A stretch of 64,000 bases of DNA from a virus. Positions within the stretch are counted from its first letter, which is position 1; each line of letters opens with the position of its first letter. Of this stretch, positions 1-64,000 are shown piece after piece. The position numbers and the translations under genes are program-made. The DNA lies in the IMG/VR virus record IMGVR_UViG_3300015063_000001, positions 779 to 64,778 of that record. One strand, 5' to 3'. The notes below the pieces were generated by a model. It was not told where the DNA came from, searched no databases, and saw nothing but the letters and a program-made list of their open reading frames with translations.

Positions 1-144
1 CTGATAGCGGTCGGTGTCCCCGAAAGCCGCGTAAAGGGCGCATATTTCTACGTCGCCCTGAATCGACTGCACGAGCATAACCGAATCACGATGTACGACG
101 ATGGAACCGTGGGAAAAGTTTTAGAGGCGTCTTCTGACGCCTAA
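1..144 (+). CDS. 3' end of a hypothetical protein, truncated by the window edge
   Basis: Frame 1 is open from base 1 to TAA at 142-144 (LIAVGVPESRVKGAYFY...LEASSDA*). Confidence 0.45.
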   Translation: MIAVGVPESRVKGAYFYVALNRLHEHNRITMYDDGTVGKVLEASSDA

Positions 145-394
145 ACGAAAAACCGGGGCCACTTTGGACCCCGGCGTTCTCGAACCAAGTGTAACAGCCC
201 CCTGGCAGGGGCTCGAAAGGTAGGTGGTACATGACATAGCACCAGACCCCCGAAGGGGCCCCGGTCTCGCGCAAGCGGGGCCGGGCGCTTCCTGTCCATT
301 ACATATAACCTATTGGCCGAATTGTCAATTTCGGAGAAACGCGAGCCCGCACAAGGACTTGGGCGAGTGATAGTTTTTGGCCATTTGAATGATA

Positions 395-420
395 ATAATG
401 CTTGACCGCTCAAGTATAAT
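395..420 (+). promoter_or_regulatory. imperfect inverted repeat (possible transposase operator) overlapping a TATAAT box
   Basis: ATAATGCTTGA-ccgc-TCAAGTATAAT, ending 16 nt before the transposase ATG. Confidence 0.4.
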
Positions 421-436
421 GATGCATATTATGGCC

Positions 437-1303
437 ATGAACAAATTGGACCGCGAGACCCGCACCCAAATCCTCACCCTGCTTTGCGAGGGCATGAGCA
501 TCCGCGCCATTACGCGCACGCTTGGCGTCGGCAAAAACACGGTCGCCCGATTGCTGGTCGATGCCGGTGTTGCCTGCGCTGCTTATCAGGACAGAGTCCT
601 GCGCAACCTTCCCTGCAAACGTGTCCAGGTCGATGAGATTTGGAGCTTCGTCTATGCGAAGCAGGCGCACGTAGGCAGCGCCAAAGCCGCCCCAGGTACT
701 GCTGGCGACATCTGGACGTGGACGGCGATCTGCGCCGATACCAAGTTGTTGGCGAGCTTCTATATCGGTGATCGCGGCTATGGCTGCGCCAGTGCGTTCA
801 TTGGTGACTTGAAAGAGCGCCTCGCTAATCGCATCCAGCTAACCAGCGACGGCCACCGCTCGTATCTCGTCGCGGTCGAGGAAGCGTTCGGCGGGGATGT
901 GGACTACGCGATGCTCGCAAAAATTTACGGCAATGAGCCGCAGGGTGAAAAGCGTTACAGCCCCGCCGTCTGTCTTGGTGCCGAGAAAAAGATTATCAGT
1001 GGCAGCCCTGACCCGAAGCACATCAGCACGTCCTACGCTGAGCGCGCGAACCTAACCATGCGGATGCACATGCGCCGCTTCACGCGACTAACAAATGCAT
1101 TCTCTAAGAGACTGGAGAACCACGTTTGCGCCATCGCGCTCCATGCCATGTTCTACAATTTTGTTCGCATTCATCAGACGTTGAAAATCACTCCGGCAAT
1201 GGCTGCTGGCGTAACTAAGCGACTTTGGGAAATGTCCGATGTGGTCGATATGATCGACGCTTGGGAATTTCGACAGGAGCGCCAAAGGCGTATTGCCGCT
1301 TAA
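437..1303 (+). CDS. IS1-family DDE transposase, single ORF
   Basis: N-terminal HTH (LLCEGMSIRAITRTLGVGKNTV). Catalytic-type motifs VQVDEIWSFV, LTSDGHRSY and TSYAERANLTMRMHMRRFTRLTNAFSK. Start chosen at MNKL. Confidence 0.85.
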   Translation: MNKLDRETRTQILTLLCEGMSIRAITRTLGVGKNTVARLLVDAGVACAAYQDRVLRNLPCKRVQVDEIWSFVYAKQAHVGSAKAAPGTAGDIWTWTAICADTKLLASFYIGDRGYGCASAFIGDLKERLANRIQLTSDGHRSYLVAVEEAFGGDVDYAMLAKIYGNEPQGEKRYSPAVCLGAEKKIISGSPDPKHISTSYAERANLTMRMHMRRFTRLTNAFSKRLENHVCAIALHAMFYNFVRIHQTLKITPAMAAGVTKRLWEMSDVVDMIDAWEFRQERQRRIAA

Positions 1304-1328
1304 CATCAATAATTACGATACTTTCTGG

Positions 1329-2048
1329 CTATGAGAGGTCTATAGGATGAAAATAGACGCCTTTGAGGTAGCCGAATGGCTCCATGAAAACTTCGACCGT
1401 GCCTTTCTGTGTCAAATCAAACTGTTCTTCTCCTGGAAGCCCATATTTAATTTTTATATCCATTTTCCCGTCAAGATCATCACAAACAGAGTTTTTCATA
1501 TCTATTCTGCCGTCATGAACCCACATTGTCGTATGTGGGTGAATTATCGTTGGCGGCCTTGGATATTTCACGCGCGGCGGCTCGACACCTTCAATCTCGG
1601 TTTGAGCGTCTTCGACAATTATTGAGATCGGAAAACTAGCCCGATTCAATATTTCAATTCCAAGTTGGCCGTGAACAAAATGGCGAAACGCAGGAACGGC
1701 TGGCGTGCCTCTTTTTGGGGTGGCGCGCTCTTGGTGGCGGTTTGGCGGCGTGATTGGAACCAGGTCATAGTTGAATAGTGTTTTGGTTATTTGAAGCTTG
1801 TTGAGCGGGTTTTTACGTTCGAGATACATGCTGGCGGTCAACATTCCGGCTGACACAGCCATAAAAGTTAATGCTGTAGCCATGACAATCCACATCAGCG
1901 GCACACCGCCCAGCCATCCTGAGAGGGCCGTAGTCACGGTTGCAACCGTGGGCCAGAACAGCGTGCGGAAAAACTCCGCCTGAATGATCGTATGGATTGT
2001 TTCGATATGGCCGATCCATTCGAGGACTTTTTGTACCCGCTTGAGCAT
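1329..2048 (-). CDS. hypothetical membrane-anchored protein, probable IS passenger gene
   Basis: 239-aa ORF with two hydrophobic segments near the N-terminus. AT-richer than the phage backbone and convergent with the transposase. Confidence 0.65.
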   Translation of the reverse strand: MLKRVQKVLEWIGHIETIHTIIQAEFFRTLFWPTVATVTTALSGWLGGVPLMWIVMATALTFMAVSAGMLTASMYLERKNPLNKLQITKTLFNYDLVPITPPNRHQERATPKRGTPAVPAFRHFVHGQLGIEILNRASFPISIIVEDAQTEIEGVEPPRVKYPRPPTIIHPHTTMWVHDGRIDMKNSVCDDLDGKMDIKIKYGLPGEEQFDLTQKGTVEVFMEPFGYLKGVYFHPIDLS

Positions 2049-2181
2049 GGATGATTCTCCTCTTCCAACAGTACCTCGGAAAGAGGTTCCCGCAGAACGG
2101 GTAAAAACCGTCCTGGAAAGCCGTCGTCGCTATGTCGATCTGCCTTATTCATGCGGACCCACTACCACACTCTGCGCAGGC

Positions 2182-2211
2182 TTGACACCCCGGCTCCACC
2201 GGCAGCATAAT
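2182..2211 (+). promoter_or_regulatory. sigma70-like promoter upstream of terS
   Basis: TTGACA-N18-CATAAT, followed by the hairpin TCTGAG-ca-CTCAGA. Confidence 0.6.
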
Positions 2212-2454
2212 TCTGAGCACTCAGACTTGGGAACGCTTTAACCGCCCCCAACCAAAGAGGCCAGACATGACGCCGCGCGGAGCAAAGTCCGCACCGTAAT
2301 CCGGCAGGCACCAGAACCATCATCAATCTTGAACCCCATATTAGCGGCTCTGGCGCCCCCCGTCAGGGCCGCTCCCATTTCAAGACCAGCATTGCGAAAC
2401 CACACAAATCACGGCATATTCCAGCCCGGTTTCATCTTCGCGCCGAAGACAGAC

Positions 2455-3114
2455 ATGGCCAAACTCCGCAAGCTCACAAAAAAACAGATCAGAGACGCCG
2501 CCGATCGCGCGGAGGGAAAGGCCACGCCGCCCGACGACGCCGATGCTCCCGTCATGGGCCGCCCGTCCGAATATAACGACGCATTCGCCGAGCAAGCCCG
2601 ACAAATGTACGAACACGGTGCGACAGATGCCGAAGTAGCTGATTTCTTTAGCGTTTCCGTCAGGACAATTCAGAGATGGGCGCATAAGTACCCGCTTTTC
2701 TGTCTTTCCCTAAAAGCAGGGAAGGTTGCGGCGGATGATCGCGTCGAGCGAAGCCTGTTTCATAAGGCAAATGGCTACACCTACGAGGCGGAGGAAGTCT
2801 TCCAATATCAAGGCCAAATCGTCCGCGCGAAGGTGGTGAAGCACGTCCCGCCTGATTCCACGGCCATGATCTTCTGGCTGAAAAACCGGCGCCCTGCGGA
2901 ATGGCGCGATCGGCATGAGATCGATCACAGCGGCAAGATAACCCATGAAAATCGGCCTGCAGCGGAAGTATGGGCTGAGATCGTCGGGGAAATGACTAAG
3001 CTCGGCGTTACGGCTGAAATGCTGGCGTTGCCCGAGCCGGCGCCGCCCATGGTCGACGTCAGCCCAGGCGTTGCCAACCGGCCGAACGGCAAGGGCGATA
3101 AAACCAAGCATTAG
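2455..3114 (+). CDS. terS: terminase small subunit (HTH type)
   Basis: GRPSEY...GATDAEVADFFSVSVRTIQRW...ADDRVERSLFHKANGY...PPDSTAMIFWLKNRRP is typical of phage HTH small terminases. Start taken at ATG 2455. Confidence 0.8.
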   Translation: MAKLRKLTKKQIRDAADRAEGKATPPDDADAPVMGRPSEYNDAFAEQARQMYEHGATDAEVADFFSVSVRTIQRWAHKYPLFCLSLKAGKVAADDRVERSLFHKANGYTYEAEEVFQYQGQIVRAKVVKHVPPDSTAMIFWLKNRRPAEWRDRHEIDHSGKITHENRPAAEVWAEIVGEMTKLGVTAEMLALPEPAPPMVDVSPGVANRPNGKGDKTKH

Positions 3115-3151
3115 GGCTTGCAAATTGTCCAAAAATGTCCAGAATAGTCGA

Positions 3152-3454
3152 ATGGGACTTGGCCCCAAGGAATCTCAGCGACGGGCATTGAGGGAAGCGC
3201 GAGCGTGCCATTCACCATCAGAATCTCCCGTTGCCACAAAGGGCACGAACTCACCGTCCACGCCAACCCGATTAACGATGACGAAATCAATCTCACTTGG
3301 ATCTGCGAAGAGTGCGCGACCGCGCGGCAGACCTCTAAAGAGCCAGAAGTCCCTGAGCTACGAGGCAACAAAACCGTGGGAGGCGGAAGGGATGAGTCGC
3401 GCGACCTGGTACGCACGGAAGAAGAAACGAAGCTCCACCACGTCTATGAGCTAA
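3152..3454 (+). CDS. small basic protein with a C-terminal KPW..GMSRATWY HTH-like motif
   Basis: C-terminus RGRPLKSQKSLSYEATKPWEAEGMSRATWYARKK, paralogous to 8218-8382. Confidence 0.6.
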   Translation: MGLGPKESQRRALREARACHSPSESPVATKGTNSPSTPTRLTMTKSISLGSAKSARPRGRPLKSQKSLSYEATKPWEAEGMSRATWYARKKKRSSTTSMS

Positions 3455-3723
3455 TTGATGGAAGAAGCGACTGTGTGTTTTACGTCGGAGTAACGATGAA
3501 CCCGAACGGTCGATTTTATGATCACGGCGCGCCAAACAGTCCCAGTGCCGCGTTCCCACGGATTCAAGAGATTCGGCAGTGTGGTGCCAAATATCGCATG
3601 CAAATTGTAGCCTCTTTTAGTGACCGGAGAAGAGCCGAAGCCTACGAAGCGTTGCTTATTTCCGGAACAGTAGGCGTTGTTAATCGAGCAACACCACCAT
3701 TGCGGTCGGTTGCCGCTATTTGA
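3205..3723 (+). CDS. GIY-YIG endonuclease with N-terminal Cys/His zinc-finger-like motif
   Basis: VYELIDGRSDCVFYVGVTMNPNGRFYDH...AEAYEALLI...N; N-terminal CHKGH...CEEC. Confidence 0.65.
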   Translation: MPFTIRISRCHKGHELTVHANPINDDEINLTWICEECATARQTSKEPEVPELRGNKTVGGGRDESRDLVRTEEETKLHHVYELIDGRSDCVFYVGVTMNPNGRFYDHGAPNSPSAAFPRIQEIRQCGAKYRMQIVASFSDRRRAEAYEALLISGTVGVVNRATPPLRSVAAI

Positions 3724-3738
3724 GAAAGGACTCCACCT

Positions 3739-4053
3739 ATGTACCGACAAGGCGACGTTTTGATTATCCCCGTTGGCTCTATCCCCGAGGCTGTCGAGCC
3801 GGTCGAGCGCGAGCAAGGCCGCGTAATTCTCGCTCACGGCGAAGTCACCGGCCATGCCCACGCGATCAAGGACAAGCGCGCAGCGTTGTTCCGCGATCCA
3901 AAACTAGCGGCTATTTTCATGCTCGTCACTGGTGATGAGCCGGTTGCGCTAGAACACGACGAGCATGACACGATCAGCGTGCCGCCAGGCAATTACCGCA
4001 TTATCCGTCAGCGTGAGTATGCTCCAGAAGGCCTGCGCAATGTTGCCGACTAA
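3739..4053 (+). CDS. conserved phage protein (RQGDVL...GHxH...HDEH), usual partner of DUF6745-type genes
   Basis: SD AAGGA upstream; motifs MYRQGDVL, LAHGEVTGHAH, LEHDEHDTI.VPPGNY.I.RQREY. Confidence 0.85.
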   Translation: MYRQGDVLIIPVGSIPEAVEPVEREQGRVILAHGEVTGHAHAIKDKRAALFRDPKLAAIFMLVTGDEPVALEHDEHDTISVPPGNYRIIRQREYAPEGLRNVAD

Positions 4054-4858
4054 GCTCCCTACCGTTGAGGAATTGCAGCGCCGTCACGCGGCGGCCTGTG
4101 ATCTCAAACAGCCGGTAAATCAAGAAAAAATTAAAATTGCCTTGACCGAATGGTGCTCCCAAATTGGGGCGCCGAAGGATACGAAGATCACCTTCGTATC
4201 TTCTGGGGAGGAGATTAAAATAGCCGCCAGGGCCGCCAGGGCCACCAGGGCCGCCAGGGCCACCAGGGACGCCAGGGCCGCCTGGGCCGCCAGGGCCGCC
4301 TGGGCCACCAGGGACGCCAGGGCCGCCTGGGCCGCCTGGGCCACCAGGGACGCCAGGGCCGCCTGGGCCGCCTGGGACGCCAGGGCCGCCTGGGACGCCT
4401 CTTGGATTTCGATTACCGCCATCGGCGCGGTTTCAGTCGGCGATGAAAAGCTAGCGCGGGTCTGGCTTCCTATTCTTGAAGCCTTTGAAGCAGGCGCATT
4501 TGCCTTTTTTGTGACTGACGCTGAAATATTTGTTTCGACTATTCCTGCAAAGGTAAGCGTTGACGAACAACGCCGCCTACATTGCGCTGATGGTCCAGCA
4601 TTTGTTTGGATGAACGATGTTGTCGATCATTACTGGCACGGCGTCTACGTTCAACCTTACATCATCACGTCGCCAAACAAAATAACCGTGAAGAAGATCG
4701 ACGCAGAAAAGAATGCCGAAGTTCGCCGTGTCATGATTGATCGGTACCGACACGCCGATGAAATCAAGGGCGCTGCTGCATATATTCGTGATGCTGGCGG
4801 CAAGCGTCTCGATCACGATGAGAGGTTCGGTACGCTTTGGCATCGCGATGCGGATTGA
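4040..4858 (+). CDS. DUF6745-like protein with Ala/Trp/Arg repeat, apparently C-terminally truncated
   Basis: RLHCADGPAF.W...YWHGV.V...I..EKNAEVRRVMIDRY. Ends shortly after GTLWHRD. Confidence 0.7.
   Translation: MLPTKLPTVEELQRRHAAACDLKQPVNQEKIKIALTEWCSQIGAPKDTKITFVSSGEEIKIAARAARATRAARATRDARAAWAARAAWATRDARAAWAAWATRDARAAWAAWDARAAWDASWISITAIGAVSVGDEKLARVWLPILEAFEAGAFAFFVTDAEIFVSTIPAKVSVDEQRRLHCADGPAFVWMNDVVDHYWHGVYVQPYIITSPNKITVKKIDAEKNAEVRRVMIDRYRHADEIKGAAAYIRDAGGKRLDHDERFGTLWHRDAD
4226..4396 (+). repeat. 19 tandem 9-bp units RCCWGGGMC, in frame (A/T-R/W-A/D)
   Basis: Counted unit by unit: gccagggcc, accagggcc, accagggac, gcctgggcc, gcctgggac. Confidence 0.95.
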
Positions 4859-5081
4859 ACCATATTCGAGGGGCGGCCAAATTGGATTTGTTGTCCATGC
4901 CGAGAATGAAACAGATCGTGCGCTGCTCGGGCTCGTGACTAGCGGCGAATACCTGGAAGGTAAGGAATTTAGGCTCCACGGCTCAACCTACTCATGCGAC
5001 GTCAGCGCGACGACGAGCTTTAATTTTGGTTGGGTCGATGTCGCCCCGCGCGCGGCAATCAGAAAGGCTAAACGAAAATGA
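4848..5081 (+). CDS. hypothetical protein
   Basis: MRIEPYSRGGQIGFVVHAENETDRALL...; overlaps the upstream stop and is coupled (ATGA) to the next gene. Confidence 0.55.
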   Translation: MRIEPYSRGGQIGFVVHAENETDRALLGLVTSGEYLEGKEFRLHGSTYSCDVSATTSFNFGWVDVAPRAAIRKAKRK

Positions 5082-5293
5082 GCACCACCGACAACGGCGG
5101 CCCTGCATTCCCTGTAGGGCTAGGAACTCAGCGGGACCCACTCACGTCCAGCACCGGCCTGACGCTGCGGGACTGGTTCGCAGGTCGAGTGGTGTCTTGC
5201 ATAGCGGACGCGGTAAGTGATCCCGACGAAGTAGCACGACAGTCCTACGAGATTGCCGATTCGATGCTAGCGGAGAGGACAAGGGGCGGATAA
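5078..5293 (+). CDS. conserved phage hypothetical protein (GGPAFP...TLRDWFA family)
   Basis: Motifs DNGGPAFP, GLTLRDWFAG, VARQSYEIADSML. Confidence 0.8.
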   Translation: MSTTDNGGPAFPVGLGTQRDPLTSSTGLTLRDWFAGRVVSCIADAVSDPDEVARQSYEIADSMLAERTRGG

Positions 5294-5322
5294 CGGCGCG
5301 CTGAATTTCTTCTGCCTACCCC

Positions 5323-5351
5323 TTGCAATCAGTGCCAAATGGTGCCATCTT
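5323..5351 (+). promoter_or_regulatory. promoter/operator copy 1 (TTGCAA-N3-GTGCCA-N4-GTGCCA)
   Basis: TTGCAAtcaGTGCCAaatgGTGCCAtctt, followed by SD GAGGGG and ATG 5373. Confidence 0.7.
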
Positions 5352-5372
5352 CCTTTTGAAAGAGGGGAAGTC

Positions 5373-6323
5373 ATGGACCTGGATTTCACCAAGCAATACC
5401 TGACCAGCGCACAGTTTGATCGGCTGGCGGCCGCGGTCGCAAAGCTCGAAGCGGGGATTGCCGCCGGCGCGGTCCGGAACGTGGACCTGACCGAAGCAAA
5501 GTTCACCATCAACCGGCGGATTGAGGAAATTGTTGAGACCCGGAAAGAATACGGGTCCCGCCACGTCGGCGGGGTTTCTGCCTTGAACCCAGCGATCAAG
5601 GAGGCAAAAAACAACTTCGGCCGCCATGCACTGCTTACCTCGTTGCTGCCTTTCCGGGACCTCTTAGAAGCGGCAAAGCCGCTAGTGGTCAAGCGCGGCC
5701 AGGGGCCGAAGGTGCCGACGAAGCGCGAGCTCGAGCGCTCGGCCCACACAATGACCTGCCAGTGCTGCGAACGCCAGATCTACGCGAACACCGGAACCAT
5801 CGCGCACCACGGCTACGAGCGGCCCGGCCACGGCTGGCAGACCTCGAGTTGCTTCGGCGCCAAGCGGTTGCCCTTCGAGGTGGACCGCGCCGCCCTGGGT
5901 GAAATGATTGTCTTCCTGCGCCACAGGCTGAAAGACCAGCGGGCCCACCGCAAGGCGATCGCGGACGAAATGCAGCCGATTGTCTTCGGGTACGCGGTCC
6001 AGTTCATCGGGCCGGTGCGGTACTACAACTTTGCGGCCCCAAGCTGGAGCCGGGAAAAGTGGCCGACGGTTCAACTCTGGTTCGATGTCACGCGGGAATC
6101 ATTCGACGAATTTAAGGCCGGTGTCGGGAGCGGATCGACCTACGGCGACGACTACGAGGATTACAAGGCCAAGCACGTCGCCCACCTTGATCGCCAGATC
6201 GCGGACCTGGTCAAGCACATCGCCTACGAGCAGGGTCGCTTCGACGGGTGGAAGCAGACGCACGAACGCTGCGGCGACGAGTGGATAAATCTGGCGCCAG
6301 CTATTGCAAACGGTGCCAAATAG
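5373..6323 (+). CDS. hypothetical phage protein with Cys/His motif
   Basis: 316 aa with strong SD; TCQCCE...IAHHGYERPGHGWQTSSCFG. Confidence 0.85.
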   Translation: MDLDFTKQYLTSAQFDRLAAAVAKLEAGIAAGAVRNVDLTEAKFTINRRIEEIVETRKEYGSRHVGGVSALNPAIKEAKNNFGRHALLTSLLPFRDLLEAAKPLVVKRGQGPKVPTKRELERSAHTMTCQCCERQIYANTGTIAHHGYERPGHGWQTSSCFGAKRLPFEVDRAALGEMIVFLRHRLKDQRAHRKAIADEMQPIVFGYAVQFIGPVRYYNFAAPSWSREKWPTVQLWFDVTRESFDEFKAGVGSGSTYGDDYEDYKAKHVAHLDRQIADLVKHIAYEQGRFDGWKQTHERCGDEWINLAPAIANGAK

Positions 6324-6334
6324 TGCCATATCTT
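6304..6334 (+). promoter_or_regulatory. promoter/operator copy 2
   Basis: TTGCAAacgGTGCCAaataGTGCCAtatctt, followed by SD AAGGAG and ATG 6355. Confidence 0.7.
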
Positions 6335-6354
6335 CTTTGAAGGAGAAGCACCAC

Positions 6355-6594
6355 ATGACCTCCAAGAAGCCCAAAAACTGGCTGGTTCTGTTCCAGCCGC
6401 TCAATTCGATCACGGTCGACACAATCAAGGTGATTGATTCCTGGTCCACCACCAACGGCACGAAGGCCGGCGCGGTCGCCACTATGAAGGCGAATATGCT
6501 CGAATACGGGGCCAAATACGGGGATGGCACAGTGCGGTTGGTCCAGAACGACTACGGCTGGCGATTGGCTCAGCCGAAGGCGGTCGCGGCATGA
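6355..6594 (+). CDS. hypothetical protein
   Basis: SD AAGGAG; GC3-rich codons; ATGA coupling to the next ORF. Confidence 0.75.
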   Translation: MTSKKPKNWLVLFQPLNSITVDTIKVIDSWSTTNGTKAGAVATMKANMLEYGAKYGDGTVRLVQNDYGWRLAQPKAVAA

Positions 6595-6839
6595 ACAACC
6601 CAGCCGAAGACCTCAACGACTCGCTCGACGATCTCTTGGCCTCGCCGGTGACGACGCCGAAGACCCCGCCGGCCAGCTACAACGGCGGCCTGCCAGAAGC
6701 CAAGCCATACGAGCAGCCGTGCCCGAAATGCCGTGGCTCCGGCGTCTGGCGCCCTGCCGGCCGGTTCGGCGGGATGTCGAGCTATGGTGGCGGCGGAACC
6801 TGCTTCAAGTGCAAGGGTAGCGGCAAGCTTGTGAGGTAA
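6591..6839 (+). CDS. small protein with DnaJ-type zinc-finger pair
   Basis: CPKCRGSG and CFKCKGSG. Confidence 0.7.
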   Translation: MNNPAEDLNDSLDDLLASPVTTPKTPPASYNGGLPEAKPYEQPCPKCRGSGVWRPAGRFGGMSSYGGGGTCFKCKGSGKLVR

Positions 6840-6850
6840 TCACGCGCCGC

Positions 6851-6880
6851 TTGTCAGCGGTGCCAAACTGTGCCAGTCTT
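6851..6880 (+). promoter_or_regulatory. promoter/operator copy 3
   Basis: TTGTCAgcgGTGCCAaactGTGCCAgtctt, followed by SD AGGAGG and TTG 6897. Confidence 0.7.
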
Positions 6881-6896
6881 GGGCTAGGAGGACGCC

Positions 6897-7289
6897 TTGA
6901 TACCAACAACGCGAGCGCAGAGGCGGATTTTAGAGGCTACCAATAGGAAGCAGCCGGAAGCTCTCGCGCAGCTCCCACGGTCCGCGTGGCCCGACACTTA
7001 TCGGCCGCCAGGCATCAAAGAGGTTTGGCGTTCGCGTGGGTTTTTGGTTCAGGTATTTAATGAGCCGTCTGGAATCGAGCGGTTATCGGTGTGTCGGACC
7101 TCGGTCCAGAATGGCGAGTGGGTTTCTGAAATAACGTGGGATGAGCTTCAACGCATCAAGCGCGAATGTGGTCGCGGCGACAAGGATGCAGTCGAGCTTT
7201 ACCCGGCTGACGCTGATGTGGTGAACGTAGCAAACATGCGGCATCTTTGGATCGTTGATCCATCCGTCGTCGCATTCAAGTGGAAATAG
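6897..7289 (+). CDS. conserved phage hypothetical protein
   Basis: SD AGGAGG; motif ITWDELQRIKRECGRGDKDAVELYPADADVVNVANMRHLW seen in phage proteins. Confidence 0.8.
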   Translation: MIPTTRAQRRILEATNRKQPEALAQLPRSAWPDTYRPPGIKEVWRSRGFLVQVFNEPSGIERLSVCRTSVQNGEWVSEITWDELQRIKRECGRGDKDAVELYPADADVVNVANMRHLWIVDPSVVAFKWK

Positions 7290-7293
7290 CCCG

Positions 7294-7626
7294 ATGGTCG
7301 ATGAAAAGCTTCTAGCCAAAGTCTTCCGCGCCGCCGCAGACGGATACGACCGCTTTCCGAACGGCACGACAATGGCCCGTTCTGACGCCGCTTCAATCGT
7401 GGCCACCGCAAGAGCCTTCCGCGCTATTGCGGACGTGCTCGACCAATTTGCTAAAGCTGAAACTGAGATGCAACAAGGGAGACCACACATGAACAATCAC
7501 GACCGGCTTATCGGTGAATATTTCACCAAGCATCCTGGGGCGACGTATCGGGAGGCGTTCGTGAACACCTCCGAGGCCGCCTGGGCCGCGCATATGGACA
7601 AGCAGAAGGCCGGGCAGGGCGTATGA
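7294..7626 (+). CDS. hypothetical protein (possible internal start at MNNH)
   Basis: Open frame with an internal SD AGGGAG before MNNHDRL. Confidence 0.6.
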   Translation: MVDEKLLAKVFRAAADGYDRFPNGTTMARSDAASIVATARAFRAIADVLDQFAKAETEMQQGRPHMNNHDRLIGEYFTKHPGATYREAFVNTSEAAWAAHMDKQKAGQGV

Positions 7627-7778
7627 AAATACTTATTGCCACGGCCATTTGTTTGGCGGCTTTGCCGGCGATCGCTGCCGAGCCGCTGACGCTCAACGAT
7701 CTTCCTTCGGTGCTTTCCACCATCCAGCGATGCAAGGATGGGCGCTCGTTGATTGGGGTAGCCACCACCACATGCTAA
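7623..7778 (+). CDS. small protein with signal peptide
   Basis: MKILIATAICLAALPAIAAEPLTLNDL...TC*, 51 aa, read manually; ATGA overlap with the upstream stop. Confidence 0.55.
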   Translation: MKILIATAICLAALPAIAAEPLTLNDLPSVLSTIQRCKDGRSLIGVATTTC

Positions 7779-7982
7779 TTGGCGCACGCGAACGTGTGGG
7801 CGTCTGTCCACGGATCGCCGTTGGAAATAACGATCTTCTACGAAGTGGAAGGCCTCAAGATTTACGCCAGGGGTCAGACCGTCCAGGCCGCTGTTCGTGA
7901 TCTCGCAGCCAAGATCAATAGCGCGTCTGCCGCCGGGAAGCGCACACTCGATGCGGTCACGCCGCTGTTGCCGACTAACTAG
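7779..7982 (+). CDS. hypothetical protein
   Basis: Tightly packed ORF filling the gap between its neighbours. Confidence 0.45.
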   Translation: MAHANVWASVHGSPLEITIFYEVEGLKIYARGQTVQAAVRDLAAKINSASAAGKRTLDAVTPLLPTN

Positions 7983-7984
7983 GG

Positions 7985-8221
7985 ATGCCGATGAAAACGT
8001 ATAGCGACTCGTCCGGCCTGCATACTGGCTTTCCAGCTAGCGCTAGGCCTAGCATCCAGGACAACCATATCGACGGCCCGCTCCTGTATTTCCGCGACGG
8101 CCAACTGCACTGGCTGACATGGCGGGAGCGCGTCCAGTACGCCCTCGGCCTAACCAATGCTGAGAAGCTGGAGCGGAAGCACCGGCCGAACCTCATGCGT
8201 ATCCTTGGAACTGTCCGATGA
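7985..8221 (+). CDS. hypothetical protein
   Basis: GC3-rich codons; coupled to the next ORF. Confidence 0.65.
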   Translation: MPMKTYSDSSGLHTGFPASARPSIQDNHIDGPLLYFRDGQLHWLTWRERVQYALGLTNAEKLERKHRPNLMRILGTVR

Positions 8222-8382
8222 GCAAGCGCAAGGCAAAGTCGACCGAGCCCGCCCGGCGCCGCGGTCGCCCGCTGGCGTCACAGGCCCATTTGTCGATCGA
8301 GCGGCGGAAGCCGTGGGTCGCCGCCGGCATGTCGCGCCGAACCTGGTACCGCAGGCAGGCCGAAAAGCTGAGCGGGAAATGA
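8218..8382 (+). CDS. small basic protein with KPW..GMSRRTWY HTH-like motif
   Basis: Manual translation MSKRKAKSTEPARRRGRPLASQAHLSIERRKPWVAAGMSRRTWYRRQAEKLSGK*; ATGA overlaps at both ends. Confidence 0.75.
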   Translation: MSKRKAKSTEPARRRGRPLASQAHLSIERRKPWVAAGMSRRTWYRRQAEKLSGK

Positions 8383-8675
8383 ACATGATCGAGCGCGTAG
8401 CGCGGGCTATCTGCAAAAGCCATGGCGGCGACCCCGACATGATCGTGGCTGGTGGCGAGCCTATACGGTGCCCGAATAACACCTACCTGGCCCCTCAGGA
8501 CGATGGCAAATTGAATGTGTTTCCGTTGTGGCACACTTACGCGATTGATGCTCTTGAAGCCGTTAGGGCAATGCGAGAGCCGACCAAAGAAATGGTCGAT
8601 GCTGGTTATACCATCTTCATCGGCCCATGCGAAAATGTCTGGCAGGCGATGATCGACGAGGCGTTGAAAGGGTAG
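8379..8675 (+). CDS. conserved phage hypothetical protein
   Basis: MNMIERVARAIC...AMREPTKEMVDAG...WQAMIDEAL is a common phage motif. Confidence 0.8.
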   Translation: MNMIERVARAICKSHGGDPDMIVAGGEPIRCPNNTYLAPQDDGKLNVFPLWHTYAIDALEAVRAMREPTKEMVDAGYTIFIGPCENVWQAMIDEALKG

Positions 8676-8678
8676 AAG

Positions 8679-8909
8679 ATGGCAACAGAAGCCGATCTGA
8701 CATTCTCCATCGCCAAGCTTGAACTATCGCCTGGCGATATCCTAGTGGTGAAGCATCCTCCGGACTATCCGAAGGGCCTGGTGGCGGACGGCTGCCAAAT
8801 GCTGAGCGGAATGGTTCCGGCCGGCGTCAAGGTTCTGGTTCTCCCGCCCAACGTCGACCTGTCAGTTCTCACAAAAGCGGAGATCGAGGCAAAGGAGATT
8901 GTGCCATGA
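8679..8909 (+). CDS. hypothetical protein
   Basis: SD-like AGGG upstream; LELSPGDILVV motif. Confidence 0.7.
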   Translation: MATEADLTFSIAKLELSPGDILVVKHPPDYPKGLVADGCQMLSGMVPAGVKVLVLPPNVDLSVLTKAEIEAKEIVP

Positions 8910-9187
8910 GTAGGGAAAATACCATCATACAAGAAAAATGGCGGCAAATAGTAACCCAACTTGGGGAAAATATTTACGGATCGCTGAACACTCCAGAGAT
9001 GATCGGGACCAATCTCGAGACGGGGTATTTGCTAATGTTTTTCAACGCCACAAACCATAATGGCAAAGCAACGGTTATTTCGTCAGAGACAGACAGAACA
9101 AGACTAAAAACGTTGCTGGAATGCGCAATCAAGGAAGTGAATGGGCCAAAGGCAACGATAGTTGAACCTGACAAATTCTCTAACTAA
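8906..9187 (+). CDS. hypothetical protein (AT-richer)
   Basis: ATGA-coupled ORF, 93 aa. Confidence 0.65.
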   Translation: MSRENTIIQEKWRQIVTQLGENIYGSLNTPEMIGTNLETGYLLMFFNATNHNGKATVISSETDRTRLKTLLECAIKEVNGPKATIVEPDKFSN

Positions 9188-9202
9188 CATCGGGGTAGTG
9201 CC

Positions 9203-9427
9203 ATGAGTGCGTTCCAGAATATGCTAGCCGACCGGATCGAGAAGTGTCTGCCGCCGGCAGACGCGCCGCACATCCCGCCAATCGATATCTATCGCATGGT
9301 GGATATCGGCTCGCCGGTCACCACGCGCCACGTCCTGCGGATGATGGAAGCCGCCGGCCGCGCGAGCTCGATTATCGTCAAAGGCCGCAACGGCATGCCG
9401 GCGAAGCACTGGCGAAAGCCAAAGTAG
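9203..9427 (+). CDS. hypothetical protein, possible winged helix
   Basis: 74 aa, GC3-rich. Confidence 0.65.
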   Translation: MSAFQNMLADRIEKCLPPADAPHIPPIDIYRMVDIGSPVTTRHVLRMMEAAGRASSIIVKGRNGMPAKHWRKPK

Positions 9428-9436
9428 GGACAGATC

Positions 9437-9625
9437 ATGACAACCGATGAACTCAAGGCGGCCTTCCCGGAAGGCTCAGTAGTCCTGCTGAAATCCGGCT
9501 CGCCCACCATGACAGTCGAGTGGGTTCGTAACGACGGGTTTGTTTCAGTTGCTTGGTTTAATGAACGCGAACTGATGCGCGATGCGTTCGACGCGAGCGA
9601 TTTAATCGTAGTCCACAAGGACTGA
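9437..9625 (+). CDS. DUF2158/YodC-like small protein
   Basis: GSVVLLKSGSPTMTVEWV...VAWFNE...DAF. Confidence 0.75.
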   Translation: MTTDELKAAFPEGSVVLLKSGSPTMTVEWVRNDGFVSVAWFNERELMRDAFDASDLIVVHKD

Positions 9626-9640
9626 AAACAGGAACCACCA

Positions 9641-10180
9641 ATGTCCTCAGTCACAGTAGACCTGGAAGACCTCAAGGCGCTTGTGTTCTACACCGGCGTT
9701 ATCAAGACGATCGAGGGCGTGTTGGCGTCACACCGGGCCGACCCATTTGTGCCGCCCGTCCTCGAGATTACCGCCGCGCACGATCGCCTTGCTGCGGCAA
9801 TGCGGAACGCCGAGCGGTCGACCGCCGACACGTTGATCGCGTGGGATGGCGAGCTCGACGCCGAAGAAACGCGGCTGCTCCGCGTGATCGATGAGGATGG
9901 CACTATGACACTGACCAGGGACGAAAAGGCGCCGGAGCCTGGTGAGCCGATGTCTGTTGCCGATCGCCTCGCGGCTAAGGGCTGCGTCATCATCGGCCAG
10001 CTTGTGAAGGGTATCCTATGGGCCGGCGATAAGCAGCCGACACTGGTGCCGGACCCGAGCGGCTTCCCGGTCAAGATCACGGGCCGCGGCCGGGAGAAAC
10101 TGGCGAAGATCAATCTCAACGTGAAATACAAGAAAACAGACGGGGCGATGAAAGACGCCCTTATAAATGAAGATCGATGA
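9641..10180 (+). CDS. hypothetical protein
   Basis: SD AGGA; 179 aa; GC3-rich. Confidence 0.75.
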   Translation: MSSVTVDLEDLKALVFYTGVIKTIEGVLASHRADPFVPPVLEITAAHDRLAAAMRNAERSTADTLIAWDGELDAEETRLLRVIDEDGTMTLTRDEKAPEPGEPMSVADRLAAKGCVIIGQLVKGILWAGDKQPTLVPDPSGFPVKITGRGREKLAKINLNVKYKKTDGAMKDALINEDR

Positions 10181-10214
10181 CCGGGAATGGCAGGATCCCT
10201 ACGGAGATCGGTTC

Positions 10215-10331
10215 ATGAACGATCTCGCCTACGGCCAAGGCGATGCCAGGTATTCAGGCGGTCTGTGGTGGCTTATTCCGGTTGTCCTGGTGCTCTACGC
10301 GGTCGGCGCATGGTATGGGCTGTATGACTGA
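10215..10331 (+). CDS. small single-pass membrane protein
   Basis: SD GGAG; MNDLAYGQGDARYSGGLWWLIPVVLVLYAVGAWYGLYD* (manual translation). Confidence 0.45.
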   Translation: MNDLAYGQGDARYSGGLWWLIPVVLVLYAVGAWYGLYD

Positions 10332-10497
10332 GCAACAAGACTTAGAACTGCCAAACGTTACCATCCTAACCGTCGCCACCTTCGACGACGAGATTCAGTA
10401 TGGTTTTAACAATCTGTGGATTGCGGTAAAGCGCAGCCCGCCATCTCCGGTCTATGAAAGACCGAAGATGTGGTGCGTGATTACAGAAAGCGAATGA
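10324..10497 (+). CDS. hypothetical protein
   Basis: MTEQQDLELPNVTIL...; overlaps the previous stop. Confidence 0.45.
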   Translation: MTEQQDLELPNVTILTVATFDDEIQYGFNNLWIAVKRSPPSPVYERPKMWCVITESE

Positions 10498-10506
10498 CCT
10501 CAGAAA

Positions 10507-10749
10507 TCAGGCCAACATGGGGAAGGCAGCCATCCCGAGCCGTAGCGTGTTGACGTGAATGCCGGCCATCCCGAGAAGGATCATCAGTATCCAAAGAACA
10601 ATAATCACCATAATGACGACCATGAGCACGCGGATAATGGTGCGGAACGGTTCGGCAAGAGGGACAAGAGCTAGAAGCTGCTGCGCGCCCCACCAAATGA
10701 CACCGAGAATGATACATGCGAATATGATTCCGATCAGCGTGCCAATCAT
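10507..10749 (-). CDS. two-helix integral membrane protein
   Basis: SD GGAG on the minus strand; MIGTLIGIIFACIILGVIWW...LAEPFRTIIRVLMVVIMVIIVLWIL. Confidence 0.75.
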   Translation of the reverse strand: MIGTLIGIIFACIILGVIWWGAQQLLALVPLAEPFRTIIRVLMVVIMVIIVLWILMILLGMAGIHVNTLRLGMAAFPMLA

Positions 10750-10912
10750 CGGTATCTCCATGATGAAACCTTGCCTCTAGCGGAACAATGCCGCGAATGC
10801 TAAAAAGTTCCATGGGTGTTAAACGGGCGTAAGGTGGACGGTCAACGCGGCGATTTTCCCGGTTTCCCGCCGCGGCACAACGAAACGGCAGACGAGGATC
10901 TGGCACTTTCCC

Positions 10913-11353
10913 ATGGCTATTAGAGAGATTATCCAAGGGCCGGACGACCGGCTACTGCAACCGTCCGCTCCGGTCGGTGAACTGACGGCCGACGTCCGGC
11001 GCGTCATCGATGATTTGATCGATACCAGATATCTAGGCCGTGGCGCCGCCTTAGCCGCGGTGCAAATCGGTGAACATATCCGCGTGGTGGTGACGGACCC
11101 AAAGCTGTTCTACGGCTTTAAGGGGATGATTAACCCGGAGATCATCAACCGCGGGAAGCAGATTGTCGAAGCGCTGGAGGGCTGCATGTCGATCCGGCAT
11201 GGGCGGCTGCGGTTCAAGGTGAAGCGCAACCAAGTCGTCACCATTAAATTCCGCGGCCTGGACGGCGGCGAGCACACCATAGTCGCCAAGGGCATGCCAG
11301 CGCGCCTCGCGCAGCACGAAATAGACCACCTCGACGGGAAGCTGATCGCGTGA
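10913..11353 (+). CDS. def: peptide deformylase
   Basis: Three PDF motifs: GAALAAVQIG, EGCMSI, QHEIDHLDG. Confidence 0.92.
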   Translation: MAIREIIQGPDDRLLQPSAPVGELTADVRRVIDDLIDTRYLGRGAALAAVQIGEHIRVVVTDPKLFYGFKGMINPEIINRGKQIVEALEGCMSIRHGRLRFKVKRNQVVTIKFRGLDGGEHTIVAKGMPARLAQHEIDHLDGKLIA

Positions 11354-11525
11354 CGAAAGGCAGCGAGACACAACATCAACAGCCGCTCACTATAGAATAT
11401 CTTATTTTGTCATTTGACAGGTACGAGCGCGCCTATCGTGATAGTATGTTTCAGGCGATGAACAACAATCTTTTCAGCAACAATCCAGGCGAGATTGAGC
11501 GCTGGGTTGACGATGGCGGCCGTGA

Positions 11526-13250
11526 ATGACGATCTCCGCCCCAGCCATAGCCAAGATAATTCCGGCCGAACGCCTCGCCGCCCTGCAGGCGATGGTCGCG
11601 GAATACAGTATCGCGGAAGAGCGGGAGCGCTGCGAAGACAACCTCTTGGAGTTTGTCCAAGGTGCATGGTCGAGCATTGATAGCGGAGAATTTGTATCAT
11701 CGTGGACATTGGGCGCCATGTGCGACCATCTGGAGGCATTAACTCTAGGGCATATCCCTAGACTCCTTATCAACGTGCCCCCAAGGTGCTCTAAGACGAG
11801 CTTGGTTTCTATTATTTATCCGGCATGGACTTGGGCGAGATCGGAAATATCATTTCTGAGCGGGCCACAGGTGCGGTTCCTCTGCGCCAGCTATAACCAT
11901 TCGCTGTCATTGGACAGTTCAAATAAATCACGTCGATTGTTGTTCAGTCCTTGGTTTCAAAAGTTATGGGCTGGCAAAATCATTCTACAGGCAGACCAAA
12001 ATACCAAAGCCGCATTTGATAATACTTCCGGCGGATCACGCATTACAACCTCTGTTGGAGGCAGTCTTATCGGGCTTGGCGGAGATATTCTTATTGGAGA
12101 TGATTTAAATAATACCGAACAGGTTGAATCTGAGGCTGACAGAACAAAGGTTGCAAGCTTCTGGAATGAATTTCACTCCACCCGTCTCAATGATCCGAAG
12201 CGAAGCGCCATAATCGTCGTGCAGCAAAGATTGCATGAAAGTGACGTTAGCGGAATGATACTCGATAGCGATGAGGATTGGACGCATCTTTGCTTGCCCA
12301 TGAGGCACGATGAACAGCGGCATTGCGTAACGGTTAGGCTCCCGCAATACGACAGTGATGAACCGTGGCAAGATCCTCGCACCAAAGAAGGCGAGTTGAT
12401 GTGGCCGGAACGGTTCGGCGAAATAGAAGTGCGGAAACTCGAGGCCGCACTCGGTCCCATAATGGCGAGCGGCCGGCTGCAGCAGTCACCGTCCCCGAAA
12501 GGCGGCGGCATTCTGAAGCGGGACTGGTGGCAACCATGGGACCAGGAGGAAGCCAAGCTCTACGGCCTGGAATGGTCCGGCGCCCTCAAGGAGTTTCCGC
12601 AGTTCGATCTCGTCGTCGGAAGCCTGGATACGTCCTACGGCGAAAAGCAGGAGAACGATTACAACGCATTGACGATCTGGGGTATCTGGATCGACCGCAA
12701 TAAAAACCGGCGCGCAATGCTGATGTTCGGCTGGCAGAAGCGGTTGCCACTCCACGGCAAAGTAGTCTCGGCTTATCCGACTGAGGCCAAGGTTAATTTC
12801 GAGCAGCGCCAGCGCGAGGCGTGGGGTCTAGTAGAATGGGTTGCTGACACCTGCAAGCGATACAAGGTGCGGCGCCTGTTGATCGAAGACAAAACCCGCG
12901 GTCGCGACGTTGCCAACGAAATCAATCGCCTCTACGCTCGGGAAAATTGGGGCGTCGAACTGATTAACCCGGTTGGGGATAAAGTCTCACGCACACATTC
13001 GATCGTGCCACTGTTTACCGACGGCGCTATCTGGGCACCTGACACACGATGGGCCGAAACGATTATCCAGCAATGTCAAAGCTTCCCGAAAGCGGATCAC
13101 GACGATCTTCATGATACGGTAACCCAGTACCTTAACTGGGCGCGTGATGGTGGGTTGCTGGTGCGCGCCGATGAGATGAGCGCGAGCATGCAGGAAGAGG
13201 CGGCCTACAAGCCGCAGGGGCAGTCGGTCGCGAGCATGTACGGGGTTTGA
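11526..13250 (+). CDS. terL: terminase large subunit
   Basis: Walker A region INVPPRCSKT, Walker B LIGDD, coupling motif VQQRLHESD, nuclease GSLDTSY and C-terminal FPKADHDDLHD. Confidence 0.95.
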   Translation: MTISAPAIAKIIPAERLAALQAMVAEYSIAEERERCEDNLLEFVQGAWSSIDSGEFVSSWTLGAMCDHLEALTLGHIPRLLINVPPRCSKTSLVSIIYPAWTWARSEISFLSGPQVRFLCASYNHSLSLDSSNKSRRLLFSPWFQKLWAGKIILQADQNTKAAFDNTSGGSRITTSVGGSLIGLGGDILIGDDLNNTEQVESEADRTKVASFWNEFHSTRLNDPKRSAIIVVQQRLHESDVSGMILDSDEDWTHLCLPMRHDEQRHCVTVRLPQYDSDEPWQDPRTKEGELMWPERFGEIEVRKLEAALGPIMASGRLQQSPSPKGGGILKRDWWQPWDQEEAKLYGLEWSGALKEFPQFDLVVGSLDTSYGEKQENDYNALTIWGIWIDRNKNRRAMLMFGWQKRLPLHGKVVSAYPTEAKVNFEQRQREAWGLVEWVADTCKRYKVRRLLIEDKTRGRDVANEINRLYARENWGVELINPVGDKVSRTHSIVPLFTDGAIWAPDTRWAETIIQQCQSFPKADHDDLHDTVTQYLNWARDGGLLVRADEMSASMQEEAAYKPQGQSVASMYGV

Positions 13251-13492
13251 TGATGGCGATCTCGGTTGGTCAGGTGCGAGACCTTTTGCTTCCTGGTCTT
13301 CGGGGCCATGCGATAACTTATGAAGCCATAGACGTTGCCCTCTATAGGGCGGCCTTTGATTTCACTCCTGCGGCCCCGCATATCTGGGTGCCTAAGCTAA
13401 CGGTGCCTGAGATCGCGGTTGCCACGGTTGGTGGTTTGCTGATCCGCAACCCGGTTGTCACCCGTCGTTTCTGGTCGGGGTGGTTATCGTAA
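13250..13492 (+). CDS. small protein whose N-terminus resembles the major capsid N-terminus
   Basis: TGATG coupling to terL; MAISVGQVRDLLLPGLRG versus capsid MAINVTAIRDLLLPGLRG. Confidence 0.8.
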   Translation: MMAISVGQVRDLLLPGLRGHAITYEAIDVALYRAAFDFTPAAPHIWVPKLTVPEIAVATVGGLLIRNPVVTRRFWSGWLS

Positions 13493-13690
13493 ATGGCCCG
13501 CTCGATCATGTGGCGCGTCCGCGTGAAGCGCGCGGTAGAGGACTGGGTCGAGGTGCCGGCACTCTCCGGCGCTGTGGCCGAGATCGAAGCGGCAAAGCTT
13601 CCGGGGGTAATCAGCGTGTTTGGAAAGTCTGCGGTTCGTGGGGACGAGGAAGCCGCGCCGAACCGGCCGGCTGGCGTCCGAGAGGAATAG
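13493..13690 (+). CDS. hypothetical protein
   Basis: Abuts the previous stop; 65 aa. Confidence 0.65.
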   Translation: MARSIMWRVRVKRAVEDWVEVPALSGAVAEIEAAKLPGVISVFGKSAVRGDEEAAPNRPAGVREE

Positions 13691-13693
13691 GCG

Positions 13694-13936
13694 ATGGGCT
13701 TAAATAGCGACGTCAAACCGATCGGACGCACGTCACGTTCTTTGATTTCTGGCATGTCCGAAAGAAATCGAATGGTGTTAAATCTTAGAGAAAGCGGAAT
13801 GTCGTATCGGCGTATATCCGATACAGTCTCGCGGCGGTGGCCGGATCTGCACATCTCGCGTGAGCAAGTAAGGCGGGTCATCAGGTTTTGGAAAGATGAC
13901 GTACCAGTGAAAACCAGCAAAGGAATCTCGCAATGA
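13694..13936 (+). CDS. HTH DNA-binding protein
   Basis: RNRMVLNLRESGMSYRRIS...HISREQVRRVI. Confidence 0.6.
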   Translation: MGLNSDVKPIGRTSRSLISGMSERNRMVLNLRESGMSYRRISDTVSRRWPDLHISREQVRRVIRFWKDDVPVKTSKGISQ

Positions 13937-14220
13937 GCGTCAACAACGGCGCGTCGGCCCTGCCGCCGCTCGCTATCGGCAATCCCTGCGTCCAGCTTTT
14001 GGAGCAACTGTTGGCCGAGGTGAGGGCCGGCAAGATTACGTCTGTGGCGGTCGTAGGTATTACGCCGACAGCCGGCGCCGCGGCGATCTGGGCTGGCGCA
14101 CAGATTGGCGAACTCTACGTTGGAACCGGCATGCTGAGCCGGCGCATGCTGGCCGCCATCGAGGGCCAGCCGGCGCAGCCCGCGCGGTCGTCGATCATCC
14201 CGGCCCGCTTCCAGGGATAA
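13933..14220 (+). CDS. hypothetical protein
   Basis: SD AAGGA; ATGA overlap. Confidence 0.75.
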   Translation: MSVNNGASALPPLAIGNPCVQLLEQLLAEVRAGKITSVAVVGITPTAGAAAIWAGAQIGELYVGTGMLSRRMLAAIEGQPAQPARSSIIPARFQG

Positions 14221-14223
14221 CCA

Positions 14224-14397
14224 ATGGGCCGGCCGCGCAGTCCGTGCCAGGAGTGCGGACGGCCGGTGGTGACGTTTAGGCGCGGCCGCGTTGTCAGGCC
14301 CAGGGAAGATCATGACCTCTGCCTGAAATGCTGGCGCGCATCGCGCGAACGAGAGCAACAATCTCAAATAGTGGATAGAGACGATGATCCTAAATAG
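14224..14397 (+). CDS. small zinc-finger protein
   Basis: Manual translation MGRPRSPCQECGRPVV...DLCLKCWRASRE...*. Confidence 0.5.
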   Translation: MGRPRSPCQECGRPVVTFRRGRVVRPREDHDLCLKCWRASREREQQSQIVDRDDDPK

Positions 14398-15103
14398 TTC
14401 TGCTGAGAAAATGTGCTATACGTGTTCAAGGGTTCTCTCTTTAGATAATTTTCATAAAGATCGCTCGCATAAGGATGGTCTTCGTACCAAATGCATGGAA
14501 TGTGTCTTTGAATACAATCACGCTAGGAAAGACAGATTTAGTGCCTTGGCTCGGTTCAATAGGAAAAGTAGGAAACAGTTTTTTGAAGACAGAAAATGTG
14601 ATACCTGCGGGACTATATTTAGTCCCGTCAGTCCAATTCAAATTTATTGCAGTGTGAAGTGCAGAGGTAGTTCTGTTAACGCGAAAGAATACTCAAAACA
14701 AAGACGACGTTCATATATCGAAGAAGGTAAATGTATTATCTGCGCCAAGCAGATAGATGGCGGTGGCCATAAAAATAAATGCTCAGTATGCGCGGAAAAG
14801 AGCCGCATTGCCTCAAGGGATTTTTACAGAGATCAAAGAGTAAAAGTTCTTTTGATGTACGGAGGAAAGTGTGTCTGTTGTGGTGAAGCAGAGTTGAACT
14901 TTCTATCTCTCGACCATATAAATAATGATGGTGCGGCCCATAGAAAACTAGTGAGGGCTGGAAGCCAGATGAATAAATATGTGCTTAAAAATCACCCAAA
15001 GGACATCCAAATTCTCTGCTTTAATTGTAACATGGCAAAAGGATTCTTTGGCATTTGTCCGCATCAAAGACCAAAACCGAAGTTAGTTTGCGAGGAAGCC
15101 TAG
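14384..15103 (+). CDS. HNH homing endonuclease with multiple zinc ribbons
   Basis: YGGKCVCCGE...LSLDHINNDG...QILCFNCNMAK; several CxxC pairs; AT-rich. Confidence 0.85.
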   Translation: MILNSSAEKMCYTCSRVLSLDNFHKDRSHKDGLRTKCMECVFEYNHARKDRFSALARFNRKSRKQFFEDRKCDTCGTIFSPVSPIQIYCSVKCRGSSVNAKEYSKQRRRSYIEEGKCIICAKQIDGGGHKNKCSVCAEKSRIASRDFYRDQRVKVLLMYGGKCVCCGEAELNFLSLDHINNDGAAHRKLVRAGSQMNKYVLKNHPKDIQILCFNCNMAKGFFGICPHQRPKPKLVCEEA

Positions 15104-15106
15104 GCC

Positions 15107-15328
15107 ATGAAGAGAACGCCAGTGAAAAGTAGTAATATCAGTGAGGTTGGATTCGACCCTGATACCAGTACGCTTGCTGTTTTGTATAAAAACGGCACCC
15201 TCTATCACTACGCCGGCGTCGACGCCGACAAACACGCCGCTCTGTTAAAGGCCCCCTCGATTGGCGGGTTTGTTCATGCTAACGTAAAAGGCGTGCACAA
15301 ACACACCAAGGTTGATTCGGGAACCTGA
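15107..15328 (+). CDS. KTSC domain protein
   Basis: VKSSNISEVGFDPDTSTLAVLYKNGTLYHYAGV...APSIGGF. Confidence 0.9.
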   Translation: MKRTPVKSSNISEVGFDPDTSTLAVLYKNGTLYHYAGVDADKHAALLKAPSIGGFVHANVKGVHKHTKVDSGT

Positions 15329-17817
15329 TGGCGAACGTCTTTCCGCTTGATACCGGCCAGAATTACCGCAAGCAGGAAGGCCCCGAGCCGGTGCAGGGCC
15401 ACGACATCACGATTATTACGGATGGTCCGGCCGGCCCGCAGTTCGACCAGGAAACCAACACGACCCAGATCGACTTGCCGGATGGCAGCGTCCAGATCAG
15501 CTTTGGACCGCCTCAGAAGCCCAAGAAACAGAACGATTTTGCCGACAACCTGGCCGAAGACCTAACGGATTCCGAGCTAAGCGCGATCGTCGAACGGCTG
15601 CTCCGCGGCATCGAACAGGACAGCCAGACCAGATCGGCGTGGCTGGAAAATATGAGTTCCGGCATTTCGTTGCTCGGGCTCGAGGTCAAGACGCCGCGCG
15701 GCGCCGCAGCGAGCGGGGCGACCCCGGCCGAAGGCGTTTCCACCGTCGACCATCCCCTGCTGCTCGAGGCTGTTCTGAGGTTCCAGGCCAACGCCCGCGG
15801 CGAATTGCTGCCGAGCGATGGGCCGGTCAAGGTCAGGAACGACGGCGCCGACGACTCGCTCGCGGCCAGACTGGCGCTGGCGCTGGAAAAAGACCTGAAC
15901 CACTACCTCACCAAGACGGCCAAGGAATACTACCCCGACACCGACAAAATGCTGCTGATGCTGGGGTTCTGCGGGATATCGTTTAAGAAGGGCTACCACG
16001 ACCCGATCAAGCGCCGTCCGGTCATCGCCTCGATCGACGCCAAGGATTTGATTGTCAGTAACGCGGCGACCGACATCGACGGCGCCGGCCGCGTCACCCA
16101 CAGGATTATGATGCGGCCGAGCGTGCTGAAACGCATGCAGCTTTTAGGCGCCTACCTCAACATCAATCTGCCGGCACAGGGGACGCCAGCCACGCCGAAC
16201 GCGGTGGATGCCGCAATCGGCCGTGTCCAGGGCATCGCGCCGCCGACTTACATCGAGCAGGACGACCAGGACCGCGAAATCTACGAGTGCTATTGCGAAA
16301 TCGACGTCCCCGGCTTCGAGCACACACTGAAAGACGAGAAGACCGGTGATGTGACCGACACCGGCCTGCCGCTGCCGTACAAGGTGACGATCGACAAGGA
16401 CGCCCGCAAGATATTGGAGATACGGCGGAATTGGGTCGAAGACGACGAGTTCTGCATGCCACGGAACCGGATCGTGGCCTATATCTTCATTCCAGGCCTT
16501 GGCTTCTACGGCATCGGCCTGCTGAACATCCTCGGCAATGCGACGAAGGCGGTCACCGCAGCGTGGCGCCTCATGATCGACGCCGGCATGTTCGCCAACT
16601 TCCCCGGCTTCTTGTATTTGAAATCATTGGCGAAACAGCTAACGAATCAGTTCCGGATCCCGCCTGGCGGCGGCATGCCGATCGACACAGTCGGCAACGA
16701 CATCCGAGCGTCTGTGATGCCGCTGCCATACAAAGACCCGTCTGCGGTATTCATACAACTCATTGATAACATTGCAACAACTGCGCAGCGCGTCGGCGGC
16801 ACGGCGGAATTGCAGATCGGAGAGGGCAAGCAGGATGCCCCGGTCGGCACCACCTTGGCGATGATCGAGCAGGCCACGAAATTGATGTCGGCCGTGCATA
16901 AGCGGCTGCACCATGCCCAGGGCGAAGAGTTCAGTATTTTGAAGGAGATGCTGGCCGAGGACCCGGAAGCGCTGTGGCGCCATAACAAGAAAAGCAAGGT
17001 GCTAGCGCTATTGATCGAACAGGCCGGCGGAACGGACGTCGTCGCACAAGAGCAGGCCGCCGAAGTCAAGCATCGCGCCCTATTCCTTGAAGCCTTGGCG
17101 GATTGCGAGTTGGTCCCGCGCGCTGACCCGAACACGTCGAGCCAGACCGAGCGCTATCTCAAGGTTGTGGCGATGCGGCAAATGGCTCAGACAAATCAAA
17201 GCATCGATCTCGACGCCGTCGACAAGCGCGCCTTCCAGGTCATGGGTGTGGATGACGGCGACAGCCTATTCAAGCAGGCTGCGGTCGGCCCGGCCGCGCC
17301 GGACCCGAACGCAATTACCGCACAGGCCACGCTTATCGCCGCGCAGGCGAGGCTCCAGGACAGCCAGACAAAGGCGAAGACGGCCGAGTTCGACGCGCAA
17401 AACAATCAAAGCAACCTGCAGACCAAGAAGGAAATCGCGGCGCTTGGCGTCTCGAAAGAGTTGATAATTCACCAAGCCGATCAACAGCATGCCGACCAGT
17501 TGCAGGCCGCCGCGAACTCGCATCGATCCGCCGATCGGGTTCATAAACTGGCTTTGGCGACGGCCGGCCACAGAGCGAATGCTCACGCCGCCGCCGCGGA
17601 TCGCGCGCACGCCCTGCACCAAACCGGCCTAGGAATAGCGCATAAGGTCGTCGCCGCCGGCGCCGATCAAGCGCATCAAGCCGAGCAATCAGGACTGGCG
17701 CGGACACACGACGCCGCGCTCAGCGGTCTTGATAACTTGCACGAAGCCAATCAGAATGCGCTCGATCGCTCGCATGATTCGGCCACGCCGCCGGGATCTG
17801 GGATTGCACCTTCATGA
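15328..17817 (+). CDS. portal protein (P22-like, with long C-terminal helical extension)
   Basis: 829 aa downstream of terL; FDDNLA-type start, HPLLLEAVLRFQA, FIPGLGFYGIGL, VGTTLAMIEQ, MSAVHKRLH. Confidence 0.9.
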   Translation: MANVFPLDTGQNYRKQEGPEPVQGHDITIITDGPAGPQFDQETNTTQIDLPDGSVQISFGPPQKPKKQNDFADNLAEDLTDSELSAIVERLLRGIEQDSQTRSAWLENMSSGISLLGLEVKTPRGAAASGATPAEGVSTVDHPLLLEAVLRFQANARGELLPSDGPVKVRNDGADDSLAARLALALEKDLNHYLTKTAKEYYPDTDKMLLMLGFCGISFKKGYHDPIKRRPVIASIDAKDLIVSNAATDIDGAGRVTHRIMMRPSVLKRMQLLGAYLNINLPAQGTPATPNAVDAAIGRVQGIAPPTYIEQDDQDREIYECYCEIDVPGFEHTLKDEKTGDVTDTGLPLPYKVTIDKDARKILEIRRNWVEDDEFCMPRNRIVAYIFIPGLGFYGIGLLNILGNATKAVTAAWRLMIDAGMFANFPGFLYLKSLAKQLTNQFRIPPGGGMPIDTVGNDIRASVMPLPYKDPSAVFIQLIDNIATTAQRVGGTAELQIGEGKQDAPVGTTLAMIEQATKLMSAVHKRLHHAQGEEFSILKEMLAEDPEALWRHNKKSKVLALLIEQAGGTDVVAQEQAAEVKHRALFLEALADCELVPRADPNTSSQTERYLKVVAMRQMAQTNQSIDLDAVDKRAFQVMGVDDGDSLFKQAAVGPAAPDPNAITAQATLIAAQARLQDSQTKAKTAEFDAQNNQSNLQTKKEIAALGVSKELIIHQADQQHADQLQAAANSHRSADRVHKLALATAGHRANAHAAAADRAHALHQTGLGIAHKVVAAGADQAHQAEQSGLARTHDAALSGLDNLHEANQNALDRSHDSATPPGSGIAPS

Positions 17818-18200
17818 CTTATCCAGAAAAGTTTGCGAGCTACAAGCACCAGCCGAAGTTTCTTGACCGCGCGATGGCGGAAGAGAAGCGCGCCGATGGC
17901 GGTAAGGTCTGGCCGCAGACGGAAACCACGGACGAAGAAATGCACCGGCACGCCGACATGATCAGCGCCGCCAATACGCAGCGCGACAACGCCGACGCCG
18001 AACCAGTTGTTGTGACCGATCCAGACTATGATCGATTTGACCGCAATCGGTCGGGCCCCGCCTATTCCAAAGGGTCGCAAGGCGCTCTTCAAGAAGAGAT
18101 GGAGTCCGTGCGTTCGTCAAAGGCGATGAACCAGTCAGGCAGGAATGCCGGCCAAGGCCCTACACGCCGCAGAGCGGCCAATCCAAACGAAGGAGACTGA
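17814..18200 (+). CDS. putative internal head protein (KRADGGKV motif)
   Basis: ATGA-coupled to portal; low complexity. Confidence 0.65.
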   Translation: MTYPEKFASYKHQPKFLDRAMAEEKRADGGKVWPQTETTDEEMHRHADMISAANTQRDNADAEPVVVTDPDYDRFDRNRSGPAYSKGSQGALQEEMESVRSSKAMNQSGRNAGQGPTRRRAANPNEGD

Positions 18201-18202
18201 TC

Positions 18203-19018
18203 GTGGCACATCCGATGAAAAAGGCCGGCGTTGAGGGGCACAACGCAAAGCTCAAGAGGATGACGGAAGACTACGGCTCCGCCGACCCGTCGATGAACAA
18301 GCTCGCGCCCGACGACCTCCTGAAAAACGAAGGGCCGGAAGATGCCGTCGGTTTTGGCAGCGATGCCAGCGCGCCGACCGCGCGCGCCGATCGCGCCGGC
18401 CGCGGGCGCCGCACCACGGCCGCCAATCCGGTTTCGACCTATCGCAAGGGCGGCAGGGTCAAGCGCGCCGATGGCGGCGACGTCTCCGCGATTGAGATGG
18501 CCAACAAAAACCAGGCCTCGGCAAAGCCGATGGAGCGCGCCCGTGGCGGCCGCGCCAAACACAAAGGCACCAACGTCAACGTCATCGTGGCGCCGCAGGG
18601 CGGCACCGGTGCCGCGCCGCCGCCCCCGATGCCGCCGCTTGGCGGCCCCGGCGGTCCGCCGCCAATGATGCCGCCGAAGCCGCCGATGGGCGCCATGCCT
18701 CCGGGTGGACCGCCTCCTGGAATGCCGATGGCGATGGGTGCCCCTGGCGGGGTTCCCCCTGGAATTATGCCCCCTCGTAAGAGGGGTGGCCGCGTCAAGC
18801 ATGCTGACGAAGCCGAAGACAAGGCGCTGATCCAGAAAACCTTGAAGGACGAAGGTCTGATTCGCTCCGACAAGGCGGAAAAGCTGGAAGGCCGCGCCCG
18901 CGGCGGCAAGATCACCAGCATTCACGACATGACCGCCGGCAGCATGAGTGGGCCCGGCCGAATCGAAAAAGCCGAACTGCAAAAGAATGTTGGTCGCAAG
19001 GCGCCACAGGCGGTCTAG
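18203..19018 (+). CDS. Pro/Gly/Met-rich putative internal head protein with several basic-GG motifs
   Basis: SD AAGGAG upstream; YRKGG, KRADGG, RARGG, RKRGG, RARGG. Confidence 0.8.
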   Translation: MAHPMKKAGVEGHNAKLKRMTEDYGSADPSMNKLAPDDLLKNEGPEDAVGFGSDASAPTARADRAGRGRRTTAANPVSTYRKGGRVKRADGGDVSAIEMANKNQASAKPMERARGGRAKHKGTNVNVIVAPQGGTGAAPPPPMPPLGGPGGPPPMMPPKPPMGAMPPGGPPPGMPMAMGAPGGVPPGIMPPRKRGGRVKHADEAEDKALIQKTLKDEGLIRSDKAEKLEGRARGGKITSIHDMTAGSMSGPGRIEKAELQKNVGRKAPQAV

Positions 19019-19020
19019 TT

Positions 19021-19572
19021 TTGTCAGGTCTCGATCAGGACACTTTGCGCGCGTTGGTTCATTATGAGCCAACGACAGGCGTTTTTACGTGGCTGCCGCG
19101 CAAGCCGATTAGCAAGAGCGTGAAGATGTGGAATGGAAAGTTTGCGAATAAGCCGATAACCATTCTCGACTCATACGGCTATATCCAGATCAACATCACG
19201 ATAAATGGTGTTGCAAAACACTATAAGGGCCATCGCCTCGCGTGGCTCTACGTTTATGGGGAGCATCCAAAGTCTGAAATTGACCACGTCAATCAGATAA
19301 GGACCGATAACAGAATATCGAATTTGCGGTTGGCGTCGAAAGCCGAAAATCAATACAATGTTACGCAGCCGCGTAAGCATAATATGAGCGGCGAGAAGGG
19401 GGTCAAATGGTGCCCCAGAGACAATAATTACATGGCCAGAATCGTTGCCGGCGGAAAGGAAATTTATCTTGGGAAATTCAAAGATATTGAATCCGCCAAG
19501 GCAGCGTATAGCGCTGCGCATATTAGATACGCGAAGCAGTTTTCGCCTTATTTGAATGAGGCGGCAGCATGA
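19021..19572 (+). CDS. HNH homing endonuclease with AP2 domain
   Basis: HRLAWLYVYG...IDHVNQIRTDNRISNLRLA; AP2-like SGEKGVKW...YLGKFKD. Confidence 0.9.
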   Translation: MSGLDQDTLRALVHYEPTTGVFTWLPRKPISKSVKMWNGKFANKPITILDSYGYIQINITINGVAKHYKGHRLAWLYVYGEHPKSEIDHVNQIRTDNRISNLRLASKAENQYNVTQPRKHNMSGEKGVKWCPRDNNYMARIVAGGKEIYLGKFKDIESAKAAYSAAHIRYAKQFSPYLNEAAA

Positions 19573-19799
19573 ACGAATCAATCATAGACCCATTTCACAA
19601 AAGCCTTCATGCGGTGCTCGTCGATGACATCGACAAGCGCATGGTGTCGTTGGCGGAAGGCTCGGCGGCAACTTTTGACGCCTACCAATACCAGACCGGC
19701 TATATTCAAGCCCTCAACGCCGTCGTAGCAAAGTGCCTCGAACTGGAACATGAGCGCTACGGGGCTCGGCCCGGCGCTGACGAACAACAGCAAGCGTAA
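19569..19799 (+). CDS. hypothetical head-region protein
   Basis: SD GAGG; ATGA overlap. Confidence 0.75.
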   Translation: MNESIIDPFHKSLHAVLVDDIDKRMVSLAEGSAATFDAYQYQTGYIQALNAVVAKCLELEHERYGARPGADEQQQA

Positions 19800-19811
19800 G
19801 GAAAGTCTCGC

Positions 19812-20219
19812 ATGCCGCCGATGTTGATGACGCACACCACCGACCCGCGCGACGATATCTACAAAAAGATTGGAATGAAGCGGGATCTGACAATCCCCGG
19901 CTTTTACTTGTACGGCAACCGGGTTTTGATCGGCATCTATCTGCGGCCGGAAAAAACAAAATCTGGCATCATCCTTTCCGACCAGACCCGCGATGAAGAC
20001 AAGCATCAAGGCAAAGCCGGTATCGTTCTCGCGATGGGTCATTCAGCCTTCAAATCCGACGATCATTTCAGTTTTGGGCCAGACGAATTGAAGGTCGGTG
20101 ACTGGATCATGCTGTTTGTATCACATGGCTTGAAATGTGCCGTGAACGGGCAGGAATGCCGCATCATTCGCGACCAAGACATCACCATGAAAATTCCGGC
20201 GCCTGACGCCGTATTCTAA
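19812..20219 (+). CDS. groES: GroES-like co-chaperonin
   Basis: GNRVLI..EKTKSGIILSD...GIVLAMG...KVGDWI...GQECRIIRDQDI. Confidence 0.8.
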   Translation: MPPMLMTHTTDPRDDIYKKIGMKRDLTIPGFYLYGNRVLIGIYLRPEKTKSGIILSDQTRDEDKHQGKAGIVLAMGHSAFKSDDHFSFGPDELKVGDWIMLFVSHGLKCAVNGQECRIIRDQDITMKIPAPDAVF

Positions 20220-20236
20220 TACGAGGGGAAATACCA

Positions 20237-21289
20237 ATGGCTGACAATGACGCGACCGTTACCGTGGAAGACGAGGCTGTTGTCACGGTCGACGTGACGG
20301 ATCATCCCGAGCTCGCCGCCGCCGTCGATAACGAAATTGAAGCCGCTCCGGCGCCGAAACCGGCGAAGGAAAGGGCTGCGAAGGCTTCCGGCGCCGTCGA
20401 TGAGGCCGCGGCCGCGCTTATCAAGACGGCTGACGACGCCCGTATTGCTGCCCTGGCAACGGCCGAAGCCGAGCGCCAGCGCGCGAACAACGCCGAGCGG
20501 ATCGCCACGCAGCGGGCCACCGAAGCGGAAGGCTACCGCGGCCAGGCGGAAGAGCAGCAACTCACAATCCTGACAAACGGCATCGACAGCGCGAAGCGCG
20601 AGGTTGCGTCCGCAAAGCAGGACTGGCGGAATGCCCAGGAAGCCGGTGATTTCGACAAGGCGGCGGATGCGCAGGAGCGTCTAGCGAAGGGTGCCGCCGC
20701 CGTCGATCGGCTGGAGGCGGCCAAGGCCGAGTTTGACGCGGCGCCGAAAAAGCCGACAGCCGAGGGGCGTGTCGAAGCGGCACCGGTGCCGCAGCAGGTA
20801 TCGGCGTTCGAGCGCTACGTCTCCGGCTTCCCGCCGCAGGCACAGGCGTGGCTCCGTTCCCATCCGGAATGCGTCCCGCCGCAGGTTGGCGGCAACCCCA
20901 CCAAAAACGCCGCGATGATGAAGGGCCATTACGCCGCGCTCGAGCAGAATATTGTGGAAGGCAGCCCGGACTATTTCCGCGTCATCGAAGAGACCACCGG
21001 GTACCGGGCGCCGGTTTCCGCCGCCGCTCAAGTCACTCAGGCCGGCGAAGAGCCAGCCCCGAAGCCTGCCCAGCGCCGGCAGGTACAGCCATCGGCGCCG
21101 GTCAGTCGTGACCCGCCGGCCGGCCCCGGCGTACCGCGCACGACGCGGTCTGTCTCGCTGAACCCGGAGCAGCAGGCGACCGCGAAGTTCTCCTTCCCGC
21201 ACCTACCACCGCAACAGGCGTTTGCCGAATACGCCAAGAATCTGATCGAACTCGAGGCCGAAGGTAAGCTCGGCCGGACCAGCCATTAA
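20237..21289 (+). CDS. head scaffolding protein
   Basis: SD GAGGGA; Ala/Glu-rich coiled coil; lies between portal and capsid. Confidence 0.7.
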   Translation: MADNDATVTVEDEAVVTVDVTDHPELAAAVDNEIEAAPAPKPAKERAAKASGAVDEAAAALIKTADDARIAALATAEAERQRANNAERIATQRATEAEGYRGQAEEQQLTILTNGIDSAKREVASAKQDWRNAQEAGDFDKAADAQERLAKGAAAVDRLEAAKAEFDAAPKKPTAEGRVEAAPVPQQVSAFERYVSGFPPQAQAWLRSHPECVPPQVGGNPTKNAAMMKGHYAALEQNIVEGSPDYFRVIEETTGYRAPVSAAAQVTQAGEEPAPKPAQRRQVQPSAPVSRDPPAGPGVPRTTRSVSLNPEQQATAKFSFPHLPPQQAFAEYAKNLIELEAEGKLGRTSH

Positions 21290-21300
21290 GGACCAGACCT

Positions 21301-21873
21301 ATGACCACACAGAATCAAGCCCAAGCCCCCCGCCCCGCCCGCGTCCCGCGCGCGCCGCGCGCCGCGGTTCGTACCGCCGAGCACCAGCCGGATTCCAGCG
21401 AAATGGAGCGCGAGCCGGAGCGCGAAGCAGCGCACACCGCGCCGCGCGCCAGAACCAGGCAGCGCCGGTCCGAGATCAACAACGACCCGTATGCCGTTCC
21501 GCTCGATGAAATTCCGGAAGGCTCGAGCTACGAGTGGAAGCGGCTTTCCAATATCGGCGAGGAAAACCCGTTCTACATCGCGGAAATGCGGCGCCAGGGG
21601 TGGGAGCCGGTCGACCCGAAGCGCCATCCGAACTGGGTGCCGCCTGGCTACAATCTGCCGACGATCGTCAAGGGCGGCCTGATTCTGATGGAACGCCCGA
21701 TCGAACTGACGAAGGAAGCCCAGGCCGAGCAGCGCGTGTTGTCGCGGCGCCAGATGGTCGAGGCCGAACAGCGTCTCGGCATGACGCCGAAGGATACGCT
21801 GACCCGGCAGCACACCGGCGTCGAGCCCCGCGTCGAGAAACAAATGATGCGGCCGGTCCCGATCGAAGAGTAA
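21301..21873 (+). CDS. conserved head-module protein
   Basis: PEGSSYEWKR...RQGWEPV...GGLILMERP, recurrent upstream of capsid genes in related podoviruses. Confidence 0.75.
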   Translation: MTTQNQAQAPRPARVPRAPRAAVRTAEHQPDSSEMEREPEREAAHTAPRARTRQRRSEINNDPYAVPLDEIPEGSSYEWKRLSNIGEENPFYIAEMRRQGWEPVDPKRHPNWVPPGYNLPTIVKGGLILMERPIELTKEAQAEQRVLSRRQMVEAEQRLGMTPKDTLTRQHTGVEPRVEKQMMRPVPIEE

Positions 21874-21899
21874 TCGACGTGAACTTGTAGAATTGGAAA

Positions 21900-23078
21900 A
21901 TGTTTCTGAACTATAAATATCGGCTCATACCAAACAAGCGCCAGCATAGGGCGCTTGCGGATATCTGTGAGTCTCAGCGGCAACTCTACAACGCCGCACT
22001 TGAGGAAAGAATCGACTGCTATCGCAAGACTGGCAAAGGCCGTTCCTACTTCGATCAATGCAAGGCCGTGACAGAGTGTCGTCACGCCTTGCCAGAGATG
22101 GGTGCATTGCCGGCCAATCTCCAGCGGTGGACGCTAAAGCGTTTGGACGACGCTTATGCTGGGTTCTTCCGCCGCTGCAAGACAAACGGCAAAGCTGGAT
22201 TTCCGCGCTTTCGCGGTAAGGGCTGGTGGAGCAGTTTCGGGTTTGCCACGTTCAGTGGCGTCGAGTTTGACGGTAAGCGGCTTCGTTTCAAGGGATTTCC
22301 AGGCGGCTTGCGCGTTCATATCTGCCGTCCGCTTCCACAGGATTGTAGAATAACATCCTGCGTTTTCAACCGCGACCACAAAGGCTGGAACGTCTGTTTC
22401 CAGATCGAGGTCGCGGCGGCAGAGAAAAAGGCGATTGCAAGCGAGGTCGGCATCGACGTCGGGCTTATCGCTTTCGCCTACCAAAGCGACGGCGTTGCAA
22501 TTCCTGCACCGCAGTTTGCGCGGCGCGCTGAGCGTGAAATGCGCCGTAGACAGCGCGCTTTGGCCCGCTGCAAAAATGGCTCCAACTGCCGCAAGAAGGC
22601 GAAGGAGCGCGTCGCCCGTCTGCACCGCAAGATCGTTAATGTTCGCACCACTTGGCTGCATCAGCAGTCGGCGCGCATCGTAAATTCATACGATTTAATC
22701 GCCGTTGAAGATTTGAAAGTCGCCAATATGGTTAGGAATGGCCATTTGGCGCGTTCAATATCCGATGCGTCGTGGTCTACTTTCACAAATATGCTGTCCT
22801 ATAAAGCTGAAAAGGCTGGTGGGACCTTCGTGAAGGTTGACCCAAGGATGACTTCGCAAATCTGTTCTGGCTGCGGAGTGGTTGTGAAAAAGGGCTTGGC
22901 TGATCGGGTGCATTCGTGCCCTGATTGCGGACTAACTCTTGATCGCGATCACAACGCGGCGATAAACATTTTGCACCGGGCTGGGAATCGTCCGGGGGCC
23001 GCTAACGTGATCCAAGTTTGGGATGAGCGTTGGCCCGGAAACATGCCAGAGGCTCCCGCAAGGGGGCGAGTGGTATAA
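21900..23078 (+). mobile_element. tnpB: TnpB RNA-guided endonuclease (IS200/IS605 superfamily), no tnpA nearby
   Basis: N-terminal YKYRLIPN; GFPRFR; RuvC GIDVG, AVEDL and DRDHNAAINI; zinc finger CSGCG...CPDCG. Confidence 0.92.
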
Positions 23079-23365
23079 TTTCCAACACAAAGCCAAGCCG
23101 CAGCGTCTTACGAAAGCCGGTATGCACTTGGCTTTCTGCGTCCGACTACGAAATATTTGCCAGCTTGGCCAGAGCGAACAATGTCACCGTCGCAATGTAT
23201 ATGCGCGGGATAATCGTCGACGCGATCGCCGACGAGACCAAAACCTTAAACGTGCCGCGCGCAGCATCTTGTCAAATCGCTACAGGTTGCGGTATTACTG
23301 ATTCACCGATACCAGCATTGCGCGCCGCAAGTGCTGATGGGCTGATCGCCTCGCGCCGAGATTGA
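23030..23365 (+). CDS. ribbon-helix-helix-like protein; start uncertain, overlaps the tnpB 3' end
   Basis: RKPVCTWLSASDYEIFASLARANNVTVAMYMRGIIVDAI fits a beta-helix-helix CopG pattern. Confidence 0.45.
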   Translation: MARKHARGSRKGASGIISNTKPSRSVLRKPVCTWLSASDYEIFASLARANNVTVAMYMRGIIVDAIADETKTLNVPRAASCQIATGCGITDSPIPALRAASADGLIASRRD

Positions 23366-23447
23366 TCGCCAACGCGGACCCGCCAAGCCCGAGCCGGGCA
23401 GAGGCAAAATCCAAAACCAAGTGATGGCTTCCGCGCGCCGTGGAAGC
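23313..23447 (+). ncRNA. candidate structured leader with three hairpins sharing a G-CGC-C triloop
   Basis: Hairpins at 23313-23336, 23344-23367 and 23427-23447, paired by hand. Confidence 0.5.
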
Positions 23448-23539
23448 GGAACCTCTAGGTCGATCTGCGCCGTACCGGCACAGGGACGCCAAGACTGAGG
23501 CTACTGCGCGCTTTCATAGCTGCGCGAGGGAGATTGAAA

Positions 23540-24175
23540 TTGGCAAACACGCTTGCACCCTTCGGCTTCGTCCAGGTCGGCACAGCTTCCGGCCCCCCGA
23601 ATTTTGCACGGGCTGGTAGCCCGTCGCCTTACAAGATCGCCGCCGGCTTCACCACCGCGATTTACTTCGGTGACGCCGTCAGAATGTGGGTGTCTGGCGA
23701 CTCCGGCACCTCATCGGCTGGCTACATCACGCCTTGGGTCGTCGCCGACGGCGGCTCGGCCACCAAAATCCTGGCCGGCATCTTCCTGGGGTGCGAATAT
23801 TATTCAACGGGCCAACGCAAGACGGTCTGGAACAACTACTGGCCCGGTTCGGACGCCACTGGCGACGTGACCGCCTTCGTCTGCGACGATCCGCAGTCAC
23901 AATGGATGGTCCAGGCCGGCACCGCTGCCGTTCCGATCACCGCCGCCTCGATCGGCGCCAACGCCGATATCATCACCACACCGGTCGGCAACACGACCAC
24001 CGGCATCTCCGGCATGACTCTGGGTGTCCCGACGACCACGGTCACGCTGCCGTTCAAGGTGGTCAACCTTGTGCAGTCGCCTCCGGGTGTCAACGGCCGC
24101 GACGTCGCGACGGCGTACAACAACGTCATCGTCGCATTCAACAACCAGATCTACAAAGCCGGCTTGGGGGTCTAA
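23540..24175 (+). CDS. minor capsid / head decoration protein
   Basis: SD GAGGGAG plus TTG; MANTLAPFGF start and immediate pre-capsid position; strongly GC3-biased. Confidence 0.75.
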   Translation: MANTLAPFGFVQVGTASGPPNFARAGSPSPYKIAAGFTTAIYFGDAVRMWVSGDSGTSSAGYITPWVVADGGSATKILAGIFLGCEYYSTGQRKTVWNNYWPGSDATGDVTAFVCDDPQSQWMVQAGTAAVPITAASIGANADIITTPVGNTTTGISGMTLGVPTTTVTLPFKVVNLVQSPPGVNGRDVATAYNNVIVAFNNQIYKAGLGV

Positions 24176-24178
24176 ACC

Positions 24179-25105
24179 ATGGCAATCAACGTCACAGCCA
24201 TTCGTGATCTCCTTCTCCCTGGTCTCCGTGGGGTCACCGGCGAATACAAGCAGTGGGCCTCGATCTGGCCGAAACTGTTCGACCAGGGCAAGTCCGAAAT
24301 GGCGCAGGAGCGCACCGCTTCCATGCGGTTCCTCCCGCTGGCGCAACTCAAGTCGGACGGTGGTCAGACTTTCTTCGACAACGGCAGCGGTGAGGCTTTC
24401 GTCTACAACCAGCTTCACACCGGCATCGGCCTTGGTTACGCGATCACCCGCAACACGATCGCGGACAATCTCTACAAGGCGCAGTTCCGGCCGTCGAACC
24501 TCGGCCTGCAGCGCAGCTTCGCGCAGACCAAGGAAATCTACGCCGCGGCGGTGTTCAACAACGCCACGACCTACGACAGCACGGTTGGCGGCGATGGTGT
24601 CGCGCTTCTGAGCACCGCGCACCCACTGCCGTCCGGCGGCTCGGGCCCGGCGACTTGGGCGAACGCGCCGACGACCAACGTGGACCTCAACGAGTCGAGC
24701 CTGCTCAACGGCATGATCTCGATCCAGACCGGGTTCTACGACAACGCTGGTCTCCGCATGATGGCGACCGGCAAGACGCTGGTCATTCATCCGAACAACG
24801 AGCCGGTCGCGCTGCGCCTGCTCCGCGCCGAGCGCCGGCCCGGCACTGCGATGAACGACCCGAACGTGATCCCGATCACGGCCGGCGGCGTCACCGAATA
24901 CGTCAAGGACGTGTTCTTCACCTCGCCGTACCCCTGGTACATCAAGACCGACCAGCCCGGCCTGCTATACCTCGAGCGCGAACCGTTCGAGATTGATATG
25001 CAGGTCGACTTCACCACGGACAACCTGCTGGTGAAGGCCTGGGAAAGATACTCGTTTAATTATAACGATCCCCGCAGTTTATGGGGTTCCTCTCCCACGT
25101 CTTAA
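24179..25105 (+). CDS. major capsid protein (Mu gpT-like)
   Basis: 308 aa; very strong codon bias; GLGYAITR..IADNLY, GGDGVALLSTAHP, DFTTDN..KAWERYSF. Confidence 0.9.
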   Translation: MAINVTAIRDLLLPGLRGVTGEYKQWASIWPKLFDQGKSEMAQERTASMRFLPLAQLKSDGGQTFFDNGSGEAFVYNQLHTGIGLGYAITRNTIADNLYKAQFRPSNLGLQRSFAQTKEIYAAAVFNNATTYDSTVGGDGVALLSTAHPLPSGGSGPATWANAPTTNVDLNESSLLNGMISIQTGFYDNAGLRMMATGKTLVIHPNNEPVALRLLRAERRPGTAMNDPNVIPITAGGVTEYVKDVFFTSPYPWYIKTDQPGLLYLEREPFEIDMQVDFTTDNLLVKAWERYSFNYNDPRSLWGSSPTS

Positions 25106-25114
25106 CTGATATAG

Positions 25115-25143
25115 TGCCCCGGTCTTCAACAGGAGATCGGGCA
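25115..25143 (+). promoter_or_regulatory. hairpin partly occluding the SD of the downstream endonuclease
   Basis: TGCCC(C)GGTCT-tcaacagg-AGATCGGGCA; AGGAG at 25131-25135; ATG at 25145. Confidence 0.6.
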
Positions 25144-25144
25144 A

Positions 25145-25885
25145 ATGAAAAAGGCGAAATACGAGAGCGGTATTCCTGGTGTGTATTGGGATAAGTCGCA
25201 CAACTCTTGGAGAGTTAATCTAGAGAGCGGCGGCAAGAAAACGTACCTAGGCCGCCGTAAGACTCTCGAAGAGGCGACAAAGTTAAGGTTGGATGCCGAG
25301 GTCGGTATCCTGCCAACGGATGAGGAAAAGAAGTCACGGCTTTTCGACAAGATGGCCCGCATAAGGATGCGAGCGGTTTGGAGAGAGGCGACGAATGGCG
25401 ATCACGGTTGGAAGTCGTTTGATGATTTTGTGATTAGCGTTGGCGATCGACCGAAAGTTGAGCGCCGGTTAGTTGCAAAGGACGAAAGCCGACCCATTGG
25501 GCCAGATAACTTCCAGTGGGTTCGACCGAGATACGACCATCAAACTAAGGAGGGTCGTAGCGAATACCAGAAGGCTCATAGGATGGCGAACCCTATGAGT
25601 TACCGAGACGGAGAATTTAGGAGACGGTTTGGTATAACTCTCGCTGACTACCAAGCCAAGTTTGTAGAGCAAAAGGGTGTGTGTGCAATCTGCAGTAAGC
25701 CAGAGAGTGGCACGAGAAACGGAGTTACTCGCTGGCTTTGTGTAGATCATAACCACGATACGGATGCGGTTCGTGGTTTGCTGTGCACCAACTGTAATGT
25801 CGCCGTCGGTATGATGTTCGAGAATCGGGATATCCTGCGGTCTGCGATTTCGTACTTAGAGAAGTGGGACTGTGTTGAAGCCTAA
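25145..25885 (+). CDS. endonuclease VII-family homing endonuclease with AP2-like N-terminus
   Basis: FGITLADY...QKGVCAICS...VDHNHDTDAVRGLLCTNCN. Confidence 0.9.
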   Translation: MKKAKYESGIPGVYWDKSHNSWRVNLESGGKKTYLGRRKTLEEATKLRLDAEVGILPTDEEKKSRLFDKMARIRMRAVWREATNGDHGWKSFDDFVISVGDRPKVERRLVAKDESRPIGPDNFQWVRPRYDHQTKEGRSEYQKAHRMANPMSYRDGEFRRRFGITLADYQAKFVEQKGVCAICSKPESGTRNGVTRWLCVDHNHDTDAVRGLLCTNCNVAVGMMFENRDILRSAISYLEKWDCVEA

Positions 25886-25930
25886 CCCCGGAGATCGGCG
25901 CGGGAAAACGCCGGATGAAAGGAAGCTAAA

Positions 25931-26878
25931 ATGGGTCTCAATTCCACGGCTGGTCAGAACGTCGCGAATCAGTTCGGAATGTCGCTTTTCGGCGTTGCCG
26001 GTATTGCGCCGTTCACTGGCAATTTCTTCTGGGTCGATGAGACCTATGGCTCCGATGGCAACACCGGTGGCCCGGAGGATCCGCTCAAGACTCTTGCGCA
26101 AGCCCACTCCAATTGCTTGGCCGGGAACAACGACGTTGTTTTCTTGAGCGGCACCGCTCACACGGCGGCGACAATCGCCTGGTCGAAGAACAACACCCAC
26201 CTGATCGCCCTTACGGCGCCGTCACAGAACAGCCGGGGGAGGATTTCCCAGACCGGCTCGACTGTGTTTTCGCCACTGGTCAATGTCACCGCGCAAGGCT
26301 GCATTTTCCGCGATCTCGGCACGTTCCACGGCTTTGCTGACGCCTCGACCCAGATCTGCTGGGTGGAAAACGGCGGCCGCAACTCGTACCAGAACGTTCA
26401 GTTCCTCGGCGGTGGCAATGCGACGGCGGCGGCGCAGGCCGGCATGCGGTCGCTTACCATCAACGGTGCTGGTGAGAACGATTTTATCGACTGCACCTTC
26501 GGTCTGGATACCGTCGTCCGCGCCACAAACGCCAATGCTACTCTTGAGTTCTTGGGCGGCGTGCAGCGCAACAAGTTCATCCGTCCTATTTTCCAGATGG
26601 ATAGCTCGCTCGCGACCAACGTTCACATCAAGGCTGCCGCGTCGGCGGTCGACCGCAGCCAGTATATGTATGATCCGATCTTCTCGAATGCCGTCGATAG
26701 CGGTGGCACAACTCTGAACGCGGCTATTCTCTGGGACGCGGCGGCTGGCGGCAATCTCATTATCGCCGGCAACGGCATTAGCGTCGGCGCTACGGCGATC
26801 GCTGTCGCTGGCCCGGTCTACGTTAACGGCGCGGTGCCGGTGGCGACGACCTCGAATATCGGCATCAAGGCAACCTGA
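25931..26878 (+). CDS. virion protein with probable right-handed beta-helix
   Basis: FWVDETYGSDGNTGGPEDPLKTLAQA...NDVVFL resembles pectate-lyase-like starts. Confidence 0.65.
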   Translation: MGLNSTAGQNVANQFGMSLFGVAGIAPFTGNFFWVDETYGSDGNTGGPEDPLKTLAQAHSNCLAGNNDVVFLSGTAHTAATIAWSKNNTHLIALTAPSQNSRGRISQTGSTVFSPLVNVTAQGCIFRDLGTFHGFADASTQICWVENGGRNSYQNVQFLGGGNATAAAQAGMRSLTINGAGENDFIDCTFGLDTVVRATNANATLEFLGGVQRNKFIRPIFQMDSSLATNVHIKAAASAVDRSQYMYDPIFSNAVDSGGTTLNAAILWDAAAGGNLIIAGNGISVGATAIAVAGPVYVNGAVPVATTSNIGIKAT

Positions 26879-26944
26879 TAACCTAATCGCGAGTAGGCAA
26901 ACTCTCGCGGCCGAGCCCACGGATCAGGGTGAAGGGAACTGAAT

Positions 26945-27235
26945 ATGTCGAGAGCGAGACACGCGAAGCGGGCCATGGGCGGCAAGGCGGTAGCCTACGC
27001 CGGCGGCGATTCCAACGTCATGAAGGAAGCCGAAGAGCGCAAGCGCGGCGGCAAAGTCAAAGTGGAAGGCGAGGGCGAAAAGGCCAAGGCCCGCCATGAT
27101 CGTCCGAAGCGCGCCAAGGGCGGGCGGGTGAAGGGTGCTGGGATTGGCGCGAATCTAACCCCGCTCTCGACGGCGGCTAAGATTCACGAAGTTACCAAAG
27201 GCGAAGAGCAGCCGGACGCCGACAAGGACGAGTAG
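26945..27235 (+). CDS. small basic protein with three basic-GG motifs
   Basis: KRAMGG, RKRGGKV, KRAKGGRV; SD AAGGGA. Confidence 0.75.
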   Translation: MSRARHAKRAMGGKAVAYAGGDSNVMKEAEERKRGGKVKVEGEGEKAKARHDRPKRAKGGRVKGAGIGANLTPLSTAAKIHEVTKGEEQPDADKDE

Positions 27236-27480
27236 TGGCGAGGCTCACCGCGAAGACACGAAACAGGCTCCCGGACTCCGCGTTCGCGGGGCCTGATCGT
27301 TCTTACCCGGTGAACAACGCCAGCCACGCCAGAAACGCCTTGGCTCGAGCGGCGCAGAATGCGTCTCCCGAGTTGGACGCCAAGATCAAAGCAAAGGTTC
27401 GCCGCCGGTTCCCTAATATCAAGGTCGAGGGCGAATCCTCAAAACCGCGGGCTGATCGGGCATCGCGCAAAAGGGACTGA
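27235..27480 (+). CDS. small conserved phage head protein
   Basis: LTAKTRNRLPDSAFAGPDRSYPVNNASHARNALAR, a recurrent phage motif. Confidence 0.75.
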   Translation: MARLTAKTRNRLPDSAFAGPDRSYPVNNASHARNALARAAQNASPELDAKIKAKVRRRFPNIKVEGESSKPRADRASRKRD

Positions 27481-27489
27481 GGTGCGCGC

Positions 27490-28155
27490 ATGGCCTTCCC
27501 AAAAGTCTTCACGAAGCAGCTAGCCGCCGCTTCCTCCAATTCCATAGCCCTCTCTCAATCGCCAGGCACAGCCAGTCTCACCCTTAACGGGGCTGCTGTT
27601 TCTGGCGGCGTGGCTACGATCGACGCCGCGACTGCCGCCAATTCCGCAGTCGGCCGACGTGTTATCATCACGTCAGGCGGCAACGATTCCGGCATCAATT
27701 GGACGGTTGTTGGGACGGGCCCATCTGGCTCGGCCATTAGCGACACCTTTGCCGGCAGCAACGGCGGTGCCGCGCAATCCAACCTAGACTTTGTGACGGT
27801 TTCGAGCATCACGCCGAGTGCGGCTGTGGCCACAACGGCTATTGCCGGGACCAATGGTGTCGGTTCCTCTCAATGGTGGCCGCTGAACTGGGATGTGACG
27901 TCGGTAATGAACGTCGGGTATGCGGTCGAGGTAGTTTCCGGGGCCGTGAACTTCACCATTCAGCACACCTACGACGACCCTAACAATCTTTTGGGCGGGT
28001 CTCTTTTCCCGCTTGCATTTAATAGCCCTGTTGTCGCCGCCGCGACCGCGAATGCGGATGGCATTTACACCGGTCCTATCGCCGCCATTCGCGTGCTGAT
28101 AAATTCCGGCGCCGGCGAAATCAGGGTTCGTGTTCTGCAATCTGGCATCGGGTGA
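27490..28155 (+). CDS. virion structural protein
   Basis: SD GAGG; Ala/Gly/Ser/Thr-rich beta protein. Confidence 0.75.
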   Translation: MAFPKVFTKQLAAASSNSIALSQSPGTASLTLNGAAVSGGVATIDAATAANSAVGRRVIITSGGNDSGINWTVVGTGPSGSAISDTFAGSNGGAAQSNLDFVTVSSITPSAAVATTAIAGTNGVGSSQWWPLNWDVTSVMNVGYAVEVVSGAVNFTIQHTYDDPNNLLGGSLFPLAFNSPVVAAATANADGIYTGPIAAIRVLINSGAGEIRVRVLQSGIG

Positions 28156-28159
28156 TTGA

Positions 28160-28498
28160 ATGTACTCATACCCGAATGTCTCGCTAGGTGCGGTCGGAAG
28201 CTCAGATGCAATTGTTCCGTACAGCACGCGCGGCGTCCAGATAGGCCAGTTGGTCGCACAGCCGATCACCGGGCTCGGCATGATCTGCAAGGTGTCGGCC
28301 GGGGCCTCTCTGACATACACCGTGCAGATCACCGGCGACGATCCAAACAACATTGTTAATTGGATCGACCACGATTTTCTGCGGAATTTGACGGCGAGTC
28401 AGTACGGACAAGTCATCTATCCGGTTTCTGCGATTAGGCTCAACGTGACGGTCTGGGCCAGCGGGACGGTCAACATGGGAACGGTGCAATGGCCTTAA
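28160..28498 (+). CDS. virion structural protein
   Basis: 112 aa; its C-terminal half resembles that of the previous protein (TYTVQ.T.DDPN...SAIRLNV). Confidence 0.7.
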   Translation: MYSYPNVSLGAVGSSDAIVPYSTRGVQIGQLVAQPITGLGMICKVSAGASLTYTVQITGDDPNNIVNWIDHDFLRNLTASQYGQVIYPVSAIRLNVTVWASGTVNMGTVQWP

Positions 28499-29643
28499 AA
28501 TCAATCGCTCGAATTTTGGTTGTTGCGATGGCGCTCAATTCTGCGGCCTACGGGCAATCGGCGCAGCCGGTTATCCCGCTAGTCGCGAACGCGGCGGTGA
28601 GTGCCACAAACCCAATGCCGGTGACGCCCATATCCGGCGGCACGGCACAAGACGTCAACATCACGAAAATTCTAGGTGCGGCACCGAGTCTGACTAACCC
28701 GCTGTTTGTGTCGCCGGCTACTGGCGCGACGTTCCCGGTCAGCGCGGCATCGCTGCCGCTGCCTGCCTTGGCTGCGACCTCCACGCTTCAAACTAGCGGC
28801 GCACAGAAAACCCAGATCGTTAACGGCTCCGGCAACGTCATTGGGGCCACGTCAAACGCCTTGGACGTGAATATCAAGTCTGGTTTTGGAACGACCATTG
28901 CCGTTACGCAATCCACTACGCCGTGGATCGTGGCTGGCGGCGGCACGGCTGGAACGGCGGCAACTGGCGTCGTGACCGTTCAAGGCATTGCGTCCATGAC
29001 GCCCTTGCTCGCCACGGCGACGTTGAACCAGGGCGGCACGGTTCTTAGCGCCACGAACGGGATTTTCAGCAACGTTCTGCAGGGCAATGCTGTGCTGTCA
29101 GCGACGAACGGGCTTTATTCAAACCTTGTGCAAGGCAACGTCGCTTTGTCGGCAACGAATGGCCTGTACTCAAATCTCTTGCAGGGCAACGCGGTCATAT
29201 CCGCAACCAACGGCCTGTACGGCAATATCCTGCAAGGCAACGCAGTTCTCTCGACGAGCAATCCGATTTTCATTACTGGCACTGGCACGGCTGGAAGCGC
29301 GGCGACGAACCCAATAACGGTGCAGGGCATCACCTCGATGACGCCGCTTTTGGTCACGCCGTCAAATCCTATAGGCATCACGCCGACAGATCGCACAATT
29401 ACATCGGCAACCGGATCGTCGCAAACCGTCGCCGCCTCAAATGCCTCCAGACATAGTTTGATTATCCAGAACACCGGCAACGCAAACTGCGGCATTAATC
29501 CAACCGGAGGCACAGCTTCTATCGGTGGGGCTGGTACTTTGACGCTGGTTCCGAACGGTAGTTATCAGCCTCGCATCCCAACACTAACCGCAATTACGGC
29601 GATTTGCACCGCAGGCCAACCGCTCTATGCAGAGGAAAACTAA
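28489..29643 (+). CDS. fibre-like protein with signal peptide and 17-aa repeats
   Basis: MALKSIARILVVAMALNSAAYG/Q; Thr/Gly/Asn-rich. Confidence 0.75.
   Translation: MALKSIARILVVAMALNSAAYGQSAQPVIPLVANAAVSATNPMPVTPISGGTAQDVNITKILGAAPSLTNPLFVSPATGATFPVSAASLPLPALAATSTLQTSGAQKTQIVNGSGNVIGATSNALDVNIKSGFGTTIAVTQSTTPWIVAGGGTAGTAATGVVTVQGIASMTPLLATATLNQGGTVLSATNGIFSNVLQGNAVLSATNGLYSNLVQGNVALSATNGLYSNLLQGNAVISATNGLYGNILQGNAVLSTSNPIFITGTGTAGSAATNPITVQGITSMTPLLVTPSNPIGITPTDRTITSATGSSQTVAASNASRHSLIIQNTGNANCGINPTGGTASIGGAGTLTLVPNGSYQPRIPTLTAITAICTAGQPLYAEEN
29029..29283 (+). repeat. five tandem 51-bp units (QGNAVLSATNGLYSNLL-like)
   Basis: Units start at 29029, 29080, 29131, 29182 and 29233. Confidence 0.9.
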
Positions 29644-29644
29644 C

Positions 29645-30283
29645 ATGCGTATTGCAGTAATCATTGCAACACTGCTTTGGTCGTCGCTTGCATTTGGGCA
29701 GGGGATTAATAATCCGTGCGGAAATACCGCAACGTCAACTGTTCCTGGCTGCGTCAAGCCTGACGGCACGACGATTACGAATACGGCGGGGGCGATCAGC
29801 GTCACCAATCCGGCAACTACCGTTGGTACGGCTACGGTTGGGCAAATTCCGGGGACGACAACCAATGACGATGCCGGGGTAGGAAAGGTAGGTGAATTTC
29901 TTTCCACCACAGTCACAAGTGGTTCGGCTGTCGCACTTACAAGCGGTGTGCCTATAACAATCGTAAGCAAAGCATTTACCGCAGGGGATTGGGATTTAAC
30001 TTGTGACCTATACTCTATTCCAGCCGCTTCTACCGTCGCGGGCACTTGGTATTCGAGTATTTCTTTGGTAACGAATACACTCGATGTCTCACCAGGAGCG
30101 CTTCAAACATATTTGGTAGGTTCTGCTGGCGCAACCCCCGCAGGGGGATATTTTACTATGCACATAGGCCCTTTTCGTGCGTCACTAAGCGGGACGACTA
30201 CTTATTACTGCGTAACGCAACAGGGTTTTTCAGTAAGCACTAGCTCCGCATACGGCATCATTCGTGGTCGTCGCGTTAGATAA
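29645..30283 (+). CDS. fibre/spike-like protein with signal peptide
   Basis: MRIAVIIATLLWSSLAFG/Q; GTTTNDDAGVGKVGEF and GIIRGRRVR* are typical of phage fibre C-terminal domains. Confidence 0.75.
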   Translation: MRIAVIIATLLWSSLAFGQGINNPCGNTATSTVPGCVKPDGTTITNTAGAISVTNPATTVGTATVGQIPGTTTNDDAGVGKVGEFLSTTVTSGSAVALTSGVPITIVSKAFTAGDWDLTCDLYSIPAASTVAGTWYSSISLVTNTLDVSPGALQTYLVGSAGATPAGGYFTMHIGPFRASLSGTTTYYCVTQQGFSVSTSSAYGIIRGRRVR

Positions 30284-30466
30284 TTTGAAAAATTATGAAT
30301 TATGGAAGTAGCGCGGCAATGGAAGTCGAAAATAAACCAGGCGAGATGAGGACCGGCGGATGTCCGCCACTTTGAATTTGTATGGCAACATCAGGAACGT
30401 AAGGTGATCGGGGTCTCAAGCACATATGGTTTTTTGCCGCCACACCAAGCGCCGCGCGCCGCGCCC

Positions 30467-31270
30467 ATGTGTGAGGCGGTTGTTTCTGTTGTTGTCTACA
30501 TGGCGACCAATCTTACAAATGGCAAAAAATATATAGGCGTCACTAAGACGACCTTAGAAAAGAGGTCTCAGCAACATTTTGCGAAGGCCGCCAACGGTAG
30601 CAAATATAAATTTCATTGCGCTATCAGAAAATACGGTCGCGGCTCTTTTAAGTTCGAGGTCTTACATACGTTGTATGATTATAGAGAAGCGCTCCAATGC
30701 GAGATAGAGACAATTGATTGCATAAAACCAGAATATAATTCTACCAAGGGCGGCGAGGGTGTTGTCGGGATGTTCATATCTGACGAACATCGACGCGCGG
30801 TGTCAGAGGCCAATATAGGAAACCGATATTGGGTTGGCAAAAAACATCGCCCAGAAAGCATTGAAAAAATGCGGCTAGCCCGTACTGGGACTGATGGATA
30901 TTGGAAGGGCAAAAAACGCCCACCCATCTCGGCTGAAACATCAGCCAAATTAAAGGAAAACCATCCTCGGTATTGGCTTGGTAAAAAAAGAGACAGGGCC
31001 ACTGTAGACAAAATGTTAGCAACTAGAGCCGGAACGCCAACGCACGAAAATAGCATAAAAGCCCTTATTGAAAACCATTCCGTTGGGGTAGATGCGTCTG
31101 CAAAGAAACGCAGAAAAGAAATTGTATGCCTAGACGACGGAATGATCTTTTCGTGCGCTAGAGAGGCGGCTCAGCACTATGGATTAAATTGGAGAAGTGT
31201 GCACAAGGCAATTCGTCATCCGCATAAATTGCACGGGCTGTCCTTTAGATACGAATTAGACAATGGCTAA
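30467..31270 (+). CDS. GIY-YIG homing endonuclease with NUMOD3 repeats
   Basis: VYMATNLTNGKKYIGVT...R..QH; KKHRPESIEKMR; start uncertain. Confidence 0.9.
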   Translation: MCEAVVSVVVYMATNLTNGKKYIGVTKTTLEKRSQQHFAKAANGSKYKFHCAIRKYGRGSFKFEVLHTLYDYREALQCEIETIDCIKPEYNSTKGGEGVVGMFISDEHRRAVSEANIGNRYWVGKKHRPESIEKMRLARTGTDGYWKGKKRPPISAETSAKLKENHPRYWLGKKRDRATVDKMLATRAGTPTHENSIKALIENHSVGVDASAKKRRKEIVCLDDGMIFSCAREAAQHYGLNWRSVHKAIRHPHKLHGLSFRYELDNG

Positions 31271-31946
31271 TACTAGCAACACATACAATTACAACCCGAT
31301 CCTCGGCAGTCTGTTTCTGACTGCGTTTTCGCGCATCCAGGTCAAGCGGACTGAACTGTCTCCGCAGCATATCGAGGACGCCAAGAACGAAGCCAACCTT
31401 CTCCAACAGTCGTGGCTCAATGACGGCCTGACACTTTGGACGGTCGATCTGCAGACAGTGCCTCTTGTCGCCGGTACCGCGACCTACAATGTCCCGACCA
31501 ATACCGTCATGGTGCTCGATCTCTATATCAGCATAAACGGCGGCTCCAACCGGCTCATCCTTCCGTTCTCGCGAACGGATTTCGCCTCGCTGGCAAACCC
31601 AACTCAGACTGGTTTCCCGACAAGCTTTTGGTTCGATCGCGTCGTCACTCCGACGCTGACTCTGTGGCCCGTGCCGGACGGCAACGCCACTTACGTCATG
31701 AACTACTACCGCTATCGGATTATGCAGGACGCCGTCGCCGCCAACGGCGGGCAGCCGGAGATCCCGTACCTTTGGGGTGATGCCTACGTCGCCGCCCTGG
31801 CACACCGTCTTTCGCGGAGCTACGCGCCGGCGCTCGAGGCAATCCGTAAAGCCGATGCGACCGAGGCTTATGCGCTGGCATCAAAGCAGGGGACAGAGAA
31901 CGTACCATTATACCTATCGTGCGGCCTTAGCGGTTATTATAGATGA
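31263..31946 (+). CDS. head-tail adaptor protein
   Basis: NEANLL...W.NDG.TLWT; G.P..FWFDR...LWPVPD; conserved podovirus position. Confidence 0.8.
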   Translation: MANTSNTYNYNPILGSLFLTAFSRIQVKRTELSPQHIEDAKNEANLLQQSWLNDGLTLWTVDLQTVPLVAGTATYNVPTNTVMVLDLYISINGGSNRLILPFSRTDFASLANPTQTGFPTSFWFDRVVTPTLTLWPVPDGNATYVMNYYRYRIMQDAVAANGGQPEIPYLWGDAYVAALAHRLSRSYAPALEAIRKADATEAYALASKQGTENVPLYLSCGLSGYYR

Positions 31947-32965
31947 AAACAGAAAAGTCATTCATCATTTACCTAGCGACGAACACCGTTAACGGAAAAC
32001 GGTACGTTGGCGCGACACGCAAAGGAATAGAGGGCCGGAGTCGGCAACATTTTAAGGATGCTCAGAGGAAGGGAAAGACACGTGATTGTCCTCGTTTCTA
32101 TGACGCCATTCGCAAGCATGGCCAAGATGCGTTTGAGTGGACAACATTGGCAACTCTGCCAACGTCAGAGGAAATGTACAAAGAGGAAGAGCGGCTAATC
32201 GCTTTGCTGAAACCAGAATACAATATTGCTTCCGGCGGTCTGGTCTTTATCTCTAAAGAAAAGCAAGCGCAGTTTTCTGCGTCCGGTGCGCAACGGAACA
32301 GTAAGCCTGTTATCTGTTTGAACGACGGATCCGTTTACCCAAGCGCGGCAGCGGCAGCGCTCGCCTATGGCATGGATAGGCACAACCTGGCCGATATCTG
32401 TAATAGAGAAAGTATTGCGAGGAACGGTCTATCGTTTTCTTTCATCATCGGGCCAATGACCGAGGCCGAGCGCGAGGTAATTTTCAGAGAACGGAAAGAA
32501 CGCAAGGCTGCGGCAGAATTAGCTAGAATAAAAAAGACAACCGGAACCATAAGCCGCCCCGTAACCGATCTGAATACTGGTGTGATATATACAAGCGCGA
32601 CAGCCGCCGATAGAGTTCTTAATCTTGTTGTTGGGACAGCGGAGGCTTGTTGCAGAAGGGGAAGAGCGACAAGGCGTGGTGAATGCTTTGCGTTCGGTCA
32701 ATTGTCCGAACCTGAAAGACTCCGCCTCTTGGCACTGGCAATAGAAAATAGGAGAGCCATCGATACTTCGTGGAAACAAAACCTTTCAAAGAGGCGCCGT
32801 CTCAGGCCAGCACAGCTGGTTAGATGTGACACTTATGGTATAACATTTAGCAGCGCTGAGGCCGCAGAAATTGAATATTGTATAGCGGCCAATTCAATCA
32901 GGGAGTCGTGCTCTGGTAGAGACACAATGGTTTTCGGTCTTAAGTTTTCATACGTGGAAGATTGA
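31943..32965 (+). CDS. GIY-YIG homing endonuclease with repeated NUMOD1/IENR1-like modules
   Basis: IYLATNTVNGKRYVGAT...R..QH; repeated PVICLNDG.VYPSA modules. Confidence 0.9.
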   Translation: MKTEKSFIIYLATNTVNGKRYVGATRKGIEGRSRQHFKDAQRKGKTRDCPRFYDAIRKHGQDAFEWTTLATLPTSEEMYKEEERLIALLKPEYNIASGGLVFISKEKQAQFSASGAQRNSKPVICLNDGSVYPSAAAAALAYGMDRHNLADICNRESIARNGLSFSFIIGPMTEAEREVIFRERKERKAAAELARIKKTTGTISRPVTDLNTGVIYTSATAADRVLNLVVGTAEACCRRGRATRRGECFAFGQLSEPERLRLLALAIENRRAIDTSWKQNLSKRRRLRPAQLVRCDTYGITFSSAEAAEIEYCIAANSIRESCSGRDTMVFGLKFSYVED

Positions 32966-32967
32966 GC

Positions 32968-33378
32968 ATGAGACCTCACGGAAAATACGCCAGAGTAAAT
33001 GACCACAATCCGGAAAACTTTGCGCAATGCGATCGGTGCGGATTCTGGCGTTCCGGATCGGATCTGATTTGGCAGATAGACTGGGCAGGGACGAGACTTT
33101 ATAACAAGCGCATATTGGTTTGCTCGGACCGCTGCTTCGACACGCCGCAAGAGCAGCTCCGATCGCTGGTTTTGCCTCCTGACCCCTTGCCTGTCCTAAA
33201 CGCGAGAGAACCTAACTTCGCTTACGAAGAGCAGACGGTTTTGATTGCTCAATTCGGTGGAACTGATAGTCTTGCCTCTCCGAATGCGCAGCCTCCTTGG
33301 GCGGCCGGTCCTCAGTTGATGTTGTGTGATCAAAGCGGAGAAATTCCGCTTGTGCTGCAATACCTGACATCATCGTGA
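32968..33378 (+). CDS. conserved zinc-binding morphogenesis-region protein
   Basis: AQCDRCGF...LVCSDRCFDTPQEQL. Confidence 0.8.
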   Translation: MRPHGKYARVNDHNPENFAQCDRCGFWRSGSDLIWQIDWAGTRLYNKRILVCSDRCFDTPQEQLRSLVLPPDPLPVLNAREPNFAYEEQTVLIAQFGGTDSLASPNAQPPWAAGPQLMLCDQSGEIPLVLQYLTSS

Positions 33379-33385
33379 GATTTGA

Positions 33386-33865
33386 ATGACCGTCCCTGTT
33401 GATGGCAGATTAACTAGTTTGGATCTACTGAACATTGCCTTGGCCGGCGATGAGGTGATGTACATTGTTTCGCCTGGGAATGCTGCGCAAGGCAATAGCT
33501 ATCGGGTAACAACGTCTGTTCTGGCTGCTTTCTTCGCCGCCTTCCCGGCCTTAAACACTACGATAATTACGGCCGGTGCAACGCTGGCGAGTCCGTATCA
33601 GGTCGAAACGACCGATACGCGGATATTGTTCAATAAGACGCTGAGCTCGGACAGTTACGCTGTGTTGCCGCTTTCTGGATCGATGGCGTCTCCTGGGGGG
33701 GTTTTGTTTAAGGACCTCAAGGGCGATGCCGGCACGCATCCGATAACGGTTACTTTTACCGGCGGTCAGTTGTGCGATGGTTTGTCGCAAGTGCAAATCG
33801 CAAGCGCCTATGGTTCCTTTACGATAAATCCGATTCCTGGAGGCAGCGGGTGGTTTCTTTCATGA
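33386..33865 (+). CDS. tail/fibre-associated protein
   Basis: 159 aa; beta-rich C-terminus (KDLKGDAGTHPITV). Confidence 0.75.
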   Translation: MTVPVDGRLTSLDLLNIALAGDEVMYIVSPGNAAQGNSYRVTTSVLAAFFAAFPALNTTIITAGATLASPYQVETTDTRILFNKTLSSDSYAVLPLSGSMASPGGVLFKDLKGDAGTHPITVTFTGGQLCDGLSQVQIASAYGSFTINPIPGGSGWFLS

Positions 33866-36800
33866 CCAAAACTAGGTCAATCATCTTCGCCGCTGTGGCG
33901 GCGTTTATGTTCCCCGTCGTCGCGCAAGCTGACTGCAGCGGGCAGTATGCTGCCGGCCAGGTCTGCGGCAATTCCGGCGCGGCATTAGGTCTCCCGACCG
34001 CCCAGGGCCTAAGCCCGATCCTCGATCGTAACTTTGGCGCCCCTTCCGCGCAAGGAACGATGCTCAATCGTGGCGCGTCGTTGTGGTCTGCGACACCAAC
34101 TCCGGTTTTGGGCATCGCCGGCGCGACTGACGGAACGCTTGGGCTGGCGGCGATCGGCGGCGGCGTAACGACAATTAAAGGATCCGCGGCGAGCAACTAC
34201 ACGTTCAAACTGCCTTCGTCCGGAGGGACGAGTGGATATTTTTTGACAACGGATGGTGCTGGAAATACGTCTTGGGTTAGCGCGAGCGGCAGCGTTAGCA
34301 GTGTCGGGCTTGCTGCGCCCGGTGAGTTCACCGTTTCAGGATCGCCGGTTACTAATTCAGGAACACTAACCCTCACCAAAGCCACGCAAGTAAAAAACCT
34401 TGTATGGGCCGGTCCAACTACCGGCTCTGACGCGCAGCCGACATTCCGCGCGCTTGTCGGCGCCGATCTTCCTAATCCGTCAGCGTCTACGCTTGGCGGC
34501 ATCAGGTCTCTAGTTGCCGTCTCGCATCAGTGGATCAACGCGATATCGACATTGGGCGTGCCGTCGGCGACCCAGCCGGGGTTCAGTGATCTTTCGGGAA
34601 CGGTGGCTATTAGCCAGATCCAGCCCATCTCAAACAATACCGTTATTGGGAACAACACTGGCGCTACGGCGCCGCCGATCTTGCTCTCACCGTCGAACGT
34701 GCTCGACATTATCGGCGCTGTCCAGGGCGACGTGCTTTATCGGAACGCCTCTGCGTGGGTGGCGTTGGCCCCCGGCACAAACGGGCAAGTTCTGACGTCT
34801 AGTGGCGCCGCCGCTAATCCGACATGGACTACGGTTAGCGGCACCGGCACGGTTACCAATATCGCTACCGGAACAGGTCTTACTGGCGGCCCCATTACGG
34901 CAACGGGGACTATTTCCTTCGCCTCGATCGCGGATGGGAATGTTCTCGCCAACGTCAGCGGCGGAAGCGCTGCGCCAATAGCTAATACGCCAAGCGCCGT
35001 GCTCGACGTCATCGGAGCGGTACAAGGCGATGTTCTATATCGCGGCGTTTCGGCATGGCTTGCTCTTGCTCCAGGCGCAAGCGGACAGGTTCTCGCTACG
35101 CAAGGCGCTGGTGCTACCCCGCATTGGGTAACTCAAACAGCTTCGCAATGGACCACGACCGGATCGGATATTTATTACAACACCGGAAAGGTCGGCATTG
35201 GGAATACGGCTCCTACTGCATCGCTTACTGTTGGTCCCGTATTTGCGAACACGGCAACTTCCACAACGTTCACCACGAATGCCGGCGCGCTCGGTACGAC
35301 CGCGACGAATACGCTTCGCTTGGGAAGCCTAGGCTTCACCTCGACAAACGAAGACCATCTTGGGGTTATGGCCTATCGCACTGCGAACGGGTCAAGCCAT
35401 TTCACGACCGCGATCGGTCTTGGCGTCGACGTCGATAGCACGCCGTTTACTGTGGCGAATGGTCTTTGGTTCTACGATCAATCCGGATACGTCGGTCTAG
35501 GCGTAGCCATCCCGACCGCTCGGCTTTCTATCAACGATCCAACGTCGACCTACAATGGCGGCTTGGGAAATATTCTGATTACCAATTCGGCGGATACCAC
35601 GAAGCAACTCGGTATTGGCTACGACACGGCCCTAGGTGCGAACGGCTCTGGCTGGGTTCAGGCGACTAAGACTGGGGCTGCCTTTACGCCGTTTTTGCTT
35701 AACCCGAATGGCGGCAACGTCGGCGTCGGCACGACGGCCCCACTTGCGCGGTTTAGTGTCTACGATGCGACTGCGGCTTATAATGGTGGCGTCGGCAATA
35801 TTCTCATTACTAATTCTGCGGACAATAACAAGCAACTTGAAATTGGATACGACACTGCCCTTGGCGCCAACGGTTCCGGGTGGATACAAGCCATTAAGCT
35901 TGGAACGGCGTATACGCCATTGTTGCTCAATCCTACCGCAGGCAACGTAGGCATCGGCACTATTGCGCCGACTGAACAACTACACACGACCGGCGGCGTT
36001 CGTTTTGCGAGCTTCGGCCGTGGCAATGCCATTTTTAGCGATACTGGGAAAATTTTTTCGTCGCCCAATACTTACAATGTCATTGCATATGGGGCAAACA
36101 TCACTACGCCAGGATTCAATAATTATACCGCAATTCAAGGCGCTCTGACTGACGCGGCCAATGGTGGCACGGTTTATCTGCCATGCGGCAAATATCAAAT
36201 TGACGCCGAGCTAACTCTTACAATCGCAACTCATCGCTCCGTCACAATCCAGGGCGACGGGCAGGATTGCACAATTTTGTATTTTAGCGGCACAGACGGC
36301 ATATTCATAACGGCTGTAGATATTACTAGTTCATTTCATCTCAAGGGCATGTCTATTACTACAGGCAACATCAATGCTAATACTGGCGTCTATGCCACGC
36401 ATACTACTGGATGCAATCAATACCCCGGAACCAATCCTGAAAGCACTGTCGAAAACGTAACCTTCCGTGGAGATGATGGTTATCATCAGACGGAATATTG
36501 GAATATTGGATTAGAGGTTGTTGACATATCTAACGTCAACATAAACGGCTTTGCATTCCATGGTCCATCGGCGGGTACCTATGGCGGGACCGGACTTATC
36601 TTAACCGGAAGAAAGGCTGCTGGTAGTGGTAACGCTTGTAGTCCTGGTGCTGATATCGGCGCTGTCTACAGTATCGATAGTAGCATTATTTCGTCAGCCG
36701 CGAACGGGCTTGTTTATGGTGACGAAATCCAAGGCGTGACTATTTCAAATACAAACTTTCAATTCCTGAATAATCCAGGCGGCGGCATATATCATCATGG

Positions 36801-37263
36801 CGATGGCATCGTCGCCACCGGCACGAACATGGACCAGCTTGCCGTTGTTAACACCCAATTCGGGTCGCTCGATCACGGTATCTTGGCCAACAATACAAGC
36901 AACCCGATAAACTCTCTTTCTGTTTCTAACAGCCTATTTATTCTTTACGATGGGGCATATGGGCTCACCTTAAACAGTAGCCAGTTCACCGTTGTCGGAA
37001 ATGTGTTTACTAGCGGCTCCGGTGGCACAACGCTTTGGGGGATCGACGTTCTGAAATCTACTCAAGGCGTTATTACCGGGAACTCGTTCAACAGTTTGGC
37101 GATTGGCGTCAATCTTCGCTCGGGCGTCCCTGCCGCTTATGGGATAAGCGTGAAGAATAATACATGGTACAACAACACAATCGACGTACAGGATTGGGTT
37201 ACGGCGTACCATGTAAATAACGCTGGCACTGTCGCGAACAGCATCGGGACGGCATCGCCGTAA
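33862..37263 (+). CDS. tail fibre/tailspike with signal peptide, duplicated modules and C-terminal pectate-lyase-like depolymerase domain
   Basis: ATG 33862 is coupled to the upstream stop; repeated GDVLYR..W.ALAPG..GQVL and VGIGT.AP modules; YNVIAYGA...TAIQGAL...GGTVYLPCGKY. Confidence 0.85.
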   Translation: MTKTRSIIFAAVAAFMFPVVAQADCSGQYAAGQVCGNSGAALGLPTAQGLSPILDRNFGAPSAQGTMLNRGASLWSATPTPVLGIAGATDGTLGLAAIGGGVTTIKGSAASNYTFKLPSSGGTSGYFLTTDGAGNTSWVSASGSVSSVGLAAPGEFTVSGSPVTNSGTLTLTKATQVKNLVWAGPTTGSDAQPTFRALVGADLPNPSASTLGGIRSLVAVSHQWINAISTLGVPSATQPGFSDLSGTVAISQIQPISNNTVIGNNTGATAPPILLSPSNVLDIIGAVQGDVLYRNASAWVALAPGTNGQVLTSSGAAANPTWTTVSGTGTVTNIATGTGLTGGPITATGTISFASIADGNVLANVSGGSAAPIANTPSAVLDVIGAVQGDVLYRGVSAWLALAPGASGQVLATQGAGATPHWVTQTASQWTTTGSDIYYNTGKVGIGNTAPTASLTVGPVFANTATSTTFTTNAGALGTTATNTLRLGSLGFTSTNEDHLGVMAYRTANGSSHFTTAIGLGVDVDSTPFTVANGLWFYDQSGYVGLGVAIPTARLSINDPTSTYNGGLGNILITNSADTTKQLGIGYDTALGANGSGWVQATKTGAAFTPFLLNPNGGNVGVGTTAPLARFSVYDATAAYNGGVGNILITNSADNNKQLEIGYDTALGANGSGWIQAIKLGTAYTPLLLNPTAGNVGIGTIAPTEQLHTTGGVRFASFGRGNAIFSDTGKIFSSPNTYNVIAYGANITTPGFNNYTAIQGALTDAANGGTVYLPCGKYQIDAELTLTIATHRSVTIQGDGQDCTILYFSGTDGIFITAVDITSSFHLKGMSITTGNINANTGVYATHTTGCNQYPGTNPESTVENVTFRGDDGYHQTEYWNIGLEVVDISNVNINGFAFHGPSAGTYGGTGLILTGRKAAGSGNACSPGADIGAVYSIDSSIISSAANGLVYGDEIQGVTISNTNFQFLNNPGGGIYHHGDGIVATGTNMDQLAVVNTQFGSLDHGILANNTSNPINSLSVSNSLFILYDGAYGLTLNSSQFTVVGNVFTSGSGGTTLWGIDVLKSTQGVITGNSFNSLAIGVNLRSGVPAAYGISVKNNTWYNNTIDVQDWVTAYHVNNAGTVANSIGTASP
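35518..35973 (+). repeat. tandem 228-bp (76-aa) in-frame duplication in the tailspike
   Basis: YNGG.GNILITNSAD..KQL.IGYDTALGANGSGW.QA.K.G.A.TP.LLNP..GNVG occurs twice, 228 nt apart. Confidence 0.9.
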
Positions 37264-37277
37264 CACTTGAGGTTTCC

Positions 37278-37976
37278 TTGGACTACGCAGGCTTCGTAAC
37301 GACGCTGGCAAATATGTTGGTCATCCCGCCGACGGACGCGAACTATGTACAGGTTTTGCCGGCTATCATTACGGATGCCGAGCAGCGCCTTTACCGCGAG
37401 CTCGATCTGCTCTCGACCATCGTCCGGGATACGAGCGGAACGCTTACGGCCAATAGCCGGAATTTCACCTTCCCGCAGCATTTCGTGGTGTCGGAAAGCA
37501 TAAACGTTTTCACGCCAGCCGGCACGCAGACAAACCGCAATCAGCTTGTGCCGGTGACACGGGAGTTTCTTGACGCGATTTGGGCCAATGAGGCCTCGGC
37601 CACAACGCCGTCCGTCCCGACCTACTATGCGATGATAACCGACCAGACCATTATCGTCGGGCCACCGCCGGATGCGGCATATAAAGTCGAGGTCATCGGA
37701 ACGATTAGGCCAGCGCCGCTGAGCGCCGGCAATACGACAACGTACCTCTCGCTTTATTTGGCCGACCTGTTTTTGTGCGAGGCGCTTATTTTCGGCTACG
37801 GCTACTTGAAGGACTACGGCGCCGCTGTTGACGATCCGCAAAGTTCGGCATCATGGTCGGCGCATTACAAAGACTTGTGGCAGTCGGCCAACACCGAAGA
37901 AAACCGCAAGAAATACGCATCGCAGGCCTGGACGCCGAAGCAGCCGGCACCTCTCGCCACACCGCCAAGGGCATAA
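37278..37976 (+). CDS. second head-tail adaptor-like protein
   Basis: SD GAGG plus TTG; MDY...II..AEQRLYREL; P.YYA; VGPPPDAAY.VEV. Confidence 0.8.
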   Translation: MDYAGFVTTLANMLVIPPTDANYVQVLPAIITDAEQRLYRELDLLSTIVRDTSGTLTANSRNFTFPQHFVVSESINVFTPAGTQTNRNQLVPVTREFLDAIWANEASATTPSVPTYYAMITDQTIIVGPPPDAAYKVEVIGTIRPAPLSAGNTTTYLSLYLADLFLCEALIFGYGYLKDYGAAVDDPQSSASWSAHYKDLWQSANTEENRKKYASQAWTPKQPAPLATPPRA

Positions 37977-37979
37977 GAA

Positions 37980-38945
37980 ATGTCGGACCCGCAAACAACT
38001 TCGCTAGGCGCATATGTGCCCCCAACCGGCAGTGACGTGGGCACCTGGGCGTTCCCCGTCAACGCTAATACAAGTGTGATGGACAGCCTTGCGGCGAATG
38101 TTTTTACCATCCCGCTTTCAAACATTCCCGTCACTCTGACGACGCCGCCTAATTCCGGCTCTGCATGGGCGGGACCATACAGTGCCCAAAGCGCGGTCAT
38201 CCGCTTTACTGGGGTGCTGACTGCGGACGTGACCGTGACTCTCCCGAGGTCAGGATTTTTTATCGTCCAGAACAAATGCACGGTCGGCGCCTTCGTGGTC
38301 ATCTTGGCGTCGAGCGCGCCGGGTAATGTTATCTGCGCGCCGCCTGGGGAATCCATCCATGTGTTTTCCGATGGCGTGGATATGGAATACGTCGCGCTTG
38401 GCCGGATCAACGCCTATGAGGACTTTGCCGGAAGCACAGTTCCAAGGTGGATTACGGCCTGCACCATTCCGCCATATCTGAATTGCAATGGGGCCACGTT
38501 CAGCGGGACAACATATCCGAACACGGCGGCTTATCTCGGTGGCACGACACTGCCTGACGCGCGTGGCCGCACAAGGTTTGCTCTCAATCAAACCACCGGC
38601 CGCATAACGTTGGCTGCTGGGTTCGGCATTGATGGAAACACGCTCGCCGCCGCTGGCGGGTCCCAGACCCTTACGCAAGATTCTCTGCCAGCCGTATCTC
38701 CTACATTTACCGGATCATCATCTACCTTTAACTCAAATCAGGGCGATATTCTTAGAAACCCGAGCGGTTTCCAATCGGCTGGGTTCGCTGGCAATAGCGG
38801 GTTTGGTCTAGCGACCGGATACTTCGGTGGCTTTACGATACAAGTGACTGGTATCCCCAACGGCAACATAAGCGCACTTGGTAGCGGCGACAATTTCTTG
38901 CCGCCTGGATTTGTTGGTGGCTTGACCCTGATTCGTGCGGGGTAA
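37980..38945 (+). CDS. tail fibre protein with tail-collar-like domain
   Basis: YLNCNGATFSGTTYP...LGGTTLPDARGR. Confidence 0.8.
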   Translation: MSDPQTTSLGAYVPPTGSDVGTWAFPVNANTSVMDSLAANVFTIPLSNIPVTLTTPPNSGSAWAGPYSAQSAVIRFTGVLTADVTVTLPRSGFFIVQNKCTVGAFVVILASSAPGNVICAPPGESIHVFSDGVDMEYVALGRINAYEDFAGSTVPRWITACTIPPYLNCNGATFSGTTYPNTAAYLGGTTLPDARGRTRFALNQTTGRITLAAGFGIDGNTLAAAGGSQTLTQDSLPAVSPTFTGSSSTFNSNQGDILRNPSGFQSAGFAGNSGFGLATGYFGGFTIQVTGIPNGNISALGSGDNFLPPGFVGGLTLIRAG

Positions 38946-38948
38946 TTT

Positions 38949-40982
38949 ATGTTTGGGTCGCTATCTCTTACTCCAGGCCTGAACAGCGAACGCACGCCAA
39001 CTTTATTGCGAGCGGGCTATTCGCAAAGCAGCCTGATTAGATTCAAGGATGGGCTGGCGCAGAAATACGGCGGCTGGCTGAAGCTTTACAGCTATCCTGT
39101 GGCTGGCGTTCCGCGCGATCTTCACGCATGGGAAGACCTCAACAATAAAACGCATCTTGCGGTCGGAACGACCACGCAACTCGGCGTCATTACCGGAAAC
39201 TCCCTAAAGGACATAACCCCGCAAACCTTTATTTCTGATTTTACGCCTAATTTTTCGACGACAATAAATAGCCCTATTGTCGATATCGTCGACCACAACA
39301 TAGCGAACGTCACGCTGAACGACTCTGTATTTTTCAATACGCCGGTTTCGGTTGGTGGTCTTATTCTTGACGGCCTATATCCGATTACGGAAATAACGGG
39401 ACTTCACTCTTACCAAATCACTGCAGAAAAAAACGCGACCAGCACCACTAGCCCCGGTGTTATCCCTGTATTTACAACGACAGCCGGGAGCGCGACCGTC
39501 TCTGTCGCATTCCATGCCCACGGGCAAAGTCTTCCTTCAACGGTTGTTTTTGCTATTCCGACCACCGCCAACGGCGTAACGATAGACGCCGCCTATTCAA
39601 TCGCGACTATCGTGGACGCAGATACTTTCACGATTATAGCAAGCACTCAGGCCACAGCTAGTTCATCGTTCCCGATGAACGGCGGAAATGCGGAACTGGT
39701 CTATTACATTTCTTATGGACCGCCGCCCCTTGGCATTGGTTTTGGTCTCGGTGGTTTTGGCCTTGGCGGCTTTGGCACAGGCATCGTCCCGACCGACCAG
39801 ACCGGGACAGCAATCACCGCGACGGATTGGACAAGCGACAACTGGGGCGAAATCCTTGTCGCATGCCCACGCGGCGGCGGGATTTATTATTGGGACCCGA
39901 TCGGCGGGTTTGTTAATGCCTCTTTGGTTTCGAGCGGCCCTATATTCAATAACGGCATTTTCGTTTCAATGTCGCAACAGATCCTTGTTGCTTATGGGTC
40001 GACCGTTCATCAAGGCATAGGATACCAGCAACAGCCGCTTCTTGTGCAGTGGAGCGATGTCTCGAATTTCTTTGAATACCGCGCGATCGCGGCGACACAG
40101 GCAGGTAACTTTGTCATTCCGATTGGCTCCGCAATCATGGGCGGTATGGCTGTTTCAAATCAAAACCTTATTTGGACCGATCTGGACCTCTGGGCCATGT
40201 CTTATATCGGCCCTCCGAACGTATTCGGATTTAACAAGATCGGAGCCGGCGCCGGGCTTGTGTCTTCGCATGCGGCGCAGCAATTGCGCGGCAGTGTGTA
40301 TTGGATGGGCAGAACGAATTTCTATAGCTACACCAGTAGCGGCGCGAACGTGTTGCCGTGCCCGGTATGGGACGAGGTTTTCCAAAATCTCAATACGGCC
40401 TATCTACAAAATATCAGGTCAATGCCGAATACCCCATTCAATGAGGTGGGATGGCTTTATCCTAGTTCGGCGAGCACAAACGGCGAATGCGATAGCTATG
40501 TGAAATTCAACATTACCGATCCTGGCGCCCCGTGGGATTACGGTCCGATGCAGCGCTCGGCGTGGATCGATCAGACCGTACTGGGGATGCCAGTCGGGGC
40601 TTCGCCTTCTGGACTCATCTATCAGCACGAAACTACGCCTGACGCCGACGGGCAGCCATTGGTCGCATCGTTCACCACGGGTTTTTTCTATCTGGCGGAA
40701 GGCGAGGAATACGTATTCGTCGATCAAATTCTACCGGATTTCCGCTGGACGACCATTAACGGCGGCACGTCTGCTCAAATCCAGATATCGTTCAATGTTG
40801 TGAACTACCCAGGAGACACGCCGGTAGTCTACGGCCCCTACACTGTCACGCAAGCCAATCAGTACATAAGCACGCGGTTCCGTGGCAGGCTTGTGAGCAT
40901 CACGGTTTCATCGAGCGATGTCGGAAGTTTCTGGCGCTTAGGTAGCCCAAAAATCCGCATGGCCTCGGCAGGGAGACGGTAA
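38949..40982 (+). CDS. tail nozzle / head-closure protein (P22 gp10-like)
   Basis: PGLNSE.T...RFKDG..QKYGGW; beta-propeller-like body; DQILPDF; WRLG..R...GRR*. Confidence 0.8.
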   Translation: MFGSLSLTPGLNSERTPTLLRAGYSQSSLIRFKDGLAQKYGGWLKLYSYPVAGVPRDLHAWEDLNNKTHLAVGTTTQLGVITGNSLKDITPQTFISDFTPNFSTTINSPIVDIVDHNIANVTLNDSVFFNTPVSVGGLILDGLYPITEITGLHSYQITAEKNATSTTSPGVIPVFTTTAGSATVSVAFHAHGQSLPSTVVFAIPTTANGVTIDAAYSIATIVDADTFTIIASTQATASSSFPMNGGNAELVYYISYGPPPLGIGFGLGGFGLGGFGTGIVPTDQTGTAITATDWTSDNWGEILVACPRGGGIYYWDPIGGFVNASLVSSGPIFNNGIFVSMSQQILVAYGSTVHQGIGYQQQPLLVQWSDVSNFFEYRAIAATQAGNFVIPIGSAIMGGMAVSNQNLIWTDLDLWAMSYIGPPNVFGFNKIGAGAGLVSSHAAQQLRGSVYWMGRTNFYSYTSSGANVLPCPVWDEVFQNLNTAYLQNIRSMPNTPFNEVGWLYPSSASTNGECDSYVKFNITDPGAPWDYGPMQRSAWIDQTVLGMPVGASPSGLIYQHETTPDADGQPLVASFTTGFFYLAEGEEYVFVDQILPDFRWTTINGGTSAQIQISFNVVNYPGDTPVVYGPYTVTQANQYISTRFRGRLVSITVSSSDVGSFWRLGSPKIRMASAGRR

Positions 40983-40985
40983 AAG

Positions 40986-41456
40986 ATGGCACCGCCTAAA
41001 GATACGCGATCGATCAATGAAAGATTCGATTTATCATTCATTCCAGAGCCAAACTCTGGATGTTGGATATGGATGCGCGGAATTAGTAGCACTGGGTATG
41101 GCGCTTTTTGCATAGATGGGAAAACATATGGCGCTCATCGTATTTCTTATGAGCTTTATAAGGGCGCAATACCAATCAGGAAACAACTAGACCATCTTTG
41201 CAGAGTTCGATCCTGCGTTAATCCAGATCATTTAGAGATTGTCACACGTAAAGAAAATCTACGAAGAGGCGAGTCGTTTAGTGGGCTAAATTATAAGAAA
41301 ACCCACTGCATCCATGGGCACAAATTTTCTCGCGAAAACACTATATTTTATACAAAAAAGAATGGGGGCATATCTAGGCTATGTAGAAAATGCCGAGCAT
41401 GGCAATATTTAAACGTGGAAAAATTGGTCAGAGCCAATAAGAGGCGGGCACAATGA
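40986..41456 (+). CDS. HNH homing endonuclease with C-terminal zinc finger
   Basis: PEPNSGCWIW...AHRISYE...DHLCRVRSCVNPDHL; THCIHGH...CRKC. Confidence 0.92.
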   Translation: MAPPKDTRSINERFDLSFIPEPNSGCWIWMRGISSTGYGAFCIDGKTYGAHRISYELYKGAIPIRKQLDHLCRVRSCVNPDHLEIVTRKENLRRGESFSGLNYKKTHCIHGHKFSRENTIFYTKKNGGISRLCRKCRAWQYLNVEKLVRANKRRAQ

Positions 41457-41809
41457 GTATGGACCAATCAAACCAGGGCACCGCCGGCGTCACGGATGTT
41501 GTAACCGTTTTACAGCAAATTGCCCGCCAACTCGGCGGGTGGGTATTGGCATTTACCGGCAGAATTACGCAGGGGTCGTTTACGATGGCCGCCGCCGCCA
41601 CGACGGTAGTTCTCCAGCCGGCCGTGAAGGCAAATTCTAATATCTCTCTGACGGCTAAAAACGCCGCCGCCGGGACGCTTGTCGGAAGCGCCAAATCACC
41701 GTATGTTTCCGCTATCTCGCCGGGTGTGAGTTTCACGGTTGCGACCGCCAACGCGGCGGCTGCGGCCGGAACTGAGTTATTCGACTATCAGATCACCTCG
41801 ACGAGCTAG
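41453..41809 (+). CDS. virion structural protein
   Basis: ATGA overlap; Ala/Thr-rich beta protein. Confidence 0.7.
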   Translation: MSMDQSNQGTAGVTDVVTVLQQIARQLGGWVLAFTGRITQGSFTMAAAATTVVLQPAVKANSNISLTAKNAAAGTLVGSAKSPYVSAISPGVSFTVATANAAAAAGTELFDYQITSTS

Positions 41810-41815
41810 GGGCCG

Positions 41816-42979
41816 ATGCCTTTAATCCAAAGCGATAGCCGACCGGCCTTCAAAAGCAACCTTAAGGCTGAGCTCGCGGCCGGGAAACCAAGAGCGCAAT
41901 CTTTGGCGATCGCATTCGCGGTACAAAGGCGAAACCGCGCCCGTGGCGGCCCCGTTCGCGGCTATGACGGCGGCGGAATGGTTGGTCAGGATGGGTGGTC
42001 TGCCAACATGCGTCCGCCCGGCGCCTCGCCCGCCCCCACTGGGGTTGCCGGTCCCGTGCCGATGCCCATTGGCGCTCCGTCGCAAAACATGCCGCAAATG
42101 CCGCCCCCTGCCCCGTCAGGTCCTATGCCGGTGGGACAGCCACAAAACACGACGGCGATGGGCCCTGTGCCTATGCCAACCGGTGCCCCTAGCAGCGTAA
42201 TGCCGCCGTTTCCGCCCAGCGGGGCAATGCCGAGCGTCCCGGTGCCGCCTATGCCAGTCGATGGGCCCAACGGGGTAATGCCGTCGGACCAACAGAAAAT
42301 GCTATTTCCCAGTTCTCCGGGTGGGGCACCTGGCCCTGGCGGCTCCAATGGGAATATGGCAACGCCTCAGTTGTCCGGCACATTTGGCGGGGTCGCCCCG
42401 CCAGTAGAACCAATGAACCGTCCGCTCATGAGCACGGGCGGCGCGCTCGAGCGCGCAAGCGGCGGGTTCAACATGGCAAAAGGGCCGCACATCTCGCCGC
42501 CATGGCAGCAAAGGAATGAAATCAGGGGGATGACGACCGGGCCGATTCTGAGTGCCGTCCCCGGCCGCACAGACCGGCATTCGGTTACCGTCCCTGGATC
42601 GTCATATGTTCTCCCAAGCCAGCATGTTGCATCGCTTGGCCAGGGCAATACAATAGCTGGATTCGCGTCACTAAACCATATGTTCGGCCCAGGCGGACCG
42701 TATGGGTCTCCGTCCATGAAAATATCTCATGGGTCTGGTGCCCCTCATCCTCCGCGCCCAATGAAATTTTCCGACGGAGGCAGTCGCGATGATGGTGTTG
42801 GAAAGCCAACACCGGTAATTTTGAGTGGTGGGGAGTTCGTCATCGACCCGGAATCGGTGAGGATGATCGGGAAAGGTAGCATCAAAGAAGGGCACAAGAT
42901 TCTTGACGCCTGGGTGATGTCAACAAGACGACGCGAGATAGCAACTCAAAAGAAACTGCCACCACCAGCTAAAAAGTGA
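41816..42979 (+). CDS. Pro/Gly/Met-rich internal virion protein with basic-GG motifs
   Basis: AFKSNLKAELAAGKP..Q.LAIA; RARGG, RASGG, FSDGG; GRTD...YVLP; LSGGEFVI.P. Confidence 0.8.
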   Translation: MPLIQSDSRPAFKSNLKAELAAGKPRAQSLAIAFAVQRRNRARGGPVRGYDGGGMVGQDGWSANMRPPGASPAPTGVAGPVPMPIGAPSQNMPQMPPPAPSGPMPVGQPQNTTAMGPVPMPTGAPSSVMPPFPPSGAMPSVPVPPMPVDGPNGVMPSDQQKMLFPSSPGGAPGPGGSNGNMATPQLSGTFGGVAPPVEPMNRPLMSTGGALERASGGFNMAKGPHISPPWQQRNEIRGMTTGPILSAVPGRTDRHSVTVPGSSYVLPSQHVASLGQGNTIAGFASLNHMFGPGGPYGSPSMKISHGSGAPHPPRPMKFSDGGSRDDGVGKPTPVILSGGEFVIDPESVRMIGKGSIKEGHKILDAWVMSTRRREIATQKKLPPPAKK

Positions 42980-43035
42980 TATGAATTAAACGAGGCCCGC
43001 TAAGCGCTTAGGACGCCGCGAGCCTCTAACCGACC

Positions 43036-43052
43036 GAACCGCAGGAGGGTTC
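43036..43052 (+). promoter_or_regulatory. hairpin enclosing the SD of the HNH gene
   Basis: GAACC-gcaggag-GGTTC immediately before ATG 43054. Confidence 0.5.
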
Positions 43053-43053
43053 A

Positions 43054-43716
43054 ATGGCTAAGAAAGAGCCTAAGCATGAAGTCGTTTCACGTAAAGAGGC
43101 AAAGCAAACTGGATCAAAATACTATTTTACTGGAAACCCATGCCCGCACGGGCATTTTGATTTGCGGTATGCTTCAAACTGTCGGTGCCTAGAATGCGCA
43201 AAAATAGCTAGCAAAATCTACTACGGAGTGGATAGGCCAAAGAACAAAGAAAAGATAAATGCAAAAAAGAGACGGCAGAATAGGACCACGCGAAAGGATT
43301 CGATAAGACGATGGAATAAATACTACAGCGAAAAAAACAAAGACAAAATACGTAATCGCAGCAAGCTGCGGTATGACAACAATAAAGAGAAACTCGGCAA
43401 AGAACGACGACTAGCATATGCTAAAAATCCAGAGAGATTTAATGTCCACGCAAGAAATCGAAAATCGCGCGTTCGCCATAGCGGAGGCGTCCATACAGAA
43501 ATTGACATTGCTGAAATACTTAAGGCCCAGAATGGGCGATGCGCTTATTGTCGCAAGAAAGTTAACCGCAGTTATCATGTCGATCATATCGTCGCTCTAT
43601 CGCGTGGTGGGACAAACGCCCGTGCCAATCTTCAAATTACGTGCCCTTCATGTAATAGACATAAACACGCCACCGACCCAATCGACTATGCTCGCAAACT
43701 AGGAATGCTGTTGTAA
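43054..43716 (+). CDS. HNH homing endonuclease
   Basis: YFTGNPCPHGH; QNGRCAYC...HVDHIVALSRGGTN..ANLQITCPSCN. Confidence 0.92.
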   Translation: MAKKEPKHEVVSRKEAKQTGSKYYFTGNPCPHGHFDLRYASNCRCLECAKIASKIYYGVDRPKNKEKINAKKRRQNRTTRKDSIRRWNKYYSEKNKDKIRNRSKLRYDNNKEKLGKERRLAYAKNPERFNVHARNRKSRVRHSGGVHTEIDIAEILKAQNGRCAYCRKKVNRSYHVDHIVALSRGGTNARANLQITCPSCNRHKHATDPIDYARKLGMLL

Positions 43717-43737
43717 CCAAACCGAGAGATTTGAACC

Positions 43738-44055
43738 ATGAAATCAACTGACGCCGTTGGAATCACCTTTGCGAACGCCGTTGTCGGCCGCGGCATTTTG
43801 AACGAGGTTGTGAACGTGAATTTGGCAGCGCTAAATTTCACGCCGACTGATGATGGCAAAGCCATCGACCCGGATCCTGTGATCGTCGCGCGCCTCCGGA
43901 TGGACGTGCCGTGTGCGAAACAGCTTCACGAAGCGCTCGGCCAGCTTTTGGAGATCATCGACCAGGCCAAGTCCGCTGCCGCCACCGGTGCAGCGCCGCC
44001 GCCCGCTGAAATCACCACCGATGCTCCGGCTCCCGACGCGAAAGCGATGAACTAA
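43738..44055 (+). CDS. hypothetical protein
   Basis: 105 aa; GC3-rich. Confidence 0.7.
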   Translation: MKSTDAVGITFANAVVGRGILNEVVNVNLAALNFTPTDDGKAIDPDPVIVARLRMDVPCAKQLHEALGQLLEIIDQAKSAAATGAAPPPAEITTDAPAPDAKAMN

Positions 44056-44059
44056 GCCA

Positions 44060-44620
44060 ATGGCCGAAACCGTCCGCATCGCAACAAAGGCAGACGAGCC
44101 GGAGATCATCCGGCTCCTGCATCTTATGCACGCGGAAGGCGGAATGTTGCCGCTCGATCTCGGTCGCGCCCGTGAAATGTTTGCTCAAGCGTTTGATCGC
44201 AAGGGCGGCATCATGGGCGTAATCGGCGGGCCTGGAAACATCAAGGCGATGATCTATCTGTTTATGTCGAAGTATTGGTACACCAACGCCGACCACTTGG
44301 AAGAGGTTTTCAACTTTGTCAGCCCTGAACATCGCAAGGCAGGCTACGGCAAAGACCTCATAGTGTTCGCAAAAGAATGCGCAGATAAAATATGCGTTCC
44401 TTTAGTGATCGGCGTTCTAACAAATCAGCGGATGGAAGAAAAGGTTAGGCTCTATCGGCGTGTTCTTGGGACGCCGTGCGGGGCCTTTTTCGTTTACGGC
44501 GCGAATTTTGCCAATCTTGAATTGTCGAATAACAAGTTCTGGAAAGACATTCTCGAAAGACAGCCAAAGCCTAAGAGTGCGAACGGTAGCGCGTCAGCAA
44601 CCCATAGGGCGGACGCATGA
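44060..44620 (+). CDS. GNAT-fold acetyltransferase-like protein (podovirus ejection module)
   Basis: FVSPEHRKAGYGKDLI acetyl-CoA-binding-like motif. Confidence 0.75.
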   Translation: MAETVRIATKADEPEIIRLLHLMHAEGGMLPLDLGRAREMFAQAFDRKGGIMGVIGGPGNIKAMIYLFMSKYWYTNADHLEEVFNFVSPEHRKAGYGKDLIVFAKECADKICVPLVIGVLTNQRMEEKVRLYRRVLGTPCGAFFVYGANFANLELSNNKFWKDILERQPKPKSANGSASATHRADA

Positions 44621-47600
44621 GCAAAAAAGGTTCACAGACCACAACTACCAGCAACTCGCCTGATCCGAATGCCTATCAGGCGTACCTCGATCTTTTGAAC
44701 CGCGCGCAAGGTGTCGCCGGGACCCCGTACCAATCTTATACCGGTGAGCTTGTTGCGCCGGTCAACGCGCAGCAATCCGCCGGCATTTCCGGCATCAACA
44801 ACTACGCCAATTTTGCGCAGCCATATATCCAGCAGGCCGCCGGGATGGCGACCGATGCTGCCAGTCCGATTACGGCGGCGCAGATCAGGCAGTACGAAAG
44901 CCCTTATACGCAGGACGTTGTTAACGCCACGCAAGCGCAGTTCAACAATCAGAACGCGCAGCAGATGCAGGGTGTTAAAGGCAACGCCATTGCGCAAGGC
45001 GCTCTTGGCGGGAATCGTGAGGCTGTTGCCGAGGCGGAAACCGCAAACCAGCAACAGCTTGCGCAGGCACCGGTCATCGCGAACCTGCGGAACCAGGGCT
45101 ACACCACCGGTCTCAACACGGCGCTTACCGAGCAGCAGCAGAGGGCGGCCGGCGCGTATTCGCTTGGCAATCTCGGGGTGTCTGGCCAGAACGCCGGGCT
45201 GACGGGGGCGAACGCCCAGGTCGGCGCCGGCACGCTGCAGCAAGGCACGCAGCAAGCCCAGGATGCCGCAAATTATCAGCAGTGGATGAATCAGCAGTCG
45301 TTCCCGTATCAGCAGGCGCAATGGCTTGCAGGTCTTACGACCGGGGTCGGAAGCCAGATGGGCGGGACCGGCTCGACGACTCAGCCGGGGCCAAGCGGCT
45401 TGAGCCAGCTTCTCGGCGCCGGCACCTCGGCGGCCGGCATTCTGGGCGGCACTGGTGCTTTTGGTTCGGCTGGCTGGCTTACCGCCTTGATGGCCCGTGG
45501 AGGGGCCGTCGGCCGCGCCAGCGGCGGCGTGGTGCCGGATCACGACACCCATACCATTCCAGAGCCGCACGAAACGCTCGTCGCTCAGCAACGCCAACTC
45601 GTCGCCGGCCATCGCCGCGCGCATATGTTCCCGCACGGCACCCCCGAGCTACCGCTTCCGCACGGCATGTCGCGCGTCGAGGCACACAGCGGCGTGTTCC
45701 ACTACAACCCCGACAAGGTTCATCCGGACCAAATCAGGATGCTTGCCGAGCACGGCCGCGAGAACGAATTGCTCGATCTCGGCCCAGTCTCGAAGGATGA
45801 AGTTCTGCACCGCCTCAATCGCGGCGAACTGCCGCTGGCGGTCGTGGAACGGCAACCGGACGGTACGGAAGTCCGTGCCGCTGCCGGCACGCATTTGACC
45901 GCGCACCATCAAGTTGCCGCGATGCAGCGGACGAAATCGCCTGGCAACCGCGTTCAGGTAGAGGACATTCACGAAACCATGGCCCGGCGCCTTCACCGCG
46001 CCGATGGCGGCCGCATTCAGCATTTCGACACCGGTGGCGGCGTAGCAGGCCTTGGCGACGGTGGCCCGATGTCGGGAATGCCGTACAGCGGCGCGCACGG
46101 TTGGATACCGCAGAACTCGATCTCGCGTGGCCCTGGGGCACCGCATCCTTCGGCTGGGGTCGCCAATCAGCAACCGTCTGCGGCCAAGATGGGTGAGCAG
46201 ATCGGGGCCATGGCGAAGGCGATCGCCGGCAATGGTCCAGGCCAGCCGATGAGCCTTGCCGCGCCGGGACAGAACGGGTTTGCGCCGTCGCCGGTCGGGG
46301 CTACGATGCCGATGGGTCTCGCGCCGCAAGCATTCTCTCCGACAGACATTTCCGGTAGCGCTGGAGCGGTCTACCGCCGTGGTGGTGCGGTTGGACGCTT
46401 CGCGTCAGGCGGTATCGCGAACCTCCCGGCCCATGATCGTATCATGGTGCCTCACGGTTACGCCGACGGCGGATCGCCGTATGACGACGGCATTCCGTTT
46501 GACCCGACGGCCGGCGGCATCGCGCCGGACCAGACGCAATTCAACGTCGACCCGGAAGTGAACGCGGTCACCAAGGATATTCTGCGGGCCGGCGCTCCGC
46601 TGCCGAAGTCAAACGGTTTCCATGACGCCGCCGGCGTTGCACCACCGCCTAAAGCTGACGTTGAGCCGCCGCGCGATGGCGCTTCCTTCTCGGATCGGTT
46701 CAATGGCGATGCGGCACCGCCTGCCAGCGGCATTGCAAACTTGACCCATGATGCCCCGCTCGACATGCCGCATTCGACTGGCTTCCAGGATCAAGGTCCG
46801 GCTGGTGATTCCGGCATCGGCGATCTGTCCCCGGCGCCGCTTCACATGCCACAGTCAGCCGGTTTTGCCGGGCCTGCACCGGTGGTCACCGGAACTGATG
46901 CCGTTCCGCCTGCCGCTGCGCGCAATCTCAGTTCGCCTACGGCCGGCTTTGCCGACAACATGGACAAGATTGCTGCGGCGCACCGCAGCATCGAAAGCAG
47001 CGGCAACTATCACGCGCTCGGGCCTATCAATCCGAAAACTGGCGATCGTGCCTATGGGGCCTATCAGGTCATGGGCGCCAATGTCCCTGTTTGGACGAAA
47101 GAAATTCTCGGCCACAGCCTGACGCCGTCGCAATTCCTTGCCAGCAAGGAAGCCCAGGACGCCGTCTACAAGGCGAAGATGGGCTCCTACATCAACCAAT
47201 TGGGCCTGCCCGGCGCCGTGCATGCTTGGCTTGGACCTGGCAAGAAAGATTTCACCGGCACGACCCAAGAGGATTACCTGCACCGGTTCCAGACCGCGCT
47301 CGGGATGGGGCCATCCGATGGCGTTGCCGGCGGTCACAGGCTGGCCGATGACAATTCGCGGCTGCCGCAGAACTCTACGCCGACGATCGGCAACAATTCG
47401 ACCGAACTATCGGCGCAGTCCCGTCAAGGCGTGGCACCACCTAGCGGAATCGATTGGTCGGCCAACGGTAAGCTTTGGCCGGCGCTGATTTCGGCCGGCT
47501 TCGGCATGATGGCGTCACGTTCGCCATTCCCCGGTGTCGCGATCGGCGAAGGCGGTCAGCAAGGCCTGCAGACCTATTCGACGCTGCGCCAGCAAGAGGC

Positions 47601-48339
47601 TCAGCGCGGGATGAAGCAGCAAGAAATCGATATGGAGGCGCGGAAGCTGGCGCAGGCCGCCGATATCGCCCAGCGTCCGTACAGCCAAATGACGGTGCAT
47701 CAAAAAGCAGAGGTCGAAGCCCTCGCTAATTACCGTCAAGGTATGCTCGATCGCGAGAACTCGACCTATCTCGGGCCGTCAGCGGATGGGACCGGGTCGT
47801 TGTTCCTCGATAAGAAGACCGGCACCGTTACGTCGAAACCTGTGCAGGTCGGCGCCAAGCCAGTCGGCGGCGCCACACTTTCTCTCGCGCGCGGTTTGAT
47901 GGAAGATAGGGAACGCCAGCGCGCGGCCGATCCAAGCCTGCCGGAACTGACGCTCGAGGAAGCCACGACGCTAGCCCACCGTGCGCCGAACGCCGACCAG
48001 GACACTATCCGGCGGCTGAATTTGGCTTCCAGTGCATGGAAGTCGTGGACGTCGAACCCGATCAATATGGGCAAAAAGAATGCTCCGGAGTCGACGCTCG
48101 ACTATTGGGAGCAGCGCTACGGTGTGAAGGCTGGCGCTCCGCCGAGCAGCGGCCGCGCGCCGGTAGCCCCACCACCGGCGGCACCGGCCGCGCCGGCACC
48201 ATCTGCTGCGGCCGCTCCGCCGCCCCGGCCGCCAAGCGTACCGGCAGACGCCAAACCGCAACGGAACAAAACCACCGGTGCGGTGCGTTGGTTGGCCGCC
48301 GATGGCTCGGTCTATTCTGCGGACGGCACGCGCCAATAG
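44617..48339 (+). CDS. DNA ejection/pilot protein with lytic transglycosylase-like domain
   Basis: Gln/Ala-rich helical N-terminus (GA.GG.RE.VAEAE); IESSGNY...AYGAYQVM..N...W; 1240 aa. Confidence 0.85.
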   Translation: MSKKGSQTTTTSNSPDPNAYQAYLDLLNRAQGVAGTPYQSYTGELVAPVNAQQSAGISGINNYANFAQPYIQQAAGMATDAASPITAAQIRQYESPYTQDVVNATQAQFNNQNAQQMQGVKGNAIAQGALGGNREAVAEAETANQQQLAQAPVIANLRNQGYTTGLNTALTEQQQRAAGAYSLGNLGVSGQNAGLTGANAQVGAGTLQQGTQQAQDAANYQQWMNQQSFPYQQAQWLAGLTTGVGSQMGGTGSTTQPGPSGLSQLLGAGTSAAGILGGTGAFGSAGWLTALMARGGAVGRASGGVVPDHDTHTIPEPHETLVAQQRQLVAGHRRAHMFPHGTPELPLPHGMSRVEAHSGVFHYNPDKVHPDQIRMLAEHGRENELLDLGPVSKDEVLHRLNRGELPLAVVERQPDGTEVRAAAGTHLTAHHQVAAMQRTKSPGNRVQVEDIHETMARRLHRADGGRIQHFDTGGGVAGLGDGGPMSGMPYSGAHGWIPQNSISRGPGAPHPSAGVANQQPSAAKMGEQIGAMAKAIAGNGPGQPMSLAAPGQNGFAPSPVGATMPMGLAPQAFSPTDISGSAGAVYRRGGAVGRFASGGIANLPAHDRIMVPHGYADGGSPYDDGIPFDPTAGGIAPDQTQFNVDPEVNAVTKDILRAGAPLPKSNGFHDAAGVAPPPKADVEPPRDGASFSDRFNGDAAPPASGIANLTHDAPLDMPHSTGFQDQGPAGDSGIGDLSPAPLHMPQSAGFAGPAPVVTGTDAVPPAAARNLSSPTAGFADNMDKIAAAHRSIESSGNYHALGPINPKTGDRAYGAYQVMGANVPVWTKEILGHSLTPSQFLASKEAQDAVYKAKMGSYINQLGLPGAVHAWLGPGKKDFTGTTQEDYLHRFQTALGMGPSDGVAGGHRLADDNSRLPQNSTPTIGNNSTELSAQSRQGVAPPSGIDWSANGKLWPALISAGFGMMASRSPFPGVAIGEGGQQGLQTYSTLRQQEAQRGMKQQEIDMEARKLAQAADIAQRPYSQMTVHQKAEVEALANYRQGMLDRENSTYLGPSADGTGSLFLDKKTGTVTSKPVQVGAKPVGGATLSLARGLMEDRERQRAADPSLPELTLEEATTLAHRAPNADQDTIRRLNLASSAWKSWTSNPINMGKKNAPESTLDYWEQRYGVKAGAPPSSGRAPVAPPPAAPAAPAPSAAAAPPPRPPSVPADAKPQRNKTTGAVRWLAADGSVYSADGTRQ

Positions 48340-48415
48340 CCTAAACAGCGCATTTTACCGAACCTCGGAAAACTGCTAGCCTTCCAAGTCTCGCGGCCCC
48401 GATCTGGAAGATTCG

Positions 48416-51400
48416 ATGGCATCCCTTGATGACAGTGGCGATTGGGAAGACGTGTCTTCCCCTACGCCGCCTTCTGGTCTCAGCGCTGCGGCGCCATCGC
48501 CCCAACCTGCCGCCGCGCCGGCACAGGCCAAGGCGCCGGCCGCACAGGTGGCCGGCGGCGACGAATGGGAGGATGTCCCGCAGTGGCGGGGGTATCTGCC
48601 TGTCGCCGCGTCCGCCGTGGCCCAAAGTGCCGTTTCCTCGACTGGGTCTCTGCTCGCCGGCCTACCGGAACTGAGCGGGGACTATAATACCAAATTGCTG
48701 GCGAACCTCGATCGCATCGACCGCGGCGAAAAAGTGCCGATGGCTGATGACCCGATCGGCTATCAGGACATGGATCCTGAAACCCGCAAGCACACCAGGG
48801 CTGACGTCGAGGCGGCAAAGGCGGCTTACAAGCCGCAGGAAACGATGCTCTACAAAGCCGGCCACGCGATTAAAGAGTTCGGGGAAAAGCAGTTCCCGAT
48901 GTCGCTGGACGAACAGAAGTCGATCACGGCACAGGCTGCCGGCGTAGTCGGCGGCATGGCACCTTACCTCGCCGCCGGCGCTGTGCTCGGCCCAGAAGCC
49001 GCCGTAGGTCTCGGTATGGCCGGCATGGGCCTTTCCAGTGCCCATGAACAGGCGGAAGCCGCTCGAGCGAAAAACGCCTCGCCGGAAGCGGTGGCCGAAG
49101 CCGCGCGCATGGGCTTCTACAGTGGTGCCGCCGCGGGCGCGGTGCCGCTGCATGCCGTGATGACGCCGGTCGAACGGCTGGCGCCTGGCATCGCGGATTG
49201 GGCGCGGGCGCGGCTTCAACATGCGGCGCAGACCGGCGTTGCCTTTGCCACGCTTGGCGAAGCGCAGACCTGGCTCGGTCAACAGATCGCACAGAATTTT
49301 TATGATCCGGAGGCCGGCTACTCGCTCGATATTCAGCGCGTGCTCGGCGGCCTGCTCGGTGGTGCCTTCCTGGGTGGTATGGGTCGTACACCGTATCGCG
49401 GTGCCGAACAGCCGGCCGCGGAGAAGCCGAATCAGCACTCCGATGCCATTCAGGATATTCTCGGTGGTGAACCGCCTGGACCGCCAGCACCTCCTGGTGC
49501 TCCCGCTGTGGAGCCTGGAGAGCGTCGGCCGTACCCGGCCGAAGATGACGTTTCAATTCTCGGTGGCGATCGGCCAACCGGCGTTCCAAATGTCGACGAC
49601 TACGTTGACCAGTCGATGCGTAACCTTCGCGCGACGTCGCGCACGGTTGCCGGAACGCTGGATACCTCGTCGACCCCAGGCAAGGAAGAGAAGCTTGTTG
49701 ATGGCCTGACGCCCAAGGCTGCCGCGACACAGGCCGCCTCAAATTACGAAGGCATCGTTCGCCGGCTGTACGATTACAAAGACGATATCCCGACCACCGG
49801 CCCGGAAATGGGGACGCTGGTTAATGACGTCGCCGTTGCTGTAAACAATGGCATCGTCAAGCCGGGCCAGTTGGAGCGCACGACCAACACAAAATTCCCG
49901 ATGCAGACCAGGGCGGAGGATCTTCCGATTGCCTATGGTCAATTCTCTCAGGAATTGGCCGAGCGCCTTTCAAACCCTGCTGCGGATCCGGTCGAGACCG
50001 CGGCATGGATTGAATGGCGCGCAAACATGCTGGACCATTTCTGGACGGATGGCGTCGGCAAAACGTCGAAGGCGCTGGCGGCGATTCCTTTGATGCGGAG
50101 CGGCTTGCCGCTTCCGATCTATCCGCCGATGAAAGACTTTGTTGCGTTCGCCAAGGAACAGCCGCGCGTTGATCCGCTTGAAGGTGGCGCGGCATATCTC
50201 GGGCCGGCGTGGGAAAAATTCAATGCGTTCTACCACGACATGGTTTACCCGCAGAAAAGCCTGCAGGCCGCGCTTGATCGTGGGGCGACCGCCGACGAGC
50301 TAAGTCAGCATCCCATGGTGCTCAATGCCGTGGCGGAAAACAGCAGTCGTGTTCCAACCGGAACACCGGAGGATTTCCAGAACCCGGAATGGCGCAGCCA
50401 GCGCGTTTACAACATTAGTGGTCAGCCCGTCAGGGGTTGGGATGCCGCTGTTTCTGCCCTGACGAATCAGGCCAGCGCATATTCCGGTGGTCAGGTCGAG
50501 CATGGGCGCCATGCCGTCATTGTGCTCGGGCCCCCGGCTGCAGGCAAGTCGTCCATTTCGGAACCTGTTGCGCGGAAATATCGGGCCGCGATCGTTGACC
50601 CCGACGACGCGAAAAAGATCATTCCTGAATATCACAACGGCCTCGGCACCAGTGCTGTGCATGAGGAAAGCTCTGAACTCGCGATCGACGTCCTTAAGAA
50701 CATTGCGCGCGACGGTGGCAACATCGTCTTGCCAAAAGTAGGAGCGAGTGCCGATGGCATAAAGAAACTGGTTAACCGCTTGAAACAGTTGGGGTATACG
50801 GTCGATATCGCCCATGTGGCGGCTACACCAGAGATTTCGGCCCGGCGGAACATCGCTAGATTTCTGAATACCGGACGGCTTGTTAAGCCAGAATATATCA
50901 CTGAGGTAGGTGACAAGCCGCGCAAAACGGCCTATATGTTAAGGGGAGATGCAAATGACTTCATTGACGCCGACACATCCAAAGGCCACTACGAACTCGT
51001 CGAAGGAAACGGGCCGCTCGCCGACATTTTCCGAGATGGAAGAAATTTCGGACAAGGCGCAGATTCGGGCACTGGACGAGCTCTTGGCCGAGCGGAATCA
51101 GAAAAAGGACTGACCGGGGAGCAGGTCCCCGGCATTCCTGAACATCGCGTGACCGCTGCCGACGGCACGGCTATCGATGTCGCGCCGATCGTTGTCGAGG
51201 CATCGAGTCTCAGGACCTCTCAGGATCCCGGCTACGATACCAGCCTGCAGCCGCGGCAGCGCGATCGAGCCGCCAGCCAGGCACAGGTCCGCGACATCGC
51301 CACCAATCTCGACCCAGAACGTCTTGGCTATTCGGCCGAGGCTGATCGCGGGGCGCCGATTGTCGGACCTGACGGCATGGTGGAAAGCGGCAACGGCCGT

Positions 51401-54400
51401 GTGCTCGCGCTCCGAAGCGTTTACGAGCAAGGCGGACCGCAGGCACAGGCCTATCGGGATTGGCTGACGCGCCAGGGCGTCGACGTCTCCGGCTATCAGA
51501 ACCCGGTTTTGGTCCGGAAGCGCGTCACGCCGATGTCGCCACAGGAGCGGCGGTCGTTCACGGTCGCCGCGAACCAGGCCTCAACGCTCAGTATGTCGGC
51601 GCCGGAACGGGCGATGGCCGATGCGCGGCTGATGGATGCGCGGTCGATCGGCTTAATACGCAACGCAGAAGATATCGGCGCCCCTGCAAATCGTGACTTT
51701 GTTCGGCGTTTCGTTTCGCTGTTGCCGCAGGCTGAACAGGGGGCGATGGCTGATGCGCGCGGCGCCTTGTCGGCGGAAGGTCTGGCGCGGGTGCGTAATG
51801 CTGTGCTCGCGAAGGCCTACGGCGATGCTAGCGTTTTGGCGCGCATTGCGGAGTCGACGCACGATGAAGTCCGGTCGATTTCCAACGCCTTAACTGCCGC
51901 GGCGCCTGAGTGGGCGCGGATGCGCTCCGAAGTCGAGGCCGGCCGCGTCCGGTCTGATATGGACGCCACCCCTGATCTGCTCGAGGCAGTAAAGCGCACC
52001 GCAGATATTCGCAGCCGTGGCGAAAAGCTTGAAAACTATTTGGCGCAGCAAGACGCCTTCGACAAGATGCCGGCGCAGGTCGAGGCATTCATGCGAATGT
52101 TCTACGACCCGAAGGGCAATCGGGCAGCGGCGGCGATGCGGATTGCCCGCGCGCTGCGGCTCTATGCTCAAGAGGCTGCAAAAGTTAATGCCGATGAAGG
52201 GCTTGGTTTAGGCTTGGTCCCGGTGAAGCCGCGCGATATAACGCGGCTCGCCCTAGAACGGGAGTGGGAAGATTATGAACCAGATGCGGGAGTTTCCGAC
52301 CGCGGCGGCCTTGGTGACCGCACGGGCGGCGAAGAAGCTGGCCGGGCAGTACGGGGACCTTGGCTTGGCGAGGGCCGCAAAGGATCTCGAGAAGAGGGCT
52401 ATGGAGGCGATCAAGAATCGGCAGTCCGTGCTCAGCGACCAGAGCGCCCATTCAGCCTCAAAAACCTAACGACCGTTCCTGGTGTTGAGCAAGTCGATCT
52501 TGCCGGCGGGAAAAAGGGCGATCAATACGTCTTCCCAGGCACCGAAAAGATTTCCGCGGCCGAGCTTATGCGCCGGCGCGCGGCGGAGCCGATGCGGCCG
52601 AAGGTCGAGCAGAACACTACCGCTAGTGGCCTGTTCGGCGATGGGGCACAACAGCTAAGCCTGCTCGATGCCGCGAGGAAGGCTGCCGCAGAGCCCGTTG
52701 ACAAAGGTCCCATTGTACCCCAAATAGAGGGAACGGAGGCTGCAAATGCAAGTCGCGGAGAACCCGAAAGCGGCGGCATACGCACAGGAACACAAGAGGT
52801 TCCTGGAGGAAAACCGGCCGGACGTGCTCGCCGGGCTACGCCGATCGGGCGACCTGAACAGCTATCTCTCTTCGGTGGGGGAGCAGGCGAGCGATCTGTT
52901 TTTGACGCTAATGATGCAGTACAAAAACAGCCCGGAAATACGGAAGCTCCCGCACCTGGCGCTAGTACAAGCGTTACAAAGCCGCCGGAGGGAAGCCGAC
53001 GAGTTGGTGAGGCACGACATAATCCACCAGCCGTTGAAGGACTGAACGAAGCGCAGACCAAGATTGCGCAGCGCTCCCGCTCGAATTACCGAATTACTGA
53101 TGCCGACAAGATTGGCGAAGGTGGCCCGCGCCAGAAGATTCGCGGCAACCTCGAGGCAATCCGTATCCTCAAGACCATTGAGGATGAAAACCGCGATGCC
53201 ACGCCTGGCGAAAAGGCAGCCCTTGTGCAGTACGTCGGCTGGGGCGCCTTCGCGCAAGATATGTTCGCGCCGCACAAGACGGAATTGAAAGCGGAACGCG
53301 ATACGCTGCGATCGCTGGTCACCGATGAAGAGTTCAACGCGGCTCGAGGGTCTACACTAAACGCGCATTTCACGTCGCCTGACGTCGTCCGCGGCATGTG
53401 GGATGCCATCAATCATCTCGGCTATGACGGCGGGATGGCGATCGAGCCGGCGGCCGGCGTCGGCCATTTCATCGGCATGATCCCGGATAAGGTGGCGCCG
53501 AAGACGGCTTGGACGGCGGTTGAGCTCGACCCGCTTACCGGCCGTATCGCAAAGGCGCTCTACGGAAACGCCGAAGTCAACGTTCACGGCTTTGAGGACT
53601 TGAAGCGGCCATCGAACTATTACGATCTCGCGATCTCGAACGTTCCGTTCGGCAATTACAATATTTCGGAAAAGCCGTATGGCTCGTTTCCGATCCATGA
53701 TTTCTTTTTCGTCAAATCGCTCGACAAGGTTCGGCCCGGTGGCGTCGTCGCATTTGTGACGTCGCGCTACAGCATGGACCGCGTCGACGCCAACACGCGC
53801 CGGCTACTCGGCAAGACGGCCGATCTGGTCGGGGCCATCCGGTTACCTGGCGGCAACAAGGGCGCCTTTGCCGGCAATGCCGGGACGCAAGTCACCACCG
53901 ACGTCATGTTTCTTCGCAAGAAGATTCCGGGCGAGGCGCCGTTCCCCGGCGCCAACTGGTTTGACCTGAAAGAAATCCAAACCCCGGACGGCCCGACGAA
54001 AATCAACGAATATTTTGCCGATCATCCTGAAATGATGCTTGGTGAAATGCGGTTGCAGAGCACCATGTACCGGGACAATGAACCGGTGCTTATTGGTGAC
54101 GCCGAAGGCCTGCAGGACAGGATTGCCGCCGCGGCGCAAAACATGCCGAAGGGCGCCTTTGTCGCTCGCGACACCCCGCCGCCGCCGCCTATCCACGGCA
54201 ACGATATCGCGGCCGGCATCAAGGATGGCGCCTTCTTCTTGCAGGACGGCAAGCTGCACCAGCGCCGCGAGGGGCAGGGCTTTGCTCATCCGCTCAACGC
54301 GGAGGACCACGACCGCGTTACGCGGCTCGTCGGCATGCGCGACGTCGTCAACGATCTGTTGGCGACACAGCTTGCCGGCGGTGAGAACTCGGCAGCGCAA

Positions 54401-57400
54401 GCCGAACATGGCCGCGCCAAGCTGCGGGATGCTTATGATGCCTTTGTCGCCAAACACGGGCCGATCAATAAGGAAGAGCGCACCGTAACCAGCCGGCTTA
54501 ACAAGCTTGGCGAACCGGTGACAATCACTCGGTATCCGAACATCGCTAAGTTCATGGCGGATCCTGACGCTTGGAAAGTTGCGGCGATCGAGAACTACGA
54601 CACCGAGACCGGAAAGGCGAAGCGGGCCGATATCCAGACCAAGGATGTCATCGACGCGCCGATGGAACGCCAGATCAACGGGCCGTCCGATGCTCTGGCG
54701 GCTTCGTTGGACTTCACCGGCGGCGTCGATCTCGACCACATCGCACAGTCTCTCAATTTACAGACGCAGGAAGACGTCGTTCGCCATCTTGGCGATTTGG
54801 TCTACCAGAACCCGGACGGCCGGAAATGGGAGACCGCCGATAGTTACCTGTCCGGCGACGTGGTCAAGAAGCTTGATGATGCCCGCGCCATCGCCGCCGA
54901 AGACACGTCGTATATGCGCAACGTGTCAGCGCTCGAAAAGGTCCAGCCGGAGCCGTTGACCGGCTCAGACATCACGGCGCAGTTCGGGGCGCCATGGGTT
55001 CCAGGCGACGTCTACGAAAGCTTCCTCAAGGAAATCGGCGGTCAGGGCGTCAAGGTCAAGCTGGTCCCGTTGACCGGGGAATGGCGGTCAAGCGCCACGA
55101 TGTATTCCCGCGATGCCAGAGCAAAATATGGAACGGATCGTGTTGAGACAGCAAAGATAGTCGATGCCGCCCTCAACAATAGGCAGATCACGGTTTGGGA
55201 TGAGCACAGCGATGGAAGCAAGTCAGTCAACGAAAAGTCTACCACGGAAGCCAGGGTTAAGACCGAACTGCTGAAAGAGACGTTCACCGGCGACCAGGAA
55301 CACGGCATCGACGGCTGGGTGTTCGCAGATCCGGAGCGCGGCCAACGGTTGGAGGCGATCTACAATCGCACATACAACAACCTTGTGCAGCGCAAGTTCG
55401 ACGGCACGCACCTGACGCTGCCTGGGCTCAATCCTGATTTCGCGACACGCCAGCACCGCAAGGATGCAGTTTGGCGGATCGTCCAGAACGGCAACACGTT
55501 GCTTGCACACGACGTCGGGACTGGAAAAACCGCGACAATGATTGCGGCGGCGATGGAGCAAAAAAGACTTGGCTTAATTAATAAGCCGATGATGGTTGTT
55601 CCAAATCATATGTTGGAACAGTTCTCGCGCGAGTTTATCCAGGCGTATCCAGACGCTAAGATTTTGGTCGCGCAAAAAGACGAGATGACCAGGGAGAACC
55701 GCAAGGCGTTTCTGGCGCGCGTGGCGTCCAACGATTGGGACAGCGTCATCATTACGCATGATGCCTTCGGTCGCATTAACATGGGGCAGGAGTTCCGCAG
55801 GGCCTTCATCCGCGACCAACTCGACGAATTGGATCGGGCCATTAAGGCGGAAGCCGCTGAAAGCGATAAGAAGTCGCCGACGGTAAAGAGCTTGGAAAAG
55901 GCAAAAAAGAAGCTGCAGGGGCGGCTTGAAAATTTGATGAATGAAGAGCGCAAGGATGCTGGGACCAATTTTGAAGAATCCGGCGTCGATAATCTCTTCA
56001 TCGATGAAGCGCATTGCTTCCCATACAATACGATGGTCCAGACAGATCGCGGTCCAATCAAAATTGGTGAGATCGTTGAGAGGCAACTATCGGTTTCTGT
56101 CGCCAGCATAGATCACCGGACCGGTCGCCTTATATGGAATCCGATCCACAATTATTGGCGGCACAATCGCGGCAATAAGCAGTTTGTGCTTGTAAAAACC
56201 GATAAATCTGACATACTTTGCACAGTCAATCATCGAGTATTTGTGGATGGGCGAGGGTATGTCAGGGCAGATGAAATCAAGCCGGGAGAGGCTTTGCGCG
56301 CTTTGCCAGAGGCCGTTTGTGCCAGCGTCGCGCGGCAGACTTGGGAATACCCAGAAGCATTGCTCGCGCCAGTGTGCGAAAACGGCAGCCAAGAAACTAG
56401 TAGAAAAGAATTGCGAACTGTGCGGCGAGCCGTTTCAGTTTCGCAGTTCTGGAAAGACGAACAACGACAAGCGACGGTTTTGCGGCAGTCCATGTGCGGC
56501 GTCATGGCGGATGGCGCAGCCTGGGCGGATGGAGAAGTCCGCGCCGATGTGGGCCGCTTCGCGGAAGAAATGGTTGGAGCCAGAATACAAGGCCATGATG
56601 GCGTCGGCATCATCAAAAAGAATGCTTGCCGACAACCCGATGTCAAACGCGGATATCCGGCAGAAAGTCAGCGTGTCGCTGAGCGGGCGGACTTTTCTAT
56701 CTCGCGGCGGCAACGGCCAGCCGACGAAGCCGCAGTTGCTACTGCATGGCTTGACCGGTCTTCCCATGGAATATGCAATACTGACGAAGCCAGTGCACGG
56801 TCGATTTCAGAGTCTGCCGCAATGCTACAAGGTGGATTTGGCGGACCCGGTGCGCAAGTTGGCTATAGAGGTGGACGGCAACAGCCATCGTTCTCGGAAA
56901 TGGAAGTTTCTGGACCGACGCAAGACAGAAATACTGAATGCGCTCGGGTGGTCAGTGTTGAGATTCTCGAACGAGGAAGTGATCGCGAACCCAGAACTGG
57001 TGGTTCAGAAGATAGCTTCGTTTATGATCTCGGCGTCGCCGGCGAGCACAATTATTTCGCCAATGGAGTCCTAGTCCACAACTCGTTCAAGAACCTAGCT
57101 TTTATAACTCGTATGCAGCGCGTCAAGGGCTTGGCGCAGGGTGATAGCCAGCGCGCCGAAGACCTGTTCCTCAAGATTCAATACTTGGAACAGAAGCGGC
57201 CGGGGCGAGCGGCGGTGTTTGCCACCGGGACGCCGGTCTCTAACACGATGGCCGAGCTTTGGACGATGCAGCGGTATTTGAACCTGCGTGCGTTGAAAGA
57301 GCGCGGACTGGATACGTTCGATTCCTGGGCTTCGACCTTCGGCCGCGTCGTCAACAATATGGAATTGTCGGCTGACGGTCGCACCTTCAAGGAGGTGTCG

Positions 57401-60400
57401 TCGTTCTCGAAGTTTGTCAACGTGCCGGAACTGGTGTCTCTGTATTCAGAGATCGCAGATACAAAAACGGCGGACATGCTGAAACTGCCGACGCCGGATG
57501 TCAAAACCCGCAGCGGGGCGCCCGGCATCGAGATCGTCCAGGCGGAGCCTTCTTCCCAGGAAGAAGCGCACATCCAGAAATTGGTCGAACTCGCGGAATC
57601 GCTCAAAGGCAAGCGCCCTGAAAAGGGCCAGCCGAACATGCTGAGCGTGGTGACGGAAGGCCGCAAGGTCGCCACCGATGGTCGGCTGATTTCGCCTGAT
57701 TTTGATTTCAACCCGCAGGGCAAGATCGCCCTGGGCGTCAACAATATCCATCGCATATGGGAAGAGGGCAACGCTGACCCGTCGGCGCCGAACAAGGTGC
57801 AGATGGTGTTCCTCGACATGGGCGTACCGAAGAGCAAGGCCGCGGCAAAGAAGAAGCCGGCTGACGTCGATCTCGAGGAAGGTGCCGACCCGGCACAGGA
57901 AGCGGCGCCGCGCATCGACCTGTACGCCGACATCAAGAAGCGCCTTGTCGACGCCGGCATCCCGGCGAAAGAGATCGCAGCAATTCATGACGCGACGGAC
58001 GACGACAAGAAGGCAAAACTGTTCCAGAAGGTCCGCAACGGTGAAGTCCGGGTTATCTTGGGATCATCCGGAAAGATGGGCGTCGGCACAAACGTCCAAG
58101 ACAAACTTATCGCGATGCACCACTTTGACGCACCGTGGAAGCCAGCGGATGTCACGCAGCGCGACGGCCGTATCGTGCGGCAAGGCAACAAGAATAAGGA
58201 CGTGCAGATCTACCGCTATGTCACGAAGCGCTCTTTCGACGCCTTCATGTGGCAGAAGCTTGACACCAAATCGAAGTTTATCGGGCAGGTTTTGTCGGGG
58301 GCGAAGGGCTCCCGCCACGCCGAAGACATCGACAACCCGCTGCCGGAAGCTGCGGAAATGAAGGCGGCCGCGTCTGGTGACCCGCGGATTATAGAGCACG
58401 CCGAACTCGATCGCCAGGTCCGCGCCTTGTCGGCGCAGCGTAGATCGTTTGACGCGACGAAATCGCGGGCGCAGTGGGAAACCGGAACGGCAAAAACCCG
58501 TATTCAGGGATACGAGGACGCATTGCCGAACGCCAAGGCCGATGCTGCCAGCGTGCAGGATTTGGCCGGCGACAAGTTTAGCGCTGAGCTCGGCGGCTCG
58601 GTGGTGACTGATCGCAAGGTGGCCGGGCAGGCAATCCTAGATCGGTTATTGGCTGTTGATGCCCGCACCTTCTACACGCCGAAGATTGTCACGCTCGGCA
58701 AGCTGTCCGGCTTCGATATGAACGTCGAACTGCGTGGCGGCTGGGATGGCTCGTCGGCCATTCTGCGGGCGCAGCCGTCACTCAAAGGCAAGAGCGGCTA
58801 CGGCACGCCGAACGATACGGTCATTAATGCGCAGACCGATCCCGGCGGCTTGATCCGCCGGTTTGAAAATATCCTCGGTAACATCCGGCAGAACCCGGAC
58901 CGGTTGGAACGCGAGTTGGCCGGCGAAAAGGACAGCGTTGCGAAACTCGAAAAGACCTTGGGCGAGACATGGCCGAAGGAAAATGATTACCGCGCCGCGC
59001 TGGATAAGCTTCATGCGCTGAGCGAGTCGTTGAAGGCGCCGAAGCATCCCGACGTCTTTACGGAAGAGGTGAAGGAGCGCCGCGGCGGCTGGGATCAGGC
59101 CGAAGGCCGCGACATGGGCCCGAAGCTTGGCGAGACCGCCGTTCGTATCGGGGCAAAAACGGAAGCCCATATCAAGCCGACCGAGCGCTACACGGCGGCT
59201 GAGAAAAAGATTGCCAACGCTGTTGCCGAGATCGGTCAGCGCATGGCGCCGCAGGCCGACGTCAGGGGCGCAGCCGCGCTCCGGCAGAACGGCAATCAGA
59301 TATGGGGTGCCTTCGTCAACAGCGAGGCCTTCCCGCACCTTGTCGCGTGGTCTCTCGAAAAGGGCAGTCCGGCCCAGATTGCCGGCACGGTGCGCCATGA
59401 AATTGTCCATCATCTCCGTGAGGCCGGTTTGATCCGTCCGAACGAATGGGCGGCATTACGCGATGCGGCGGTCAAGGATGACTGGCTCGGCAAGCATAAC
59501 ATCGAGGACCGCTATCCGGACCTTTCAATGGACCGCAAGGTGGAAGAAGCCGTTGCCGAACAGTTCTCAAAATGGCGCACTGAACGGTCGATCGAAAAGC
59601 CAGGCCTGATCCGGGACGCCTTCCAGCGGATCGAATTGCTGTTCCGCCGTGTGGCTGCGGCGGCGCGCAGCTTCATGGGCAAGGATGCCACCGCCAATGA
59701 CGTCTTCACTAGGATTGAAACCGGCGAAGTCGGCGCTCGCCATTCCGACCAGATCGAGGCGCAGAAGCGGTATTTGGCACAAGACAACCGCGAGGCCGCG
59801 CAGACGCCGGGCGAAGAGAACCGGAAGCGGCGCGAGTTTGCGCGCGGTTTGCCCGGCGCGGAGCCGACCATTCGTGATAGGATAGTGCAGGCTGCCGATG
59901 CTCTGCGGGCTAAGGCGGCCGAGTTCTCTGAGAAGATTGGCGTCGATCAAATCGTCCGTGACATGCAGATGCGCGTGGCGCCGATGGCGGCGCGTGACGC
60001 CACCGTGCAGTCCCGCGCGATCGCCAAGGAGTTCATCAACGCGCGCCGGCAATCCAGGCAATCCTGGAATGCCGCCGACAAATACATCATGGACAATTTC
60101 CCGCCGGAGCGCCGCAAGGCTATGTGGGATGCCGCTGACGAGCAAAGCGTTGCGATGCAGCGCGGCCGGTCGACGGTGGGGATCGGCCTCGACCGTCTGC
60201 CACCGGATGAACGGCGTGTTGTCGAAATGCTGCAGGCCCGTGGTGAGCGCAATCTGAAAGACGCCAACGATCTCGGTATGATCGAAAGCGAAGGCCTTCC
60301 GAGCTACGCGCCGCGCATGGTGGTCCGCATGGCGGAAGGCAAATACGAGCATGGGGCTGGCCCCGGTGCCGAAGTGGTTCGTGACGTCCGAACCTTGGCG

Positions 60401-63400
60401 CTCGCCAACGCACGGCTCGAAGACGCCATTGCGGCGCGGCGCCTTATCAACTCTATCGAGGAAGTCGGCAAAAGGAGTGGTAACCCGACCGTCAACGATG
60501 GCGGGGCTCCGACGCGCAAGATTGGTGCGGAAGGCCAAATCGCGAATGTTCTCGACCAGATCGGTCGCGGCGTCTCGACGTCGACGCCGCAGTTGAAGCA
60601 CCGCAAGTATCTGACGACGGAAGAAACCGAAGCGGCGGCCAATAAGGTTCCGGTGGCCGATAAGAATGCCCCGGATTGGTTCACGCTCAATCACCCGGCG
60701 TTTACGAAGCTTATGCCGCGCATGACCGACTCTGACCCGAAAACCTATCGGGATGCAGTCAAGCGCGTCAGCGGCATGACCGTCGAAAACAAGCAGGTCC
60801 CGGCCCGCGATGAAGACGGCAATATCATCTATGACCGCAAGCCGATTTACGTCCGGGCCGATTTCGAGGGTCCGCTTCGCGCCGTTCTTTCCAAGGACAC
60901 CGACCGCACCTACCGCGCCTTGATGGCCCTCAAGGGCAAGGTGATGTCGGTTATCATGATGTCGCCGCTTATCCACAATCAAGTGGAATGGGGCCGCGCG
61001 CTGCCGGTGGCACCTGGCAAGGTGGTCACGTTCCAGACCTATCTCGAGGGCAACAAGGTTGCCAACGATCCGAAACTTATGAACCGCGCCATTGCTGGTG
61101 GCGTCGTCCCGATCGGCGGACACGGCTATATGCAGGATATCGTGTCGATCGCGGAAGCGCCGACGGTGCGGCCTGGCCGGTCGTTGACGGCCAAGGGCTT
61201 GGGCTACGGCGCCGAAGGCCTCGGGTATCTGACGCGGCTTTATAACCCGCGCTCAGGCGCTAATGAAGTTCGCAATGCCGTCGATTGGTTCGGAAACGTT
61301 TGGCACAACCGGATGCTTTGGGACCGCATTCGTGACCTGCAAATGGGTCTGTGGTCGCACGTCAATGAAACTATGGTCGGTAAAGGATATGATCCTTATA
61401 GCGCCAACGTGGCGGCGGCACACTTTGCAAACCGATATGCCGGCGCACTGCCGATTGAAGCGATGTCTGGCATCGCCCGCGGCATTGCCAACGTCTTGCT
61501 GTTCTCGCGGAGCTTCACGCTCGGCAACCTAGGCGCCTACAAGGACGCCATCCTCGGGCTGCCGCGTGACGCACAGGCGATGATCCAGCAAAACGTCGGA
61601 TACGCCGAATTACAGAAGGTTCAGAGTTACGTGAAACGAAAGTCGCTGGCGATGCTGGCGATCGACGCCGGGCTTTATTACGCGACATTGTCGGCCCTGC
61701 AGAGCGCGTTCAACGTGGCCGGCGTCGGCCATACCGTCAGCACGCTCGGCGGCATGATTGCCGGCGGCGCCCTTGGCGGCAAAGGCGGCACGTTCGGCCG
61801 GTTGGCTGCGGCGGCGGGTATGGGCGCGGCCGGGTTCGGGCTTGCCAGCGTTCTCGGCGCGTCAAAGGGTACCCGCGATCTTGAGGACGAGCTCGGCCGG
61901 TACTGGACCAGGTTCTCCGATCTGCTTGGTCGTGTTGGCGAGCATCCGTTTGAAACGATTGGCAACCCGTTCAAGATGCTGGAGTCGCTCGGCTCGACTG
62001 CGGAAAATGAGCCCGGCAAGAAGAGCCGCCTGCTGATCGGCTACCAGCCTGACGGCACGGCGATCTACGCGCGCCTCGCGGTCGGCAAGGTCACAGAAGA
62101 GTTGATGGGCTACATGACCGAGCCGAACGAGATGCTTCATCGTAAGCTGAGCACCTTCGCCAGACCGTTGTCGCAACTTTATAATAACGACGCCGGCTTT
62201 GGGCATCCGGTGTATGACAAAAAAGCTGATACGCCGTACGCTGTCACGAAGAACATTATCAAAATTGCCGCCCTGATTGTCGGTGACCAGATACCGGTCG
62301 ACACCATCAAGGGTGCCATGGACTGGTACGGCGGCGGACCGGGCTCCGAAGTGTCTGGCATGAAGGCGATCGCGCCGTTCATCGGCACGACGATCTCAAA
62401 GGGCTTCCCTGGTGGGCCCGAGCTCGGCGTATTGCAGGACGCAAAGGATCGGCAGAAATACCGAGTGCAGGAAGCGTTGCCCGGCATCCGCGAGCAAATC
62501 AAAAAGGGCGATACCGAAGGCGCAGTAGCCAAGATGGAAGAACTGCATATCCCGCGCGGGCTGCAGGGCTACTACATTCGCACGACGCAAGACCCGGCAT
62601 CGCGGCTCTCCAAGCGCGAGATGCACGATTTCATGCAATACGCCTCGCCGGACGAACAGCGCGAGTATGAGAACACGCAGCGGAACAGGCCGACTACGGA
62701 CGGCTCGGCACCGAAGCGCGCCGATGGCGGAAAGGTGGAGGCTGACTACGACACCGCGCTAACGCCGGATGAAGAGGCAAGCTTCCAACAGTGGAAGGCG
62801 GACAATGCACCGCACGATTCTGGCGCGGACTATGACCTCCGTGGTGCGTTCAAGGCCGGCCTGTCGCCCGCCGCCGATGGTCATTGGGATGACACCTTCA
62901 AAAAGCCGAACCATCCGACTTTCAGCATCTATTCCAAATATGCGAAGGATCGGCCGGAGTTGGCCGGGACATGGAATGGCGATCAATACATCCCGCCCGT
63001 TCCTGCCCGCGCGCACGGCGGCCGCGTCGAGGCGGCAAACATCAATCACAATCCGACTGAGGCGCAGAAGCACGCCGGCAACTACGCAAAAGATCACGTA
63101 AGAATCCACGGCCACGACATCACCATCGAGAACGCCAAAGGCAAACGCCGGCACGGCGTTGGTCAAGACGGCAAGCCATGGTCCGCCGTGCTCGGGGCAC
63201 ACTACGGGTATTTTAAAAAATCTGAGGCCAGAGATGGCGATCATGTCGACTGCTACCTCGGCCCGCACATCAAGTCCCCGCACGTCTTTGCCATCGATCA
63301 AGTCGACCACAGGACCGGCAAATACGACGAAGCAAAAATCTGTCTTGGTTTCGCAAACGAAAAGCAGGCGTTGCGCGCCTATGAGGCCGGGTTCTCGGAT

Positions 63401-63520
63401 GGCAAAGGCCGCGATCGCATCGGCAAGGTGCACGCTATGACCGTGCCGCAGTTCCGCGCGTGGCTGAAACACGGCGATACAAAGCGGCCGTTCCGGCATG
63501 TGGAGACGGCCGAAACCTAA
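48416..63520 (+). CDS. giant (5034 aa) virion-associated polyvalent protein: Fic-like, zeta-toxin-like kinase, ddrB-ParB, N6-adenine methyltransferase plus SNF2 helicase (DarB-like, with intein), zincin metallopeptidase, InPase-like
   Basis: HFWTDGVGKTSK; GPPAAGKS; VESGNGR; EPAAGVG and NVPFG; HDVGTGKT and DEAH; RHEIVHH...EEAVA; PTEAQKHAGNY...DGDHVDCY. Confidence 0.92.
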   Translation: MASLDDSGDWEDVSSPTPPSGLSAAAPSPQPAAAPAQAKAPAAQVAGGDEWEDVPQWRGYLPVAASAVAQSAVSSTGSLLAGLPELSGDYNTKLLANLDRIDRGEKVPMADDPIGYQDMDPETRKHTRADVEAAKAAYKPQETMLYKAGHAIKEFGEKQFPMSLDEQKSITAQAAGVVGGMAPYLAAGAVLGPEAAVGLGMAGMGLSSAHEQAEAARAKNASPEAVAEAARMGFYSGAAAGAVPLHAVMTPVERLAPGIADWARARLQHAAQTGVAFATLGEAQTWLGQQIAQNFYDPEAGYSLDIQRVLGGLLGGAFLGGMGRTPYRGAEQPAAEKPNQHSDAIQDILGGEPPGPPAPPGAPAVEPGERRPYPAEDDVSILGGDRPTGVPNVDDYVDQSMRNLRATSRTVAGTLDTSSTPGKEEKLVDGLTPKAAATQAASNYEGIVRRLYDYKDDIPTTGPEMGTLVNDVAVAVNNGIVKPGQLERTTNTKFPMQTRAEDLPIAYGQFSQELAERLSNPAADPVETAAWIEWRANMLDHFWTDGVGKTSKALAAIPLMRSGLPLPIYPPMKDFVAFAKEQPRVDPLEGGAAYLGPAWEKFNAFYHDMVYPQKSLQAALDRGATADELSQHPMVLNAVAENSSRVPTGTPEDFQNPEWRSQRVYNISGQPVRGWDAAVSALTNQASAYSGGQVEHGRHAVIVLGPPAAGKSSISEPVARKYRAAIVDPDDAKKIIPEYHNGLGTSAVHEESSELAIDVLKNIARDGGNIVLPKVGASADGIKKLVNRLKQLGYTVDIAHVAATPEISARRNIARFLNTGRLVKPEYITEVGDKPRKTAYMLRGDANDFIDADTSKGHYELVEGNGPLADIFRDGRNFGQGADSGTGRALGRAESEKGLTGEQVPGIPEHRVTAADGTAIDVAPIVVEASSLRTSQDPGYDTSLQPRQRDRAASQAQVRDIATNLDPERLGYSAEADRGAPIVGPDGMVESGNGRVLALRSVYEQGGPQAQAYRDWLTRQGVDVSGYQNPVLVRKRVTPMSPQERRSFTVAANQASTLSMSAPERAMADARLMDARSIGLIRNAEDIGAPANRDFVRRFVSLLPQAEQGAMADARGALSAEGLARVRNAVLAKAYGDASVLARIAESTHDEVRSISNALTAAAPEWARMRSEVEAGRVRSDMDATPDLLEAVKRTADIRSRGEKLENYLAQQDAFDKMPAQVEAFMRMFYDPKGNRAAAAMRIARALRLYAQEAAKVNADEGLGLGLVPVKPRDITRLALEREWEDYEPDAGVSDRGGLGDRTGGEEAGRAVRGPWLGEGRKGSREEGYGGDQESAVRAQRPERPFSLKNLTTVPGVEQVDLAGGKKGDQYVFPGTEKISAAELMRRRAAEPMRPKVEQNTTASGLFGDGAQQLSLLDAARKAAAEPVDKGPIVPQIEGTEAANASRGEPESGGIRTGTQEVPGGKPAGRARRATPIGRPEQLSLFGGGAGERSVFDANDAVQKQPGNTEAPAPGASTSVTKPPEGSRRVGEARHNPPAVEGLNEAQTKIAQRSRSNYRITDADKIGEGGPRQKIRGNLEAIRILKTIEDENRDATPGEKAALVQYVGWGAFAQDMFAPHKTELKAERDTLRSLVTDEEFNAARGSTLNAHFTSPDVVRGMWDAINHLGYDGGMAIEPAAGVGHFIGMIPDKVAPKTAWTAVELDPLTGRIAKALYGNAEVNVHGFEDLKRPSNYYDLAISNVPFGNYNISEKPYGSFPIHDFFFVKSLDKVRPGGVVAFVTSRYSMDRVDANTRRLLGKTADLVGAIRLPGGNKGAFAGNAGTQVTTDVMFLRKKIPGEAPFPGANWFDLKEIQTPDGPTKINEYFADHPEMMLGEMRLQSTMYRDNEPVLIGDAEGLQDRIAAAAQNMPKGAFVARDTPPPPPIHGNDIAAGIKDGAFFLQDGKLHQRREGQGFAHPLNAEDHDRVTRLVGMRDVVNDLLATQLAGGENSAAQAEHGRAKLRDAYDAFVAKHGPINKEERTVTSRLNKLGEPVTITRYPNIAKFMADPDAWKVAAIENYDTETGKAKRADIQTKDVIDAPMERQINGPSDALAASLDFTGGVDLDHIAQSLNLQTQEDVVRHLGDLVYQNPDGRKWETADSYLSGDVVKKLDDARAIAAEDTSYMRNVSALEKVQPEPLTGSDITAQFGAPWVPGDVYESFLKEIGGQGVKVKLVPLTGEWRSSATMYSRDARAKYGTDRVETAKIVDAALNNRQITVWDEHSDGSKSVNEKSTTEARVKTELLKETFTGDQEHGIDGWVFADPERGQRLEAIYNRTYNNLVQRKFDGTHLTLPGLNPDFATRQHRKDAVWRIVQNGNTLLAHDVGTGKTATMIAAAMEQKRLGLINKPMMVVPNHMLEQFSREFIQAYPDAKILVAQKDEMTRENRKAFLARVASNDWDSVIITHDAFGRINMGQEFRRAFIRDQLDELDRAIKAEAAESDKKSPTVKSLEKAKKKLQGRLENLMNEERKDAGTNFEESGVDNLFIDEAHCFPYNTMVQTDRGPIKIGEIVERQLSVSVASIDHRTGRLIWNPIHNYWRHNRGNKQFVLVKTDKSDILCTVNHRVFVDGRGYVRADEIKPGEALRALPEAVCASVARQTWEYPEALLAPVCENGSQETSRKELRTVRRAVSVSQFWKDEQRQATVLRQSMCGVMADGAAWADGEVRADVGRFAEEMVGARIQGHDGVGIIKKNACRQPDVKRGYPAESQRVAERADFSISRRQRPADEAAVATAWLDRSSHGICNTDEASARSISESAAMLQGGFGGPGAQVGYRGGRQQPSFSEMEVSGPTQDRNTECARVVSVEILERGSDREPRTGGSEDSFVYDLGVAGEHNYFANGVLVHNSFKNLAFITRMQRVKGLAQGDSQRAEDLFLKIQYLEQKRPGRAAVFATGTPVSNTMAELWTMQRYLNLRALKERGLDTFDSWASTFGRVVNNMELSADGRTFKEVSSFSKFVNVPELVSLYSEIADTKTADMLKLPTPDVKTRSGAPGIEIVQAEPSSQEEAHIQKLVELAESLKGKRPEKGQPNMLSVVTEGRKVATDGRLISPDFDFNPQGKIALGVNNIHRIWEEGNADPSAPNKVQMVFLDMGVPKSKAAAKKKPADVDLEEGADPAQEAAPRIDLYADIKKRLVDAGIPAKEIAAIHDATDDDKKAKLFQKVRNGEVRVILGSSGKMGVGTNVQDKLIAMHHFDAPWKPADVTQRDGRIVRQGNKNKDVQIYRYVTKRSFDAFMWQKLDTKSKFIGQVLSGAKGSRHAEDIDNPLPEAAEMKAAASGDPRIIEHAELDRQVRALSAQRRSFDATKSRAQWETGTAKTRIQGYEDALPNAKADAASVQDLAGDKFSAELGGSVVTDRKVAGQAILDRLLAVDARTFYTPKIVTLGKLSGFDMNVELRGGWDGSSAILRAQPSLKGKSGYGTPNDTVINAQTDPGGLIRRFENILGNIRQNPDRLERELAGEKDSVAKLEKTLGETWPKENDYRAALDKLHALSESLKAPKHPDVFTEEVKERRGGWDQAEGRDMGPKLGETAVRIGAKTEAHIKPTERYTAAEKKIANAVAEIGQRMAPQADVRGAAALRQNGNQIWGAFVNSEAFPHLVAWSLEKGSPAQIAGTVRHEIVHHLREAGLIRPNEWAALRDAAVKDDWLGKHNIEDRYPDLSMDRKVEEAVAEQFSKWRTERSIEKPGLIRDAFQRIELLFRRVAAAARSFMGKDATANDVFTRIETGEVGARHSDQIEAQKRYLAQDNREAAQTPGEENRKRREFARGLPGAEPTIRDRIVQAADALRAKAAEFSEKIGVDQIVRDMQMRVAPMAARDATVQSRAIAKEFINARRQSRQSWNAADKYIMDNFPPERRKAMWDAADEQSVAMQRGRSTVGIGLDRLPPDERRVVEMLQARGERNLKDANDLGMIESEGLPSYAPRMVVRMAEGKYEHGAGPGAEVVRDVRTLALANARLEDAIAARRLINSIEEVGKRSGNPTVNDGGAPTRKIGAEGQIANVLDQIGRGVSTSTPQLKHRKYLTTEETEAAANKVPVADKNAPDWFTLNHPAFTKLMPRMTDSDPKTYRDAVKRVSGMTVENKQVPARDEDGNIIYDRKPIYVRADFEGPLRAVLSKDTDRTYRALMALKGKVMSVIMMSPLIHNQVEWGRALPVAPGKVVTFQTYLEGNKVANDPKLMNRAIAGGVVPIGGHGYMQDIVSIAEAPTVRPGRSLTAKGLGYGAEGLGYLTRLYNPRSGANEVRNAVDWFGNVWHNRMLWDRIRDLQMGLWSHVNETMVGKGYDPYSANVAAAHFANRYAGALPIEAMSGIARGIANVLLFSRSFTLGNLGAYKDAILGLPRDAQAMIQQNVGYAELQKVQSYVKRKSLAMLAIDAGLYYATLSALQSAFNVAGVGHTVSTLGGMIAGGALGGKGGTFGRLAAAAGMGAAGFGLASVLGASKGTRDLEDELGRYWTRFSDLLGRVGEHPFETIGNPFKMLESLGSTAENEPGKKSRLLIGYQPDGTAIYARLAVGKVTEELMGYMTEPNEMLHRKLSTFARPLSQLYNNDAGFGHPVYDKKADTPYAVTKNIIKIAALIVGDQIPVDTIKGAMDWYGGGPGSEVSGMKAIAPFIGTTISKGFPGGPELGVLQDAKDRQKYRVQEALPGIREQIKKGDTEGAVAKMEELHIPRGLQGYYIRTTQDPASRLSKREMHDFMQYASPDEQREYENTQRNRPTTDGSAPKRADGGKVEADYDTALTPDEEASFQQWKADNAPHDSGADYDLRGAFKAGLSPAADGHWDDTFKKPNHPTFSIYSKYAKDRPELAGTWNGDQYIPPVPARAHGGRVEAANINHNPTEAQKHAGNYAKDHVRIHGHDITIENAKGKRRHGVGQDGKPWSAVLGAHYGYFKKSEARDGDHVDCYLGPHIKSPHVFAIDQVDHRTGKYDEAKICLGFANEKQALRAYEAGFSDGKGRDRIGKVHAMTVPQFRAWLKHGDTKRPFRHVETAET
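50949..51113 (+). CDS. nested +1-frame ORF overlapping the end of the zeta domain (candidate antitoxin)
   Basis: SD AAGGGGAG before ATG 50949/50955; MQMTSLTPTHPKATTNSSKETGRSPTFSEMEEISDKAQIRALDELLAERNQKKD* (manual translation). Confidence 0.55.
   Translation: MQMTSLTPTHPKATTNSSKETGRSPTFSEMEEISDKAQIRALDELLAERNQKKD
52275..52469 (+). CDS. nested +1-frame ORF, small helical protein
   Basis: 53 of 64 codons end in G/C in this frame, versus about half in the host frame; GGAG upstream. Confidence 0.65.
   Translation: MNQMREFPTAAALVTARAAKKLAGQYGDLGLARAAKDLEKRAMEAIKNRQSVLSDQSAHSASKT
52746..53045 (+). CDS. nested +1-frame TnpV-like protein
   Basis: SD GGAGG with 6-nt spacer; Y...HKRFLEENRP...L..SGDL..YL..V.EQA...A.E.V..DII fits the TnpV pattern. 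Confidence 0.75.
   Translation: MQVAENPKAAAYAQEHKRFLEENRPDVLAGLRRSGDLNSYLSSVGEQASDLFLTLMMQYKNSPEIRKLPHLALVQALQSRRREADELVRHDIIHQPLKD
56015..57082 (+). mobile_element. class 1 intein (356 aa) inserted directly after the helicase DEAH motif
   Basis: Block A CFPYNTMV, block B CTVNH, block F VYDLGV...HNYFANG, block G VLVHN/S; removal restores IDEAH-SFKNL. Confidence 0.93.
56241..57074 (+). CDS. zinc-ribbon plus Vsr/DUF559-like endonuclease in the +1 frame, entirely inside the intein
   Basis: CALC, CSRQC, CELC, CGSPC; YKVDLAD...LAIEVDGNSH...DRRKTEILNALGWSVLRFSNEEV; alternative ATG starts at 56259 and 56271. Confidence 0.85.
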   Translation: MWMGEGMSGQMKSSRERLCALCQRPFVPASRGRLGNTQKHCSRQCAKTAAKKLVEKNCELCGEPFQFRSSGKTNNDKRRFCGSPCAASWRMAQPGRMEKSAPMWAASRKKWLEPEYKAMMASASSKRMLADNPMSNADIRQKVSVSLSGRTFLSRGGNGQPTKPQLLLHGLTGLPMEYAILTKPVHGRFQSLPQCYKVDLADPVRKLAIEVDGNSHRSRKWKFLDRRKTEILNALGWSVLRFSNEEVIANPELVVQKIASFMISASPASTIISPMES

Positions 63521-63615
63521 AACTGTGCCACGGACAGGGGTGCGGCCACGCGAGAAATAGGGTATTTGTCGGTTGTGATTCCGCGCCTTGTCCACCAGCG
63601 GTCAACGGGTAAATC

Positions 63616-64000
63616 GTGGCGATTTGGAAACCGATAGTCGGCCGATTTGTTGACCTCGCCGGATTTCAGGCGCACGTCGACGCGCTCAAATTCGACGGAT
63701 GGACGCCGGCCTTTGTCGTCGTCCACAACACCAGCGCGCCAACGCTGGCGAACTACGCAGAGTGGCGAGCGCATCCCGACAAGCACGGCAACTGGACGCC
63801 GGAGCAATGGGGCCGCAATCTCGCGAGCTATTATCAGGGGCAGGGCTGGAGCGCGGGGCCGCATGCGTTTGTCTGCCCGGACGGCATCCTGCTATTCACC
63901 CCATTTACGACGCCCGGCGTTCATTCGCCGTCCTGGAACCCCAGGACGTGGGGAGTCGAGACCGTCGGCGAGTTTGAGAGCGAGCAGTTTGATAACGGTG
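63616..64000 (+). CDS. endolysin, N-acetylmuramoyl-L-alanine amidase (partial, runs off the window)
   Basis: GTG start; VVVHNT, GWSAGPHAFV, GVHSPSWN, WGVETVGEF. Confidence 0.8.
   Translation, partial: MAIWKPIVGRFVDLAGFQAHVDALKFDGWTPAFVVVHNTSAPTLANYAEWRAHPDKHGNWTPEQWGRNLASYYQGQGWSAGPHAFVCPDGILLFTPFTTPGVHSPSWNPRTWGVETVGEFESEQFDNG

Follow-up and report, generated by a model that had tools for sequence, protein, structure and literature searches.

A 15-kb open reading frame (ORF) in the window, i.e. the whole stretch of 64,000 nucleotides that we analysed, very probably encodes one translated polyvalent protein whose DNA is dual-coding at four places, a layout that gene fusion and intein invasion would have produced. 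The protein would be of the phage, anti-defence type, and injected. At each of the four places a second ORF lies in the same +1 frame relative to the host ORF (start coordinates mod 3 = 0, vs 2 for the host), at the positions reported in the preliminary description of this DNA (Table 1). Three of these genes, A, B and tnpV, would lie over inter-domain linkers, and the fourth, for a putative Vsr/DUF559-type homing endonuclease, over the interior of a helicase intein. Pfam matches or free-standing homologues, together with a host frame that is open far beyond expectation, confirm at the sequence level that the four ORFs are more than chance. Both frames at the nests are under purifying selection, as judged from dozens of relatives, and because both readings are kept by selection, standard gene finders miss real proteins here.

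Table 1. Coordinates of the host ORF, the nested genes and the host-frame elements in the window.
Feature	Size	Position	Strand	Remarks
Host ORF	5034 codons	48416..63520	+	phage-type polyvalent protein
Nested gene A	54 aa	50949..51113	+	+1 frame; likely start is the second ATG, 50955
Nested gene B	64 aa	52275..52469	+	+1 frame; helix-turn-helix-like hairpin
Host-frame linker motif PGTEKISAAELMRRRAAEPMRPK ... GLFG ... QQLSLLD		52535..52669	+	between the B and TnpV nests
Nested TnpV-family gene	99 aa	52746..53045	+	+1 frame; GGAGG-6 nt-ATG; PF14198
QLSLFGG	host residues 1482-1488	52859..52879	+	beta-sliding-clamp-binding-type motif
Predicted class-1 intein	356 aa (Cys2534 to Asn2889, +1 Ser)	56015..57082	+	after the helicase DEAH motif
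Putative nested homing-endonuclease gene	271 aa	56259..57074	+	+1 frame; ATG 56259, ORF open from TTG 56241

Pfam searches with the host ORF returned Zeta_toxin, ddrB-ParB, ResIII/SNF2, Intein_splicing, Helicase_C and InPase. Its product reads as a Zeta-toxin-like P-loop kinase, a DdrB-ParB domain, an N6A-methylase with an SNF2/ResIII helicase that the intein interrupts, an HExxH peptidase motif (HEIVHH at 59396-59413) and a C-terminal InPase, with a membrane-like Gly/Ala segment as well; the methylase motifs EPAAGVGHF and NVPFG are readable in the translation. It shows the marks of a phage-type polyvalent protein, i.e. many unrelated anti-host and DNA-processing domains, hub domains included, and adjoining head and ejection genes: the PHROG families for portal, major head protein and DNA ejection protein were matched just upstream. 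A megablast of the whole ORF against plasmids and phages gave no matches. The order of the elements is Zeta_toxin (700-831), A, ddrB-ParB (916-1036), B, TnpV and methylase-helicase, and this Pfam domain map bears out the proposal that the first three nested ORFs sit at domain boundaries.

Codon composition shifts with the nested frame. The jump of GC3 to the +1 frame at 52275 had been counted exactly: 53 of the 64 codons in 52275-52466 end in G or C (0.83), vs 0.49 in the host frame. The preliminary description had proposed a three-frame GC3 scan and a search for frame-specific conservation, and both came out on its side. The +1 switch is present at all four ORFs (nested 0.67-0.83 vs host 0.36-0.49), with nested and host values of 0.69 and 0.45 for A, 0.83 and 0.49 for B, 0.77 and 0.36 for TnpV, and 0.67 and 0.49 for the endonuclease, in an ORF whose overall GC3 is 0.68; the nested frames are conserved in homologues and the host frame is kept open in relatives. 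A blind scan for loss of host codon periodicity returned the three linker nests, A (50920-51159), B (52220-52479) and tnpV (52700-53059), and comparison of relatives showed that the nested frame governs the substitution pattern. The only other flags of the scan were non-homologous, misaligned stretches; +1 ORFs flagged at 49221-50303 were rejected as out-of-frame junk without homologues, the flag coming from a stretch that is non-homologous in relatives L016 and L023. Ten more long ORFs of the host gene, in alternative frames or antisense, were tested, and none matched a Pfam family.

The SD-like sites noted ahead of the first three ORFs are there too: GGAGG-6 nt-ATG at 52746, GGGAG..GGGAAG-ATG at 52275 and AGGGGAG before the ATG at 50949/50955. 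A, B and tnpV would most likely be translated on their own from these internal Shine-Dalgarno/ATG sites of the same mRNA. None of the RNA runs searched contained this DNA. Gene callers miss or mis-split the nested genes, which had been predicted to be invisible to them.

A overlaps the end of the Zeta domain and the linker that follows, and its product is predicted to be a small helical protein that has the motif SPTxSEMEE and whose C-terminal helix is amphipathic. Its +1 ORF is kept in L016 and L023 together with the SD-like site and the ATG. A word-based homologue search with A yielded no candidates; a profile search of 1.84 billion proteins yielded 18 matches at E<=1e-3, among them proteins of 49-64 aa and composites in which A adjoins B modules. 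The support for A consists of three fairly close giant-ORF relatives and these profile matches, and conservation of the RG(D/E)A codons of the host may account in part for its SD/ATG.

B, with the pattern FPTAAALV.ARAAK..A..YGDLGLAR...RQSVL, forms one small-protein family with A and is modelled as two helices (pLDDT about 90). Free-standing B homologues lie directly upstream of tnpV in L001-L004 and L005, and B is nested in the frame of tnpV in seven giant ORFs (the window, L016, L022, L023, L024, L032 and L116), with the host frame open over it in 7/7. Modules of A and of B turn up again in free-standing proteins (L004, L117/P0161 and P0164). Neither they nor their free-standing relatives matched a Pfam or PHROG family, and a look-up of the free-standing A/B protein in the ESM Atlas gave no usable matches. 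Built-in immunity or chaperone genes had been suggested for this locus, and the idea of A as a Zeta/epsilon-type antitoxin found no support: A modules are present in L004 and L117, which have no Zeta domain, and went undetected in L116, which has one, and no Pfam or PHROG family corresponds to A.

The third nested product matches Pfam PF14198 (E=5e-12, 46.2 bits vs a cut-off of 27) over model positions 19-111 of 111, and has 30 homologues of about 99 aa each. Its AlphaFold model reaches a pLDDT of 89.9 and the top AFDB clusters are named TnpV protein (TM 0.73-0.84). Foldseek found no PDB match to this model at E<=0.001, and therefore the fold gives no functional clue. We found tnpV nested in long host ORFs at 12 loci; an ATG with an SD-like site precedes it in 11 of the 12 loci examined, the exception being L013, which has GTG only, and B is preceded in the same manner in most nested loci. 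In about 31 of 35 loci no stop interrupts the host frame over tnpV. Synonymous resampling gives an open frame a probability of 0.001-0.003 per gene; empirically, an alternative frame is open over 7.7% of the 100-codon windows of ordinary genes. [A/B protein][tnpV] cassettes also occur free-standing, as do tnpV genes whose other frame is interrupted by stops. In viral contigs scanned for TnpV, a single-sequence query retrieved no loci and an alignment query retrieved one.

Over the nests the host frame had been read as mostly Gly/Arg/Glu-rich filler. This description did not hold, as conserved short motifs lie there, and the host frame would instead form a disordered spacer carrying short linear motifs. 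The host frames of the window, L032, L016, L023 and L116 all conserve the motif at 52535..52669, and the +1 frame has stops in that stretch; the host frame is thus truly coding between the B and TnpV nests. QLSLFGG is encoded on the same DNA as the invariant SYLSSVG of TnpV. The 15 bases involved, TAT CTC TCT TCG GTG, are identical in 28/28 non-identical diverged tnpV genes (TAT in 27/28), with codons that are disfavoured elsewhere in the same genes (background TAT 13%, CTC 21% and TCT 0%), and the only variable sites there are silent or tolerated in both frames. Gut Firmicute copies of TnpV have YLADID/HLEEVD where the present clade has SYLSSVG, a change that allows QLSLFGG in the other frame.

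Motifs that bind the beta clamp have a consensus of the QL[SD]LF type. QLSLF (residues 1482-1486), in a disordered region, fits this consensus and is found in 27/28 diverged genes, the remaining one having QLPLF. A complex modelled with the E. coli clamp in place of the clamp of the phage's own host scored an ipSAE of 0.82 vs 0.00 for the best control; this mark is reached by 51 of 78 solved complexes and by 2 of 108 mismatched pairs, and the score may reflect the model's memory of solved clamp-peptide complexes. The modelled residues 1480-1486 occupy the canonical pocket, contacting residues 172-177, 242, 247 and 360-366 of the E. coli clamp, and three runs shared at least 80% of contacts with a partner pLDDT of at least 47. 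On this model, QLSLFGG would probably tether the methylase-helicase part to the host beta sliding clamp.

At tnpV loci without a giant ORF the other frame is still open and QLSLFGG is kept, sometimes without a canonical start codon in that frame. The simple nested picture does not explain this persistence. A broader, clade-wide reading can be put forward tentatively, although we hold it to be somewhat less than an even bet: polyvalent proteins would grow via read-through of small genes, their linkers being systematically second genes; the tnpV locus would always make two products, TnpV and a -1-frame disordered peptide with the clamp motif, even where there is no giant ORF; A, B and TnpV would be an accessory module, overlooked so far, acting alongside the ParB-methylase-helicase core; and the clamp motif would couple this core, or a stand-alone peptide, to the host replisome.

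The fourth nested ORF exists where it had been placed, but its start is most likely ATG 56259 and not TTG 56241, and it lies within an intein and not in a linker. By its sequence, 56015-57082 belongs with class-1 inteins: it matches Pfam Intein_splicing (42.6 bits vs a cut-off of 35.8), has Cys1 (C2534), block B TVNH and the C-terminal VLVHN followed by Ser, is inserted at a conserved motif and has intein-free alleles. The ~80% identical relative L005 is intein-free at the same site, where it reads DEAH-KFKNL, and the intein is absent from all other polyvalent loci sampled. No recognisable domain is found in the ~230 host-frame codons at its centre. The nested gene would encode two CxxC...CxxxC zinc ribbons and a Vsr-like DUF559 nuclease (Pfam DUF559: E=8.6e-14, 51.8 bits vs a cut-off of 20.6). 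Its stop lies 8 nt short of the intein end, and it overlaps the splicing blocks at both ends. The fourth gene would be the homing endonuclease of a selfish intein and not, as viewed earlier, a partner of the polyprotein.

The putative endonuclease, Vsr-like of the DUF559/EDxHD type, has 179 homologues, and E210, D212, G213 and H216 are invariant in 22 homologues. The family has 260 tblastn matches in IMG/VR, and 83/83 loci examined (the window and 82 others) are nested: the host frame is open as part of an ORF of 506-3000 codons and the third frame never is. Between 8 and 25 stops would be expected at these loci, with P(open) from 1e-4 to 4e-19 (8e-6 here, 4e-19 in AT-rich relatives), and intein ends were visible in 15 sampled host frames. 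The intein frame must stay open if the helicase is to be spliced; the endonuclease, by its family, would drive the spread of the intein. Most likely, a mini-intein was invaded by an endonuclease gene that had been free-standing. The starts at 56259/56271 have poor SD spacing, and in the range examined some relatives lack a canonical start.

L005 bears on the origin of the linker nests: in place of the single ORF of the window it has the order [B-family gene][tnpV][methylase-helicase][next gene], and single in-frame stop codons form two of its module boundaries. The preliminary description had proposed that whole operons were captured by read-through fusion. This is plausible for formerly separate genes fused across small ones, given the split order and single-stop boundaries of L005 and the free-standing cassettes; the fourth gene would belong to a selfish intein. 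Most likely, the loss of stop codons fused separate genes, and translation now crosses older small genes in another frame. Three of the nested families are pre-existing and also free-standing, so that the host frame is the younger reading.

Could the overlaps be accidental? Hydrophilic, GC-rich linkers are built from codons that seldom produce stops in the +1 frame, an alternative frame is open over about 8% of the 100-codon windows of ordinary genes, and the host ORF contains 92 alternative-frame stretches of at least 40 codons, along with other long alternative-frame or antisense ORFs that have no family. Chance ORFs are nevertheless extremely unlikely, and already refuted for B, TnpV and the endonuclease: each of the four ORFs has homologues in which patterns are conserved at the protein level, some of these homologues lie outside giant ORFs, substitutions follow the nested frame, and the TnpV model is of high pLDDT. 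The least probable reading of all is that assembly or sequencing frameshifts, through compensating indels, made overlaps out of what are really in-frame domains. The window does come from a soil metagenome and two metagenomic loci, L025 and L028, show frame switches, yet contig pieces from a second soil sample are identical without indels, and the same offset recurs in independent assemblies from different projects (83 for the endonuclease, 12 for tnpV, 7 for B and 3 for A). Each nested ORF, moreover, has its own start and stop, under a stop-free host frame.

Two further readings accept the ORFs and dispute how they are expressed. Under programmed ribosomal frameshifting, a +1 shift would yield shortened polyproteins with A, B or TnpV at their C-terminus, and a -1 shift from tnpV would lead into the methylase-helicase frame. 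The host frame of L005 lacks a canonical start from the stop at 295-297 to position 826, a stretch under purifying selection, 'free-standing' tnpV genes keep the -1 frame open, and L025 and L028 show in-frame hybrids of both readings, although these hybrids may be metagenome indel errors. We found no conserved X XXY YYZ heptamers in the tnpV frame of 17 loci, however, and both the ATG with SD-like sites described above and free-standing homologues that begin at the same residues speak for independent starts, making frameshifting unlikely. We regard as very unlikely that the locus consists of separate true genes (kinase, A, ParB, B, tnpV and methylase-helicase), the host frame being merely open between them with no single protein made. 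The stops at two boundaries of L005, which gene callers split, would fit such an arrangement, as would hydrophilic Gly/Arg/Glu-rich readings that resemble out-of-frame translation and show no obvious host-frame fold over the nests. Against it, all giant ORFs that extend over both ddrB-ParB and SNF2 (the window, L016, L022, L024 and L116) keep the host frame unbroken between the two, and this frame is open over tnpV far more often than resampling allows; the motif between the nests is conserved where +1 has stops, and the QLSLFGG codons are frozen. The conserved methylase N-terminus of L005 (corresponding to 53046-53260 of the window) has no ATG, GTG or TTG upstream, back to a stop just before tnpV, and the intein makes read-through obligatory. 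A single dual-coded polyvalent protein is consistent with these observations.

On this preferred reading, four proteins, one of them a predicted site-specific nuclease, have been missed by standard annotation of this phage and of hundreds of related contigs. The locus offers unusually clean comparative proof that a bacterial virus has long same-strand dual coding, and on one run of 15 bases the invariant motif of a structured protein coincides with a short linear motif of a second protein. Apparently new are the four-fold nest, the A/B modules and the dual-coded clamp motif. The locus suggests that the loss of stop codons across operons is what assembles giant polyvalent proteins, and that the 'disordered linkers' of polyvalent proteins deserve a check for hidden genes. 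Two ideas can now be put to the test: tethering of an injected methylase-helicase to the sliding clamp of the host, and action of TnpV-family proteins together with polyvalent proteins and not as excisionases.

Same-strand nested genes are known from comS in srfAB (Bacillus subtilis), Rz1 in Rz (phage lambda) and B/E of phiX174, where, as here, a larger gene contains a small, complete gene that is out of frame and has a start of its own; the small gene and the larger one are both functional there. The present case differs in having four nests in one ORF, in that one overlap fixes a short linear motif of the host frame, and in that three of the nested genes derive from pre-existing families that are also free-standing. 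Polyvalent proteins of phages and conjugative elements were described by Iyer, Burroughs, Anand, de Souza and Aravind in 2017 (PMC5512222). The host ORF resembles them as a giant multidomain protein combining DdrB-ParB, SNF2 ATPase, N6A methylase, zincin peptidase and InPase, and among these, InPase and DdrB-ParB are phage-type, virion-packaged domains (PMC5512222). It departs from them in that its linkers are second genes themselves; a text search of that paper found overlapping genes, frameshifts, inteins, clamp motifs and TnpV all absent. For the TnpV of Tn4451 a role in excision was only postulated, from likeness to lambda Xis (PMC3158075); our TnpV shares with it and its PF14198 relatives the sequence family, the predicted fold and carriage by mobile elements.

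The closest parallels to the fourth nest are the non-canonical inteins with an endonuclease in a separate frame or strand recently described by Gosselin, Arsenault & Gogarten (bioRxiv 10.1101/2025.01.02.630785), which this large, sense-strand, out-of-frame Vsr-type family joins; a hidden out-of-frame HNH in a phage methylase is a related case (PMC11855218). The non-canonical inteins and the fourth nest have in common an open intein/extein frame without an interior fold, an endonuclease ORF that is complete, in another frame, and placed between the splicing blocks and partly on them, a sporadic distribution and a proposed origin by invasion of an intein by a free-standing endonuclease gene (10.1101/2025.01.02.630785), an origin that our family supports. 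In their survey of actinobacteriophages an endonuclease-VII-like gene lay in frame 3, and Vsr-like and LAGLIDADG genes were antisense (10.1101/2025.01.02.630785), whereas the endonuclease of the window is on the sense strand, in the +1 frame and of a zinc-ribbon plus Vsr/DUF559 type, and its family resides in SNF2/DEAD helicases and other Walker-B ATPases. In 'fractured genes' the intein is split, and a free-standing gene for a Vsr-like homing endonuclease separates its halves (Dassa et al. 2009, PMC2677866). They share with our case the Vsr-like superfamily, a mainly phage distribution and an endonuclease 3' end that overlaps the downstream intein part (by 6-69 bp there). In fractured genes, however, the host gene consists of two ORFs joined by trans-splicing; the intein of the window is unbroken, the entire endonuclease gene being overprinted on a host frame that has no stop.

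All four ORFs nested in the giant polyvalent ORF (A, B, TnpV and an endonuclease) lie in its +1 frame, as the preliminary description had claimed. The jump of GC3 to the nested frame that it counted at 52275 was reproduced with the same count (53/64 codons) and also occurs at the other three nests, GC3 for the whole host ORF being 0.68; the SD-like sites that it reported are indeed present upstream of the starts of A, B and TnpV.

Features of the host ORF and of its nests (window positions, or host residues where stated).
Feature	Position	Strand	Detail	GC3 nested frame	GC3 host frame
Host ORF	48416-63520	+	5034 codons		
Zeta_toxin	host residues 700-831	+	Pfam		
ddrB-ParB	host residues 916-1036	+	Pfam		
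ResIII/SNF2	host residues 2344-2538	+	Pfam		
Intein splicing domain, Helicase_C, C-terminal InPase	host ORF	+	Pfam		
A	50949-51113	+		0.69	0.45
B	52275-52469	+		0.83 (53/64)	0.49
Host-frame linker motif	52535-52669	+	PG.E.IS.AEL..RRAAEP.R / PGTEKISAAELMRRRAAEPMRPK ... GLFGDG ... QQLSLLD		
TnpV	52746-53045	+		0.77	0.36
Class-1 intein	56015-57082	+	Cys2534 ... TVNH ... VLVHN|S; site after helicase DEAH motif		
Endonuclease	56241-57074	+		0.67	0.49
HExxH motif HEIVHH	59396-59413	+	direct reading of sequence		

Methylase motifs (EPAAGVGHF and NVPFG) are also visible in the host ORF on direct reading. Phage-type 'polyvalent proteins' have the same domain set, of which InPase and DdrB-ParB are phage-specific and probably virion-packaged (Iyer et al. 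2017, PMC5512222); a text search of that paper for TnpV, overlapping genes and inteins returned no occurrence. The window comes from a virus record of a soil metagenome, and the 5' neighbours of the host ORF match PHROG portal, major head and DNA-ejection families. Among the loci collected for comparison (L numbers), the order ddrB-ParB, nest, SNF2 is kept in all giant ORFs spanning both sides (the window, L016, L022, L024 and L116), and the terminal domains differ: the N-terminal one is Zeta or InPase, the C-terminal one RelA_SpoT or ART-PolyVal.

Frame-specific conservation against homologues, a check proposed in the preliminary description, came out in favour of the nests, over which substitutions lose the host-frame pattern. 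In ordinary domains, relatives differ from the window mostly at host codon position 3 (for example, rates of 0.09/0.07/0.44 and 0.13/0.08/0.52 at positions 1/2/3). Across the nests, mismatches are spread evenly or peak at host position 1, which is position 3 of the nested frame, and host position 3 varies less than in control domains. A blind sliding-window periodicity scan of the window against L032, L016 and L023 flagged the linker nests (50920-51159, 52220-52479 and 52700-53059). The sole other flagged region, 49480-50319, was rejected: the relatives are non-homologous there and its +1 ORFs are junk without relatives. Comparing 53046-61390 with the intein-free, ~80%-identical relative L005 gave no flagged window. 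Pieces of 52159-57039 were recovered again, with 0 differences and 0 indels, on contigs of a second sample from the soil study that yielded the window, and the same frame relations were seen again in assemblies of many projects. On comparative evidence, the nests are well supported as separately encoded genes within a translated polyprotein; the immunity or chaperone role once proposed for them found no support.

The TnpV ORF matches PF14198 (46.2 bits, cut-off 27), has 30 homologues of ~99 aa and is modelled as a helical bundle (pLDDT 89.9) to which AlphaFold-DB clusters named TnpV align at TM 0.73-0.84. For TnpV of Tn4451, help in excision has only been postulated (PMC3158075). In about 31 of the 35 loci collected, no stop interrupts the host (-1) frame over tnpV, and in 12 loci this frame belongs to a long ORF (5047 codons at most, or ended by the contig). 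Synonymous resampling gave a probability of 0.001-0.003 per gene for such an open frame; empirically, among ordinary genes here, only 7.7% of windows of 100 codons have it open. Of 12 loci examined, 11 have an ATG with SD-like site at the start of tnpV, and L013 has only GTG there.

Over the invariant SYLSSVG of TnpV, the host frame reads QLSLFGG; the consensus for binding the beta sliding clamp is QL[SD]LF. Among 28 non-identical tnpV genes (proteins 44-82% identical), the codons over the motif are TAT in 27/28 and CTC, TCT, TCG and GTG in 28/28 each, and elsewhere in the same genes TAT makes up 13% of Tyr, CTC 21% of Leu and TCT 0% of Ser codons. Variable sites are silent in both frames (AGC/AGT for Ser; CTA/TTA for Leu) or alter the residue after GG. 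Gut Firmicute copies have YLADID or HLEEVD instead of this stretch, so the SSVG variant looks adapted to the overlap. When the stretch 1455-1500 of the host protein was modelled in complex with the E. coli clamp, ipSAE reached 0.82 (best control 0.00), a mark attained by 51/78 solved complexes and 2/108 mismatched pairs. Model runs had at least 80% of contacts in common, with a partner pLDDT of at least 47, and residues 1480-1486 occupied the clamp's canonical pocket (its residues 172-177, 242, 247 and 360-366). This modelled score shows how much the linker resembles known clamp peptides, which is likeness and not binding.

tnpV loci without a giant ORF retain QLSLFGG and the same frozen codons in a -1 frame open for 73-239 codons (L001:9874-10515, L004:9922-10377, L006:3509-3949, L012, L015, L017, L026, L030 and L035), with an ATG in some of these short ORFs and none in others. 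Such frames are possibly recent remnants of polyvalent genes, genes for a small clamp-binding product or peptide, or products of recoding; no conserved -1 slippery site was found among 17 tnpV genes. In L015:43-573 and L034:735-1265, the QLSLFGG frame runs not into the methylase but into a DdrB-ParB start (HRVVAADGTAIDV...) and then a stop; the tnpV/linker module is therefore not tied to a single domain context. Two metagenome loci (L025:1434-1943 and L028:5955-6287) carry in-frame TnpV/host hybrids, one leading from the TnpV N-terminus into QLSLFGG and the other from QLSLFGG into the TnpV C-terminus; indel errors may account for these hybrids, or they may be pseudogenes or natural frame fusions. 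A SocB-family gene (L004:11363-12073) is separated by 1 kb from a free-standing A/B-tnpV cassette with QLSLFGG in its -1 frame. In Caulobacter, SocB is a toxin that binds the clamp, and this proximity may be a coincidence.

Homologues of B share 52-67% identity. B is nested in the frame of tnpV within the same host ORF in the window, L016, L023, L032 and L116 (with weaker matches in L022 and L024), and longer free-standing forms adjoin the 5' side of tnpV in L001-L004 and L005, where the -1 frame has stops. L016 and L023 both keep A in the +1 frame, complete with SD-like site and ATG. A profile of three sequences (from the window, L016 and L023), searched against 1.84 billion representatives, returned 18 proteins at E<=1e-3, among them proteins of 49-64 aa. 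The 18 also comprise composite proteins whose A motif SPTPSEMEx..D..L..L.E.L stands between or beside B modules (B-A-B in P0161, B-A in P0164, and B-A-B plus a C-terminal domain in L004); A and B therefore belong, as modules, to a single family of small proteins. Predicted structures are a single long helix for A and a helical hairpin for B, and no Pfam or PHROG family was found for either. Between the B and TnpV nests, five giant ORFs keep the linker motif, across which the +1 frame has stops; its second part, with QQLSLLD, resembles a weaker clamp-type motif, and its first part may be where processing or docking occurs.

The endonuclease ORF matches DUF559 (Vsr-like nuclease; 51.8 bits, Pfam cut-off 20.6) and carries two zinc-ribbon-like CxxC pairs. 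The intein is missing from the corresponding site in L005, and none was found at this site in the other polyvalent loci sampled. A 536-base contig of a related organism from the same soil sample joins the helicase flanks of 55956-57085 with 60 other letters between them, and probably represents an allele of a relative that lacks this intein. Homologues of the endonuclease number 179, each called as a protein of its own. In all 83 loci examined (80 IMG/VR loci of 260 matches, 2 metagenome contigs and the window), the frame -1 to it is open across the full match as part of a 506-3000-codon ORF, and the third frame is never open. Synonymous resampling led us to expect 8-25 stops in that -1 frame, with a probability of openness of 8e-6 in the window and down to 4e-19 in AT-rich relatives. 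ATG 56259 agrees with the N-termini of homologues, yet SD spacing is poor and some relatives have no obvious start; initiation at this codon is uncertain. Intein ends of the form DE|CFPY ... NYFA.G.LV[HS]N|[CS] occur in 15 sampled host frames, in SNF2/DEAD helicases, a DnaX/clamp-loader-like ATPase and other proteins. In L094:1299-3413, L104 and L113, members of this endonuclease/intein family follow the Walker-B 'DE', the hosts being a DnaX/clamp-loader-like ATPase and other helicases. The general target of the family seems to be the (I/V)DE|C site in P-loop ATPases.

L005 is laid out as B-family gene, tnpV, methylase-helicase and next gene. Its host frame opens after a stop at 295-297, 20 nt 5' of tnpV (~window 52700), and has no ATG, GTG or TTG for the next 528 nt (to position 826), a stretch under purifying selection; one in-frame stop marks the helicase/next-gene boundary (L005:5533-5535), where the window (59032) reads Lys. 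Both single stops fall exactly at module boundaries that the window reads through, so point changes separate the fused and unfused states, in either direction. On a Subdoligranulum variabile plasmid (OY725878.1; L119:7103-13090), a Firmicute tnpV, 31% identical and with its own AGGAAAGGAG-ATG, is nested at +1 in a 1996-codon ORF, following a domain that resembles the ArdC-N type by reading of sequence alone. Two gut phage-like contigs (L120 and L121) carry free-standing tnpV with 6-11 stops in the -1 frame. These stops, together with the nested copy in L119, argue that TnpV is the older reading and the linker an overprint. The read-through fusion put forward in the preliminary description fits this order, while the point changes between fused and unfused states give it no direction.

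Nested out-of-frame genes and out-of-frame intein endonucleases are already known. Inteins with the endonuclease in a separate frame or strand include EndoVII-like types in frame 3 and, on the antisense strand, Vsr-like and LAGLIDADG types (Gosselin, Arsenault & Gogarten, bioRxiv 10.1101/2025.01.02.630785), and split-intein halves with Vsr-like genes between them have been described (Dassa et al. 2009, PMC2677866). Unlike these published non-canonical inteins, the type in the window is sense-strand, +1-frame and zinc-ribbon/Vsr, and is a further, large variant of them. What appears new is the four-fold nest, the family formed by its A and B modules, and the clamp motif that shares its bases with TnpV.

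Follow-up and report, generated by a model that had tools for sequence, protein, structure and literature searches.

The epsilon/PezA-type antitoxins act by blocking the ATP site of Zeta kinases (PMC3062530). In the ng_epsilon1/ng_zeta1 pair of Neisseria gonorrhoeae (PDB 6EPG/6EPH), the antitoxin has a fold unrelated to that of epsilon, is extended and non-globular, and covers the ATP site of its toxin (PMC5923241). Zeta-like kinases have been reported in polyvalent proteins and MuF fusions (PMC5512222), and a small ORF located right after a MuF toxin domain has been proposed to confer immunity (PMC5576092). Neither PMC5576092 nor PMC5512222 mentions an out-of-frame ORF inside a Zeta-like domain, and we found no description of such a gene in the literature. 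Here we analyze a small ORF that overlaps, out of frame, the 3′ end of a Zeta-like kinase domain in a giant phage gene. The interpretation we lean towards is that 50955-51113 constitutes a separate gene, with its own Shine-Dalgarno (SD) sequence and ATG, encoding an inhibitor that binds the kinase.

The window, by which we mean the whole stretch of 64,000 nucleotides analyzed here, is part of an 81.6-kb virus record. The gene that hosts the small ORF (Table 1) encodes, in this order, a Zeta_toxin-like kinase, a ddrB-ParB domain, an N6-methylase/SNF2 helicase region with an intein, and a C-terminal InPase (Pfam). The intein splits the ResIII/SNF2 helicase parts of the protein; at approximately 56000-57100 (host residues about 2547-2890), motif II of the SNF2 helicase is broken by it (Pfam Intein_splicing). 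As read from its sequence, the product of 48416..63520 is a polyvalent protein as defined in PMC5512222, not a MuF protein. In contrast to MuF toxins, the kinase is internal in this phage's protein rather than C-terminal, and a MuF domain was not seen in the seven relatives scanned, the N-termini of which are cut by the edge of the locus.

The kinase domain scored 65 bits against Pfam PF06414 (Zeta_toxin; cutoff 22.3), and its profile matched zeta (1GVN_B) at 1.3e-8 and PezT at 3e-5. An AlphaFold2 (AF2) model of residues 660-874 reached a pLDDT of 93.9 and a pTM of 0.90, and its top eight Foldseek matches were PezT and zeta (TM 0.66-0.74). By Pfam, profile and fold, the domain is therefore a Zeta/PezT-type kinase like those of the epsilon/zeta and PezA/PezT systems (PDB 1GVN, 3Q8X, 2P5T), with the difference that zeta is a free toxin, whereas the kinase analyzed here is one domain of a 5,034-aa virion protein. 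The Walker A motif GPPAxGKS, D69/D71 and the lid arginines R152 and R156 are invariant in 63 aligned sequences (chain numbering, in which chain residue n is host residue n+659), and D71 aligns with D67, the catalytic Asp of zeta. Because the Walker A motif, D71 and the lid arginines are kept, and the fold is closest to PezT and zeta, the kinase looks active. Zeta/PezT kinases are characterized by toxicity and by phosphorylation of the UDP-sugar precursors of the cell wall.

Table 1 Features of the host gene and of the candidate nested gene (window coordinates).
Feature	Position	Strand	Description
Host gene, polyvalent phage protein	48416..63520	+	5,034 codons, single ORF
Zeta/PezT-type P-loop kinase domain	50393..51037	+	Host residues 660-874; Pfam, profile, AF2, Foldseek
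Pfam Zeta_toxin match	50513-50908	+	Host residues 700-831
Shine-Dalgarno-like AAGGGGAG	50941..50948	+	6 nt before ATG 50955
Nested gene (probable start)	50955..51113	+	52 codons + TGA, +1 frame of host
N-terminal half of nested protein	50955..51017	+	Residues 1-21
C-terminal half of nested protein	51018..51095	+	Residues 22-47
Host-frame linker, kinase to ddrB-ParB	51032..51112	+	Residues 873-899
ddrB-ParB domain of host protein, next downstream	51161..51523	+	Residues 916-1036; Pfam

The first-pass annotation of this DNA had pointed to a short sequence followed by ATG CAA ATG, opening a 54-aa ORF over the last strands of the kinase domain. We confirmed that AAGGGGAG is present and is followed by ATG CAA ATG at 50949-50957, and that the ORF 50949..51113 (54 codons plus TGA) exists in the +1 frame of the host gene, spanning host residues 845-899. 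In the AlphaFold model, its first part overlaps the final two strands and the final helix of the kinase; the part of the kinase lying under it corresponds to chain residues 190-214, and the rest of the ORF lies over the Gly-rich linker. The proposed length, however, probably has to be shortened. ATG 50949, two codons upstream of ATG 50955, is unique to this phage and abuts the SD with a spacing of 0 nt, whereas 50955 is conserved in relatives. For these reasons, we place the start of the nested gene at 50955, with a product that is probably 52 aa long; from there, the gene overlaps the last 28 codons of the kinase domain plus the linker. The host frame spells the region of AAGGGGAG in the rare codons TTA AGG GGA, and a +1-frame stop (TAA, 50940-50942) shuts the frame just upstream of the nested gene. 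A convincing internal promoter for the nested gene was looked for, and none was found. The final base of the nested TGA is also the first base of a GC-rich hairpin (51113-51133), which has an 8-bp stem and a 5-nt loop and, on the + strand, lacks a T-run.

The two halves of the predicted protein differ in character. Residues 1-21 are rich in Ser, Thr, Lys and Pro, and the conserved end of the kinase domain determines their sequence. Residues 22-47 comprise an acidic SEMEEI-type motif and an amphipathic helix, and over them the host frame reads a variable, indel-rich, Gly/Arg-rich linker. In relatives, neighbouring domains are exchanged (domain shuffling) at this same linker, which separates the kinase from ddrB-ParB. 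In Rz/Rz1 of phage lambda, a small gene that has a start of its own is contained wholly in a larger one, in the +1 frame of the latter, and the two products bind each other. The locus resembles Rz/Rz1 in that a whole conserved ORF lies inside another gene, in another frame and with its own start. In contrast, the proteins and their function (envelope disruption in lambda) are unrelated, and the embedded gene described here straddles a domain border and also occurs partly overlapping or free-standing.

We rejected the openness of the frame in this stretch as evidence for a gene. Under a synonymous-codon null, which takes the host amino-acid sequence and codon usage as given, the +1 frame is open here with a probability of about 0.63, and the region around the ORF, in DNA of 60% G+C, holds dozens of overlapping ORFs of 40-100 codons. 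What places the nested ORF above chance is thus the comparative evidence. This was drawn from the DNA of full-length relatives at 53-78% identity, about 160 metagenomic or viral loci and 72 bacterial-genome loci. Using clusters at 55% identity or less, with failing clusters included, and a null built from the host protein sequence and codon usage, we found that 22 of 25 clusters were fully open for 50 codons, against 8.6 expected (P 1.9e-12, Poisson-binomial). The two halves of the ORF were each significantly open separately (P 6.8e-9 and 3.7e-8). Stops in the +1 frame of the relatives occurred at 0-0.008 per codon over codons 0-50, compared with about 0.06 on either side, and no comparable stop desert was present in their +2 frame. 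The stop-free stretch begins at the ATG, which argues for initiation at this codon; the enrichment for an SD was modest (15 of 21 clusters, 10.2 expected).

Of 83 distinct relatives, about 70 have a matching +1 ORF that starts in the same alignment column and remains open for 52-74 codons; these extend to a kinase identity of 34% and include AT-rich marine contigs. The conserved start arises as A-ATG-x from the host codons AAT-GAC or GAT-GGN. Purine-rich, SD-like sequence precedes it, and in most cases the +1 frame has a stop 0-6 codons upstream of it. The lineages without this canonical start (L098, L113, L131, L143, L130 and L088) use a nearby ATG or GTG, the latter in one relative, and L029/L165 have, instead of the nested start, a downstream gene that starts at the host stop.

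These observations bear on a different explanation, namely that there is no separate gene and that programmed +1 frameshifting from the host frame yields a truncated protein ending in a helical tail. As the example of prfB shows, +1 shifting can be stimulated by an SD-like sequence inside a gene, and conservation of the C-half would also be expected for such a product. However, the N-half is significantly open alone, no conserved slippery or hungry-codon site is visible, and in most relatives a +1 stop lies 0-6 codons upstream of the conserved ATG, where the stop desert starts sharply. In addition, the orphan copies described below keep the ATG and the SD without the upstream kinase frame. The orphans and the sharp start of the stop desert therefore argue against a frameshift product, which we consider extremely improbable.

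Next, we analyzed selection on the +1 frame. Among close pairs, the differences at host positions 1/2/3 were 264/172/945 in the upstream kinase (host ORF truly continuing), 59/29/129 in the nested N-half and 188/126/131 in the C-half. The counts for the N-half indicate that it is doubly constrained. In the C-half, the wobble signature shifts, and the most variable position is position 3 of the +1 frame. The sequences of the phage's own clade are too diverged for the pair test, and here we scanned synonymous differences over the whole gene, using six full-length genes. Across the 15-kb host gene, the scan had a mean of 0.53 (sd 0.10), and only three regions fell to 0.29 or less: 50891-51100, 52226-52495 and 52691-53065, each on a +1 ORF. 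The first corresponds to the nested ORF plus its SD (minimum 0.278, z -2.5) and is shallower than the other two (z about -4.5), which are the deepest of the host gene, with minima of 0.089 and 0.068, and coincide with the +1 ORFs 52275-52469 and 52746-53045. Since the synonymous troughs coincide with +1 ORFs, this comparison of sequences indicates that the giant gene is host to at least three selected nested genes. Weaker dips (0.37-0.39) were seen in the giant gene at 55751-55960, 57356-57460, 57746-57865 and 60911-61105. Between this phage and its relative L001, the difference at host position 3 was 0.60 per codon upstream, 0.25 and 0.29 inside the halves, and 0.46 downstream. In the linker, all three codon positions change at about half the neutral rate, so it is not an unconstrained spacer.

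The same data allowed us to weigh whether the ORF might not be translated at all, with an RNA element or chance accounting for the low synonymous change and a linker rich in codons starting with G accounting for the open frame. This would fit the G+C-rich clade, in which the probability of an open frame is 0.63-0.95, and the presence of a hairpin after the nested stop. It would also fit the BLOSUM62 scores of the three frames, which between clusters did not favour +1, the Gly-rich host frame coming out on top by composition, which makes these scores uninformative; within the clade, +1 was slightly favoured. By contrast, the frame stays open in AT-rich relatives, for each of which P is 0.003-0.3, the wobble signature passes to the +1 frame, the synonymous trough matches the borders of the ORF, and the ORF persists past the host stop and as orphan genes. 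We consequently regard an untranslated ORF as very unlikely. We are largely confident that the nested ORF is a real gene.

Judging from the loci compared, the position of the small gene with respect to the kinase domain stays constant, irrespective of what comes after it. In five loci, among them L146, L060, L073 and L062, it continues 30-35 codons beyond the stop of the kinase gene, and in seven it ends within 1-7 codons of that stop. In most marine loci, the nested gene lies 20-100 codons before the host stop, and in the phage's own clade it is found deep in giant genes, thousands of codons from the end. It accompanies the domain in short C-terminal fusions and giant polyvalent proteins alike, from soil alphaproteobacterial phages to marine, gut and sediment phages. 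The extension of the small gene past the kinase-gene stop in L146, L060 and L062 is reminiscent of the MuF toxin/immunity arrangement.

Gene finders almost never call the nested gene. Profile searches matched 11 proteins in 5.8 billion clusters, and the profile of the peptides of the window type matched 32 representatives in 1.84 billion proteins, several of which share the SEMEEI-type motif. L169 was considered as a free-standing copy and rejected, as it is a frameshifted assembly of the usual arrangement; P0132 and L169 are both frameshift chimeras of the host and nested frames, cases in which an assembly error or an indel has led a gene caller to expose the small ORF. At both the DNA and the protein level, phage and plasmid collections yielded no close relatives, only ParB or distant kinase matches, and a single-sequence scan of viral contigs gave no match. 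The profile of the marine nested peptides barely detects those of the window clade, and that of the marine C-half does not detect them, so the homology of the working half across the family is positional only. Such positional conservation of the C-half could hide convergent or fast-evolving tails.

Beyond this family, the nested ORF was absent from cyanophage PSS2, Bacteroides phage DAC16, the Firmicutes 'VDGFSKW' group and the free-standing Zeta toxins of Chitinophaga and Fictibacillus. The absence from these more distant Zeta domains makes the ORF clade-specific, not a general companion of Zeta domains. The expectation of the first-pass annotation that the ORF would be conserved after homologous domains therefore holds across the kinase clade (the 22 of 25 clusters above) but not further. 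Similarly, of the free-standing gene pair that it had suggested looking for, the small gene was found past the kinase stop and as orphans, while the free-standing Zeta toxins examined do not have the ORF. From this distribution, the nested gene looks like a partner specific to this phage clade of Zeta-like domains. Among Firmicutes prophages, a Zeta-like clade without the +1 ORF (L189, L191-L197 and L199-L201) carries an in-frame helical tail after the kinase. By analogy, this tail could conceivably be a cis-acting equivalent of the nested peptide; E. coli EzeT is an example of a cis-acting tail on a Zeta-like kinase. In Halovirus HCTV-1 (L167, gene 109), an open stretch of about 75 codons (about 1890-2120) follows the Zeta domain in the +1 frame, and its peptide ends in an acidic-helical stretch whose EWMEED motif recalls some of the versions in bacterial phages; given the G+C-rich DNA, this may be chance.

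Orphan copies of the small gene were found in bacterial chromosomes, at L243:3001-3168 (identical to L244) and in L248 (minus strand, locus 1501-1662). In these, the small ORF and its SD are intact, and the kinase is deleted except for the approximately 40 codons that overlap the small gene. One orphan, P0151, which is among the 32 profile-matched representatives, is a free-standing 55-codon gene on a 465-kb bacterial contig, between copper-oxidase and pirin genes, and of its kinase frame only the last ~40 codons survive around the small gene. A second orphan resides in a Rhodobacterales genome; as matches were obtained in 2 of 401 sampled Rhodobacterales genomes, orphan copies are rare there. 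The copies in L243/L244 and L248 are possibly immunity genes captured by the host. P0142, a small gene of the window type, lies free on its contig between an HD_4-family gene (HD phosphohydrolase domain, Pfam PF13328) and a ddrB-ParB gene, which is separate, encodes 264 aa and lies just downstream; no kinase was called nearby. The arrangement on this contig looks as if a polyvalent protein had been split into separate genes and had lost its kinase.

Next, we analyzed whether the nested protein could bind the kinase, a complex prediction that the first-pass annotation had suggested. The prediction placed the helical half of the peptide on the active-site face of the kinase. The ipSAE values were 0.81/0.80/0.82, compared with 0.02 for the best of three controls, using alignments for both chains; such custom alignments fall outside the calibration of the tool, in which 58 of 80 solved complexes, but also 2 of 110 mismatched pairs, attained this ipSAE level. 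At least 84% of contacts are common to the runs, with a partner pLDDT of 64. In the complex model, confident contacts come from peptide residues 22-47 and none from residues 1-21. The kinase residues contacted are 48 (P-loop), 68/70, 87, 90-91, 94-106, 113-133 and 164-171; these include helices 86-106 and 120-132, the P-loop, and residues 68 and 70 beside the catalytic Asp. Part of the score may come from solved Zeta-antitoxin complexes that the model had already learned. On this modelling, we consider it reasonably probable that the nested protein binds the kinase, while the chances that it acts as an inhibitor or antidote appear to us evenly balanced.

The nested gene could instead be translated into a protein that is not an inhibitor, such as a folding or packaging chaperone, a kinase activator, or a partner of another part of the host protein, for example ddrB-ParB. 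All the evidence for its status as a gene fits such a function equally well, the binding to the active-site face comes from a model, and the free-standing P0142 directly precedes a distinct ddrB-ParB gene, with no called kinase as its neighbour. In contrast, the association tracks the kinase clade, and most marine relatives pair the small gene with the kinase domain without ParB. The predicted contacts at the P-loop and at the flanks of the catalytic Asp also suit occlusion better than chaperoning. We therefore view a function other than inhibition as rather unlikely.

If the nested protein is an inhibitor, our model would be as follows. Ribosomes would start on the nested gene at its own SD and ATG and read it in the frame that is +1 to the giant polyvalent gene. 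The first half of the nested gene would be carried along by the conserved end of the kinase domain, and the second half would be the working part, with the acidic motif and the amphipathic helix written over the host-frame linker. The small protein is predicted to bind the kinase domain encoded by the same DNA, covering the face that carries the P-loop and the catalytic Asp. In the cell producing the virion protein, the kinase would thereby be silenced, just as Zeta toxins are silenced by their partners epsilon, PezA and ng_epsilon1. In this model, we infer both the toxicity of the kinase and the timing of the loss of the inhibitor. A phage that is growing lytically has a less obvious need of an antidote than a plasmid, which counts against an antidote function.

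How would such an inhibitor compare with the described antitoxins? As with epsilon and PezA, a small co-encoded protein is predicted, here by modelling, to cover the face of the nucleotide site. Nevertheless, searches against Pfam, PHROG and PDB chains revealed no similarity of the nested peptide to epsilon or to the C-domain of PezA. The nested peptide belongs to no Pfam or PHROG family, and against PDB chains, ng_epsilon1 included, nothing was found at E values up to 10 save one chance match. Epsilon and PezA are 90-aa three-helix bundles encoded upstream of the toxin gene, whereas the nested protein has 52 aa, in which a disordered leader precedes a single predicted binding helix, and is encoded out of frame within the 3′ end of the kinase. 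The peptide is modelled in a non-globular manner similar to that of ng_epsilon1, but there is no sequence match between them, ng_zeta1 ranks only 31st among the fold matches of the kinase, and ng_epsilon1 is a separate gene. The proposal of the first-pass annotation that the ORF is a candidate antitoxin is thus retained in part: a conserved, selected gene is tied to the end of a kinase that keeps its catalytic residues, and binding at the active site is predicted, but similarity to epsilon or PezA is lacking. We do not uphold its further proposal of a captured toxin-antitoxin pair of the known kind, given the position over the 3′ end of the toxin domain, unlike that in epsilon-zeta operons, and the lack of sequence similarity.

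If the nested protein is an inhibitor, it would represent a third, unrelated solution to the neutralization of Zeta toxins, and it would illustrate how an enzyme that poisons the cell wall can be made part of a virion protein while the factory of the phage itself is spared. Domain and antidote would move as one piece of DNA during domain shuffling, and the frame of the antidote would be reused as an interdomain linker. More speculatively, and with only a modest chance of being right in our estimation, out-of-frame antidotes over the ends of toxin-like domains could be widespread and unannotated in phage virion and polyvalent proteins, with the bacterial orphans providing immunity to the injected kinase. 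Were this the case, the same small gene would serve both as self-protection for the phage and as a defence captured by the host. Judging from the orphans in bacteria, hosts may have a simple way to acquire immunity.

Follow-up and report, generated by a model that had tools for sequence, protein, structure and literature searches.

A small gene nested out of frame in the spacer of a giant polyvalent phage gene is a candidate companion of TnpV

Analysis of a 64,000-nt stretch of phage DNA (the window, W; related loci and proteins compared with it carry L and P numbers) identified a small gene, B, that lies, shifted by one base, within a spacer between domains of a giant polyvalent (DarB-like) gene (Table 1). 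Sequence comparisons confirmed B as a real, selected protein-coding gene. The explanation that we favour, and consider probable, is that B is a genuine gene nested in this spacer, that B and two sister ORFs, A and C, are pieces of a cassette, and that B works with TnpV and not with ParB. A, B and C (tnpV), which share one +1 frame, would be the parts of a small mobile-element cassette that elsewhere takes the form of ordinary, non-overlapped genes, with TnpV encoded after an A-B protein or joined to it. The helical hairpin of B would then act together with TnpV, most likely as a docking or adaptor subunit, and we infer that its target is TnpV rather than the upstream ParB domain.

Table 1. Features of the giant gene and its nested ORFs, in window coordinates.
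Feature	Position	Strand	Description
Host polyvalent (DarB-like) gene	48416–63520	+	5,034 codons; from ORF and Pfam domains
Nested ORF A	50949–51113	+	54 aa; same +1 frame; Zeta-toxin/ParB junction
SD-like purine run before B ATG	52260–52271	+	GGGAG at 52260–52264; GGGAAG at 52266–52271
Nested gene B	52275–52469	+	64 aa; ATG to TAA; +1 frame of the giant ORF
Host-frame-only linker between B and C	52470–52745	+	Host-type substitutions; nested frame has stops
Nested gene C, TnpV family	52746–53045	+	99 aa; same +1 frame as B; Pfam TnpV, E = 5e-12

The record is that of a phage, with a match to an SU10-type portal and a weak, sub-threshold match to a terminase. Pfam domains recognised in the host gene were Zeta_toxin, ddrB-ParB, SNF2/ResIII, Helicase_C, an intein (located within the SNF2 helicase) and InPase, together with an adenine-MTase-like motif. 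Judged by these sequence features, the host gene encodes a polyvalent protein, in which many unrelated conflict-type domains are joined in one polypeptide. Its nearest relatives in cultured phages are annotated as 'DarB-like antirestriction' (36–38% identity), a likeness to the DarB-like antirestriction proteins of P1, and it carries the set of ddrB-ParB, Zeta toxin, MTase-SNF2 and InPase domains that typifies the polyvalent proteins described for phages and conjugative elements (Iyer, Burroughs, Anand, de Souza and Aravind 2017, PMC5512222). TnpV, overlapping genes, frameshifts and linkers are unmentioned in the text of that paper (PMC5512222), and out-of-frame genes nested in inter-domain spacers lie outside the architecture it describes.

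The initial annotation had singled out B by its composition, giving 53 of 64 codons ending in G or C in the nested frame and about 50% GC3 in the host frame; a recount returned the same first figure and 31/64 (48%) for the second, and both quoted translations were exact. The start given there (52261) falls inside the SD-like GGGAG, the ORF itself beginning at the ATG. By itself, this G/C-ending composition is weak evidence for B, because counts of at least 53 occurred in 63 of 4,971 64-codon intervals in the +1 frame of the giant ORF, mostly in Ala/Pro/Gly-rich host segments, and because the ORF list of the stretch holds many chance ORFs of B's size. B could on such grounds be a chance ORF, its GC3 skew a by-product of a Gly/Glu/Arg-rich linker in which GNN and CGN codons raise GC at host position 1; low-complexity host segments (48966–49356) do equal its +1-frame count and are not nested genes. 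This reading retains a negligible probability, being refuted by the homologues, the profile family, the dN/dS values and the codon-position test set out below. A confident AF2 model also speaks against it: the model of B (pLDDT 81.5) placed helices at 9–26 and 29–47, predicting a basic (pI 10.1) helical hairpin of ~45 residues.

A search recovered homologues of B called as separate proteins of 58–95 aa, with five close relatives standing alone. With a B profile, 63 cluster representatives were found at E ≤ 1e-3 (31 at E ≤ 1e-10), with non-overlapped genes among them. Family alignments defined a core of FPTA-x-ALV-x-AR ... GDLGLAR ... RQSVLS, which spans the two-helix hairpin of the AF2 model. 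Comparison of B with Pfam, PHROGs, NCBIfam and PADLOC profiles gave no match, nor did tblastn against 50,697 phage records. The B profile matched only designed helical (repeat) proteins among PDB sequences (E ≥ 0.001), and Foldseek of the B model against the PDB returned generic helical matches only, with a best E-value of 1.6. A search of viral contigs for related loci with B or C as a single-protein query found nothing; related loci on genome contigs were sought with an invariant 21-nt block. At the level of sequence, B founds an undescribed and unannotated family, which is defined in this analysis.

The ATG, SD-like site and stop of B were intact in all six diverged nested lineages (W, L002, L004, L005, L021 and L022), the relatives all being metagenomic and the stops or frame changes that L004 and L005 show in other parts of the giant gene being possible assembly errors. 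For the full ORF in these lineages, dN/dS, which is biased in overlapping frames and is used here for comparison only, was 0.28–0.80 (median 0.49) in the nested frame and 0.89–2.0 (median 1.25) in the host frame, with the nested value lower in 15 of 15 pairs; for the conserved core in four lineages, the ranges were 0.23–0.47 versus 1.4–2.9. Between W and L002, 21% of the differences in B fell at host position 3 versus 66% in a host-only reference (p = 1.5e-8), host third positions being the least variable codon position across B, and the substitution pattern changed from host-type to nested-type at the B segment. Along the whole of this alignment, host position-3 divergence was below that of position 1 only at B and C, with a weaker dip at A. 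The initial claim that the selected protein here is the nested one was thus borne out, dN/dS and the host position-3 test both pointing to amino-acid selection on the nested frame. B is more than a chance ORF because its homologues are called as proteins and its substitutions follow a nested-type pattern.

In the nested B copies examined, an SD-like GGAG, GAGG or GGGAG lies 3–10 nt before the ATG, and a separate B product would arise from ribosomes starting internally at the SD and ATG of B. Ribosomes that start inside a long translated gene must contend with those already elongating, and a promoter/terminator scan found no promoter-like site just upstream of B and nothing above shuffled expectation. 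Both points would suit a fossil, that is, a captured cassette kept in sequence and untranslated in the phage, with the giant protein alone being made. However, a dead frame is expected to gain stops and host-type substitutions, and the opposite was observed; with purifying selection between nested copies (dS up to 0.6–2.0, with dN lower) and start signals and stop kept in six lineages, a fossil is decidedly improbable. Phages are also known to make two products by frameshifting, and B-like segments stand in frame with host-type segments in error-prone long-read contigs (P0016, P0030), as might be expected if a programmed +1 frameshift joined B to the ParB-containing product and gave a truncated ParB-B besides the full-length protein. 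We regard such a frameshift as very improbable: in W and L002, a nested-frame stop (TAG at 52254) lies 21 nt before the ATG, so that only 18 nt remain, with neither a slippery nor a stop-stimulated site among them and with no sequence conservation between lineages, whereas the ATG and a preceding SD-like site are present in all copies. The in-frame fusions P0016 and P0030 were themselves set aside, since contigs L008 and L011 visibly split known genes (such as an integrase) into fragments.

The host frame over the nested ORFs is no mere leftover, as it runs stop-free through them and codes for real protein to either side. In W and L002–L007, the frame 1 nt behind B and C is open over both. Further nested copies were found in L016, L021 and L022, while L019 starts inside tnpV, and the host frames at these four loci are open for 507–4,278 codons. 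Resampling by codon usage gave probabilities of an open host frame of 0.17–0.22 for B, 0.004–0.010 for C and 0.03–0.05 for A, with a joint chance of ~6e-5 for a stop-free host frame across all three under the phage's own codon usage; permutation of synonymous codons gave P of 0.1–0.8, the codon set being already depleted of T-ending codons. In the linker between B and C, 54% of the W–L002 differences fell at host position 3, and other loci carry extra host-frame sequence between the two genes, with a GNAT domain (Pfam) in L004 and an insert of ~270 aa in L022. Over the nested ORFs, the giant frame was shown to be selected only to stay open, so that its product there is a Gly/Arg/Glu-rich spacer whose sequence is set by the nested gene.

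The genomic company of B bears on its likely partner. B adjoins tnpV in W, L002–L007, L009, L012–L016, L021 and L022, and tnpV lies upstream in L008; the exception is the error-prone contig L011. The two are fused in one polypeptide as TnpV-B in P0019 and as B-TnpV in P0033, P0042 and P0034. In the bacterial contigs L013, L014 and L015, a gene for a B protein lies directly 5' of a free tnpV, and in L009 and L012 a B gene stands beside an Xre-type HTH gene. The DNA of B and C in the window is 71–83% identical to these free copies, and the host-only DNA separating the two matched nothing; blastn against plasmids matched only the helicase/MTase part of the giant gene. These sequence neighbourhoods support the description of B as a 'TnpV companion'. 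The partnership is one-sided, because TnpV is also found with no detectable B nearby (L017, L018, L020).

The initial annotation had taken B to be probably a partner of the ddrB-ParB domain before it, or else its inhibitor. It placed B correctly, directly after that region: B comes after the ParB module's conserved C-terminal tail in every nested copy with visible upstream sequence, and small genes nested at domain junctions are plausible regulators of their neighbours, be it as partner, chaperone or inhibitor. The proposed function fared less well and is, in our estimate, quite unlikely. The neighbours of B in L009 and L012–L015 include an adjoining tnpV but yielded no ddrB-ParB Pfam matches, and among the family members seen, fusions of B were with TnpV and never with ParB. 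Nor was any co-occurrence of B and ddrB-ParB found that is independent of shared ancestry; because the ParB tail is homologous among the nested copies examined, the position of B after ParB, seen only in such homologous copies, is not independent evidence and is consistent with one shared arrangement.

C itself belongs to the TnpV family of Tn4451/Tn4453-type elements (Pfam PF14198), its match lying above the curated cut-off, and also matched phrog_24764 of PHROGs (E = 5e-13). B, unlike C, is not a TnpV and has no family assignment, but is consistently linked to that family. A GGAGG (52735–52739) precedes the start of C with a 6-nt spacer, and the codon-position test (W–L002) gave p = 5e-10. 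An excision role for TnpV is only a postulate in the literature, based on its resemblance to lambda Xis (PMC3158075). The AF2 model of C/TnpV was all-helical (pLDDT 91.9), and Foldseek against the PDB returned generic helical matches only, with no solved relative; the Xis-like idea therefore gains no support from the fold search. ORF A, with a SPTFSEME motif and a helix, is conserved in L002 and L004 and gave p = 3e-5 in the same codon-position test. A profile built from three A copies matched 14 B-family proteins beside their B domain (E from 1e-15 to 2e-6), with the A-like segment lying before B; ORF A and the L013 B protein did not align in BLASTP, and what ties A to the B family is this profile search together with one 40-nt blastn match.

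In phage lambda, the whole of the lysis gene Rz1 lies within Rz, in the +1 frame, and has its own start signals; both products are needed and act together as a single lysis complex, with the inner gene generally regarded as the newer layer. B is similarly a short phage gene contained in full by a longer gene, again in the +1 frame and with its own start signals. Unlike the lambda pair, A, B and C come from families that also exist as free genes, and the outer frame over them is a spacer only. Because the B and TnpV families are broader than the clade of the giant gene, the small genes probably came first, with the spacer frame of the giant gene overprinted on them, which would reverse the usual expectation. 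Nested and free tnpV copies interleave in a poorly supported TnpV tree. The case is statistically clean: one DNA would do two jobs in two frames, encoding small proteins selected for their sequence and a keep-open spacer of a 5,034-residue virion-type protein. B represents a new small-protein family with TnpV as its first functional handle, and the locus offers a concrete system for studying internal initiation within a very long translated gene. Standard annotation drops ORFs inside longer genes, so that B, A and tnpV are lost in one 'hypothetical giant protein'; this is reason to re-inspect the inter-domain 'low-complexity linkers' of polyvalent and DarB-like proteins for hidden genes.

A broader idea, which we hold to be rather doubtful, is that the A-B/TnpV cassette is a mobile unit built for life inside other genes. 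If so, a host ORF could cross the cassette without interruption, gaining a spacer that does no harm or is even of use, and giant polyvalent genes would grow by taking in cassettes and placing domains between their pieces. This would parallel, at the protein level, the tolerance of inteins or introns, but with no splicing involved. Over essentially the whole of tnpV, the frame 1 nt behind it was stop-free in 13 of the 14 copies examined, free-standing ones included; the exception, L012, has one N-terminal stop.

An ~18-nt stretch was identical in all tnpV copies examined, at synonymous sites too, and reads SYLSSVG in the nested frame and QLSLFGG in the other. The latter resembles a sliding-clamp-binding peptide. 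The notion that QLSLF is selected as such a peptide in the host frame is weakened by the presence of the same nucleotides in L009 and L012, where no giant ORF runs through tnpV.

The phage from which the window derives (IMG/VR virus record of 81.6 kb, completeness rating 98%) is tailed, with an SU10-type portal match and a weak, sub-threshold terminase match. Its giant gene encodes the Pfam domains Zeta_toxin, ddrB-ParB, SNF2/ResIII with an intein, Helicase_C and InPase, its nearest cultured relatives (36–38% identity) are annotated as "DarB-like antirestriction", and the product qualifies as a polyvalent protein of the phage type described in PMC5512222. The initial annotation had flagged a 64-codon ORF (B) nested in this gene; the peptide and host-frame reading that it quoted were both exact, and 53 of the 64 codons end in G/C in the nested frame and 31 of 64 in the host frame. 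Between 52166 and 53065 (300-nt windows), host GC3 was 0.39–0.60, and host GC1, which equals nested GC3, rose to 0.73–0.80. This composition by itself is only suggestive, because low-complexity host segments near the N-terminus attain the same count of G/C-ending codons.

The giant gene, its nested ORFs and the segments compared between the window and contig L002
Feature	Position in window	Frame or context	Host position-3 share of differences	Fisher p against reference	Other
Host gene	48416–63520 (+)	Single 5,034-codon ORF
Host-only reference		2,129 codons	0.66
Nested ORF A	50949–51113	+1 frame, same as B and C; Zeta-toxin/ParB junction			54 aa
Nested ORF B	52275–52469	+1 frame of giant gene; just past ParB module	0.21	1.5e-8
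Host segment between B and C			0.54	0.027
Nested ORF C (tnpV)	52746–53045	Same second ORF as in L002–L007	0.24	5e-10	TnpV E=5e-12, above curated cut-off
Block TATCTCTCTTCGGTGGGG	52860–52883	TnpV SYLSSVG; frame 1 nt behind, QLSLFGG			Also in L002, L004, L005, L009, L012, L013

Homologues were found: five by word-index search (63–70% identity, called as separate proteins of 58–95 aa in soil-type metagenomes), and 63 B-family proteins at E≤1e-3 (31 at E≤1e-10) when a six-sequence profile was run against 1.84 billion cluster representatives. On the homologue contigs L002–L007, the B-like ORF is followed 200–900 nt on by a same-frame ORF of 92–99 aa with a Pfam TnpV match, and the frame lying 1 nt behind has no stop in either. 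ORF C, the counterpart in the window, has GGAGG 6 nt ahead of its ATG.

The key comparison aligned the entire giant ORF of the window, codon by codon, with that of L002. Outside the B and C segments, the bulk of the differences fell on host third positions (20–35 per 50 codons); exactly over 52268–52507 and 52739–53038 these dropped to 6–11, and host first positions, the third positions of the nested frame, became the most variable. Nei–Gojobori estimates for B across six nested lineages (the window's copy, L002, L004, L005, L021 and L022; 15 pairs) gave a nested-frame dN/dS of 0.28–0.80 (median 0.49; 0.23–0.47 in the conserved core) and a host-frame dN/dS over the same segment of 0.89–2.0 (median 1.25), the nested value being the lower in 15/15 pairs. 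In addition, an ATG with an SD-like GGAG, GAGG or GGGAG 3–10 nt upstream was retained in every nested copy. Taken together, the substitution pattern, the dN/dS ratios and the retained start signals demonstrate that the nested frame of B is under purifying selection while nested, as the initial annotation had proposed in naming the nested protein the selected one. The idea of a chance ORF was refuted. A fossil, untranslated in the phage, conflicts with the selection seen between the nested copies themselves and with their retained start signals. Fusion of B to the ParB frame through a programmed +1 frameshift, of which in-frame examples of B might be taken as evidence, is very improbable: such examples are found on long-read contigs prone to error, the nested-frame stop at 52254 leaves just 18 nt for a shift, and neither a slippery site nor conservation was found. 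Rather, B would be made from its own ATG within the giant mRNA.

In all nested copies, the host frame runs through B and C without a stop. Four further nested loci, found via an invariant 21-nt block (L016, an Acidobacteriia MAG; L019, an Acetobacteraceae MAG; L021 and L022 from IMG/VR), have open host frames of 507 to 4,278 codons. When codons of the nested proteins were resampled from the phage's own codon usage, the probability of an open host frame was 0.17–0.22 for B, 0.004–0.010 for C and 0.03–0.05 for A, or jointly ~6e-5 for one lineage. In the B–C interval, the host frames of the window and L002 have diverged as ordinary coding sequence does; in L004 (6289–7176) it carries an inserted GNAT domain at this place (Acetyltransf_1, Pfam E=6e-6), and in L022 (860–1780) a ~270-residue insert of no family. 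The host frame is thus still used across the nested ORFs, and the DNA is dual-coding: selection acts on sequence in one frame and on continuity in the other, hence a Gly/Arg/Glu-rich spacer. The giant protein would merely tolerate the nested segment as a linker. The B–tnpV stretch of the host frame is a hot spot for extra domains, as seen in L004 and L022.

In four cluster representatives B is fused to TnpV, on either side of it (TnpV–B in P0019; B–TnpV in P0033, P0042 and P0034). A conventional gene for a B-containing protein stops ~60–130 nt short of an equally conventional tnpV on the long bacterial contigs L013 (710 kb) and L014/L015 (216 kb), in surroundings of the integrase/HNH/defence-island type. 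A divergent Xre-type HTH gene adjoins the B–TnpV gene in L009 and L012, and tnpV is followed by an HD_4 gene (RelA/SpoT-type small alarmone hydrolase-like) in L013 (10404–10955) and by a weak or truncated HD_4 remnant in L012 (960–1235). At the DNA level, B and C of the window are 71–83% identical to these free copies; the host-only DNA between B and C has no match. ORF A, conserved in L002 and L004 as an R-S-P-[TS]-F-S-E-M-[ED] motif (SPTFSEME in the window) followed by a helix, shows the same but weaker substitution shift (position-3 share 0.33, p=3e-5). Because a profile of the three nested A sequences matches 14 free B-family proteins immediately N-terminal to the B domain (E 1e-15 to 2e-6), A is taken to belong to the B/TnpV cassette, which argues against a role as a zeta-domain-specific antitoxin. 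The fusions, adjacency, A–B match and DNA homology indicate that A, B and C are pieces of a cassette that exists independently and that, in this phage clade, is interleaved out of frame with giant-gene domains. In a tnpV tree, nested and free copies were interleaved, without support. A homologous ParB tail precedes all nested copies, but the earlier suggestion that B is a partner or inhibitor of the ParB domain is unlikely given that free copies of B adjoin tnpV without ParB, no ddrB-ParB match being found in the neighbourhoods of L009, L012, L013, L014 and L015.

The B family has a conserved core (FPTA-x-ALV-x-AR, GDLGLAR, RQSVLS) and no match in Pfam, PHROG, NCBIfam or PADLOC. An AlphaFold2 model of B, which is basic (pI 10.1), predicts a two-helix hairpin (helices 9–26 and 29–47; mean pLDDT 81.5, 33-row alignment), for which fold and PDB sequence searches returned nothing specific. 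Some members add a repeated unit (B-A-B), a C-terminal beta-rich domain or N-terminal transmembrane helices. Judged from sequence, B is best regarded as a genuine nested gene that founds a previously undescribed family of small proteins linked to TnpV. B is attached to varied domains, always near TnpV, which suggests that TnpV is its partner and that the hairpin probably serves for docking or as an adaptor. For TnpV itself, an excision role is only postulated, from similarity to lambda Xis (PMC3158075). The TnpV model is confident and all-helical (pLDDT 91.9), and its fold search found no solved relative and so lends no weight to an Xis-like role.

Phages offer classic cases of a gene wholly contained in the +1 frame of another, such as Rz/Rz1. 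Unlike in that pair, the three nested ORFs here together make up one cassette known in free form, and the inner genes (A, B and C) probably predate the outer frame, which is only a spacer. Overprinting has been well reviewed (PMC8227390). The description of polyvalent proteins (PMC5512222) makes no mention of overlapping genes, TnpV or linkers, whereas here genes are nested in such a gene; a search of the literature for genes nested within DarB or antirestriction genes returned nothing relevant. New here are the B family, the B–TnpV and A–B links, the free-standing cassette and the frame-specific selection statistics, and the case of B would represent a new form of phage gene overlap.

Of 14 tnpV copies examined, free-standing ones included, 13 have an open frame 1 nt behind the gene, L012 having a single N-terminal stop; the chance of such a stop-free frame is at most 1% (codon resampling, nested copies). 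In the free tnpV genes of L013 (9922–10377), L014 (9874–10515), L017, L018 and L020, it is stop-free over the entire gene (142–222 codons). Two explanations offer themselves: descent of the free copies with an open second frame from nested ones, or a general importance of that frame. An 18-nt block within tnpV (SYLSSVG in the nested frame, QLSLFGG in the other) shows no variation, even at synonymous sites, in any copy examined, and QLSLFGG resembles a sliding-clamp-binding motif. Because the block is also kept in L009 and L012, two contigs whose tnpV is not traversed by a giant host ORF, the clamp-motif-like peptide may be a by-product of nucleotide-level constraint.

Elsewhere in the giant gene, the conserved ParB tail has an in-frame stop in L005 (~388) and a frame change in L004 (~5640–5964), which may reflect either genuine splitting of the gene or errors of assembly. 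Directly ahead of the two virion-type genes, of 1,240 and 5,034 aa, lie a gene for an HNH endonuclease (window 43054–43716; Pfam E=4e-13) and a weakly GNAT-like one (window 44060–44620). Within the intein of the SNF2 helicase (window 55916–57100), host GC3 falls to 0.43–0.54, and a 277-aa +1-frame ORF is present at 56241–57074.

Follow-up and report, generated by a model that had tools for sequence, protein, structure and literature searches.

The locus described here raises the question of how a small gene of the TnpV family comes to lie within a far larger open frame of a soil virus, and whether the shared bases serve one protein, two proteins, or a signal in the nucleic acid itself. The window under analysis is a stretch of 64,000 nucleotides from IMG/VR virus record IMGVR_UViG_3300015063_000001 (positions 779 to 64,778); the record measures 81.6 kb and is 98% complete, and the sequencing runs containing this DNA are soil metagenomes from one study, with no RNA run listed among them. 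The reading we favor, to which we assign a probability of roughly three in four, is that one DNA stretch encodes two proteins, a giant read-through product and an internally started TnpV, and that the spacer of the giant protein carries short peptides that include a candidate clamp-docking sequence, QLSLFGG. Ribosomes starting at position 48416 would read through to yield a 5,034-aa polyvalent DarB-like protein in which the residues encoded by 52746-53045 would form a flexible spacer between the ParB-type and methylase-helicase modules, and an internal GGAGG/ATG (52735/52746) on the same transcript would load ribosomes in the +1 frame to give a 99-aa helical protein of the TnpV family. The TnpV layer would have been first, the giant frame being overprinted later and kept free of stops through codon choice, and in the soil-phage clade the spacer would additionally have acquired short functional peptides, chiefly QLSLFGG. 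At the level of the sequences, the open and conserved state of both frames, the internal ribosome-binding site and the membership in the TnpV family are established; that both proteins are made and that TnpV works with the giant protein we infer.

The giant ORF occupies positions 48416-63520 of the plus strand as one open frame. Pfam domains place Zeta_toxin at aa 700-831 and ddrB-ParB at aa 916-1036, followed by an interdomain linker that is rich in Gly, Pro, Ala and Arg in translation and lies mostly in the -1 frame of tnpV (aa ~1400-1545; 52613-53050, plus strand), by the methylase-helicase module from aa 1543, by an SNF2/ResIII region with an intein (aa ~2547-2889) and Helicase_C, and by a C-terminal InPase domain; the Pfam matches include SNF2-rel_dom, ResIII and Helicase_C. 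The N-terminal part of the methylase-helicase module, comprising LPD36 and the methylase, was located by tblastn at 53042-54265 on the plus strand. The methylase gave no Pfam match in the window and contains an NVPF motif, and an alignment of the methylase-helicase part with a Firmicute N6_Mtase/ResIII ORF extends over 1,020 aa at 35% identity. Polyvalent proteins have been described that include DarB of phage P1 and methylase-helicase types, and the LPD36 domain was named in that work (Iyer et al. 2017, PMC5512222). The giant protein is a polyvalent protein of this DarB methylase-helicase type: it fuses an LPD36-type N-terminal region, an adenine methylase and an SNF2-type helicase, and, like the proteins of PMC5512222, it combines these with further effector domains (Zeta toxin, ParB-like) in a single giant polypeptide of a phage; unlike the DarB-type proteins described there, it adds an intein and an InPase domain. 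It is probably a virion or ejection protein. The terms TnpV, overlapping genes and clamp motifs each have 0 occurrences in the text of PMC5512222.

Wholly nested in the giant ORF, on the same strand and in frame +1 relative to it, is an ORF of 99 codons (52746-53045, stop codon TGA at 53043-53045). Its ATG at 52746 is preceded by the Shine-Dalgarno sequence GGAGG (52735-52739, plus strand), read directly from the DNA within the giant ORF, and a 6-nt spacer, ctgcaa (52740-52745). A previous sequence-only reading had noted this start signal and ORF, which are present as it described, and had pointed to a resemblance to the TnpV family. This resemblance is borne out by the Pfam TnpV profile PF14198, which matches the product over profile positions 19-111 of 111 with a score of 46.2 bits (E=5e-12), the curated gathering cut-off being 27 bits. 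When all six frames of the virus record were searched, TnpV gave a single match, of 46.5 bits, and BLASTP aligned the product with canonical Firmicute TnpV at E=1e-13 and 30% identity. Thirty relatives of the product are 88-134 aa long and share 48-82% identity, and the AlphaFold2 model of the 99-aa protein is confident (pLDDT 90.7) and all-helical, with five helices, its nearest ESM Atlas cluster being 100% PF14198 at a TM of 0.78. GC-rich windows abound in long alternative-frame ORFs (here 126 with a length of 50 aa or more over 19 kb), one of which might look TnpV-like by chance; against the HMM and BLASTP scores, the conserved relatives of similar length and the confident fold, such a spurious ORF has a negligible probability, and the HMM match and homologues already refute it. 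By homology, then, the 99-codon ORF is a real gene of the TnpV family.

In several respects the protein resembles TnpV of the Tn4451/Tn4453-type elements, namely in matching nearly the whole of the PF14198 profile, in size, in its all-helical structure and in being carried by a mobile element. It departs from them in belonging to a distinct high-GC clade that has YLSSVG in place of HLEEVD, and in its genetic setting, nested in what is probably a phage virion gene, whereas tnpV of the Tn4451/Tn4453 type adjoins the TnpX recombinase. Fold searches of the PDB with the model provided no functional lead (Foldseek returned no informative match, with E of at least 2.9, and the best Z of VIA-align was 7.1, the noise level for helical proteins), and a full-text literature search for TnpV returned element catalogues only. 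From its conserved position, our best guess, made with low confidence, is that TnpV may be an accessory or assembly factor of the methylase-helicase module. No promoter-like site was found around tnpV, and a terminator scan of the same surroundings gave one terminator-like site, on the minus strand and at or below chance expectation; with no promoter and no credible terminator there, TnpV is probably translated off the mRNA of the giant gene.

The sequence-only reading had placed tnpV just upstream of the DarB-like methyltransferase and had suggested that it was co-captured from a mobile element. The placement has to be given up, since tnpV lies wholly inside the single open frame 48416-63520, and co-capture of a separate gene leaves out the central feature, which is that tnpV is overprinted on the linker of that one giant ORF. 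The region alignable to methylase-helicase N-termini starts at 53042 and overlaps the tnpV stop codon, and in tblastn the stretch from this point is 69-85% identical to the sequence 3' of tnpV in 9 other loci. The giant frame has zero stops and zero ATG, GTG or TTG codons between 52592 and 53225, so that the methylase-helicase part is without a start codon of its own.

To this locus was added the DNA of 17 further loci. In 10/10 related soil and viral loci carrying it, the window included, the methylase-helicase N-terminus is directly 3' of tnpV and always in the -1 frame, a fixed frame relation. In nine of these ten loci the methylase-helicase frame runs without a stop through tnpV and on for thousands of codons in the upstream direction; the third frame over tnpV contains 2-8 stops in them, and GGAG-like sites are found 5' of the tnpV start in most of the related loci. 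The relatives sit in viral contigs and integrase-bearing islands, and several high-GC copies of tnpV stand alone in chromosomal islands. In the TnpV tree the clade of the window is set apart from the Firmicute sequences with a support of 100/100, and the stand-alone high-GC copies fall within the nested clade; they retain fragments of the giant frame and hence resemble what is left of giant genes. They likewise have an open -1 frame (P 0.02-0.04 for L003, L006 and L012, and 0.18 for L010), with no canonical start in that frame in L006 and L012.

The Firmicute loci constitute an independent sample of 80 tnpV loci, each from a different GTDB species. The -1 frame is open across tnpV in 39 of the 80, even at 38-41% GC, and in these nested loci about 283 aa of it precede tnpV and at least 1,666 aa follow; the +1 (third) frame over tnpV is open in 0/80. 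A Shine-Dalgarno-like AAAGG/GGAG, mostly as gAAAGGAG, precedes the ATG by ~7-9 nt in all 36 nested Firmicute copies examined. For example, Subdoligranulum variabile has a canonical TnpV (PF14198, E=5e-42) nested likewise inside a 1,989-aa ORF, which consists of an N-terminal domain, presumably ArdC-like and without a Pfam match, and of methylase and helicase domains after it. The same record contains another tnpV, which stands alone 3' of a TnpX-like serine recombinase. In the other 41 loci tnpV is stand-alone, with stops in the -1 frame, and no methylase-helicase was found within up to 5 kb on each side of the 38 of these that have a defined ORF, many of the contigs being shorter. Since stand-alone Firmicute copies occur with no such module nearby, TnpV is tied to the methylase-helicase module often but not always. 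A link between the two had been proposed before and is upheld by the ten clade loci and the 39 nested Firmicute loci, but the term dedicated partner is too strong in view of the 41 stand-alone ones.

Base composition separates the two layers of the overlap. GC by codon position is 0.64/0.36/0.76 in the tnpV frame over its ORF and 0.65/0.46/0.68 in the giant gene overall, which shows the coding GC3 pattern throughout except over nested genes; over the bases of tnpV, the giant frame has 0.76/0.64/0.36. The tnpV frame is the older and stronger coding signal over the overlap, and the giant frame is overprinted on it. Outside short motifs, the giant-frame peptide is 0.415 identical among relatives vs 0.402 in the unused third frame, which indicates that this part of the linker is a spacer needing mainly to stay open. 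How much openness chance would provide was gauged by redrawing the TnpV codons according to the usage in the giant gene that flanks them at the same locus: this predicted 2.6-6.1 stops in the giant frame where 0 are observed (P = 0.0002-0.05 each, 8 loci).

These figures bear on whether the upstream module, tnpV and the methylase-helicase are instead three genes in their own right, with the 5,034-codon frame a chance read-through in GC-rich DNA. The loss of the giant-frame coding signal over tnpV would suit such an arrangement, as would one relative, L002, in which a true separate upstream gene ends 5' of tnpV and the giant gene, here without an intein, is split. Yet in the window the giant frame is stop-free and offers the methylase part no start codon between 52592 and 53225, read-through recurs in nine of ten relatives and, at GC contents as low as 38%, in 39 of 80 loci from Firmicutes, and a stop-free frame has a per-locus probability of 0.0002-0.05 by chance; all of this renders three genes highly improbable. 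The layout of L002 is not explained by simple read-through, and the first 176 codons of its methylase-helicase frame contain no canonical start. Because the ATG of tnpV is the sole canonical start before these 176 conserved codons, and because the frame relation is fixed in 10/10 loci, a programmed frameshift was weighed, either a -1 slip from the tnpV start that would yield a TnpV-methylase-helicase fusion or a +1 slip from the giant frame that would end at the tnpV stop. An X XXY YYZ slippery heptamer is, however, absent from the tnpV frame in 11 of 12 loci, the single one found not being conserved, an Rfam search of 52300-53400 matched no family, the C-terminal tails of TnpV in the clade are variable in length and differ in their end points, and read-through in nine of ten loci needs no slip; we consider a frameshift very unlikely. 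Read-through of the giant frame with an internal start for TnpV remains the preferred reading.

Embedded genes on the same strand are known in phages, the Rz1 gene inside Rz of lambda being an example. Like Rz1, tnpV is small and complete, has a ribosome-binding site of its own and occupies the +1 frame of a larger gene, with both frames conserved; unlike in Rz1/Rz, the small gene comes from an old and widespread family, the overprinted layer is a linker of the large gene, and the host gene is 15 kb long. Annotation pipelines drop the nested tnpV or split the giant polyvalent genes at this point, and the layout described here corrects both errors. It also gives the TnpV family a fixed genetic context, within methylase-helicase genes of phages and conjugative elements in at least two phyla.

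New for the clade of the window is a dual-coded segment located exactly over the invariant YLSSVG of TnpV. In the giant frame it reads QLSLFGG (aa 1482-1488; 52859-52879, plus strand), which fits the beta-clamp-binding consensus, and it overlaps (N)SYLSSVG in TnpV. Sixteen of 17 loci share the same 17-nt core, TATCTCTCTTCGGTGGG, and the flanks vary freely; the codons for Y-L-S-S-V-G are TAT CTC TCT TCG GTG GGG in all loci, except for one TAC and some GGC. Four core sites that are silent in TnpV, beneath L, F, G and G of the giant frame, never vary, and neither do four other core sites that are silent in the giant frame, beneath Y, L, S and V of TnpV. Such silent sites can be held only by the residues of the other frame, which demonstrates, on this alignment, that both frames are under selection at the motif; the core is a clean natural case in which two protein constraints fix every base. 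Canonical TnpV has H-L-E-E-V-D where this clade has Y-L-S-S-V-G, so that TnpV is altered at otherwise conserved positions exactly under the motif of the other frame.

The invariant block might instead be a signal in DNA or RNA, a binding site or a translation-tuning structure, with QLSLF as a by-product. The core is equally invariant in stand-alone copies without a giant ORF, which a nucleic-acid element would explain no less well than a peptide; those copies, however, keep the -1 frame open and have the appearance of giant-gene remnants. All substitutions seen fit the peptide reading. Fifteen of the 17 loci have QLSLF as the giant-frame pentapeptide, and the remaining two have QLPLF and LLSLF. 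QLPLF arises from the lone core variant (TAC, in L017), which affects nothing in QLxLF but its middle residue, a tolerant position. The Gln is encoded by either CAG or CAA and is retained even where the TnpV residue overlapping it differs (Ser to Asn in L007). A neighboring motif varies synonymously, the flanks of the core are not conserved and no Rfam family was matched. A nucleic-acid signal therefore appears unlikely, and the peptide reading is preferred.

The neighboring motif is D/E/N-L-F-G/D, kept by the relatives just 5' of the tnpV start in single-coding sequence; in the window, the LFG-type peptide lies further 5' of tnpV and is GLFG (aa 1405-1408; 52628-52639, plus strand), followed by QQLSLL at aa 1412-1417. 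Its codons differ synonymously among loci (CTT TTC, TTA TTC, TTA TTT and CTC TTC), which points to selection on the peptide. A second dual-coded island is VTKPP of the giant frame (aa 1520-1524; 52973-52987, plus strand), which overlaps LQSR of TnpV; the rare codon pair TTA CAA used there is invariant in 10/10 methylase-linked loci and drifts in some stand-alone copies. The two islands, QLSLFGG/YLSSVG and VTKPP/LQSR, account for the nearly flat nucleotide difference by codon position of tnpV in the clade of the window (0.369/0.337/0.425); by the same measure the tnpV frame is dominant in Firmicutes, with a d3/d2 of 1.7-4.4.

QLSLF is the consensus pentapeptide for binding to the beta sliding clamp. 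Clients of the clamp with a QL[SD]LF motif include Pol II, Pol IV/V and Hda. As in these, the peptide of the window is an exact consensus pentapeptide in a low-complexity stretch, is kept in relatives and is modelled in the canonical cleft; it differs from theirs in being internal and not terminal, in belonging to a virion or anti-restriction protein and in overlapping another gene, and binding is predicted from a model. No phage-encoded sliding clamp was found in the virus record, and any clamp target would accordingly be that of the host. Residues 1462-1506 of the giant protein were modelled with DnaN of E. coli as a stand-in for the host clamp. The complex scored an ipSAE of 0.80 vs 0.00 for the best of 3 controls, a mark reached by 51 of 78 solved complexes and by 2 of 108 mismatched pairs, with at least 56% of contacts agreeing between runs and a partner pLDDT of at least 47. 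Peptide residues 1478 and 1480-1486 contact clamp residues 172-177, 242, 247, 278, 320, 344, 346 and 360-366 in the model, which form the known peptide cleft of DnaN. Clamp-peptide complexes have been solved many times over, and for this reason the passing score speaks for likeness and possibly reflects memory of those structures.

On the favored reading, QLSLFGG would dock the injected methylase-helicase on the host beta clamp and so on replicating DNA. The clamp-type motif provides a concrete and cheap hypothesis for how injected DarB-like enzymes may find DNA, by a tether to the host sliding clamp. A further proposal is that TnpV and the clamp-docking peptide share the same 21 bases because they cooperate, in which case the overlap would itself be functional. 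TnpV might then bind or mask the QLSLFGG linker until injection, or compete at the clamp; the linker of an anti-restriction methylase-helicase of the phage would in that case encode the very protein that governs delivery of the enzyme to the replisome of the host. We regard such cooperation as distinctly unlikely.

Plasmids and phages searched at the DNA level yielded nothing beyond short matches of 65-80% inside the methylase part, and tblastn of TnpV against phages and plasmids returned only Firmicute-type copies at 25-31% identity. With regard to cultured relatives, QLSLF was absent from the linker of both Pseudomonas phage 8P and Erwinia phage PEp14, and an HMM of the clade gave nothing significant against phage 8P. 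In PEp14 the same HMM weakly matched (E 0.026) an ORF in the +1 frame at the corresponding position.

Upstream of the nested tnpV, the giant gene harbors a second small ORF of 64 aa in the +1 frame (window 52275-52469, + strand), conserved with 52-62% identity in four relatives of the clade (L007, L008, L009 and L020). Relatives of this ORF are also located immediately 5' of the stand-alone tnpV copies, those without a giant ORF, in L003-L006, with two copies present in L006. The 64-aa ORF and tnpV may constitute a module that occurs in both nested and free form. A further +1-frame ORF of 54 aa (window 50949-51113, + strand) is positioned where the Zeta-toxin domain ends and has weak relatives only, with 49% identity in L008/L013 and a short match in L020.

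Two copies of tnpV were also observed within a single record from Subdoligranulum variabile (L022, OY725878.1 134982-153275), one nested inside a methylase-helicase ORF of 1,989 aa and the other, a stand-alone copy, immediately 3' of a TnpX-like large serine recombinase.

In two phages available in culture, Pseudomonas 8P and Erwinia PEp14 (L108:5200-6150, L109:5200-6150), which carry giant virion genes, an unannotated +1-frame ORF is found in the low-complexity linker directly 5' of the methylase part of the giant gene. These linker ORFs are too diverged for the profile of the window's TnpV clade (best E 0.026), and the QLSLF motif, which matches the beta-clamp-binding consensus, is absent from the giant frame at this ORF in both phages.

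In the relative L002 (region 1-900), separate genes take the place of the one giant gene. The methylase-helicase frame is open from 298 and its conserved N-terminus begins at 607, before the first ATG/GTG/TTG, which occurs only at 826. In the giant protein, the DEAH motif of the helicase is split by an intein (Intein_splicing, aa ~2547-2889, window ~56054-57082, + strand). L002 lacks this intein, its alignment skipping from aa 2535 to aa 2889. The giant protein terminates in a C-terminal InPase domain (PF18823, E=5e-43, window 62900-63520, + strand).
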